A stretch of DNA of 32,000 nt, taken from Candidatus Electrothrix sp. GW3-4 (lineage in GTDB: Bacteria; Desulfobacterota; Desulfobulbia; Desulfobulbales; Desulfobulbaceae). Under the pieces are notes generated by a model. It worked only from the letters and a program-made list of their open reading frames with translations. It searched no databases and was not told where the DNA came from. How positions within the stretch are numbered: the first letter of the stretch is position 1; the number at the start of each line of letters is the position of its first letter. Below, in pieces: positions 1 to 32,000 of the stretch. Location: assembly GCF_037902255.1 (NCBI RefSeq), contig NZ_CP147990.1:1110001-1142000 (forward strand), given 5' to 3'. Made by a program: the position numbers and the translations under genes.

Positions 1-87
1 TACTGTTTTTTTGAGGAATGCATTGTATACGCTATCAGGTCGTAGGGTTGGCGAATATCTTATGAATACCTACCAAGGGAGCTTTTT

Positions 88-975
88 ATGGATCCACAAC
101 AGATTGCCTATCTCGGGCTCGGCATGATGGGCCGGGAAATGGCCCTTAACCTTGCAGAAGATGGCGTACTGGTCGTTGTTTGGAATAGAACCCCAGCAAA
201 GGCCGAAGCCCTTGTCTGTGAAAATATCCGTGCTGTTGCCTCGCCCCAGGAGGCGGTCACCTCAGGTGGAATTGCTCTTTCCTGTCTTGCCAACGATGAG
301 GCGGTGGAGGCGGTTTGTAGTGATGATTTTCTCCAGGCCTTAGGCCCAGGCGGTGTACATATCTCCATGTCGACCATCTCGCCAACAACAGCAGAAAAGT
401 TGAGCAGGCGTCATGCAGGATACGGGGTGGATTATGTTGCTGCTCCTGTCCTGGGGCGCCCTGATTTTGTTAAGGCCCGTAGCCAGCGTTTTCTCCTCTC
501 TGGTCCTCCTGCCAGCTGTGAGCGTGCGCAACCAATCCTGGAATCCTTGGGCTCCCAGGTCTTTCCGCTTGGCGAAGAGCCGCGTGCCGCTCATGCGGCT
601 AAACTTGCCTTTAATTACACCATTGCTACCTCCATTACCCTGATGAGCGAGGCCTTTGCCCTGGCAGAAAAAAGCGGGGTTGATCGCAAGGTCATGCATA
701 GTCTCATGGTGGATACGGTCTATAATTGCCCACTGTTTCAGGGCTATGGGCAGCAGATTGTTGACGATAATGTTGATGATCCGCTTTTTAAGCTCTCTCT
801 CGGGTACAAGGATATGTCTCTTGTTGCTGATCTGGCTCGGGAGTCCCTTGTTCCTATGCCTGTTGGTCTTGCCGTTTATGAAACCTATCAACGGGCAATG
901 GCTGCTGGTATGCAAGGTCTTGACTGGAGCGGAGTCAACCGGATTGTCCGTCAGGGAGCAGGGGAGAAAGAGTAG
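88..975 (+). CDS. NAD(P)-dependent oxidoreductase, 3-hydroxyisobutyrate/6-phosphogluconate dehydrogenase-like (HIBADH/MmsB) family
   Basis: 295-aa ORF. N-terminal Rossmann motif IAYLGLGMMGREMALNL. SD-like AAGGGAG lies 6 nt upstream of the ATG. Family-level call from motif recall. Confidence 0.8.
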   Translation: MDPQQIAYLGLGMMGREMALNLAEDGVLVVVWNRTPAKAEALVCENIRAVASPQEAVTSGGIALSCLANDEAVEAVCSDDFLQALGPGGVHISMSTISPTTAEKLSRRHAGYGVDYVAAPVLGRPDFVKARSQRFLLSGPPASCERAQPILESLGSQVFPLGEEPRAAHAAKLAFNYTIATSITLMSEAFALAEKSGVDRKVMHSLMVDTVYNCPLFQGYGQQIVDDNVDDPLFKLSLGYKDMSLVADLARESLVPMPVGLAVYETYQRAMAAGMQGLDWSGVNRIVRQGAGEKE

Positions 976-996
976 GTTTTCTTTGCTCGCTTGATA

Positions 997-1839
997 TCAA
1001 CGGAGCGAAATAGTCACGCCCAGATCAGCAGGTTTTGCATGAAAGACTGAACTGAGAACAATACCGTCCACCCCGGTGCGGGCGTAGTCCTGGACATTCT
1101 CTGGCCCAACGCCGCCTGCACTGAGGACCACCAGGTTCGGGAAGCTGGCCTTGAGCTCAGGGCACCAGGTACTGAGATCCTGCGGGGAGACCTTGTCGAA
1201 CTGCACAGCATCTGTTCCGGCCTCTGCCGCTTGTACGGCCTGATCCAGGTCATCGCACTCCACAGTGATTTTCTGCTCACAGGCCGCTGCCTTCATATCG
1301 GCAAGCAAAGCAGGTAAGGCAGCCCGCCCGCCGAGCAGATTGAGATGATTTGCAAAGATCAGGATCGTCTCAGATAAACCCAGCCGATGCGGGACAGCTC
1401 CACCCGCCAGGATGGCCTTGATCAGCGGCTTCTTTAATCCTGGTTGATGCTTGCGGGTGACCAGCAGAGGAATGTCGCTGTATTCTCTAACCTTGTTGAC
1501 CATCTCAGCGGTGTGGGTGGCCACCCCGCACATATATTCCAGCAGGTTCATGGCTACCTTCCAGCCCCGATGCAGGGCCCCGGCTGGTCCTTCTGCGCTG
1601 AGGAGGACACTCTGGGCCGGGACATCCTCACCTGAGGGACAAATATTGCGCACGCAGCAGCCGAGAATCTCAAAGATGCGTCCGGCTTCTTCTGTCAGGG
1701 CCACCCTGGTTGGGTGTCGGGTTGCGATCTGGAGAATACCGGGCTGGTTATTCAGCCCCAGTAGGTGGCTGGTTAGATCAACCAGAGGAGCATCTTCATT
1801 AATCCACTGTTCAATTTCTTCAGTTGTAAAAAAGATCAT
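997..1839 (-). CDS. modD: ModD-type protein (quinolinate/nicotinate-nucleotide phosphoribosyltransferase fold)
   Basis: 280-aa ORF. Motifs VDLTS, TRKHQPGLK and HRLGLSETILIF resemble the NadC/ModD family. Its ATG overlaps the stop of the upstream porin gene (TAATG on the minus strand). Context is Mo/nitrogenase-cofactor genes. Confidence 0.65.
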   Translation of the reverse strand: MIFFTTEEIEQWINEDAPLVDLTSHLLGLNNQPGILQIATRHPTRVALTEEAGRIFEILGCCVRNICPSGEDVPAQSVLLSAEGPAGALHRGWKVAMNLLEYMCGVATHTAEMVNKVREYSDIPLLVTRKHQPGLKKPLIKAILAGGAVPHRLGLSETILIFANHLNLLGGRAALPALLADMKAAACEQKITVECDDLDQAVQAAEAGTDAVQFDKVSPQDLSTWCPELKASFPNLVVLSAGGVGPENVQDYARTGVDGIVLSSVFHAKPADLGVTISLR

Positions 1840-3212
1840 TATATTCTTTTGGTAAAATTATATGTTAGCTGAAAAAGGGCAGCATAGGCCGTGTCATCAG
1901 TCAGGAAATCCTGCTCCCTGTTTACTGCTTCCGCAATGGCATCGCCAGGGAAAAAGACAGATGCCCCGGCCCTGAGCTTCCAGCAGGGATTGATCTTCCA
2001 TTTTGCGACCAGGTCGATTTCATTCCCGTAATAATCACTGGCTGCATCCAGGCCTGTTGTATACGAGCGCCACTTGTCCGTTATTTCATCGGCATAAAAC
2101 TGATGATATTCGAGCTGGATTTCAATGCCCTTCTTGGGTCGGTAATTTGCCACTGCCCCGTAATCCAGCAAATTGGACCATTTCATCAGGTTAATGAGGC
2201 CATAAAATTTATCTGAGGCACCATAGACTGTATCAAAACGTTCGTTGTCCTGAGTGGACTTGTCGTCTCCTGTGGCATAGCTAAAGGTGCTACCCAGTGC
2301 CCATTGCGGATTGAAGCGGTACTGCAGATCCAGGTTATACCCATAGGCGTCGGAGTCTGCGTCCTCTCCGCTGATTGCCGTAATTTCACCACTCTGCTGG
2401 ACAAAGGTGGTATCGGCTGTAAATTTGTTGAGTTTCAGGAACAGGCGTGCGCCGTAATAGTACAGGTCCTTTTCCTGATAATCATTGCTGCTGTCGTTGT
2501 TTTTGCTGGCAAGCAGAGGTTCGATGGCAAAAAAATCTGTTGCCTGCACATGTCCGTACACAGCCCCTCCTGTATACCCATGTCGATGCTCAAGGCTGAA
2601 GACGTCTGGATCATGGAGCATTGATTTTCCATAAAAGGCATCAATCCAGTGCGCTCCTGCCTTGTATCCCACCTTCACCGCGTCCCAGACCCATTTTCCT
2701 GAGTTTTTCCAGTTGCTGGCAGCAAAGACCCTGCTGTTACCATAACCAATGAATTGGTGTCCCGCCCGGGCAGTGAAGTCGTCAGCTGTATACTGGAGCC
2801 AGCTCTCGCCCAGCTCCAGGGGGTCATTCTGCGGATTATTGACGATCCCGCCGAATTCACTGTTCTTCCAATCCTCATCATCGAAGCCCCAGCCCAGGGC
2901 CCGGCTATCCTGAAGGCTGATCTTTCCTGAAAGCTGCTCGGTGAACTGGTGGCTCAGACCCAGGCGGATTCTACTGAGGAGGTAGGTATCCGAGGCGTTG
3001 CCGATCTTTGGCTCGCTTCCGTAAAACTTATCGTTAAAATTTTCCTGATGTTCGAGCCGTTCTCGGACTGCAAAAAAGAAGTTTGTCTTCTGTTGTGTCT
3101 CCTCATCAGCTGCCTGGGCTGCGCCGAAACCAAGGCAAACGAACAGAAGGGCATAACCGTGTGCTTGGAGAGGATTTTTTTTCTTTGCTTGATGTTGCTG
3201 AGGTGCTCGCAT
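1839..3212 (-). CDS. Outer-membrane beta-barrel porin, alginate-export (AlgE-like) family, with signal peptide
   Basis: 457-aa ORF. N-terminal signal peptide ends in AQA-ADE. Alternating aromatic/polar beta-strand pattern with many Y/F/W-G pairs. Stop overlaps the modD start by 1 nt. Confidence 0.6.
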   Translation of the reverse strand: MRAPQQHQAKKKNPLQAHGYALLFVCLGFGAAQAADEETQQKTNFFFAVRERLEHQENFNDKFYGSEPKIGNASDTYLLSRIRLGLSHQFTEQLSGKISLQDSRALGWGFDDEDWKNSEFGGIVNNPQNDPLELGESWLQYTADDFTARAGHQFIGYGNSRVFAASNWKNSGKWVWDAVKVGYKAGAHWIDAFYGKSMLHDPDVFSLEHRHGYTGGAVYGHVQATDFFAIEPLLASKNNDSSNDYQEKDLYYYGARLFLKLNKFTADTTFVQQSGEITAISGEDADSDAYGYNLDLQYRFNPQWALGSTFSYATGDDKSTQDNERFDTVYGASDKFYGLINLMKWSNLLDYGAVANYRPKKGIEIQLEYHQFYADEITDKWRSYTTGLDAASDYYGNEIDLVAKWKINPCWKLRAGASVFFPGDAIAEAVNREQDFLTDDTAYAALFQLTYNFTKRI

Positions 3213-3513
3213 TATTTTTTAACCTCTTTGATTAGGTTGTGCTTTCGCTATGAAGTATAAGATATAGCGAAAGGGGTAAAAATGCCTTCCATGAAGGAAT
3301 GCGTTTCTTCTTTGACTGCTGCCTCTCGGGCTTTTCCATAACCAGGACAAGCGGCCATTGGGGACGGCCAGGGGGTACTTGGATTGGTGAGAGGGAGAAA
3401 GTCTTTGCGTTATGAAAAAAAAACATAACGGGTAGCGTGAAAAAAAGCTTTCCGCAAGGAAAACTTGAAGGACCGTAAGGATAATACCTGGATTGTCCTT
3501 GCTGTCCTTGTGA

Positions 3514-3537
3514 CCCGGCAGTCCTCTTGCTGCCGGG
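3514..3537 (-). terminator. GC-rich stem-loop about 25 nt downstream of nifB (no clear U tract)
   Basis: CCCGGCAG-N8-CTGCCGGG, a perfect 8-bp stem. The lack of a T-run keeps confidence low. Confidence 0.3.
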
Positions 3538-3561
3538 CAGAATCCTGGGATGGGTGCAGGA

Positions 3562-4839
3562 TCAGCCGCAGCCGGTCCCGGTGCCCAGGCATTCACCTTT
3601 GGAGGAACATTTGCGCATCCGACCCTGCAAGGAAGAGAGTCCTTTGCCGGTGTAGACCGCCTCAAGTCCTTTTTCAATAAAGCCGGACATGGTGATCGGT
3701 TTCAAGCCGCGTTTGTTCAGCGCCTCCTTGGGCCCATCACCCAAGTCACTCACCAGGATTGCCTGACAATCACTCAGGATTCTGCTGATATTGAGCCAGC
3801 GCTGGGACCCGCCACCTGCCGAGGGAGCTTGGCGCTCTTCAATGAGTTTGTAGCCGCCTCCTTCTTCATTCTTGCCCCAGATCTGGAAACGGGTGGCCTC
3901 GCCCAAATGCTGATTAACCAGCACACCTTCCTGGGTGGTAACGGCGACATAGGGGCGTACTACTTCTGCATGCTTGGGCAGGCTGGCACAGGCGCTCAGG
4001 CAACCCCGCATCTCGTCGGTTCTGTCGTTATCGAGCAGGCCCACAGCGTCGGCACGACAGCGGGTGCAATGGCGCATCTGCGGCAGGTGTTTCTCTGCCT
4101 CGTTGCGGGTCTCCTTCATAACCTCTTTGGAGGGCTCTGGGACGTTTTCAAAGACCGTGTCTGCATTGGGCAGCATAGCCATGCAGTTAAACAGGTCTGC
4201 GCCCAGTCCCTTCATTGCCTTGGCAATATCGATAATATGATGATCATTGACACCTGGGATCAGAATACTGTTGATCTTTACCGTGATATCGTGCTGCTTG
4301 AGTTTCTCAATGGCGTTGAGCTGGCGAGCCAAGAGCAGTTCTGCGCCTTGACGTCCTCTGTACAGGACCTTGCCGTCCCGTACCCAGGAATAGACATTTT
4401 CTGTTACTGCCGGATCAACCCCGTTCACGGTAACAGTCACATGGGATACACCGATCTCGGCCAGTTCTTCCACATGAGGAGCCAGGTTCATACCATTAGA
4501 AGCCAGGCAGAGAATGGTATCAGGAAAGTTGTTGCGGATCAGACGCATGGTCTCCAGGGTTTCCTCGGCATTAGCAAAAGGGTCACCAGGGCCAGCAATG
4601 CCAGCGACAGAAATACGTGGTTCCTTTTCCAGGACCTTGCCCATATACTCAAGGGCCTGTTCCGGGGTCAGGATGGTGCTGGTTACACCAGGACGTGATT
4701 CATTGACGCAGTCGAACTTGCGGTTACAAAAGTTACACTGAATATTACATTTCGGAGCAACCGGAAGGTGAACCCTGCCGTACTGTCCCTTGACCTTGGC
4801 GTTAAAACATGGATGACGGTTAAAGTCTTTGGTATTCAT
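3562..4839 (-). CDS. nifB: Nitrogenase cofactor biosynthesis radical-SAM protein NifB with C-terminal NifX-like domain and Cys-rich tail
   Basis: Radical SAM motif CNIQCNFCNRKFDC. The NifX-like segment is YVAVTTQEGVLVNQHLGEATRF. Start moved from 4950 to the ATG at 4839 (MNTKDFNRHPCF) because AAGGAG lies 6 nt upstream and the sigma54 promoter lies inside the longer ORF. Confidence 0.9.
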   Translation of the reverse strand: MNTKDFNRHPCFNAKVKGQYGRVHLPVAPKCNIQCNFCNRKFDCVNESRPGVTSTILTPEQALEYMGKVLEKEPRISVAGIAGPGDPFANAEETLETMRLIRNNFPDTILCLASNGMNLAPHVEELAEIGVSHVTVTVNGVDPAVTENVYSWVRDGKVLYRGRQGAELLLARQLNAIEKLKQHDITVKINSILIPGVNDHHIIDIAKAMKGLGADLFNCMAMLPNADTVFENVPEPSKEVMKETRNEAEKHLPQMRHCTRCRADAVGLLDNDRTDEMRGCLSACASLPKHAEVVRPYVAVTTQEGVLVNQHLGEATRFQIWGKNEEGGGYKLIEERQAPSAGGGSQRWLNISRILSDCQAILVSDLGDGPKEALNKRGLKPITMSGFIEKGLEAVYTGKGLSSLQGRMRKCSSKGECLGTGTGCG

Positions 4840-4950
4840 GTATTGCTCCTTATGCAAAATATGAGCTCTCGGGAAGTATTCCCTGGGCCCGAAATTATAT
4901 GTATTCGTTTTGCTTGTTACTTTATGTAACAGTCTGCATATCTGTAACAA

Positions 4951-4966
4951 AGCAATAAGTATGCCA
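4951..4966 (-). promoter_or_regulatory. sigma54 (-24/-12) promoter of nifB
   Basis: Minus strand reads TGGCAT-ACTTA-TTGCT. GG and GC are spaced exactly as in the TGGCAC-N5-TTGCW consensus. It lies about 110 nt upstream of the nifB ATG. Confidence 0.7.
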
Positions 4967-5050
4967 AAATGTATTATTAATTTTTGTTGTTTTATATCTG
5001 ATGGTTACCTGTTGAGTGAAAAGAGAGGAGGAGGAAGGGAAAAGTAACCC

Positions 5051-5066
5051 TGTCGTGTTGTTGACA
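5051..5066. promoter_or_regulatory. NifA-type upstream activator site (TGT-N10-ACA)
   Basis: TGTCGTGTTGTTGACA, centred about 118 nt upstream of the predicted nifB transcription start. The second nif-like promoter has the same geometry. Confidence 0.5.
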
Positions 5067-5381
5067 AATGTGAATATTATGTTCTTTTTTGTTGTACTGG
5101 TTGGTTTTGTCGAGGGCTGTGTCGTATCAGGGGGAGGGAGCGAGGGAGGCAAGGAGGCATTTGAGACGCTGCCCGGAGTTGATGTCAGGAAAATATGGGT
5201 CATGCACTTATCGCTTGAATCCCGGAGTATCTCTTCTGAGATGGGGCAAGGCCTTGTTGGTCTGCAAATGAGAACCGGGTAAAGAAGAAAGAAGAGATTT
5301 GAGGGGGTGGGGAAGAGGAGGGAGTTTAAAGAAGCAGAAGACGGCGGAGAGAATGGCCAGCCGCCCCCAGCTCTGTGCAAA

Positions 5382-5466
5382 TTTATATGAAAGTACCGAC
5401 GACTTCTTGGAGTCGTCCGAGCAACTTTCATGTTTTGTTGTCCCTCCCCAGAGGGGGAGGGATGGG
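5382..5466 (-). repeat. Two-hairpin repeat element, copy A (immediately 3' of the NifN/K-like gene)
   Basis: Minus strand reads cccat-CCCTCCCC-ctct-GGGGAGGG-acaacaaaacatgaaag..cggacgactccaagaagtcgtcgg-tactttcatataaa. Homologous to 26061-26143. Confidence 0.6.
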
Positions 5467-5468
5467 CG

Positions 5469-6830
5469 TTACATGTAGGAGTATCCTACCTCGGAGTCGG
5501 CCTGCTTTTTGGCGATAAGGGCATTGGCGACTTGATCGAAGAGCTGCTGCGCACCGCTATAACTGATATGGTTAACACGCTGCCCTCCCACCCGGTCATG
5601 AATTGGGAAACCTACCCGGATTAAGGGGATATTTAACTTTCGGGCAAGGGGATAGCCCTTGGAGTGACCTACCAGCAGGTCAGGGGCCAGCTCTTCAGCC
5701 ATTTCTGCGATATCAAAGAAGTCCACTCCTTCATGGATTGCTGGTTGCTCAGAGAGAATATCACCGGTAATGTCAGTAATTGCCTTGCCAAGTCTGCCTG
5801 AGGTGCCGCCAGTTGCACAGAGAATGGGGAATATGCCGATTTCTGCTAAAAAGGCAGTCAGGCCAACCACCAGATCTTCCTCGCCATAGATAATTGCTCT
5901 CTTGCCAAAGACATATTTATGACCATCCACATAGGCATCAACCAGACGGCCCCGTTCCTTGGCGTATTTCTCCGGCACCGGGCGACCGCTGAGGGCGGAA
6001 AGGAGGGCAAAGAACCGGTCCGTCTCTTCAATGCCAATAGGCATGCCCAGGCGATGGTGGGGGACGTTAAATTTTTCATGCAGGGTGAGGCTACTGCTCT
6101 CTGTGCTACTCAAGGTGCGGCCAAATTCAATAGTCGCTTGACTGCACCCCATGCGCTCAATTGTTGCAAGTGGCGTTCCTCCCTCGGCTACTTTCTCGTA
6201 CTCCAGCAGGGCCGGCCGGTCCATGGTTTCAGAAAGATCCGGCAGCATGGTATAATCGAGCCCGAAATCCGTCATGATCTCCTTGAGGAGTCGGTAATCT
6301 GCTGAGGAGACAAAGCCGGGCAGGAGGTTTACGGTCTCGGTCTTGGGTCCGCCCTTAGCCCGCTGACGGACCACGGCGTGGATAGCCCCGTGAAAGCCCT
6401 CCATGTGGGTGCCGGAATAACTGGGGGTGGAGACATCAACGAATTCCGGCAGCCCTTCAGAGCCTTCCGTGTCTTTTTTGTATTCCTTAAGATACATCGG
6501 CACGTCATCGCCAATGGTTTCAGTCAGGCAGGTGGTGGCGATGCCAATCATTTTGGGTCGATATTTTTCTGCCACATTGGTCAGGCCCATCTTGAGGTTG
6601 GGGCCACCACCGTAAATGGCGTTTTTCTCCGATAAGGAGGACGAGGCGATATCAATGGGTTCATTATAATGACTGATGATGTAGCGGCGCATATAGGTGG
6701 CGCAGCCCTGCGAACCGTGCAGGTAGGGGACAGTGCCCTCAATGCCCTTAAAGGCCAGACAGGCGCCCAGCGGTTTGCAGAGTTTGCAGGCGTTGGTGGT
6801 GGAGATATAGTCAGGATGATTCTTGCTCAT
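5469..6830 (-). CDS. Nitrogenase component-1-type oxidoreductase, NifN/NifK-like (beta-type) subunit
   Basis: 453-aa ORF. N-terminal NACKLCKPLGACLAFKGIEGTVPYLHGSQGCATYMRR matches the NifK/NifN signature. AAGGAG lies 10 nt upstream of the ATG. Confidence 0.8.
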   Translation of the reverse strand: MSKNHPDYISTTNACKLCKPLGACLAFKGIEGTVPYLHGSQGCATYMRRYIISHYNEPIDIASSSLSEKNAIYGGGPNLKMGLTNVAEKYRPKMIGIATTCLTETIGDDVPMYLKEYKKDTEGSEGLPEFVDVSTPSYSGTHMEGFHGAIHAVVRQRAKGGPKTETVNLLPGFVSSADYRLLKEIMTDFGLDYTMLPDLSETMDRPALLEYEKVAEGGTPLATIERMGCSQATIEFGRTLSSTESSSLTLHEKFNVPHHRLGMPIGIEETDRFFALLSALSGRPVPEKYAKERGRLVDAYVDGHKYVFGKRAIIYGEEDLVVGLTAFLAEIGIFPILCATGGTSGRLGKAITDITGDILSEQPAIHEGVDFFDIAEMAEELAPDLLVGHSKGYPLARKLNIPLIRVGFPIHDRVGGQRVNHISYSGAQQLFDQVANALIAKKQADSEVGYSYM

Positions 6831-6872
6831 GGCTTGCTGCTCCTTGTGAATGAGGTTGATATAGGAAGATAT

Positions 6873-6888
6873 AGCAAAAAATGGGCCA
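6873..6888 (-). promoter_or_regulatory. sigma54 (-24/-12) promoter of the NifN/K-like gene
   Basis: Minus strand reads TGGCCC-ATTTT-TTGCT with canonical GG-N10-GC spacing, 43-58 nt upstream of the ATG at 6830. Confidence 0.65.
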
Positions 6889-6967
6889 TGTGTATCTTTG
6901 GGTCTTCTTTTTCGTGCGCTGTCTTGGTTTGGCAGGGATGAGACACGGCAGAATGATGGAACGGACT

Positions 6968-6983
6968 TGTGAGTTTGCCGACA
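6968..6983. promoter_or_regulatory. NifA-type upstream activator site (TGT-N10-ACA)
   Basis: TGTGAGTTTGCCGACA, centred about 113 nt upstream of the predicted start. Confidence 0.5.
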
Positions 6984-7151
6984 AATATGAATCTTTCGTA
7001 CGTTTTTGTTGTTAATGTTGCATGATTGGCGCTCGGTATTTGATGCTGCAAATGAGGCGTTTTAAATTGCAAATGGCGGGATTGACGTTTAAGATGACGC
7101 TTTTGAAGCGTGAAACGCGGCATTTTAATGTTTGCAACGCAGTGCTTGTGA

Positions 7152-7247
7152 GATTGTAGGAGGGCGGAAGATAATCCTGAGTTGTTGGATGAGGAGAGGA
7201 GGGGGAAGCTGGAGGAGTTAAAGGGAAAGTTTAAGATGAGATACTAA
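7152..7247 (+). pseudogene. Remnant of the C-terminal segment of the island membrane-protein family (S-segment copy 0)
   Basis: Translates to DCRRAEDNPELLDEERRGKLEELKGKFKMRY*. This is homologous to ICKRAKEYPELLDAQTKRKLEELRERF* at the 3' end of the 8677-16748 gene. An in-frame TGA lies immediately upstream. Confidence 0.5.
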
Positions 7248-7296
7248 GGGGGTGTCCGCGTGTCCGCCACTCTTTATCAACTCAACGTTTTTTGCA

Positions 7297-8130
7297 ATGA
7301 TGAAAAGTTTTTTGGAACGCTACCTAGAAAAGTCAATACACCAAAGAGCAACAAAGATCATGGAGAGCAGCGGTGAACGGGCTTTCTTTGATGACCCTGT
7401 AGCCCGGCAGACGAAATGGACTCTTGTTCAACAACGCGGATCGTATATTCTGAGGCATAAACTGGTCAGTATTGATCATGGCCGTATGGAGTTTCGTCTT
7501 GCAATACTGTCTCTGTTTGCCTGCATTGCTTTGATCCTGTTTGGATTAGCTTTTGTTGGATACTCCTTTTCCGAAGGGCAGTTTAACTACAAGTTCATTC
7601 CTCAAACACTTATTGGTCTTGCTGCGTTGGGTGGAGGGGTTTGGATGCTGTACTCTGGAACCTCACCACGGGTTTTTGACAAACGCAAGGGAGCCTTTTG
7701 GAAGGGAAGAAAGGCACCGGATGCAACGACCCGTAGGAATGAAAACCCAAAGTATGTGCGACTGGAAAACATTTATGCGCTTCAGCTTATCTCCAAGGTG
7801 TCTAAAACGTCAACGCATGAAGGACGCCACTCCGTTATTACACGTTATGAGATCAATCTGATCCTCAAAGACAGCTCTCGTGTTCATGTGGTCCATCATG
7901 GTAATAAGAAAAGAATCCGGCAGGATGCTGCTGGGTTGGCAGAGTTCCTTGATAAGCCGCTTTGGGATGCCTCTGGGTTAAATATGCTCAAAGGAATTGG
8001 TAAGGACTTCATTTCAAAATGGTCTGAGATTATGGGGGAATATCCCTCTGGAGGCTCTGAAGGGGTGGATATGAAGCGTGTCGTGGGGGAAGTGGAAGAT
8101 AAGATTGAGAGCGAGCGTTCCCGGCGTTAA
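7297..8130 (+). CDS. Hypothetical two-TM membrane protein (island paralog A)
   Basis: Start chosen at ATG 7297 by alignment with paralog B (the ORF track starts at GTG 7252). Shared motifs are FFDDPxAxxTxW, RMEFR, two hydrophobic helices, VFDKRKGxFWK, IYALQLI, YEIxLILKD and LAEFLxKPLWDAS. Confidence 0.7.
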   Translation: MMKSFLERYLEKSIHQRATKIMESSGERAFFDDPVARQTKWTLVQQRGSYILRHKLVSIDHGRMEFRLAILSLFACIALILFGLAFVGYSFSEGQFNYKFIPQTLIGLAALGGGVWMLYSGTSPRVFDKRKGAFWKGRKAPDATTRRNENPKYVRLENIYALQLISKVSKTSTHEGRHSVITRYEINLILKDSSRVHVVHHGNKKRIRQDAAGLAEFLDKPLWDASGLNMLKGIGKDFISKWSEIMGEYPSGGSEGVDMKRVVGEVEDKIESERSRR

Positions 8131-8330
8131 ATCAGCTTAACTCTACGTCTCCACAGCCTTTGGAAAAGATTTCGGTAATGGGCAGGGAGAGGGCCGCCGT
8201 GTTCTTTCTCGTGCGCCCTGCTTTTAAAGAATCGAACGGTCCAAACAAAGTATCGGGCTGTCGCTTTTGAGTATCGGGCAGTCCTTATTAAGGAGCAAGA
8301 CCTGCGAGTAAAGAGTTGCCTGGTGCAAGG

Positions 8331-8444
8331 AAAGAAAGGAGCAGTCCTTTTTTAAAACCTCCCGCTCCTCTTTTAAAAAGTAGTTGTTGTCCTTTTTTAT
8401 CTCGCAGCTCTCCTTTCTTTAAAAGGAGTCATCCTCTTTTTCTT
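8331..8444 (+). repeat. Degenerate 21-24-bp repeat array (module M1)
   Basis: About 5 units of the form aaaaGgaG-N-CCTCTTTT. It is preceded by cctggtgcaaggaaaga, as the 28157 array is preceded by cctggtcaaggaaaga. Confidence 0.6.
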
Positions 8445-9248
8445 TGTGTCTTTTGTTTTTTAGAATGGAAGGGCACTAAGAGAAAAAGGAGCGGGTGTTT
8501 TTTTAGTACTGATCACCTTGTTTAACGCTGCAGGAGTTCTGTAAGCGAGCCAAGGAATAGGGAAGAAAGTTGGAGGAGTTGAGGGAGGAGAGCGTTCAGT
8601 TTTGCGAAGATAAAAAATGCTTAAATTGTTAAAATGTTAACTAGGTGCCACCGGAACCTCGCATAAACACTAAAAAATGACAAATAATATCAAACAGTAT
8701 CTCACAGGAAAGTTCCTGAATGTCATGCTTGACCAGATGGCTGATGGTAGGCACCCGTCTGTGTTTGATGATCCAATGGCTGAGAAGACCGAGTGGACCC
8801 CCCTGTGCAAAAGCCGTGCGAATTTCTGTACTCATAAATTGGTGACTGTCCATCGGAACAGGATGGAATTCCGTGTTTCGTCAGGAATGTTCCTTTGTTC
8901 GCTCCTCTTTGTTCTGATCGGGGTCGGTGCAACTGTTTTTGCCTTTTTTCCGTTGCTCTTTCTGTGGATCGTTCTGTGGGGCGATGGTGCTGACGGTTTG
9001 GGTCTTCTTGTTCTTTTGGCCCACGAATTTCCTGCTCCTTTTGTTTTGTTTGGGCTTGTATTCCTGGGAGCAGGCAGTGCCATGCTGTATTTCAGTACTA
9101 AACCAGTAGTTTTTGATAAACGGAAAGGCTTTTTCTGGAAGAGAAAGAAAGCACCTTATGACCCACATTCCGCACGTTGACACATAAAAAAATATTTTAT
9201 AACCTGCTGCCTCAAAAAGACATTTAATAAATCAACCAGGCAGCAGGT

Positions 9249-10892
9249 ATGGAAAACAACACAACGATTTTACCACAGGAATGCTCAAGTAAACTCCTCA
9301 ATCACTTGGGCCTAGTCGCGGGTATGTATGACGAACTCGGACTTGGGGAGCTGATTGACAGTCTGATTCATCAGGATAAAGAAAAGCGAGTTGTCTCAGT
9401 TGGTCAGGCAGTTAAGGCAATGGTTCTTAACGGGTTGGGCTTTGCGAATCGGGCATTGTATCTGACCCCGCATTTTTTCCAGGATAAACCGGTAGATCGA
9501 CTCATCGGAGAAGGCATTGAGGCCCAGCACCTGAACGATACTGTTTTGGGCCGGGCCTTAGAAGTGATTTACGAGCATAATCCCGAAGAGTTATATTCGC
9601 AGCTTGCAGCTAGGGCAATTGGTCGTCTAGGGCTGCTGGCACGTTTTGGTCACTTGGATTCAACGAGTTTTCATACCGACGGTCGCTATCCAGCCAACGG
9701 ATCAGAAGAGGAAGAAGGTGTTATTCGGATCACAAAAGGCTACAGCCGTGATCATCGTCCGGATCTGAACCAGATCGTGTTGCAGCTCATTTGCGAACGA
9801 CAGGCTGGCATCCCGCTTCTGATGAAGCCGTTAAGTGGTAACAGTAGCGATAAAACAGATTTTCGGGAAACAGTGCAAGCGCATATTGATCAGATGAAAA
9901 ACGATTTCAGCCTGGAATATCTGGTTGCGGATAGTGCGCTCTATACAGCGCAAACATTAAAAGAACTGAGCATGATATTGTGGATTTCCCGTGTACCGGA
10001 GACATTGAATCTGTCCCAGGAGATCATCCATGAAGTAGCTTCAAATCTGATGCAGGATCCTGAAAAAGCAGCATCTCGCAGTCTCGGGGTAGTTTATGGC
10101 GATGTCAGGCAGCGCTGGTTGGTTGTCTATTCGCCTGAAGCATATCAACGGGGACGCAAGACCGTAAACAAAAAATGCCTCAAGCTGAGCACAAATGAAT
10201 CCAAGCAATTCGATAAATTGTGCAAACAGGATTTTGCCTGCGAGGCCGATGCATTGAAAGCACTGTCCCGTTTTGAAAAAAAGCTGAAAATACTCTCAAT
10301 TCATGACGCTCGTGTTGTTGCTTTACCTCGCCATAAGGGCAAAGGACGGCCAGCCAAGGGCAAGAAACCGGACTTTTATGTTTACCGCATTGAAGGCAAC
10401 CCAGCCTCCCTGCTTCAGGAGAGAACCCGATTGTTGGAACGAAAAAGCTGTTTTATTCTTGCAACGAATCAGTTGGACTGCGAAGAATTGTCCGACGAGG
10501 AACTCTTGAAAGTGTACAAAGATCAGCAAAAGGTTGAACGGGGTTTTCGTTTCCTCAAAGATCCTATGTTTATGGCTTCAACGCTTTTTTTAAAATCCCG
10601 AAAACGTATCATGGCCCTGATGATGGTTATGACGCTTTGCCTCCTGGTGTACGCCGCGTTGGAATATCGCATCAGACAAGCGCTCGAAATAAATAATGAA
10701 ACATTTCCCAACCAGAAAGGAAAACCTGCCCCTAACCCTACTGCTCGTTGGGTATTTCAGTTTTTTTCAGGAATTCACCTGCTGCTTGTCGGCGGAATGC
10801 AACAGCTGGTCCTGAATTTAAATGAACATCATTTGCGTCTGCTGAAGCTGTTGGGTGGGAGATATGAAAAATTATATTCTGGAAATGGATAG
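9249..10892 (+). CDS. IS1634-family DDE transposase
   Basis: 547-aa ORF. N-terminal LNHLGLVAGMYDELGLGELID motif and C-terminal YKDQQKVERGFRFLK motif are typical of this family (recall). Confidence 0.85.
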   Translation: MENNTTILPQECSSKLLNHLGLVAGMYDELGLGELIDSLIHQDKEKRVVSVGQAVKAMVLNGLGFANRALYLTPHFFQDKPVDRLIGEGIEAQHLNDTVLGRALEVIYEHNPEELYSQLAARAIGRLGLLARFGHLDSTSFHTDGRYPANGSEEEEGVIRITKGYSRDHRPDLNQIVLQLICERQAGIPLLMKPLSGNSSDKTDFRETVQAHIDQMKNDFSLEYLVADSALYTAQTLKELSMILWISRVPETLNLSQEIIHEVASNLMQDPEKAASRSLGVVYGDVRQRWLVVYSPEAYQRGRKTVNKKCLKLSTNESKQFDKLCKQDFACEADALKALSRFEKKLKILSIHDARVVALPRHKGKGRPAKGKKPDFYVYRIEGNPASLLQERTRLLERKSCFILATNQLDCEELSDEELLKVYKDQQKVERGFRFLKDPMFMASTLFLKSRKRIMALMMVMTLCLLVYAALEYRIRQALEINNETFPNQKGKPAPNPTARWVFQFFSGIHLLLVGGMQQLVLNLNEHHLRLLKLLGGRYEKLYSGNG

Positions 10893-10906
10893 AGGGTATG
10901 CTGAAT

Positions 10907-12771
10907 AAGGGTGTTGAAAAGTACCCCTGCATAGAGCAATTTCAGTTGTCCGAGATGCTCAATAAGCATTTTTTTCGTTTGTTAGTGTCACTGCAATCTG
11001 ATGTCGAGCACTTTCCAGGCGGAATTCAACCTTTTTCAAAAAGCCACTATGGGCAAGGCTCTATTTTTTGGACAAGCCGACTGTCAGAAACAGCAAAAAT
11101 GAACAAACGGGTATTTTTGTAGCTGTAATAATTTAGATTGTTGTTTTGGTCCTTCTGCTATGCTGCCATTTTGAAGAGTGGCAGTTGCGGTGACTTTTTA
11201 GCAGGTATTTTTTTGCGGGTTCCTATCATTTTCAACAATAACAAGGAAATACTGCTGAGCGTACATCGAGCTGTGATCGCGGACTGACCGCGAACCCGAA
11301 CGGTTTCAAGGCCGGTTTGATGTTTTAACAGGTTGAAAGGTCGTTCAGAATTTTTGCGAATATCGTGTGCCTCCTGTATCTGCTCGACATGGTAAGGTAT
11401 TCGCTGGAAAAAGCCTCTGTCTAACGGTATGCATCGACATTGCGGACAGCTTCCTTTGAGAAGACATTCACCTGTATTTGCAGCACATTTATACTCGTGA
11501 TGATTCCCTTCGACGCCTGCATACTCCATAGGAACAGAACATTCATCATGGCAGAAAACAGTGCCTTTGACAGCATCAACATTATCCGGTGTAGATACTG
11601 TAGAACAGGGTGGAGTTGTCACGTATACACCTGTTTTATTGTACAATGATCCGTCATTGTCATGATAGGCGGTATCGGCGGTGATGAGTTTCATCTTAAC
11701 CCCCATAGCCTGCGCCACATCGACCAAAAGCGAAAGAAAGTGACTATCATGGTGATTTGCCGGTGCAAGCAAAGATATGATCGGAAAACTATGATCAGTT
11801 TCAGCGTCAATTGCAGTTAACGTATGCAGACGATAGCCGACTACGTACACAGATTTGTCACGCTTGTTGCGTCGTTTTCCACAGTCGCTGTCGAGATCAT
11901 TGTAAATGCGTATATTTTGACCATTGATATTCAATGAAGCCAGGGGGATTTTACATTCATTGGCCAGTTCGGTAGAGTCCACTCCGTGCAGGATATGGTC
12001 ACCAAGCATCCCGGACTGCAAAAAATGATGCAAAATATAAACCGTAATATTAATCTGTTGGACAAATGTGAGGGAATTACGGAATTTGCTAAGCTGAGTA
12101 TGGTCGATCATTGTTTTTTCACGCAATGACAATCCGATAAAGGCGCGATTCTGTTTGCGGTCAAGGCCGAGGTATTCTTCATCACAGAATTTTCGGTAGC
12201 TGATTTCTGGATACTTGATCGTCTTGAGCAGTTCGGCACGGAACATGTTGTGAGGGAAAAAGTCCCGCATAGCAGGACTATAGCCGTCATAAGCTAACAG
12301 GCGATTGATAATTTCGTTGTCAAGCAGCTGGTCGATAAACTGGAGCTCTTCATCTTTGATATATTTGGCGAAACGCCTTTCGCCAAAAAGCTTTATGATA
12401 CTGTTATTTTTTGATTCATTGACAATATCGGCCATCTGATCAAGGCTGATAATCCCCTTTGTCGGAACCTGTTGCTCCACGCCGAGCAGCTGATCTGGGG
12501 TGGCTGAAATATCCTGCTTGAAATCATACTCGCCCGCGACCTGCGCGAGGACTTTTCGAGAGATTTCCTTTTTGGTCTTACGGTTCAGCCGGTTCTAATT
12601 AGGATAGTTTTCCTTAAGCTCTTTTTGTACGAGACGTTTGATATTTTTATTATGCATAATGCCTGAAATGGGTAACGAATTAACATTATTAACTTTTTGT
12701 CATTATACAGGGTTTTTTCGACTTAAGCAACTGTTTTTGTGTAATATTGAAGTGTTCTTTTCAACACCCTT
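10907..12771 (-). mobile_element. Insertion sequence IS-B (IS4/IS5-superfamily), inserted 5 nt from the right end of IS-A
   Basis: Perfect 15-bp terminal inverted repeats AAGGGTGTTGAAAAG. 5-bp direct repeat TGAAT at 10902-10906 and 12772-12776. Length 1865 bp. Confidence 0.85.
11158..12480 (-). CDS. DDE transposase of IS-B, possibly N-terminally truncated
   Basis: 440-aa ORF from a GTG start. The same frame continues upstream to ATG 12657 but is broken by an in-frame TAG at 12595-12597. C-terminal Cys-rich region (CxxC). Family not resolved. Confidence 0.7.
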   Translation of the reverse strand: MEQQVPTKGIISLDQMADIVNESKNNSIIKLFGERRFAKYIKDEELQFIDQLLDNEIINRLLAYDGYSPAMRDFFPHNMFRAELLKTIKYPEISYRKFCDEEYLGLDRKQNRAFIGLSLREKTMIDHTQLSKFRNSLTFVQQINITVYILHHFLQSGMLGDHILHGVDSTELANECKIPLASLNINGQNIRIYNDLDSDCGKRRNKRDKSVYVVGYRLHTLTAIDAETDHSFPIISLLAPANHHDSHFLSLLVDVAQAMGVKMKLITADTAYHDNDGSLYNKTGVYVTTPPCSTVSTPDNVDAVKGTVFCHDECSVPMEYAGVEGNHHEYKCAANTGECLLKGSCPQCRCIPLDRGFFQRIPYHVEQIQEAHDIRKNSERPFNLLKHQTGLETVRVRGQSAITARCTLSSISLLLLKMIGTRKKIPAKKSPQLPLFKMAA

Positions 12772-13880
12772 TGAATGTGGGTTATGAGAACGGCAATTGG
12801 AGGGTTCGCAAAGATTGCGCTCGATTGGGAGAGGTTTATGCCCTTCAGTTGATTGCCGAGCTGGTTAGCGGGAATAAACATAAACAGAATTATTATACTC
12901 CCCATTCGCTCATTTTAAATTTGGAAAAATTAATTCTGAATCGGGCTTGTAAAATTTCAAACAGACCCTATTTTGGTATGAGATTGAGTTGAAACTCCTT
13001 TTTCTATAATCATAAATGACACTGAAATGATAGCGAATTTGACATCAGAAGAGCAAGGCGTTTTCGACAAAGACAAACTTCAAATCATCACAGAGCGAGT
13101 GGATGATATCCCTCTGCTTATAGCACAAATGATCAGGATGGGCCTTCGGGAAATCATCGACAGGCATATTCCTCAACATGGAAATCAGAGACAACTCAGC
13201 TGGGGATGGACCACCGTCATATGGATGGCCCATATCATAACTGAAGGGGATCATCGCAAAGTCTCGATGAGTGAGTATGTCCAGGAAATGCAACACACAT
13301 TGAGCTTTTTGGCGGATCAGCCGGTAGTGCCACTAGATTTCAGTGATGACCGTTTGGCCCATCTTCTCAGACATTTAAGCAATAACACATGCTGGTCAAA
13401 GATAGAAGCGGATCTCAATCAACAGACGATAGAGGTATATAATCTGGAGCCGGAAACAATCCGATGTGATGCAACTACAGTTTCTGCAGATCAAGAAATC
13501 ACGGAAGATGGATTGGTACAATTCGGTCACAGCAAAGACAATGCCAAGTTACCACAAATAAAATTGATGAGTGCTGCTCTGGATCCTCTGGGAATGCCAT
13601 TGGCTTCTGATGTTGTTTCCGGTGAAAAGGCAGACGACGGTCTCTATATTCCCTTGATAGCCCGGGTCAATGAGAGCCTTGAAAAATCCGGATTATTGTT
13701 CTCAGGTGATTGCAAAATGAGTGCATTGGAGACTCGGGCTTACTTGGTCTCTTCCAGGCAGCACTATTTGTGCCCCTTGCCGTTGACCGGTAAAACTTCT
13801 CATGAAATAACTGATTGGATTAATACAGGTATTGCCAAAGATCAAGAAGATGATTTGGTCTCTGTTTTCAGAGAAAATTA

Positions 13881-15538
13881 GATTGCCCTTAAAAAGCCTC
13901 AGTGCGCTGATTTTAAATGAAAAAGTTGTAAAAATATTGTAAAATATGCATGTTTTTGACGTTCACCCCCTCATAAGGCATGCACATGATCAGGTACACC
14001 AGTGACAGACAGCTTACACTTGAAGGATTCAGCCTTCCGTTTGGAGGTAAACTGAACCCTGAAAACAGATGGATCAAATGGCATAAAGTTATTCCGTGGG
14101 ATGAGTTCGCCATCAGATATTATCGAACTTTGGACCCGCATCAAGGACGACCAGCCAAAGATGCCAGATTGGTGATCGGCGCGTTAATCATTAAGCACAA
14201 GTTGACGCTCAGTGATGAAGAAACCGTACTTCAGATCCAGGAGAATCCCTATCTTCAATATTTTGTTGGATTTTCTTGTTTTCAAGACAAGCGACCTCTA
14301 GCTCCCAGCCTGTTTGTTGAAATTCGCAAGCGCATGGGAAAAGATGTCTTTTCTGCTTTTGAAGAAGTGATTTTGGAAAAACTTGCTCTCTCAAAGAAAA
14401 GTACGGCAAATGAAGACGAAAAAGAGGATGAGAGTCAGGAAGAGCCCGTTGAAAATAAGGGAAAAATGCTTGTCGATGCAACGGTTGCTGAGCAAGCGAT
14501 TCGTTACCCGACTGATCTGAGTTTACTCAACGAAGCTCGTGAGATTTCCGAGCAGCTGATTGATGATCTGTACAAACAGAGTGACTACGCCAAAAAGCCC
14601 AGAACATATCGGAGACTTGCCCGTAAAAACTACCTGAATCTGGCTAAGAAAAAGAAACCAGGCCGAAAAATTCTGCGGCGCGGACTTCGGCAGCAATTAC
14701 AGTACATCCGAAGAAATCTGCGATATATTGATGAGTTGCTTGACAATGTTGAAACGGCACCTTTTCCACTTCCCCATCAGCAACAACGACAGTATTGGAT
14801 CATTCAGCATGTGTATCGCCAGCAGGATGAGATGTATAAAAAACGAAAACGACGCTGCGATGACCGAATTGTTTCCATTGCCCAACCTCATGTACGACCG
14901 ATAGTTCGTGGGAAAGCAGGTAAAAATGTGGAGTTCGGTGCCAAACTCAGCGTGAGCATGGTCGATGGTTTGGCTTTTGTCGATCATATTGGTTGGGATG
15001 CCTTCAACGAAGGCACGGATTTGCGTGAGCAAGTGGAGAGTTACAAGCGCCGGAATGGTTACTATCCGGCAGTCGTACTGGCTGATCAGATTTACGGAAC
15101 AAGAGAAAACCGTAAATATCTCAAAGAGAAAGGTATTCGATTTGGTGGTAAACGATTGGGCAGGTCCCCGAAAGAGACAGAAGAAAACAAAGAACGTCTT
15201 CGGGAACTGAAAGCACAACGAATTCGGGATAGTCGAGAACGGATCCCCATTGAGGGGAAATTTGGCCAAGGAAAAAACGGCTACCGACTCAACTACATCC
15301 GGGCAAAACTTCAGAGAACCTCTGAAGCATGGATCAACTGTATCTTCCTGGTCATGAATCTGATGGTTCTGCTCAGGAAGTTGCAGGAACAGCTTGAAAA
15401 TTTATATCTTTCACGGTTTTTACTTTTACGCAGCCAGCTGAATCATATTATCGCTCGATTTTTGGCGTTCTTTGAACAAATGCCAAGGCAAGTCTTGCAG
15501 TATTGCCTGTATGAGAGGTTAGCTTTTTGAGGATGCTC
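13881..15538 (+). mobile_element. IS5/IS1182-type insertion sequence (IS-D) nested in the IS-C transposase gene
   Basis: Imperfect terminal repeats GAnnnnCCTnAAAAAGC (12 of 18 match). Direct repeat AAATTA at 13875-13880 and 15539-15544. Excision restores the IS-C reading frame. Confidence 0.7.
13980..15530 (+). CDS. IS5/IS1182-type DDE transposase
   Basis: 516-aa intact ORF. N-terminal LEGFSLPFGGKLNPENRWIKWHKVIPWDE motif is typical of this transposase type (recall). Confidence 0.85.
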   Translation: MHMIRYTSDRQLTLEGFSLPFGGKLNPENRWIKWHKVIPWDEFAIRYYRTLDPHQGRPAKDARLVIGALIIKHKLTLSDEETVLQIQENPYLQYFVGFSCFQDKRPLAPSLFVEIRKRMGKDVFSAFEEVILEKLALSKKSTANEDEKEDESQEEPVENKGKMLVDATVAEQAIRYPTDLSLLNEAREISEQLIDDLYKQSDYAKKPRTYRRLARKNYLNLAKKKKPGRKILRRGLRQQLQYIRRNLRYIDELLDNVETAPFPLPHQQQRQYWIIQHVYRQQDEMYKKRKRRCDDRIVSIAQPHVRPIVRGKAGKNVEFGAKLSVSMVDGLAFVDHIGWDAFNEGTDLREQVESYKRRNGYYPAVVLADQIYGTRENRKYLKEKGIRFGGKRLGRSPKETEENKERLRELKAQRIRDSRERIPIEGKFGQGKNGYRLNYIRAKLQRTSEAWINCIFLVMNLMVLLRKLQEQLENLYLSRFLLLRSQLNHIIARFLAFFEQMPRQVLQYCLYERLAF

Positions 15539-16772
15539 AAATTATAAGGGCGAATTGATTTTTGCAGCTAAAGGCTATGAGTTTAATCGTACTCAGGTTT
15601 TTGAAAAAGACGTCGAAAAAATGGAATGGGATGAACGTGTTTTGGTTGTCCATTCCCCTGCCCATGCCAGGCAACAAACTGCGGGACTTGAGGCTCGACT
15701 GGTAAAAGCCCAAGAAAAAATTGAAGCATTGACTCCTCCGCGAGGGCGAGGCAGGCGTCAGATAAGCGATGAAGCAGAACTGCTTGCGGCTGTCACTAAA
15801 ATAACAGAAGCTCAAAGGGTTGATGGGTTACTGAACATTCAATACGAAAAACAGATCGAGCAGAAAACAAAATATGTTGGCAGAGGCAGGGGGCAGCCAA
15901 TAGAGAAAAAGTCACTGTCGAAACAGTCCGTTATCAAATCACCTCTATTGAAAAGAACCAAGAGGCCATTGCAGAGCAAAGCACTCGGTTTGGCTGGAAA
16001 GCATTTGTGACTGAGCTCGCTGCGGATAAACTGTCATTGCACGATGCTGTACTGTCATACCGAAATGAATATCGGGTTGAATGCATTTTCGGAAGACTAA
16101 AAAGTCGACTCAATATCGCTCCGTTATTTGTTCGAAAAGACGATCAAATTCAAGGTATGACCTACTTGTTGACCTTGTGTGTCAGGGTTATGACGTTGAT
16201 AGAGTTTGTTGTTCGGCGTTCATTGAAGGAAGAAAAAACCGGGCTGTCTGGTATGCATCCTGAGAACCGAAAAAAAATTACTGATAAACCGTCCGCAGAG
16301 AGGATTCTGAAGGCTTTTTCAAGAATTAATCTCACCATTATTTTTGATCAAGCAAGGAATGTTGTTGTTCGCTCACTAAAACCATTGTCGAATTTACAAA
16401 TAGAAATAATACAAAGGCTAGAGTTGGATACATTTGTTTATTATGGTCTTGAAAATTAAAAATACTCTATTTCAAATGAGCGAATGGGGAGATTATAGTT
16501 ATGAAATTGATCTTATCCTGAAAGATGGCACCCGGATTAATGCGATGGGTCACGGCAAAAAAAGTAAGATTCAGGAAGACGCAAAGATCTTGGCTGAATT
16601 TCTTGGCAAGCCGCTCTGGGATGCCTCAGAGATGAAGATTCTTGATAAAAAAATGTTCCAGGATATTTGTAAGCGAGCCAAGGAGTATCCTGAGTTGCTG
16701 GATGCGCAAACAAAGAGAAAGTTGGAGGAGTTGAGAGAGAGATTTTGATATAATGTTCCCTTTTTGAAAACG

Positions 16773-17237
16773 TCATTCTCCTGCCTGTTCGAGAAGATAG
16801 TCCAGAAGCCTCTCGCTAAATCTGAAGTTTGTCTCTCTGATTTTGAGGACAACAGGACGAAGTGCTGGTAATATCCCGGCCCGTTTCGCCTGCAGGAGGA
16901 GGCCGATGGTTCCGGAATATGTTAGATGAAGTCGTTCCGCAATTTTTCTGCCTTTGAGATCGTCAATGATCAGGATGGACCGATCAGTTTCCAGAGATAA
17001 GGCGATGGCACTTGCTTCACCGGCATCAAGGTCCATTTCCAGTAAATTCTGGTACTGCGTGTTCTCAGGTGCTTTGATCTCTATCCAGTCCGGCAGGTCT
17101 TCACCGTATTCCTCTTTTATGGTCGGAGTGATATAAACTTTTTCGCAAAGACGGTGCAACACGTCAATTTCATCAATCTTGCCAAGAAGAATCAGACAGC
17201 TGGTGTCGGAAATGATAATTTCAGAACTGTGCTGCAT
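16773..17237 (-). CDS. DUF3368-type PIN-like nuclease (putative TA toxin)
   Basis: 154-aa ORF. Motifs IISDTSCLILL and AGEASAIALS..IIDDLKGR resemble PIN-like DUF3368. Overlaps the upstream UPF0175 gene by 17 nt. Confidence 0.75.
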   Translation of the reverse strand: MQHSSEIIISDTSCLILLGKIDEIDVLHRLCEKVYITPTIKEEYGEDLPDWIEIKAPENTQYQNLLEMDLDAGEASAIALSLETDRSILIIDDLKGRKIAERLHLTYSGTIGLLLQAKRAGILPALRPVVLKIRETNFRFSERLLDYLLEQAGE

Positions 17238-17448
17238 CGCGCAGGATATCCGCTGGAGGGTAATTGATCAGCGAGACATTATAATCCGCGAGAATCTCTG
17301 AAAAGGCCCTTTTGGAAAGCCCGGCAAGTTCAGCAGCCTGGCCCAGGGACAGTTTTCCAGCCTCATACATCTTTGCAGCCAGAAACCTTCTGGTCTCTCG
17401 TACATTGAGCTGTAGACGCTCCGGTATGGTTATTGTGCATTGTGGCAT
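17221..17448 (-). CDS. UPF0175-family antitoxin
   Basis: 75-aa ORF with the motif YEAGKLSLGQAAELAGLSKRAFSEIL, typical of UPF0175 partners of DUF3368. Confidence 0.75.
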   Translation of the reverse strand: MPQCTITIPERLQLNVRETRRFLAAKMYEAGKLSLGQAAELAGLSKRAFSEILADYNVSLINYPPADILRDAAQF

Positions 17449-17471
17449 TATGTGCTCTCCTTGATGAATTT

Positions 17472-17550
17472 CTGATTGCTGAACAGATTGATGGGGTGTT
17501 CCTGAAACGGCTTAATAGGATATTACCTGATGCGGGAAAGTGGGGCAAGG
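17472..17550 (+). repeat. Shared ~79-bp promoter block (module M2), copy 1
   Basis: ctgattgctgaacagaTTGATGg..cTTAATAggATATTAcctgatgcgg..gtggggcaagg. Near-identical to 18407-18483. Contains promoter-like hexamers on both strands. Confidence 0.7.
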
Positions 17551-17650
17551 CGAATGCGGAAGCGGGGCAAGGTGTGGTCCCGTACCGGGGATAATGCATG
17601 GTATCTACCCTGCAAGGCAGGGTAAACATTTTGCAATATATCACCCCTTA

Positions 17651-18034
17651 TCATTCCGCAAAATAGGTCTTCACAATTTCGTCCAGCACATCCTGTAGAT
17701 GAGGAGTTGTCGAGGGAAGCGTCTCTTCGGGTGTATGCTTATGATCGTGAAAACCAAGCGCAGGTTTATGAGCGGCATTGTCATACCGAAAACGTAACTG
17801 TGTCTGGGCATCCTGATAGTGAAACGAATATGTCTTCTTGTCGAGACGGAAGCGGAGATCAAGATATTCTTTGAAAAAGAGTGTTGATCCGTCAAGAAAG
17901 ACCAGTGCACCTTTTACGAATCCTATCTTCTCTGTCCGAATGTCTGTCATCACCTCGGATGAGATGATCAGTCCGGTTCCGGCAGAGTCTGCAATAGTAT
18001 TGTTGATGTCAGTCAGATACTCTTTGAGTAACAT
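17651..18034 (-). CDS. DUF6516-like protein (family annotated in databases as the TumE-type TA toxin)
   Basis: 127-aa ORF. Motif YSFHYQD..RFRYDNAAHKPALGFHDHKH. Family assignment from recall. Confidence 0.6.
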   Translation of the reverse strand: MLLKEYLTDINNTIADSAGTGLIISSEVMTDIRTEKIGFVKGALVFLDGSTLFFKEYLDLRFRLDKKTYSFHYQDAQTQLRFRYDNAAHKPALGFHDHKHTPEETLPSTTPHLQDVLDEIVKTYFAE

Positions 18035-18314
18035 ATTCGATATTGTTCAGGAGGTGTAATTCTTCCCGGATGGCCTGTCGAAGCTGGAGTTCCCCCATCC
18101 AACTGACATATTCGTCATCGCCGCCGTCCAGGTCTTCTGCGGTACAGTCGGTCATGAACTGTTCTGAAGCAATATGATATTTGGATTCAAATCTTTGAAT
18201 TTCCTGTTCCGTCTTTCGCAGCCCTATTTCAATCCGTTTCACTTTTGCCGCAATGGCTGACTGGATAACGGGAAGCGCATTCTGTTGATCTGATATAATC
18301 TGGAGTTGTACCAT
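18009..18314 (-). CDS. Coiled-coil partner protein of the DUF6516 gene (putative antitoxin)
   Basis: Start set at ATG 18314 (MVQLQIISDQ..), which has AAGGA upstream; the ORF track extends to 18545 through repeat sequence. 101 aa. Overlaps the downstream gene by 26 nt. Confidence 0.55.
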   Translation of the reverse strand: MVQLQIISDQQNALPVIQSAIAAKVKRIEIGLRKTEQEIQRFESKYHIASEQFMTDCTAEDLDGGDDEYVSWMGELQLRQAIREELHLLNNIEYVTQRVSD

Positions 18315-18406
18315 ACTTTTTTCCTTTTCTCTTACTTGTAAATAAAAGCCACGCAGGGTGTGGCTTCGTACCGAAAATGGTGTATGGTATGGCGCACCCT
18401 GCAAGG

Positions 18407-18483
18407 CTGATTGCTGAACAGATTGATGGAGCGTCCCTAAAACGCTTAATAGGATATTACCTGATGCGGGGAAGTGGGGCAAG
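18407..18483 (+). repeat. Shared promoter block (module M3), copy 2, followed by two degenerate 21-bp units (18484-18527)
   Basis: TTGATG at 18423-18428, a 17-nt spacer, then TTAATA at 18446-18451. On the minus strand, TTGCCC-N17-TAATAT overlaps it. Confidence 0.7.
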
Positions 18484-18590
18484 AAAGCAACGTTCCTTTT
18501 CTCCTCGTGCTTCTCCTTTTTTATTATTATGATGGAGGGGCACAAGAAAGAAAGGAGCGGGTATTTGTTTAGTATTAATCACCCTGTTTA

Positions 18591-18698
18591 ATGTTGCAGG
18601 AGATCTGTAAGCGGGCCAAGGAGCATCCTGAGTTGCTGGATGAGCAAACAAAGAGAAAGCTGGAGAAATTGAGGGGGAGGTTTGAGATAATGTCCTAA
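18591..18698 (+). CDS. 35-aa mini-ORF (S-segment copy 3), stop overlapping the next ATG
   Basis: MLQEICKRAKEHPELLDEQTKRKLEKLRGRFEIMS*. TAATG overlap with the 18698 ORF. Homologous to the C terminus of paralog B. Could equally be a gene remnant. Confidence 0.3.
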   Translation: MLQEICKRAKEHPELLDEQTKRKLEKLRGRFEIMS

Positions 18699-19336
18699 TG
18701 AGTGAGTCAACGCATTTAACAGACGAAGAAATTTTTCGTCGGATAATACTTCTTTTGTTTGGAGAGTTATATAATCTAAAAATATCAGATAAATTTATAA
18801 GTGACATTAGCTTGTCGGAACTATATGAATTCAGAGGGAATTCGGAATCGTTTCGGAATTTTTGTACGAAATTTAACAGTATTAAATCAAAGGTGGTTCC
18901 CAATATTAGAATTCAAGACAGCGAAAAAATTATTCTTACCCTAGAAGAAATTATGTCTTTGAGGAGAGAACTATTTGGCACCTATAGAAATCAAATGAAA
19001 TCAGAAATTAAAAGGTGCAAGTACCTAGATACAGGAAAGACTGTTGGTGCTATTATGTTTAATGGGCTACAGATAATGAACCCTCTCGTTAGTGCAGGAA
19101 CGAATACTTTTCAAATTTTGACTAATTTGACATCTTTTTTTGATAAAGATAATAGAATTGCTGTTGTTTTAAACAGTTTTTTAAATAAAATTAAAGGCTT
19201 GTCGCCGTTTCGACAATTTGCGTATGAACTTTTTAATTTTCAGAGTCAACTCTTGCCGTCAATCTTTGATCAATCTATTTCTGATGAACCCAAGCTTGAT
19301 GATCTGTTAAAAAGTCAGAAATCAAGAAATCGCTAA
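18698..19336 (+). CDS. Hypothetical protein (AT-rich orphan)
   Basis: 212-aa ORF with no recognised motif. Visibly lower GC than its flanks. Confidence 0.6.
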   Translation: MSESTHLTDEEIFRRIILLLFGELYNLKISDKFISDISLSELYEFRGNSESFRNFCTKFNSIKSKVVPNIRIQDSEKIILTLEEIMSLRRELFGTYRNQMKSEIKRCKYLDTGKTVGAIMFNGLQIMNPLVSAGTNTFQILTNLTSFFDKDNRIAVVLNSFLNKIKGLSPFRQFAYELFNFQSQLLPSIFDQSISDEPKLDDLLKSQKSRNR

Positions 19337-19513
19337 CGACAACTCAAGGGGTTACAAAGCAAAATTCCACAAAATTGGACTTTCTACGAAATTATCAAAC
19401 TTGATTGTCAACACGATATAGCACAAAAAAAGTCTAATTTCATAGTGAGGTTTCTACAATTATTAAGTTGTGCTTCTTGGTTAATTATTAAGAATAATTG
19501 AGCTGATCTTCAT

Positions 19514-19627
19514 ATGGTTACCTCTTTCCAACTCATCTCACCCTTCACCCCCTCCGGCGATCAACCCGTAGCAATCGACAAGATCGCCCAAGGTCTGAAT
19601 GACGGAGCGCAACATCAAGCCGGGTAG
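19514..19627 (+). pseudogene. Diverged duplicate of the uvrB 5' end (37 codons)
   Basis: [37 protein letters not shown] aligns to codons 1-36 of uvrB at 20249. Homology ends at about 19619. Confidence 0.8.
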
Positions 19628-19702
19628 GTCTGCTTGAGTGCAACGAAAGCGGACAGCGTATTTCTCAAATTGTCTGATTTTGTTGCACTCAATCATACCT
19701 AC
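19624..19702. repeat. 21-bp inverted repeat pair (19 of 21 match) separated by 37 bp
   Basis: GTAGGTctgctTGAGTGCAAC ... GTTGCACTCAatcatACCTAC. It starts 4-5 nt after the uvrB homology breakpoint, upstream of hicA. Confidence 0.7.
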
Positions 19703-19743
19703 GCAACTGAATTGAAAAAAAATAAAATCGGAAATAACCTGCT

Positions 19744-19998
19744 ATGGGTAAATATGAAAAATTGATCCTGCGGATTCTTCGCGGTCAAAGCGATGCTAAT
19801 ATCTCATTTTCTGATCTGGTTAATCTGTTGCGGCATTTAGGTTTTGAACTGCGGGTATCCGGCAGTCATCACATTTTCTGCAAGAAAGGAGTTGAAGAAA
19901 AGCCGAATTTGCAGAAAGATGGAAATAAGGCGAAACCGTATCAGGTCAAGCAGGTCAGAAACATGATACTGAAATACAGATTGGGAGATGATATATGA
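19744..19998 (+). CDS. hicA: HicA-family toxin
   Basis: 84-aa ORF. Motif LLRHLGFELRVSGSHHIF. Overlaps hicB by 4 nt (ATGA). Confidence 0.8.
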   Translation: MGKYEKLILRILRGQSDANISFSDLVNLLRHLGFELRVSGSHHIFCKKGVEEKPNLQKDGNKAKPYQVKQVRNMILKYRLGDDI

Positions 19999-20210
19999 CA
20001 AATAAATATGAAATTATTATCTATTGGAGCGAGGAGGATCTTGCTTTTATTGCTGAAGTCCCTGAACTCCCCGGCTGTTCAGCACACGGAGACACGTATG
20101 ATTCCGCCTTGGCGAACATTCAGGATGCCATGAATTTATGGATAAAGACCGCTGAAGAATTCGGTGATCTGATCCCGGCCCCGAAAGGGCGTCGCTTGGC
20201 CTTTGCGTAA
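19995..20210 (+). CDS. hicB: HicB-family antitoxin
   Basis: 71-aa ORF. Motif [30 protein letters not shown] is typical of the HicB N-domain. Confidence 0.8.
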
Positions 20211-20248
20211 AAGCGCATTGGACAGATTGCCTTTCTTTTAATTATTGC

Positions 20249-22276
20249 ATGTCTTCTACTCCATTCCAACTCATCTCCCCCTTCACTCCCTCAGGCGACC
20301 AGCCGGCAGCGATTGATAAAATCGTCCAAGGCCTGAATGACGGAGCACAGCATCAGGTGCTGCTCGGCGTGACCGGCTCAGGCAAGACCTTTACCATGGC
20401 CCAGGTTATCGCCAAGGTCAATCGACCCGCCTTGGTCATGGCCCCGAACAAAACTCTGGCAGCCCAGCTCTTTGCCGAGTTCAAGGATCTCTTTCCCCAT
20501 AACGCGGTGGAGTATTTTGTTTCGTATTACGATTATTACCAGCCCGAGGCCTATATTCCGGCCTCGGATACCTATATTGAAAAAGATTCGGCCATCAACG
20601 ATGCCATCGACAAGATGCGCCATTCCTCCACCCGGGCCCTGCTCACCCGCGATGACGTGCTCATCGTGGCCTCAGTCTCCTGCATTTATGGACTTGGTTC
20701 GCCGGACGAGTACAAGAACATGCATCTCTTTCTTCAGCGGGACGAGGATTATCCGATGGAGGAGGTCCAGCGACGCCTGGTCTTTATGCTCTACGAGCGC
20801 AACGAAATGTCTTTTCACCGGGGTACCTTCCGGGTGCGCGGCGATGTGATTGACATCTTCCCGGTCTATGAGGAAGACCGTGCGGTGCGGGTGGAGTTCT
20901 TTGGTGATACCATTGACGCGATCTCCATCATTGATCCCCTGCGCGGGGTGGTATTGGAGAATGTGGACGAGCTGACCCTGTTTCCCTCCAGCCACTTTGT
21001 CACGGGCCAGGAAAACCTGCAACGGGCCATGCATACTATTAAGGATGAGCTGCGTGAACGTCTGGATGAACTCTACGCAGAAAACCGTTTGGTCGAGGCC
21101 CAACGCCTGGAGCAACGCACCCAGTTTGATCTGGAGATGATTACTGAACTGGGCTATTGTAACGGCATTGAGAACTACAGTCGCCATCTCACCGGTAAAC
21201 CGCCTGGTGCGCCGCCGCCCAACTTACTCGACTATTTCCCGGATAACTATATCACCATCATTGATGAGTCCCATATCGGGGTGCCCCAGATCGGCGGGAT
21301 GTTCAACGGGGATCGGGCGAGAAAGACTACCTTGGTCAACTTCGGCTTTCGCCTGCCCTCGGCCCTGGACAACCGCCCTTTGCGCTTTGATGAATTTGAG
21401 CAGCGGGTCCATCAGACCGTCTATGTCTCGGCCACGCCTGGACCCTATGAGATGGAAAAATGTGAGGGCCGAATCGTGGAGCAGCTCATTCGTCCGACAG
21501 GCCTGCTTGATCCCCGGATTGAGGTGCGGCCAGCAGGTACCCAGGTGGATGATCTGTTGGAGGAGATCAGGCGTTGCACGGAACGAGGCGAGTCCGTTCT
21601 GGTCACGACCCTGACCAAACGCATGGCTGAGGATCTGACCGAGTATTATGGCAAGGTCGGTGTTAAGGTCCGCTATCTCCATTCGGACATCAAGACCCTG
21701 GAACGGATCGAATTGATCCGGGATCTGCGTCGGGGCGAGTACAACGTATTGGTGGGTATCAACCTGCTGCGCGAGGGGCTGGATATCCCGGAGGTGGCCT
21801 TGGTGGCGATCCTGGATGCGGATAAAGAAGGCTTCCTGCGTTCCGAGCGGTCCCTGGTCCAGACTTGCGGCCGGGCAGCCCGTAATGCCGACGGCACGGT
21901 GATTCTCTATGCCGATAAAATCACCAAATCCATGCAGTACACCATTGACGAGACCAACCGCCGTCGGAAAATCCAGGAGGAATTTAATCAAGAACATGGT
22001 ATTGTCCCGCAGACGATAATCTCTGAGATCAAGGACTCTATGAGCGAACATCTCCGGGCCTCAGGCTGGGTTCCCGAAGACGCTGCCGATGATGCCGGGG
22101 TGCTCAAGGCGGCAGAGCCGGAAATGGTGTATCGTTCTGCTGCTGACCTGCATAAAGATATTAAGCAGCTGGAGAAGCAGATGCAGGAAGCGGCAGATAA
22201 TCTGGCCTTTGAGGAGGCCGCCGCCCTGCGGGATCAGATTAAGGACCTGAAGATGTTGGAGTTGGAACTTGGCTGA
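20249..22276 (+). CDS. uvrB: Excinuclease ABC subunit B
   Basis: 675-aa ORF. Walker [19 protein letters not shown], helicase motifs, and a C-terminal UVR domain ([13 protein letters not shown]). Confidence 0.97.
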
Positions 22277-22841
22277 AAACGACTCCCTATCGGCTTCTGA
22301 GCTTTGCCGATATCAGAAACGACAGGGTATTGCTGCGAACAAGTCAACCTTTGATTGGTAGGATTAATCTGAGGGGTGAAGATGAAAGTATTGCTCTTTG
22401 ACGTTACCACCATGTCATATATATAATGAAAAGTGACGGCATCGTAAAAAAGCCCATCATTATTCAAAAGAAGTTTTGTAATTTGTTGAACTGAAGTGGG
22501 TGGTCGCATATATTTTTTTGTTTTTTTACGAGACCGTCAAGGTTAAACCGTGACGGAGGCGTGTTGTTGAGCTTCCATTACTGATGGTTTCGTAAAAAGT
22601 CCAATTTTGCGAAAAATAGTATTGTAACTCGTTGAATTGCCGTTAACGAATTGCTGTTTTCTGACTTTTTACCAGGCCATCATTGCTGGCAGGCAAAACT
22701 TTGCCTAGCCTTTTTAAGTAGGTCACCTTGAATAATCGACACTTCTTATGCTCCAATATGCCGATAAATCAGTTCGGCAGCTAAATTGGAGTGTCGATTA
22801 TATTTAGCCGGGTACTTATGTTTCATAAGGAGGAAGGAAAG

Positions 22842-24491
22842 ATGAAGAAAACGGTTTTTTTGGGGAGCTGGATATGTGTTTTTGTTACAGTGCTTTTTGC
22901 CGAAGCTCGACCGATCAATGAAACAGAAGCACGACAGGTTGCTCTGAATTGGATGGCCGAAAAATCTGGCCGACAACAGAGCGAGAGTGATCTGACCACG
23001 GCTGCTATTGAACGTAATGGGCCGAATGCGGTGTATTATGTAATAAATTTTGCCAGAGGAGGCTGGATAATTATTTCAGGCGATGATGTAGCCTATCCGG
23101 TTGTGGCTTTTTCCTATCAGGGGACATACTCAACAGCAGAGGATGATCGTCCTGTTCAGTTTAATCAGTGGATGGGAAAGGTGGCAGCTGAGATCCATAA
23201 TGCCGTTGTCGAAAGATCGGTGCCTTTACCAGAAGCACAAGTGTCCTGGAGTAGATTAAATGTTGACTCGGAGAGTTTTACCCCTGCTCCGTTGCTGGAT
23301 TTTGACATTGCACCACTCTTAACGACGACGTGGGATCAGGGGACATATTATAATGCCTCCTGTCCTGCTGATGCAGCCGGGCCGGGCGGTCATGTGTGGG
23401 CCGGATGTGTAGCAACAGCCATGGCACAGGTGATGAAATATCATAACTATCCGGCAACCGGATTTGGATCACATAGCTATGTTGATGCTTCTTACGGTAA
23501 TCAACAGGCTGATTTCGGAGCAACAACCTATAACTGGACATCAATGCCGGATTCACTGTCAACGTATAACGCTGATGTCGCTACCTTACTGTATCATGCC
23601 GGCGTATCGGTAGAGATGGCTTACGGAACTGACGGTTCTGGTGCCAGTACGAGTGATGCAGCGACCGCCCTGAAGACATATTTTAAGTACAGCGATAAAC
23701 TGTATTTTGCCAGTAAAACGGATTATACGGATACAGAGTGGCAGACCCTCTTACAGACGGAACTGAATAACGGTCGCCCGATCATTTACAGAGGAGATGG
23801 GAGCGGCGGACATTCCTTTGTTTGTGATGGTTTGTTAGGAGAAGATTATTTTCATTTTAATTGGGGATGGAGTGGTGACTATAATGGATATTTTTATTTG
23901 AATGATTTAACGCCTGGTAGCCACGATTATACTAACAATCAAGGCGGGATTATGGGGATTACTCCTGCCGTTGTCAATCTCACCTATCCCTATGGAGAAA
24001 GTTTTGAAGAGGGAATGCCTTCAGATTGGTCCGTCAACGGTACGCGAGCAAGTCTTGTCACGGATGATGCTCAGGACGGGACGACCAGCCTTCGCCTGAG
24101 CAGTCCTGCGGAGACGAATTTTAACGAAGAAAATTATGCTGTTCTTAATATTAATGTTCCAGAGCAGGGAGGAGAATTGTCCTTCTGGGTAAAACGTGGC
24201 TATAATCCGGACGCTTCCGACTATAATCAACAATCTGCTTGGTTGGAAACGCAATTTGGTGGTACTGTACTCTACAGTTTTTATGACGGAGATTTTAATG
24301 ATAGTCAATGGGTGCAGTTGAGTAAAGACCTCTCTCCTTGGGCTGGCTCCAATATAAAATTGATTGTGCAACAATTTAATAGTTCAACAACCTATTATCA
24401 ATGGACCTCTCTTGATAATGTGAGCATTACCACAACAACGAATAACATAACCCCTCTACCTGCCATTATGCTTCTCTTGCTAGGCAACTAG
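22842..24491 (+). CDS. Secreted C10-family (streptopain-like) cysteine peptidase with N-terminal Spi-like propeptide and an extra C-terminal domain
   Basis: Start set at ATG 22842 (MKKTVFLGSW.., AAGGAGG upstream). Catalytic Cys context GCVATAMAQVMKYHNYP. His context GGHSFVCDG and HFNWGW. C-terminal tail TPLPAIMLLLLGN*. Confidence 0.8.
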   Translation: MKKTVFLGSWICVFVTVLFAEARPINETEARQVALNWMAEKSGRQQSESDLTTAAIERNGPNAVYYVINFARGGWIIISGDDVAYPVVAFSYQGTYSTAEDDRPVQFNQWMGKVAAEIHNAVVERSVPLPEAQVSWSRLNVDSESFTPAPLLDFDIAPLLTTTWDQGTYYNASCPADAAGPGGHVWAGCVATAMAQVMKYHNYPATGFGSHSYVDASYGNQQADFGATTYNWTSMPDSLSTYNADVATLLYHAGVSVEMAYGTDGSGASTSDAATALKTYFKYSDKLYFASKTDYTDTEWQTLLQTELNNGRPIIYRGDGSGGHSFVCDGLLGEDYFHFNWGWSGDYNGYFYLNDLTPGSHDYTNNQGGIMGITPAVVNLTYPYGESFEEGMPSDWSVNGTRASLVTDDAQDGTTSLRLSSPAETNFNEENYAVLNINVPEQGGELSFWVKRGYNPDASDYNQQSAWLETQFGGTVLYSFYDGDFNDSQWVQLSKDLSPWAGSNIKLIVQQFNSSTTYYQWTSLDNVSITTTTNNITPLPAIMLLLLGN

Positions 24492-24530
24492 GCAGGTTAA
24501 CTTTTAATCTGAGAATCTGGTATCTCTCGA

Positions 24531-25268
24531 ATGAACAAAAACATCCCCCTGAACGAACGAATTATCTTTGCCCTTGATGTCACCTCGCATGAGGAGGCCA
24601 TGGCCTTGGTGGAAAAGCTGGACAGTGAGATCAAGTTTTTCAAGGTAGGGCTTCAACTCTTCTTAGCAGGCTGGTTCCACACCATTGATGCTATTATTGC
24701 CCGTGGCAATAAGGTGATGGTGGATCTCAAATTTTTTGATATCCCGGAGACGGTGAAGCTGGCTGTGGATCAGCTGAAAAATCGGGGCGTCAGCTTTGCC
24801 ACCGTGCATGGCAATGATCCCATCCTGCGGGCCGCTGTCCAGGACAAGGATAGTGAGATGAAGATCCTGGCCGTTACCGTGCTGACCAGCTTTGATGAGG
24901 AGGATATGCGGGCTATGGGCATGACCGGTTCTGTGCGGGATCTGGTCCTGCACCGGGCGCGTAAGGCCCTGGAGATCGGTTGTGATGGGGTCGTCTCTTC
25001 TGCCCTGGAGGCAGAACCGCTTCGCAATGACCTGGGCCCGAATTTTCTCGTTGTGACCCCGGGGATCCGGCCGGGAGCCAATGTGGATGACGGCTCAGAT
25101 GACCAGAAGCGGATCGCCACGGCCAAGCAGGCCATTATCAACGGGGCTGATCATGTAGTGATCGGTCGTCCGATCCGGGATAGTAAAGATCCTATCGCCC
25201 TCATCCGAGATCTCCATAAGGAGATTGCAGAGGGGCTGGCTGAGAAGGAGTCCACCACCGCAATATAA
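24531..25268 (+). CDS. pyrF: Orotidine 5'-phosphate decarboxylase
   Basis: 245-aa ORF. Motifs FALDV, FKVG and DLKFFDIPETV. Confidence 0.9.
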   Translation: MNKNIPLNERIIFALDVTSHEEAMALVEKLDSEIKFFKVGLQLFLAGWFHTIDAIIARGNKVMVDLKFFDIPETVKLAVDQLKNRGVSFATVHGNDPILRAAVQDKDSEMKILAVTVLTSFDEEDMRAMGMTGSVRDLVLHRARKALEIGCDGVVSSALEAEPLRNDLGPNFLVVTPGIRPGANVDDGSDDQKRIATAKQAIINGADHVVIGRPIRDSKDPIALIRDLHKEIAEGLAEKESTTAI

Positions 25269-25390
25269 ACGATCTTTCCCAAAAGGTGGCTGTTGCTGAC
25301 AGGGCAGCGAGGAGAGACCCATGCAGGAGCGATTGCCCTCTTTTGAGGTCGTTAAGGATATGTCTTGTGATAGATTTTGCTGTGGCCAAC

Positions 25391-25419
25391 TGGTCAATAC
25401 TTTGTGTGAATGGTATAAT
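25391..25419 (+). promoter_or_regulatory. sigma70-type promoter with extended -10 upstream of PilZ-1
   Basis: TGGTCA, 17-nt spacer, then TGgTATAAT. Confidence 0.5.
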
Positions 25420-25473
25420 AAAGATATAAAGCGGATGCCCTGTTCTTGAAAAAATCCTGGAGAGAGGCTGCTG

Positions 25474-25944
25474 ATGAATACTATTATAGGATATGTCCTG
25501 CCTGACGAGACAACAAGTATTACCTGTCCCTCCTGTAATAGGGTACGGCGTATCCCTGTGAAAAAATATCGCAAGACTTCCCACTCCTTGACAGCCCGCT
25601 GCACCTGCAATGCCCGGTTTACTCTCCATCTTGATTTCAGGCATTATTATAGAAAGGAAATAGATCTGCCAGGGCTCTGGAAAAAGGCCCGTTCTGCGGG
25701 CCGGGGCTGGCAGGATATGCGGGTCAGGAACCTCTCCCGCGGCGGACTGGGGTTTACGGTGAGCGGGCAACAGCAGCCTGAAGAAAAACAGGCCTTGTTG
25801 GTGGAGTTTCAGTTGGATGATCGAAAGAAGACCAAGATCGTCCAGAAAGTACGGGTCTGTACCGTTCATGGGGACTATGTCGGGTGTAAGTTTATTGACT
25901 TGGGGCTGTTTGAGAAAGAGCTCGGCTTTTATTTATTGCCTTGA
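25474..25944 (+). CDS. PilZ-domain protein with N-terminal MJ0042-type zinc ribbon (paralog 1)
   Basis: CPSC..x18..CTC zinc ribbon. PilZ motifs RHYYRK (RxxxR) and NLSRGGLGF (D/NxSxxG). Confidence 0.8.
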   Translation: MNTIIGYVLPDETTSITCPSCNRVRRIPVKKYRKTSHSLTARCTCNARFTLHLDFRHYYRKEIDLPGLWKKARSAGRGWQDMRVRNLSRGGLGFTVSGQQQPEEKQALLVEFQLDDRKKTKIVQKVRVCTVHGDYVGCKFIDLGLFEKELGFYLLP

Positions 25945-26060
25945 TTGCCTTGAGCTGTCCTTGGCAGGCATCAAGCAGGCATTTCATCACCCCCTTCTTT
26001 GCTCCCCCCATAGGGCAGAGGGCCACAAGAGTTAGGGGAGAGAAAGGTCGGGAAATAAGG

Positions 26061-26143
26061 CCCATTTCGCCCCCTGGGGCGAAACAACAAAGCATGCAAG
26101 GTGATCGGACGACTCCAGGGAGTCATCGGTATTTTTATATAAA
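26061..26143 (+). repeat. Two-hairpin repeat element, copy B (3' of PilZ-1)
   Basis: cccat-TTCGCCCC-ct-GGGGCGAA-acaacaaagcatgcaag..cggacgactccagggagtcatcgg-tatttttatataaa. Homologous to 5382-5466 on the minus strand. Confidence 0.6.
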
Positions 26144-26151
26144 AGGGCAAA

Positions 26152-26185
26152 GGGCGGATCGCTGAAGCGATCCGCCCTTTTTTTT
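26152..26185 (+). terminator. Rho-independent terminator
   Basis: GGGCGGATCGC-tgaa-GCGATCCGCCC, a perfect 11-bp stem, followed by T8. Confidence 0.85.
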
Positions 26186-26344
26186 GCCCCGCTGGTGTTC
26201 TCTTCTCTCTCCAGTCATGCCGGAGAAGACAGAACGATATCTGTCTGCCCGGCAGTGTCCTTCAGGGGCAATTTTCTCTCAGTAACCCCTGCTCCAGGAT
26301 GGAGGAAGACGCAAATTCCTTCTGTCCGTGAGAAAAAAAGGCTG

Positions 26345-26373
26345 TTGATGGATGGAAAAAAGAGCGTTAAAAT
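26345..26373 (+). promoter_or_regulatory. Conserved promoter-like core of module M4
   Basis: TTGATG-N17-TAAAAT. About 130 bp around it are homologous to 27950-28085. Confidence 0.45.
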
Positions 26374-26536
26374 AGGCAGTAAGTGGATGTGGTGACAAGG
26401 CAGAGCTTTGGTGTCCCTAAGAGAGAGGTTTGTTGGCAAGAGGAGGAACGGTTATGGACTGACCCGTGAGGCAATACCGTTGTGCGATATGTACATCGAT
26501 GCTTTTTTTTGAAAAAAAGCTCAAGAGAGGAGACTG

Positions 26537-27007
26537 GTGAATACAGTTATAGCACATGTTCTTCCTGATGATACGGCAAGCATTGTCTGTCCCTTCTGTA
26601 ACAAGGTTCGTCGTATTTCTGTTGAAAAATTTCGCAATACAGCCCATACCCTTACTGTCCGCTGCGCCTGTAAGGCCAAGTTTACTATCCAGCTTAATTT
26701 CAGACAGCAGTATAGAAAGGAAACAGATCTTCCAGGGACCTGGAAAAAGGTCAGTGTTGCTCATCACCTTTGGCAGGATATGCGGGTCAAGAATCTCTCC
26801 CGAGGTGGCTTATGTATGCGTGTGAGCGGGCAGCATCAGCTGGAAGAGAAAGAGGCCTTGTTGGTAGAGTTTCACCTGGATGATCGGAAGGAGACTGAGA
26901 TCGTGCATAAAGTGCGGGTATGTGCCGTAGATGGGGAGTATATCCGAGCGGAGTTTGTTGATTTGGACCGTTACGAAAAAGAGCTTGGCTTTTATCTGCT
27001 CCCTTGA
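26537..27007 (+). CDS. PilZ-domain protein with N-terminal zinc ribbon (paralog 2)
   Basis: GTG start. Collinear with 25474-25944. Same length (156 aa) and same C terminus KELGFYLLP*. Confidence 0.8.
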   Translation: MNTVIAHVLPDDTASIVCPFCNKVRRISVEKFRNTAHTLTVRCACKAKFTIQLNFRQQYRKETDLPGTWKKVSVAHHLWQDMRVKNLSRGGLCMRVSGQHQLEEKEALLVEFHLDDRKETEIVHKVRVCAVDGEYIRAEFVDLDRYEKELGFYLLP

Positions 27008-27089
27008 TTCCCTGTCTATAGGGGGCAACCCCTTGTTTTTATAGAAGAGGAGGGCGGGGCAGCCGATCAGGCGTCTCTTCTTTCATGTC

Positions 27090-27300
27090 GTGTTGTCCTG
27101 ACCCGCTGGGCCGGGAGGGGGATTATATGAAGGTGGTTGGCAAGGCCGACCAGGCTTCTCTCCTTGCATACTTTGTTATTCTGGCCCGCTGGGCCGGGAG
27201 GGGAGTTATACGAAGGTGGTTGGCAAAGCCAACCAGGCTTCTCTCTTTGTATATTTTGCTGTCCTGTCCCGCTGGATCGGAATGAGAGATTATTATGAGG
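27090..27300 (+). repeat. 83-bp tandem repeat, about 2.4 copies
   Basis: CCCGCTGG starts at 27101, 27184 and 27267. Each full unit contains a hairpin GGTTGGC-AAR-GCCRACC (perfect in unit 2). Confidence 0.85.
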
Positions 27301-27391
27301 GGCAGCGGCGAGATGGGATCCTGATCGCTGCGATTCGAAGTGGAGAAGGCCGGAAACAGAGAACAGACCATAAACCAGAGGAGGTGCCATA

Positions 27392-27778
27392 ATGGAACGC
27401 GAATTTCCCACTGATGAAGATGAGATTATCGAATTAGCCCGGAAGATTATCAAGGGGATGACCAATAATCCGGATTTTCCCGACCCACCGGTTCCCATGG
27501 CAGAGTTGCAGAAGCATCTTGATGAGGTGCTCAAGGCAAAACATGCAGAGGCTGTTGCCAAGGAGGCGGAGAGGCAAGCCACGGAGAAGGCGCAGGCTGC
27601 CTGGGAGGAGCTGTATCTGGCCCAGCAGAGTATGCGTGAGTATAATAGGAAGCATGGCATACGCGATAACGATACCCACTTGGTTACCTCTGGCAGGGCT
27701 GGGCAGGCTGACCGTTTTTTTTCTCAGTTCTCTGACCAGGATGAATCCTTGCAGATTCAGAAGAAGGAGAAGGGCTGA
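27392..27778 (+). CDS. Hypothetical protein (family P, paralog 1)
   Basis: 128-aa ORF with GGAGG upstream. Paralogous to 30501-30893; shared motifs are DEDEIIEL, AAWEE and IQKKEKG*/IQRKDKD*. Confidence 0.6.
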   Translation: MEREFPTDEDEIIELARKIIKGMTNNPDFPDPPVPMAELQKHLDEVLKAKHAEAVAKEAERQATEKAQAAWEELYLAQQSMREYNRKHGIRDNDTHLVTSGRAGQADRFFSQFSDQDESLQIQKKEKG

Positions 27779-28042
27779 CCCGGCCTTGCCTGCAAAGGTC
27801 GTGCTGGAAGGACCTGCTCATGAGGAGCAGGTTTGGTTCGAGGCCCTGAATTCCCTGCCGGAATCAGGGCCTTTTTGTCTGACCCTGTCTGTGCTCCTCC
27901 GTTGACATCGCGGCGATCTTGGCAAGCTCATGAAGAGAACTGCAAAGGCAGCAGGGCATTTCGGGGCAGATTTCCCTTCTGCACGGGCCCTTTCAGGAGG
28001 GAAAGGAGGAAAATGCCTTCTGTGGGTGAGGAAAAAAGCCTG

Positions 28043-28071
28043 TTGACGGGCTGAAAAAGGCGCGTTAAAAC
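28043..28071 (+). promoter_or_regulatory. Conserved promoter-like core of module M5
   Basis: TTGACG-N17-TAAAAC. Homologous to 26345-26373 and related to the TTGATGG..TTAATA cores at 17488 and 18423. Confidence 0.5.
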
Positions 28072-28156
28072 AATATGAAGGCGGGTAGGTTCTGCCATGC
28101 AGGACCTGCCCGGAGCAAGGGGTCGTACGGGGGGCATCTGCACGTCCCTGGTCAAG

Positions 28157-28471
28157 GAAAGAGGTCGTTCTTTTGTCAAAAGAGCTCGCTCTTTCGTTAA
28201 GAGAGGGGCCACTCTTTTAAAGAGAGGTCATCCTTTCGTTAAGAGAGGCTCCACTCTTTTAAAAAGTGGTCGTCCTTTTCTTGCGAGAGGTCCCTCTTTC
28301 GTTGCGAGAGCTCGCTCTTTCGTTAAGAGAGGGGCCACTCTTTTAAAGAGAGGTCATCCTTTCGTTAAGAGAGGCTCCACTCTTTTAAAAAGAGCTCGTC
28401 CTTTTCTTAAGAGAGGCACCTCTTTTGTCGCGAGAGGCTGTTCGTTTGGCAAAAGTGGTGCCTCTTTTCCG
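28157..28471 (+). repeat. Tandem array of 15 x 21-bp interrupted-palindrome units
   Basis: Exact 21-bp phasing over 315 bp. The unit is aaGAGAGGnnnnnCTCTTTcgtt. Block 28178-28261 is re-duplicated at 28304-28387. Confidence 0.9.
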
Positions 28472-28611
28472 CACAGGAGAGACCCCTGGCCAGCGAGAAG
28501 GGGGCCTGTTGTTCTAAGGAGGCATTCCAGCAGGAAAGGCCCTGCCTGCTGTGGGCAAGGTCGTTTTCCTGCTGCCAAGAGGATCTGAACATACAACACA
28601 AGGAGGCTGCA

Positions 28612-28959
28612 ATGATTGGAGGAAGTATAGCCAAGTTACTACAGATCGCGGGTGAGACCAAAGAGGCCCTGGGTAAGATCAGCACGGAACTGCCTGCTGA
28701 TGTCACGCCAGCAGAGACGGCTGCCAAGATTGCTGAGTTGGAGACCTCGATCAGTGAGCTGGACGCCATCAATGCGGAGCGAACGCGCCTGGTCAATGTC
28801 AAAGGGGACAAGGCCGGGGCATTGAGCGATTACCTCGTCCATGTGCGCATCTCGGTCAAGGCGGCCTGTGGCCCGGATTCGTCGGAGTATGATATGATCG
28901 GCGGGACCCGGTCCAGTGAGCGGAAGAGACCGAAGATGAAAAAGGAAGAAGAGGACTGA
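28612..28959 (+). CDS. Hypothetical protein (family Q, full copy)
   Basis: 115-aa ORF with AAGGAGG upstream. Its C-terminal half is paralogous to 29238-29456. Confidence 0.55.
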   Translation: MIGGSIAKLLQIAGETKEALGKISTELPADVTPAETAAKIAELETSISELDAINAERTRLVNVKGDKAGALSDYLVHVRISVKAACGPDSSEYDMIGGTRSSERKRPKMKKEEED

Positions 28960-29237
28960 GACGCCAGGCCCGGAGAGGGATCTCCGGGCTGTTCTCAAAT
29001 GCCCCTGCCCTTGTAATAATCCCGCATTATTGCACGCCCCGCCTCCCCATTTCCTCTTCTATTTTTCCCTATTGCATTAAGTCTGTAATTGTTACAAGAT
29101 GGATCTGCTTTTTATTTCCTTGTAGTTGCGAATATTAGCCTTGGGCCTTGTCAACGTGTGTGACTTACGAAAGGAATAAAGATGCAAAAGACTTCTGCGC
29201 TCAGGGCGGTCTCAGAGTGTAATTCCAGAATGCTGCC

Positions 29238-29456
29238 TTGGAAACGAAGGTTAGTATGCTGGATGCGTTCAATGCTGAGCGGACGCGGCTGGTGAATGAA
29301 AAAGGAGATACCGCCGAGGATCTGAGTGATTATATTGTCCAGGTTCGGGCTGTGGTCAAGGGGCTTTTCGGGGACGATTCCTCGGAATACGAGATGGTCG
29401 GCGGGACCCGGGCCAGTGAGCGGAAGAAGCCTAAGAAGAAGGATAAGGAGGAGTGA
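29238..29456 (+). pseudogene. Truncated family-Q paralog
   Basis: Matches only the C-terminal 70 aa of 28612-28959 (NAERTRLVN..DDSSEYEMVGGTRASERKKP). An in-frame TAA lies just upstream and the start is a non-ATG codon. Confidence 0.5.
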
Positions 29457-29548
29457 GGCTTGCCGGCCCGGAGAGCGCGCTCCGGGCCGGGCTGTTGGCG
29501 AGAGGAAATTGAGATGCTTGATTCAAAGATGGGTTGGTTACATAATGC

Positions 29549-29794
29549 GTGAGATCCCGGTTCAGCCTGCGCGGCTATGATTCTGTTGTTATCGAGGAGA
29601 TTCTGCGGTATTCTTCTGAGCGGTACGTAGATACTCAGACGGAAAGGATGATTGCAGTCGGTCGGCACGGTAATGTTCTTGTTATGGTGCCGTATGAGAT
29701 CAAGGGAAACGAGATCATTCCGGTAACCGCTCATGCAACGGATAAGAAACAGATCACTGCCAGACTCAGATCAGGGAGGTTCAGAAATGCCTGA
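29549..29794 (+). CDS. DUF4258-like small protein (putative toxin)
   Basis: 81-aa ORF with a GTG start. The pattern ..GYDSVVIEEIL..GRHGNVLVMV..IIPVTAH resembles DUF4258. Overlaps the following small ORF (ATGCCTGA). Confidence 0.45.
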   Translation: MRSRFSLRGYDSVVIEEILRYSSERYVDTQTERMIAVGRHGNVLVMVPYEIKGNEIIPVTAHATDKKQITARLRSGRFRNA

Positions 29795-29894
29795 AAATCG
29801 TATGAAGTATTTTGCCCAGGAAGATATTCTGCATCTTGGACTGGTGCCCAAGTTCTGCTTGGGCACAGACACTGTGAAGCTCCGCTTCAAATAA
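29787..29894 (+). pseudogene. DUF2283-like antitoxin gene truncated by a REP-like element
   Basis: MPENRMKYFAQEDILHLGL.. matches the DUF2283 N terminus (YDxExDxLxIxL). The reading frame then runs into repeat sequence. Confidence 0.4.
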
Positions 29895-29945
29895 GAAGCA
29901 GAGCTTCAGGAATACGTACTCCCAAGCTGGAGCTTGGGAGCGAGA
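29842..29945. repeat. REP/MITE-like multi-hairpin element
   Basis: Hairpins GTGCCCAAG-n5-CTTGGGCAC and CTCCCAAGCT-gg-AGCTTGGGAG. The minus-strand pseudo-translation SQAPAWE matches a repeat family I recall as widespread in Desulfobacterota. Confidence 0.55.
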
Positions 29946-30034
29946 ATAAATAAGATCAACCTCAAATATTCGCCCTGAGTCCCTCACCGGACTCAGGGCT
30001 TCCCGTTTAACGTCAACATACTTTTGAAACAGAT

Positions 30035-30289
30035 ATGCTTTTTATGAAACCCTGTGAGGATATCATTCTCTACCTGCACAAAAATCAGGAAGGTATGCTG
30101 CATCTTCACGCAACATATCAGGGACAGGAGTCAATCATCACCCTGCCTGACTGCAACCTCCGCCAAGGAGACCTGCCGGAAAACAAACTACAGCAGGTCC
30201 GGGCATGGGTCGGGCTGCATAACCATGAACTCATAGCAGATCGGGAAGCAATCAGGGGGCGCCCGGATTTATACGGAAAGGAATCGTAA
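30035..30289 (+). CDS. DUF4160-family protein
   Basis: Motif IILYLHKNQEGMLHLHATYQGQESIITL..GDLPENKLQQVRAWVGLHNHELIADRE matches DUF4160. The start may be ATG 30044. Confidence 0.65.
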   Translation: MLFMKPCEDIILYLHKNQEGMLHLHATYQGQESIITLPDCNLRQGDLPENKLQQVRAWVGLHNHELIADREAIRGRPDLYGKES

Positions 30290-30340
30290 GGTACAGCAGG
30301 AAGTTCTCCGAATACAGAACAAGTTAGTCATAAGATCCCC

Positions 30341-30382
30341 AGCCCTGAGTCCCCCCCCCCGGATTCAGGGCTGTTCTTTTTT
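30341..30382 (+). terminator. Rho-independent terminator with a C10 loop
   Basis: AGCCCTGAGTCC-C8-GGATTCAGGGCT then gttcTTTTTT. A related hairpin lies at 29972-29999. Confidence 0.7.
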
Positions 30383-30406
30383 GCCTCCCTCTTCATCCTC
30401 CCGTAG

Positions 30407-30435
30407 TTGCAAAAAACATCCCCATTCGTTATCAT
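30407..30435 (+). promoter_or_regulatory. sigma70-type promoter of family-P paralog 2
   Basis: TTGCAA-N17-TATCAT. The GTAGTTGCRAA motif recurs at about 29125. Confidence 0.5.
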
Positions 30436-30500
30436 GCTTCCTGAAGGGAAACATCTAGGCCAAAAGCAGAGAACTCACCACAACCCAGAGGAACGCGACA

Positions 30501-30893
30501 ATGAACCTGGAAGACGAACTCCCCATGGACGAAGATGAGGTAATTGAGCTGGTCAGGAATATTATTAAGAAAGCAAGCGAGGACCCGGATTCTGTGGAAC
30601 TGGCGGTTCCACTCGAAGAGTTACAGAGGATGCTTGATCAGACGCTCAGGATAAAACATAGAAGAGACCTTGCCAAGGAGAGGGAAAAGCAGGCCAGGAA
30701 AAAAGAGCAGGCTGCCTGGGAGGAGTTTTGTCAACAACTGCAGGAAGCGGTGGCGTATGGCAAAAAGTGTGGTATAGACGAGAGGCAGACCAGGATGCTG
30801 TTCTCTGGCAAGATTAAGATAGCTAACCGTATCTTTTCGCAGCTTCCCGAGCAGGGCGATACATTATATATCCAAAGGAAGGACAAGGACTGA
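30501..30893 (+). CDS. Hypothetical protein (family P, paralog 2)
   Basis: 130-aa ORF, collinear with 27392-27778. Confidence 0.6.
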   Translation: MNLEDELPMDEDEVIELVRNIIKKASEDPDSVELAVPLEELQRMLDQTLRIKHRRDLAKEREKQARKKEQAAWEEFCQQLQEAVAYGKKCGIDERQTRMLFSGKIKIANRIFSQLPEQGDTLYIQRKDKD

Positions 30894-30969
30894 AGCCAAG
30901 TTACCCGGAAAGCGCCTGTGAAACCTGCTTCTCTTTGCCTCAAAGTTCGTTTCCAACTTCATTCCAAAC

Positions 30970-31010
30970 AAAAAAAGGGCGAACCGCTTTTACGCGATCC
31001 GCCCTTTCTT
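30970..31010. terminator. Bidirectional terminator between convergent genes
   Basis: A-run, then GGGCG..CCGC-tttta-GCG..CGCCC, then a T-rich run. The right arm is identical to that of the 26152 terminator. Confidence 0.55.
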
Positions 31011-31035
31011 AACTCCTCAGCTGAAACTCTTCAGC

Positions 31036-32000
31036 TTACTCAGGAGCAATCCCCATCTCTTTCTCCTTCTCATGCACAGCCAGTCGGGTCTTGACGGCTG
31101 TATCCGGGATCAGCGACATGGAGTCAATACCCTGCTCAACCAGGAAGGTGGCAAAGTCAGGGAAGTCAGAGGGACCTTGACCGCAGATACCAATCTTGCG
31201 ACCACGACGTTTCGCGGTCTTGATCACCATCTTGATCATCTCTTTCACCGCATCATGACGCTCATCCGCGATACCAGTCACAATACCAGAGTCACGATCC
31301 AGACCATAGGTGAGCTGGGTCAGATCATTAGAGCCGATGGAGAAGCCGTCAAAGATATCAGCAAAGGCATCAGCGCAGATCACGTTGCTGGGGATCTCGC
31401 ACATAACGTAGAGCTCCAGGCCGTTCTCGCCCTGTACCAGGCCGCAGTCTTTCATAACCTCGATAACCTTCTTGCCTTCTTCGGGAGTACGGCAGAAAGG
31501 TACCATCAGTTTGATGTTGTCCAGCCCCATATCGTTGCGCGCCTTGAGGAGTCCCTGACACTCCAGCTCAAAGGCCGGGCGATATTTAGGATCGTAATAA
31601 CGGGAAGCACCGCGCCAGCCGATCATCGGGTTTTCCTCTTCCGGCTCATAGAGTGTGCCGCCGACCAGGTTAGCGTACTCGTTGCTTTTGAAGTCAGACA
31701 GACGGACAATAACGTCATTGGGGTAGAAACCCGCAGCAATACGACCAACGCCCTCAGCAACCTTGTCGATAAAGAACTGCCTTTTATCGGAATAGGCGGC
31801 AGTCTTCTCGTCAATATGCTTCACGATCTCCTGCTTCTCAGGGTCATTAGAGGCCTTAAGCTCCTCGTAGTTGTACAGGGCCAGCGGATGGAGACCGATA
31901 TGGGAGTTGATAATAAACTCCTCACGGGCCAAGCCAACGCCGTCATTAGGAATCTGGCATTCTGTAAAGGCCTTTTCCGGGATGGCCAGGTTCATCATGA
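31036..32000 (-). CDS. ppsA: Phosphoenolpyruvate synthase, C-terminal part (gene continues beyond the window)
   Basis: PEP-utilising enzyme TIM-barrel motifs GFSIGSNDLTQLTYGLDRDS and ICGQGPSD. The ORF is open to the window edge. Confidence 0.9.
   Translation of the reverse strand, partial: MMNLAIPEKAFTECQIPNDGVGLAREEFIINSHIGLHPLALYNYEELKASNDPEKQEIVKHIDEKTAAYSDKRQFFIDKVAEGVGRIAAGFYPNDVIVRLSDFKSNEYANLVGGTLYEPEEENPMIGWRGASRYYDPKYRPAFELECQGLLKARNDMGLDNIKLMVPFCRTPEEGKKVIEVMKDCGLVQGENGLELYVMCEIPSNVICADAFADIFDGFSIGSNDLTQLTYGLDRDSGIVTGIADERHDAVKEMIKMVIKTAKRRGRKIGICGQGPSDFPDFATFLVEQGIDSMSLIPDTAVKTRLAVHEKEKEMGIAPE

Follow-up and report, generated by a model that had tools for sequence, protein, structure and literature searches.

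The window, a 32,000-nt stretch of contig NZ_CP147990.1 from the cable bacterium Candidatus Electrothrix sp. GW3-4, carries five short segments (M1 to M5) that an earlier note had read as plus-strand copies of one promoter-box-repeat cassette dispersed before unrelated genes. Their common orientation was borne out, as were the repeat array at M5, a relative of it at M1, and the pairs M4/M5 and M2/M3 – but not a single five-copy family. Judged from the sequence, the real feature is a run of 21-nt repeats between a strong predicted promoter and a small gene, Q, that is conserved in cable bacteria.

The M5 locus is ordered, on the plus strand, as promoter, 5′ hairpin, box, array, five degenerate units, stop and Q. 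An upstream region (27951–28042) with a counterpart in M4 (26252–26344) contains the A-tract GAGGAAAAAAGCC at 28028–28040. It leads into a predicted promoter at 28043–28071, with a −35 element TTGACG (28043–28048), a 17-nt spacer and a −10 element TAAAAC (28066–28071), from which transcription would start at about 28077–28079. The earlier note had placed a promoter core in each of the five segments. A scan for sigma-70-type consensus promoters flagged only that of M4, leaving M1, M2, M3 and M5 unflagged – M5 because its −10 element ends in C rather than T. Conservation of the architecture in M4 (TTGATG-17-TAAAAT) and at two other loci, L163 (TTGACG-17-TAAAAC) and L171 (TTGACA-17-TAAACC), supports the predicted M5 promoter.

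Close to where the transcript is predicted to begin lies a sequence expected to fold as a 13-bp RNA hairpin (28083–28111; GGGTAGGTTCTGC-CAT-GCAGGACCTGCCC). The box CCTGGTCAAGGAA (28147–28159) immediately precedes the first unit and reads V-K-E in the unit frame, with the AGA of the first unit completing K-E-R; L163 has TGC AAA GAA AGG at this position. The array itself (28160–28474) comprises 15 units, as previously counted, each exactly 21 nt and in strict register with zero indels. Units follow the consensus AGAGG-NNNNY-CTYTY-NTN-AAR, that is, a purine block (AAGAGAGG) separated by 4–6 variable bases from a pyrimidine block (YCTYTTY), which is followed by a short linker; a pattern spanning two adjacent units matched 4 times against 0.00 expected, and higher-order repeats of 42 nt and 126 nt are superimposed. 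M5 was matched at E 1e-11 by an HMM whose training arrays all came from outside the window. The array passes into a tail (28475–28588) of five degenerate 21-nt units and two codons, ending in a TGA (28586–28588) 23 nt upstream of the ATG of Q. A ribosome-binding site, AAGGAGG (28600–28606), precedes Q (28612–28959, plus strand, 115 aa).

All 43 homologues of Q come from cable bacteria or sediment metagenomes, and they retain the ribosome-binding-site context ACACAAGGAGGCTGCAATG. An AlphaFold model (pLDDT 78; helices at residues 6–22 and 33–86) suggests that Q is a coiled-coil protein with a long helix and a basic disordered tail. Neither Q (Pfam, NCBIfam, PHROGs, PADLOC, PDB) nor the repeat leader RNA (Rfam) matched a known family.

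At no fewer than seven further Electrothrix loci (L001, L163, L164, L165, L166/L167, L170, L171 and L175), a Q homologue is preceded by the M5-type layout, with about 8 to 18 units and in differing genomic neighbourhoods. The tract is not restricted to the window: arrays related to it were also identified in Electrothrix sp. Rat3, E. aestuarii and Ca. Electronema aureum, and on several metagenome contigs. Across ~150 kb of other Electrothrix loci, the arrays that were found all lay upstream of Q. The proposal of a free mobile cassette thus gives way to a module that adjoins the same gene family at seven other loci and appears to behave as a leader of Q. What survives of that proposal is a fast-recombining repeat tract, plausibly regulatory or RNA-level; the tract is kept in several species, and its role is probably regulatory.

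Tentatively, we favor reading the tract as a repeat leader that is transcribed together with Q, acts on it in cis and may also be translated through. Transcription would start at a near-consensus sigma-70 promoter preceded by an A-tract; the transcript would begin with the 13-bp hairpin, continue through the box, the 15 units and the five degenerate units, and reach the strong ribosome-binding site and ATG of Q. Consistent with this, the interval between array and Q contains only weak terminator-like matches (scan hits inside units and one 6-bp stem at 28543–28557). Since each unit has a purine and a pyrimidine block, it could pair with itself or with its neighbour on the plus-strand RNA. The tract, growing and shrinking by whole units and homogenised within each locus, would influence Q expression in cis by way of transcript stability, ribosome access or both. 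Ribosomes probably read it as a long, rare-codon-rich upstream frame that ends shortly before the Q start, in which case translating itself, and not the resulting peptide, would matter. We infer the M5 promoter, the transcript and translation of the frame from sequence features.

The rapid recombination claimed for the tract is evident from the orthologous arrays of L164 and L175, between which the indels measure exactly 21 and 63 nt. Such gain or loss of whole units between close relatives is shared with VNTR or contingency loci. M5-type units differ from these in lying downstream of the promoter and in being a multiple of three; changes in copy number therefore alter neither promoter spacing nor frame, and so cannot serve as an on/off switch. 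In the same comparison 3 of 106 nt differ in the leader and 29 of 417 in the array, whereas a nearby intergenic stretch has, over 174 columns, 18 mismatches and 2 gap openings, and neighboring genes have dS of 0.20–0.52; this estimate of nucleotide-level constraint comes from a single pair and small counts. The array differences fall 9/7/13 by codon position, compared with 38/16/210 in neighboring genes (Fisher p 1.2e-4).

Some observations run against a leader function. L164 and L175 are without an M5-type promoter, and Q remains intact where the array has decayed (L166, L170) or is absent (L172), so that some lineages can do without the tract. This pattern would fit a functionless minisatellite in the Q leader, persisting by slippage and drift, with frame and hairpins as by-products of the unit sequence. 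The drift of the unit consensus across loci, a substitution pattern unlike that of a protein, the absence of covariation (see below) and the abundance of unrelated 21-bp tandem repeats in metagenomes point the same way. We nevertheless doubt this explanation: Q homologues as distant as about 60% amino-acid identity still have an array in the equivalent position, leader and array have diverged less than nearby intergenic DNA and synonymous sites, and the tail is indel-free in 105 nt across five loci and depleted of frame-0 stops.

In phase with the 21-nt unit, a plus-strand frame stays free of stops from 28079 to 28588 (169 codons, or 163 from the ATG at 28097, the sole in-frame ATG and the apex of the 13-bp hairpin), encoding heptads R-G-x-S/T/P-F/L-V/L-K. 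Within the array, the conserved bases A1 G2 G4 G5 Y9 C11 T14 T17 A19 A20 by themselves keep this frame open. Consistent with read-through, seven arrays together contain 1 stop in the unit-phase frame against 31 and 37 in the other two, and the tail over six loci has 1 in frame 0 against 7 and 10. The tail aligns without indels over the window, L001, L163, L164 and L171, its stop in the identical position (TAA instead of TGA in L171), and the frame ends at the same position at every locus. Rare codons prevail, with AGA making up 13 of 18 Arg codons as opposed to 9% of Arg codons in genes. Counted against the leader reading, no conserved start codon or Shine-Dalgarno sequence for the frame was found across the compared loci.

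The frame might instead be a true gene whose product, a strongly basic protein of heptad repeats, (R-G-x-S-F-V-K)n, would be about 100–170 aa long, made together with Q and perhaps forming a toxin-antitoxin-like pair. The strict 21 = 3 × 7 register of six arrays agrees with this, and it holds even for units that have lost hairpin potential (e.g., IGADNNK in L164 and the L171 units). Entropy tracks codon phase (0.68 bits at position 2, 1.18 at position 1 and 1.35 at position 3; permutation p 0.014), synonymous fraction and BLOSUM score are best in frame 0 in 4/4 type-1 arrays, array and tail are stop-free in frame, and gene calling in a metagenome produced one ORF of this kind (P0001). Toxin-antitoxin genes also surround the Q loci, where arrays decay and Q stays intact. 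However, the L164/L175 comparison gives a dN/dS of 0.66 with the 9/7/13 spread, whereas neighboring genes have 0.04–0.14 and a strong third-position bias, and tail differences are 0.47/0.37/0.48 by codon position compared with 0.15/0.09/0.34 in Q. The start is not conserved either – the window ATG sits in the hairpin apex, and its L163 homologue, ATGCAGG, is in a different frame from the L163 array. Heptad types diverge sharply by locus (RGxSFVK, RGxSLNV, ARACNSx), the codons are mostly rare, the predicted product has an AlphaFold pLDDT of 47, and family libraries yield nothing above noise. The recorded gene calls for L163–L165 have no gene there, and the records for the window hold none of exactly that product. 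We therefore regard a protein-coding function as unlikely.

A translated leader of Q would share with leader-peptide or uORF control and translational coupling (trp and his leaders, tnaC, erm) a rare-codon-rich upstream frame that ends shortly before the ribosome-binding site. Leader peptides have 10–30 codons, however, while the M5-type frame has 100–170 codons of tandem repeats; at M5-type loci no attenuator or terminator alternative was found, and the start codon is not conserved.

Predicted folding favors the transcribed strand. The M5 array folds with z −8.7 on the plus strand and z −4.0 on the minus strand, the plus strand is the more stable in 6/6 arrays, and it beats synonymous-codon shuffles (z −1.4 to −5.4), all consistent with a leader acting as RNA. 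A specific hairpin model fared less well: covariation is absent (74.1% pairing cells versus 73.4 ± 0.9 in shuffles), sliding the hairpin register by 2 gives equally good pairing, fold energy is unchanged after codon shuffling between units, and the RNAalifold covariation term for the tail is positive.

Strand asymmetry also bears on whether the array works as DNA, as phased protein-binding sites (iteron- or centromere-like) or an operator array downstream of the promoter. Its period of exactly 21 bp corresponds to two helical turns, junctions between units can be palindromic (e.g., CTCTTTTAAAGAG), and conservation is at the nucleotide level without codon bias. Iterons and plasmid centromere repeats, 20–22 bp long and bound by Rep or ParR, likewise have a period of about two turns and an adjoining promoter. 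Yet most of the ‘palindromes’ require G-T pairs, and the plus strand folds better than the minus strand by 3–38 kcal/mol, which points to RNA. The M5 array differs from iterons and centromere repeats in this strand-asymmetric pairing potential and in lying inside a chromosomal leader that is presumably transcribed. None of the loci examined has a rep, par or regulator gene linked to its array, and binding proteins would have to co-evolve with a unit consensus that varies by locus. A DNA element thus seems highly improbable.

Alternatively, the repeats could act in trans, either as a type III-like antitoxin that is processed in 21-nt phase into fragments neutralising Q, or as a sponge titrating an RNA-binding protein – possibly Q itself, through its conserved basic tail GGTRSSERKKPKKK. 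Like the type III toxin-antitoxin loci ToxIN, CptIN and TenpIN, M5-Q combines one promoter, tandem direct repeats of variable number and a small protein gene, with other toxin-antitoxin modules nearby, in toxin-antitoxin-rich islands. Type III repeats, though, are 2–6 near-identical units of 34–45 nt, whereas M5-type units are 21 nt long, number 8–18, are just 60–90% alike and have a stop-free frame. Q, with its long helix, resembles ToxN, AbiQ and CptN in neither sequence nor fold and is unlike a ToxN/AbiQ-type nuclease, and a convincing terminator between repeats and gene is missing, the scan giving only weak short-stem matches. The many short hairpin-prone units on one RNA strand recall the titrating RNAs CsrB, RsmY and RsmZ, but M5-type loops are without GGA, the repeats have no Rfam match and no covariation, their 21-nt period is strict, and the repeats do not form a stand-alone RNA gene that ends in a terminator. 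We consider a trans-acting RNA distinctly unlikely.

Returning to the remaining segments in light of the preferred leader reading, M1 (8319–8450) appears to be a decayed copy of an M5-kind array. Its box (8319–8332) does match, as claimed: CCTGGTGCAAGGAAAGA (8319–8335) agrees with the M5 box CCTGGT-CAAGGAAAGA at 16/17 positions (p~0.005). The roughly five units attributed to it are significantly similar to the M5 array and to arrays of other genomes, with Smith-Waterman scores for 8319–8440 of 23 (M5), 20.5 (L171) and 30.5 (L017) against a background maximum of 16–17. Unit lengths of 21, 21, 24, 22 and 22 nt show that the array is degenerate; most units have lost their purine half, TRF detected zero repeats at M1, and the outside-array HMM matched weakly (E 0.003 and 0.11). 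Downstream, a plus-strand segment (8451–8610) enters a 3′ fragment of gene family X. Its first 106 nt (8451–8556) are shared with M3 (18518–18622; 83%) and joined to the family X fragment at the same point, which implies one ancestral event followed by duplication.

M4 (26252–26429), upstream of PilZ-2 (26537–27007), is a paralogue of the M5 promoter region, with its promoter at 26345–26373 and a remnant GTCCCTAAGAGAGAGGT at 26413–26429. The ~100 nt said to be common to M4 and M5 upstream of the −35 element were recovered by blastn (26252–26372 versus 27951–28070; 68.6% over 121 nt). Where the earlier note had argued against local duplication, the sequences indicate just that: two copies of one promoter region 1.7 kb apart, M4 probably having subsequently lost its array. 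Neither the 1–2 units ascribed to M4 nor the 2 ascribed to M3 gave an HMM match or an array match (p 0.2–0.6).

M2 (17472–17549) and M3 (18407–18517), both on the plus strand, are related through a 78-nt direct repeat (17472–17549 versus 18407–18483; 92% over 78 nt). The M4/M5 and M2/M3 pairs both score above every background window. Between the pairs, the common core reduces to TTGATGG and an A/T-rich stretch, with local alignment scores of 7.5–8 (p = 0.30–0.46 against the window background), and a loose regular expression for the box supposedly common to all five matches 12 times across the window, 7 times outside the modules. With M4/M5, M2/M3 and M1–M5 as separate pairings, the five segments therefore do not make up a single dispersed family.

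M2 begins 24 nt upstream of the UPF0175 start codon of a minus-strand UPF0175/DUF3368 operon, and after it comes a 22-nt tandem duplication that extends to 17572; M3 continues into a T-rich stretch (18484–18517) that aligns with the end of the M1 array, an alignment not significant alone. The two repeats, spaced 935 nt apart, enclose a minus-strand two-gene TumE toxin operon (17651–18314; Pfam TumE E 1.7e-18). By sequence comparison, M2 and M3 form a direct repeat on either side of a TumE toxin-antitoxin operon that inserted there, and appear unrelated to M1, M4 and M5. Elsewhere, hicAB at the 5′ end of uvrB is likewise bracketed, by a ~100-nt duplication.

The five plus-strand promoter-box-repeat modules that an earlier note had taken for copies of one element (M1, 8270-8460; M2, 17472-17580; M3, 18407-18527; M4, 26215-26430; M5, 27950-28471) resolve into two array copies (M5 intact, M1 decayed), a promoter pair (M4 and M5) and an unrelated 78-nt pair (M2 and M3). 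When the window was compared with itself, M4 and M5 were 69% identical over 121 nt, confirming that they share the promoter and about 100 nt upstream of it, and M2 and M3 were 92% identical over 78 nt. Local-alignment scores of the module pairs were compared with those of about 2,800 other segments in the window, and these two pairs exceeded all of the background. The proposed core common to M2/M3 and M4/M5 did not hold up (scores 7.5-8, p 0.30-0.46); the likeness is what any two promoter-like stretches share. Nor did the box said to be common to all five modules, as a regular expression covering its five versions matched 12 places in the window, seven of them outside the modules. A consensus promoter scan passed M4 alone, with M5 one base short and M1-M3 unflagged. 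M4 and M5 both carry a predicted sigma-70 promoter (TTGAYG-17-TAAAAY) that is conserved in L163 and L171, two of the loci fetched from other genomes and metagenome contigs. A single five-member promoter family is rejected, the modules falling into separate relationships.

The M5 array could be cut at 21 nt into the claimed 15 units, starting at 28160, with zero indels. TRF and a repeat finder returned the same 21-nt period, with higher orders of 42 and 126 nt. Units had also been reported in M3 and M4, where we found no match to the array HMM; M3 aligned to no array. For M1 the claim survives in altered form, as a decayed array: its plus-strand box agrees with the M5 box at 16 of 17 positions (p about 0.005), and an HMM trained solely on arrays from other genomes recognized both M5 (E 1e-11) and M1 (E 0.003 and 0.11). 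Consistent with this, alignment of M1 scored 30.5 with the L017 array, 20.5 with that of L171 and 23 with that of M5, where the background did not exceed 16-17.

We observed that the M5 array is associated with Q, a 115-amino acid coiled-coil gene with 43 homologues, all in Electrothrix genomes or sediment metagenomes. In the window, 15 units of 21 nt lie between the predicted promoter (28043-28071) and Q (28612), and this layout is repeated in seven other loci; the genomic neighbourhood differs in each fetched Q locus. Upstream of Q, the arrays of L163, L164 (Electrothrix sp. Rat3), L171 and L175 (an orthologous Logan contig) comprise 10-17 units, each exactly 21 nt long; the 21-nt units of L165 and L166/L167 belong to a different type (TTGCGAGAGCYTGCAA), L170 has a decayed array of 22-23-nt units and L172 has no array. 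The promoters of L163 and L171 match those of M5 and M4 (TTGAC(G/A)-17-TAAA(A/C)C, with an A-tract upstream). Following the array is a tail of five degenerate units that align across five loci with zero indels and end at a stop codon (TGA, but TAA in L171) 23 nt ahead of the ATG of Q.

In eight loci the M5-type module is found linked to Q; only M1 and L017 adjoin other genes, and both are decayed. We found no terminal inverted repeat around any module and, in about 150 kb of fetched Electrothrix loci, no array elsewhere than before Q. A mobile cassette (MITE, IS or integron-cassette-like) is not supported, given the missing inverted repeats, the linkage to Q and the lack of further arrays in those loci. 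The recurrence of the layout before Q, together with the failure to find arrays elsewhere in the fetched Electrothrix loci, argues that the M5-type module is a predicted leader of Q and not a free cassette. The dispersed five-copy promoter cassette of the earlier note is unsupported; the note's view of the repeat tract, as a regulatory or RNA element that changes fast, may well be correct.

Translating the array frame identified one relative, the open reading frame P0001 on an ENA contig (L001), where a Q homologue again follows the array; beyond it, protein searches with this frame returned solely unrelated heptad open reading frames from other tandem repeats. A two-unit DNA pattern gave 41 matches in a genome collection that does not include the GW3-4 genome, all single chance matches except in Ca. 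Electronema aureum, where one further array, interrupted by three in-frame stops, has unrelated genes on either side. A three-junction pattern run against metagenomes found unrelated 21-bp tandem repeats, with no new family member among the matches listed. The element matches no described family, and our literature searches turned up no account of repeats like these in cable bacteria. Metagenomes also yielded many further arrays of 21-bp units in which an AAAAGAG...CTCTT motif occurs (e.g., L057). An array of similar style with a 42-nt period (GAGAAAAGAGGAGCTACACTTTTGAAAAGGGACGCCTCCCCC) was seen in an unrelated organism, on an ENA metagenome contig with PATR autotransporter genes (L173, 7543-8182); this array, too, is open in one frame (KRGATLLKRDASRE...), and a DUF7133/cytochrome c gene follows closely downstream.

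We favor, tentatively and as something possible rather than probable, a reading in which the array is a co-transcribed tandem-repeat leader that would act in cis on Q, evolve by gain and loss of whole units and possibly be read through by ribosomes. Cable bacteria are uncultured and, to our knowledge, no function is known for most of the small genes specific to their lineage. Q is a conserved small gene with a strong predicted promoter and an unusual repeat leader that varies in length between close relatives – and this leader offers a concrete handle on how cable bacteria tune or vary gene expression.

Several features of the array are those of a gene for a heptad-repeat basic protein. Each 21-nt unit equals seven codons, and in six loci the frame AGA GGN NNY TCT TTY GTN AAR (R-G-x-S-F-V-K) runs for 106-174 codons without a stop. 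Seven arrays together contain one stop in the unit frame and 31 and 37 in the other two, and the tail likewise has one, against 7 and 10. Entropy tracks codon phase (0.68, 1.18 and 1.35 bits at positions 2, 1 and 3; p 0.014), and some units that have lost hairpin potential keep the heptad pattern. The substitutions between L164 and L175, however, are not those of a gene: array differences fall 9/7/13 by codon position with a dN/dS of 0.66, whereas four neighboring genes show 38/16/210 and dN/dS of 0.04-0.14 (Fisher p 1.2e-4 versus the array). Tail differences across four loci are similarly even (0.47/0.37/0.48 by codon position, compared with 0.15/0.09/0.34 for Q). Starts of the array frame vary between loci (ATG, TTG, GTG), with none clearly conserved and most lacking a Shine-Dalgarno sequence; the sole ATG for the frame in the window is at the tip of a 13-bp hairpin, and the homologous ATG of L163 is in another frame. 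The frame is dominated by rare codons, its heptad type differs from locus to locus, its AlphaFold model has no fold and is too poor to use, and the absence of stops inside the array is explained by conserved bases alone. We conclude that the array frame is not a conventional protein gene, and that a real heptad-repeat protein is unlikely. Passage of ribosomes through the frame is plausible from the sequence, because the tail, though less constrained, is stop-depleted too.

The array could instead function as a structured RNA. Its fold was far more stable than those of shuffled sequences (z -8.7 on the plus strand, -4.0 on the minus strand), and the plus strand was the more stable in 6/6 arrays because many of the pairs are G-U. 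The fold also beat synonymous-codon shuffles encoding the same peptide (z -1.4 to -5.4), but shuffling codons between units left the fold energy unchanged. Compensatory changes were not in excess among 69 distinct units (74.1% of cells paired versus 73.4 +/- 0.9 in shuffles), the covariation score of the units equaled the shuffle mean, and a register slid along paired equally well. RNAalifold found no conserved structure in the tail (covariation term +0.92), and Rfam gave no match at gathering or permissive thresholds, its weak matches all lying far below the gathering thresholds. Given the missing covariation, the equivalent slid register and the lack of effect of codon shuffling, the pairing potential of the array is generic, purine block against pyrimidine block, with no specific fold proven. 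A repeat RNA acting in trans is very unlikely. CsrB/Rsm sponge RNAs carry GGA in hairpin loops, whereas the loops of the array units read GGTCGT, GCTCG, GGGCCA and similar; a CsrA sponge was rejected, there being no GGA inside the units and no Rfam match. An ANTAR target, a CRISPR and a tRNA-related element were also considered as identities of the array and rejected.

Comparison of L164 with L175 bears on whether the array has any function. The leader differs at 3 of 106 nt and the array at 29 of 417, while the 174 aligned columns of a nearby intergenic stretch contain 18 mismatches and two gap openings and the synonymous divergence of neighboring genes is 0.20-0.52. This one orthologous pair suggests selection at the nucleotide level on the leader and array. 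Set beside these figures, a minisatellite without function appears improbable. An array of protein-binding-type sites acting as DNA is the least credible of the alternatives. The array also carries a caution for annotation: a multiple-of-three repeat can mimic a gene (open frame, codon-phase conservation) or a structured RNA (very low fold energy) and yet fail each evolutionary test.

We considered whether the array and Q resemble a type III toxin-antitoxin system. As in those systems, tandem direct repeats lie directly upstream of a small gene, behind one predicted promoter. Their toxin, however, is a ToxN/AbiQ/CptN/TenpN-type endoribonuclease, and Q (28612-28959) has no such match. In the AlphaFold model of Q (pLDDT 78), one short helix and one of 54 residues are accompanied by a basic tail that is disordered; a profile search of the PDB found nothing below E 0.08, and the best Foldseek match had E 0.7. 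Searches of Pfam, NCBIfam and PADLOC returned no family for Q, and neither these databases nor PHROGs gave an informative hit for Q, the array frame, P (a gene of 128-130 amino acids) or the genes downstream of M1 and M3. Type III systems also have a Rho-independent terminator between repeats and toxin, whereas 28475-28611 contains no strong terminator; the matches listed are weak and short-stemmed (one with a 6-bp stem at 28543-28557, others inside repeat units), and inspection by eye of the homologous intervals in other loci found no hairpin followed by a T-run. Judged from its model and these searches, Q is not a ToxN-like nuclease, leaving a resemblance that is architectural only. That array and Q form a two-part cable-bacteria module without known relative, toxin-antitoxin-like or autoregulatory, with the repeat product as partner of Q, is distinctly unlikely; that product would be either the repeat RNA or a polycationic heptad-repeat peptide.

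The M2/M3 repeats (17472-17549 and 18407-18483), 935 nt apart, enclose exactly the two-gene TumE operon (17651-18314, minus strand). Similarly, hicAB (19744-20210) is bracketed by two versions of the uvrB 5' end, a pseudo-copy at 19519-19617 and the genuine end at 20257-20355 (82% identity). Short copies of the Q 3' end occur downstream of Q in four loci (L163, 11019-11105; L165, 11976-12044; L171, 4419-4469; window, 29232-29456), with toxin-antitoxin or related small genes between Q and its copy in L163 and L165, which suggests a hot spot for insertion at the Q 3' end. Because the M2/M3 repeats enclose TumE exactly, and because of the like cases of hicAB and Q, the best reading of M2/M3 is flanking sequence duplicated around an inserted cassette. 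The 78-100-nt direct repeats around TumE and hicAB look like recurrent cassette insertion with target duplication – a hint at how such cassettes insert in the GW3-4 genome. Within M2 there is a tandem duplicate of a 22-nt unit (17529-17572; GATGCGGGAAAGTGGGGCAAGG / CGAATGCGGAAGCGGGGCAAGG), and the motif CCCTGCAAGGC occurs on either side of the TumE operon, at 17608 and 18397.

M1 and M3 are 83% identical over 106 nt (8451-8556 and 18518-18622), downstream of their supposed units. They share an identical point of fusion to a 3' fragment of gene family X (intact end at 16652-16748), which points to one ancestral junction that was duplicated later. The X 3' fragment (the last ~35 codons, ..ICKRAKE.PELLD.QTKRKLE.LR.RF) is present in four copies (7139-7247, 8520-8610, 16652-16756 and 18590-18698), a single one of which is joined to a gene body; the gene that follows differs for each copy, and the stop of the copy ending at 18698 overlaps the next ATG (TAATG).

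These elements lie in a plastic region bordered by a nitrogenase-like gene and a PEP-utilising-enzyme gene. Its four IS transposase genes or fragments (DUF4277+DDE, DDE_Tnp_1, DUF772+DDE) cluster at 9249-15530 and divide the M1 region from the X2/M2/M3 region. The region also encodes the toxin-antitoxin operons UPF0175/DUF3368, TumE and HicAB, together with uvrB, a C10 peptidase, pyrF, two PilZ paralogues and many unannotated small genes. The PilZ paralogues are in tandem (25443-25950 and 26506-27013; 75% nucleotide identity), and P paralogues (27347-27797 and 30457-30912) stand on either side of the Q region. Between PilZ-2 and P is a tandem repeat of 83 nt (27061-27275; 2.6 copies, 81% matches) that is unrelated to the 21-nt units. 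Two long inverted repeats were seen, one of 89 nt (5370-5458 / 26067-26155; 79%) and one of 101 nt (19297-19397 / 22582-22682; 78%) that flanks hicAB and uvrB. In L164, a PIN/PhdYeFM operon (8773-9404) is inserted directly upstream of the array leader; it is absent from the orthologous L175 (2693-2720), where homology resumes at TAGTAGCATG.
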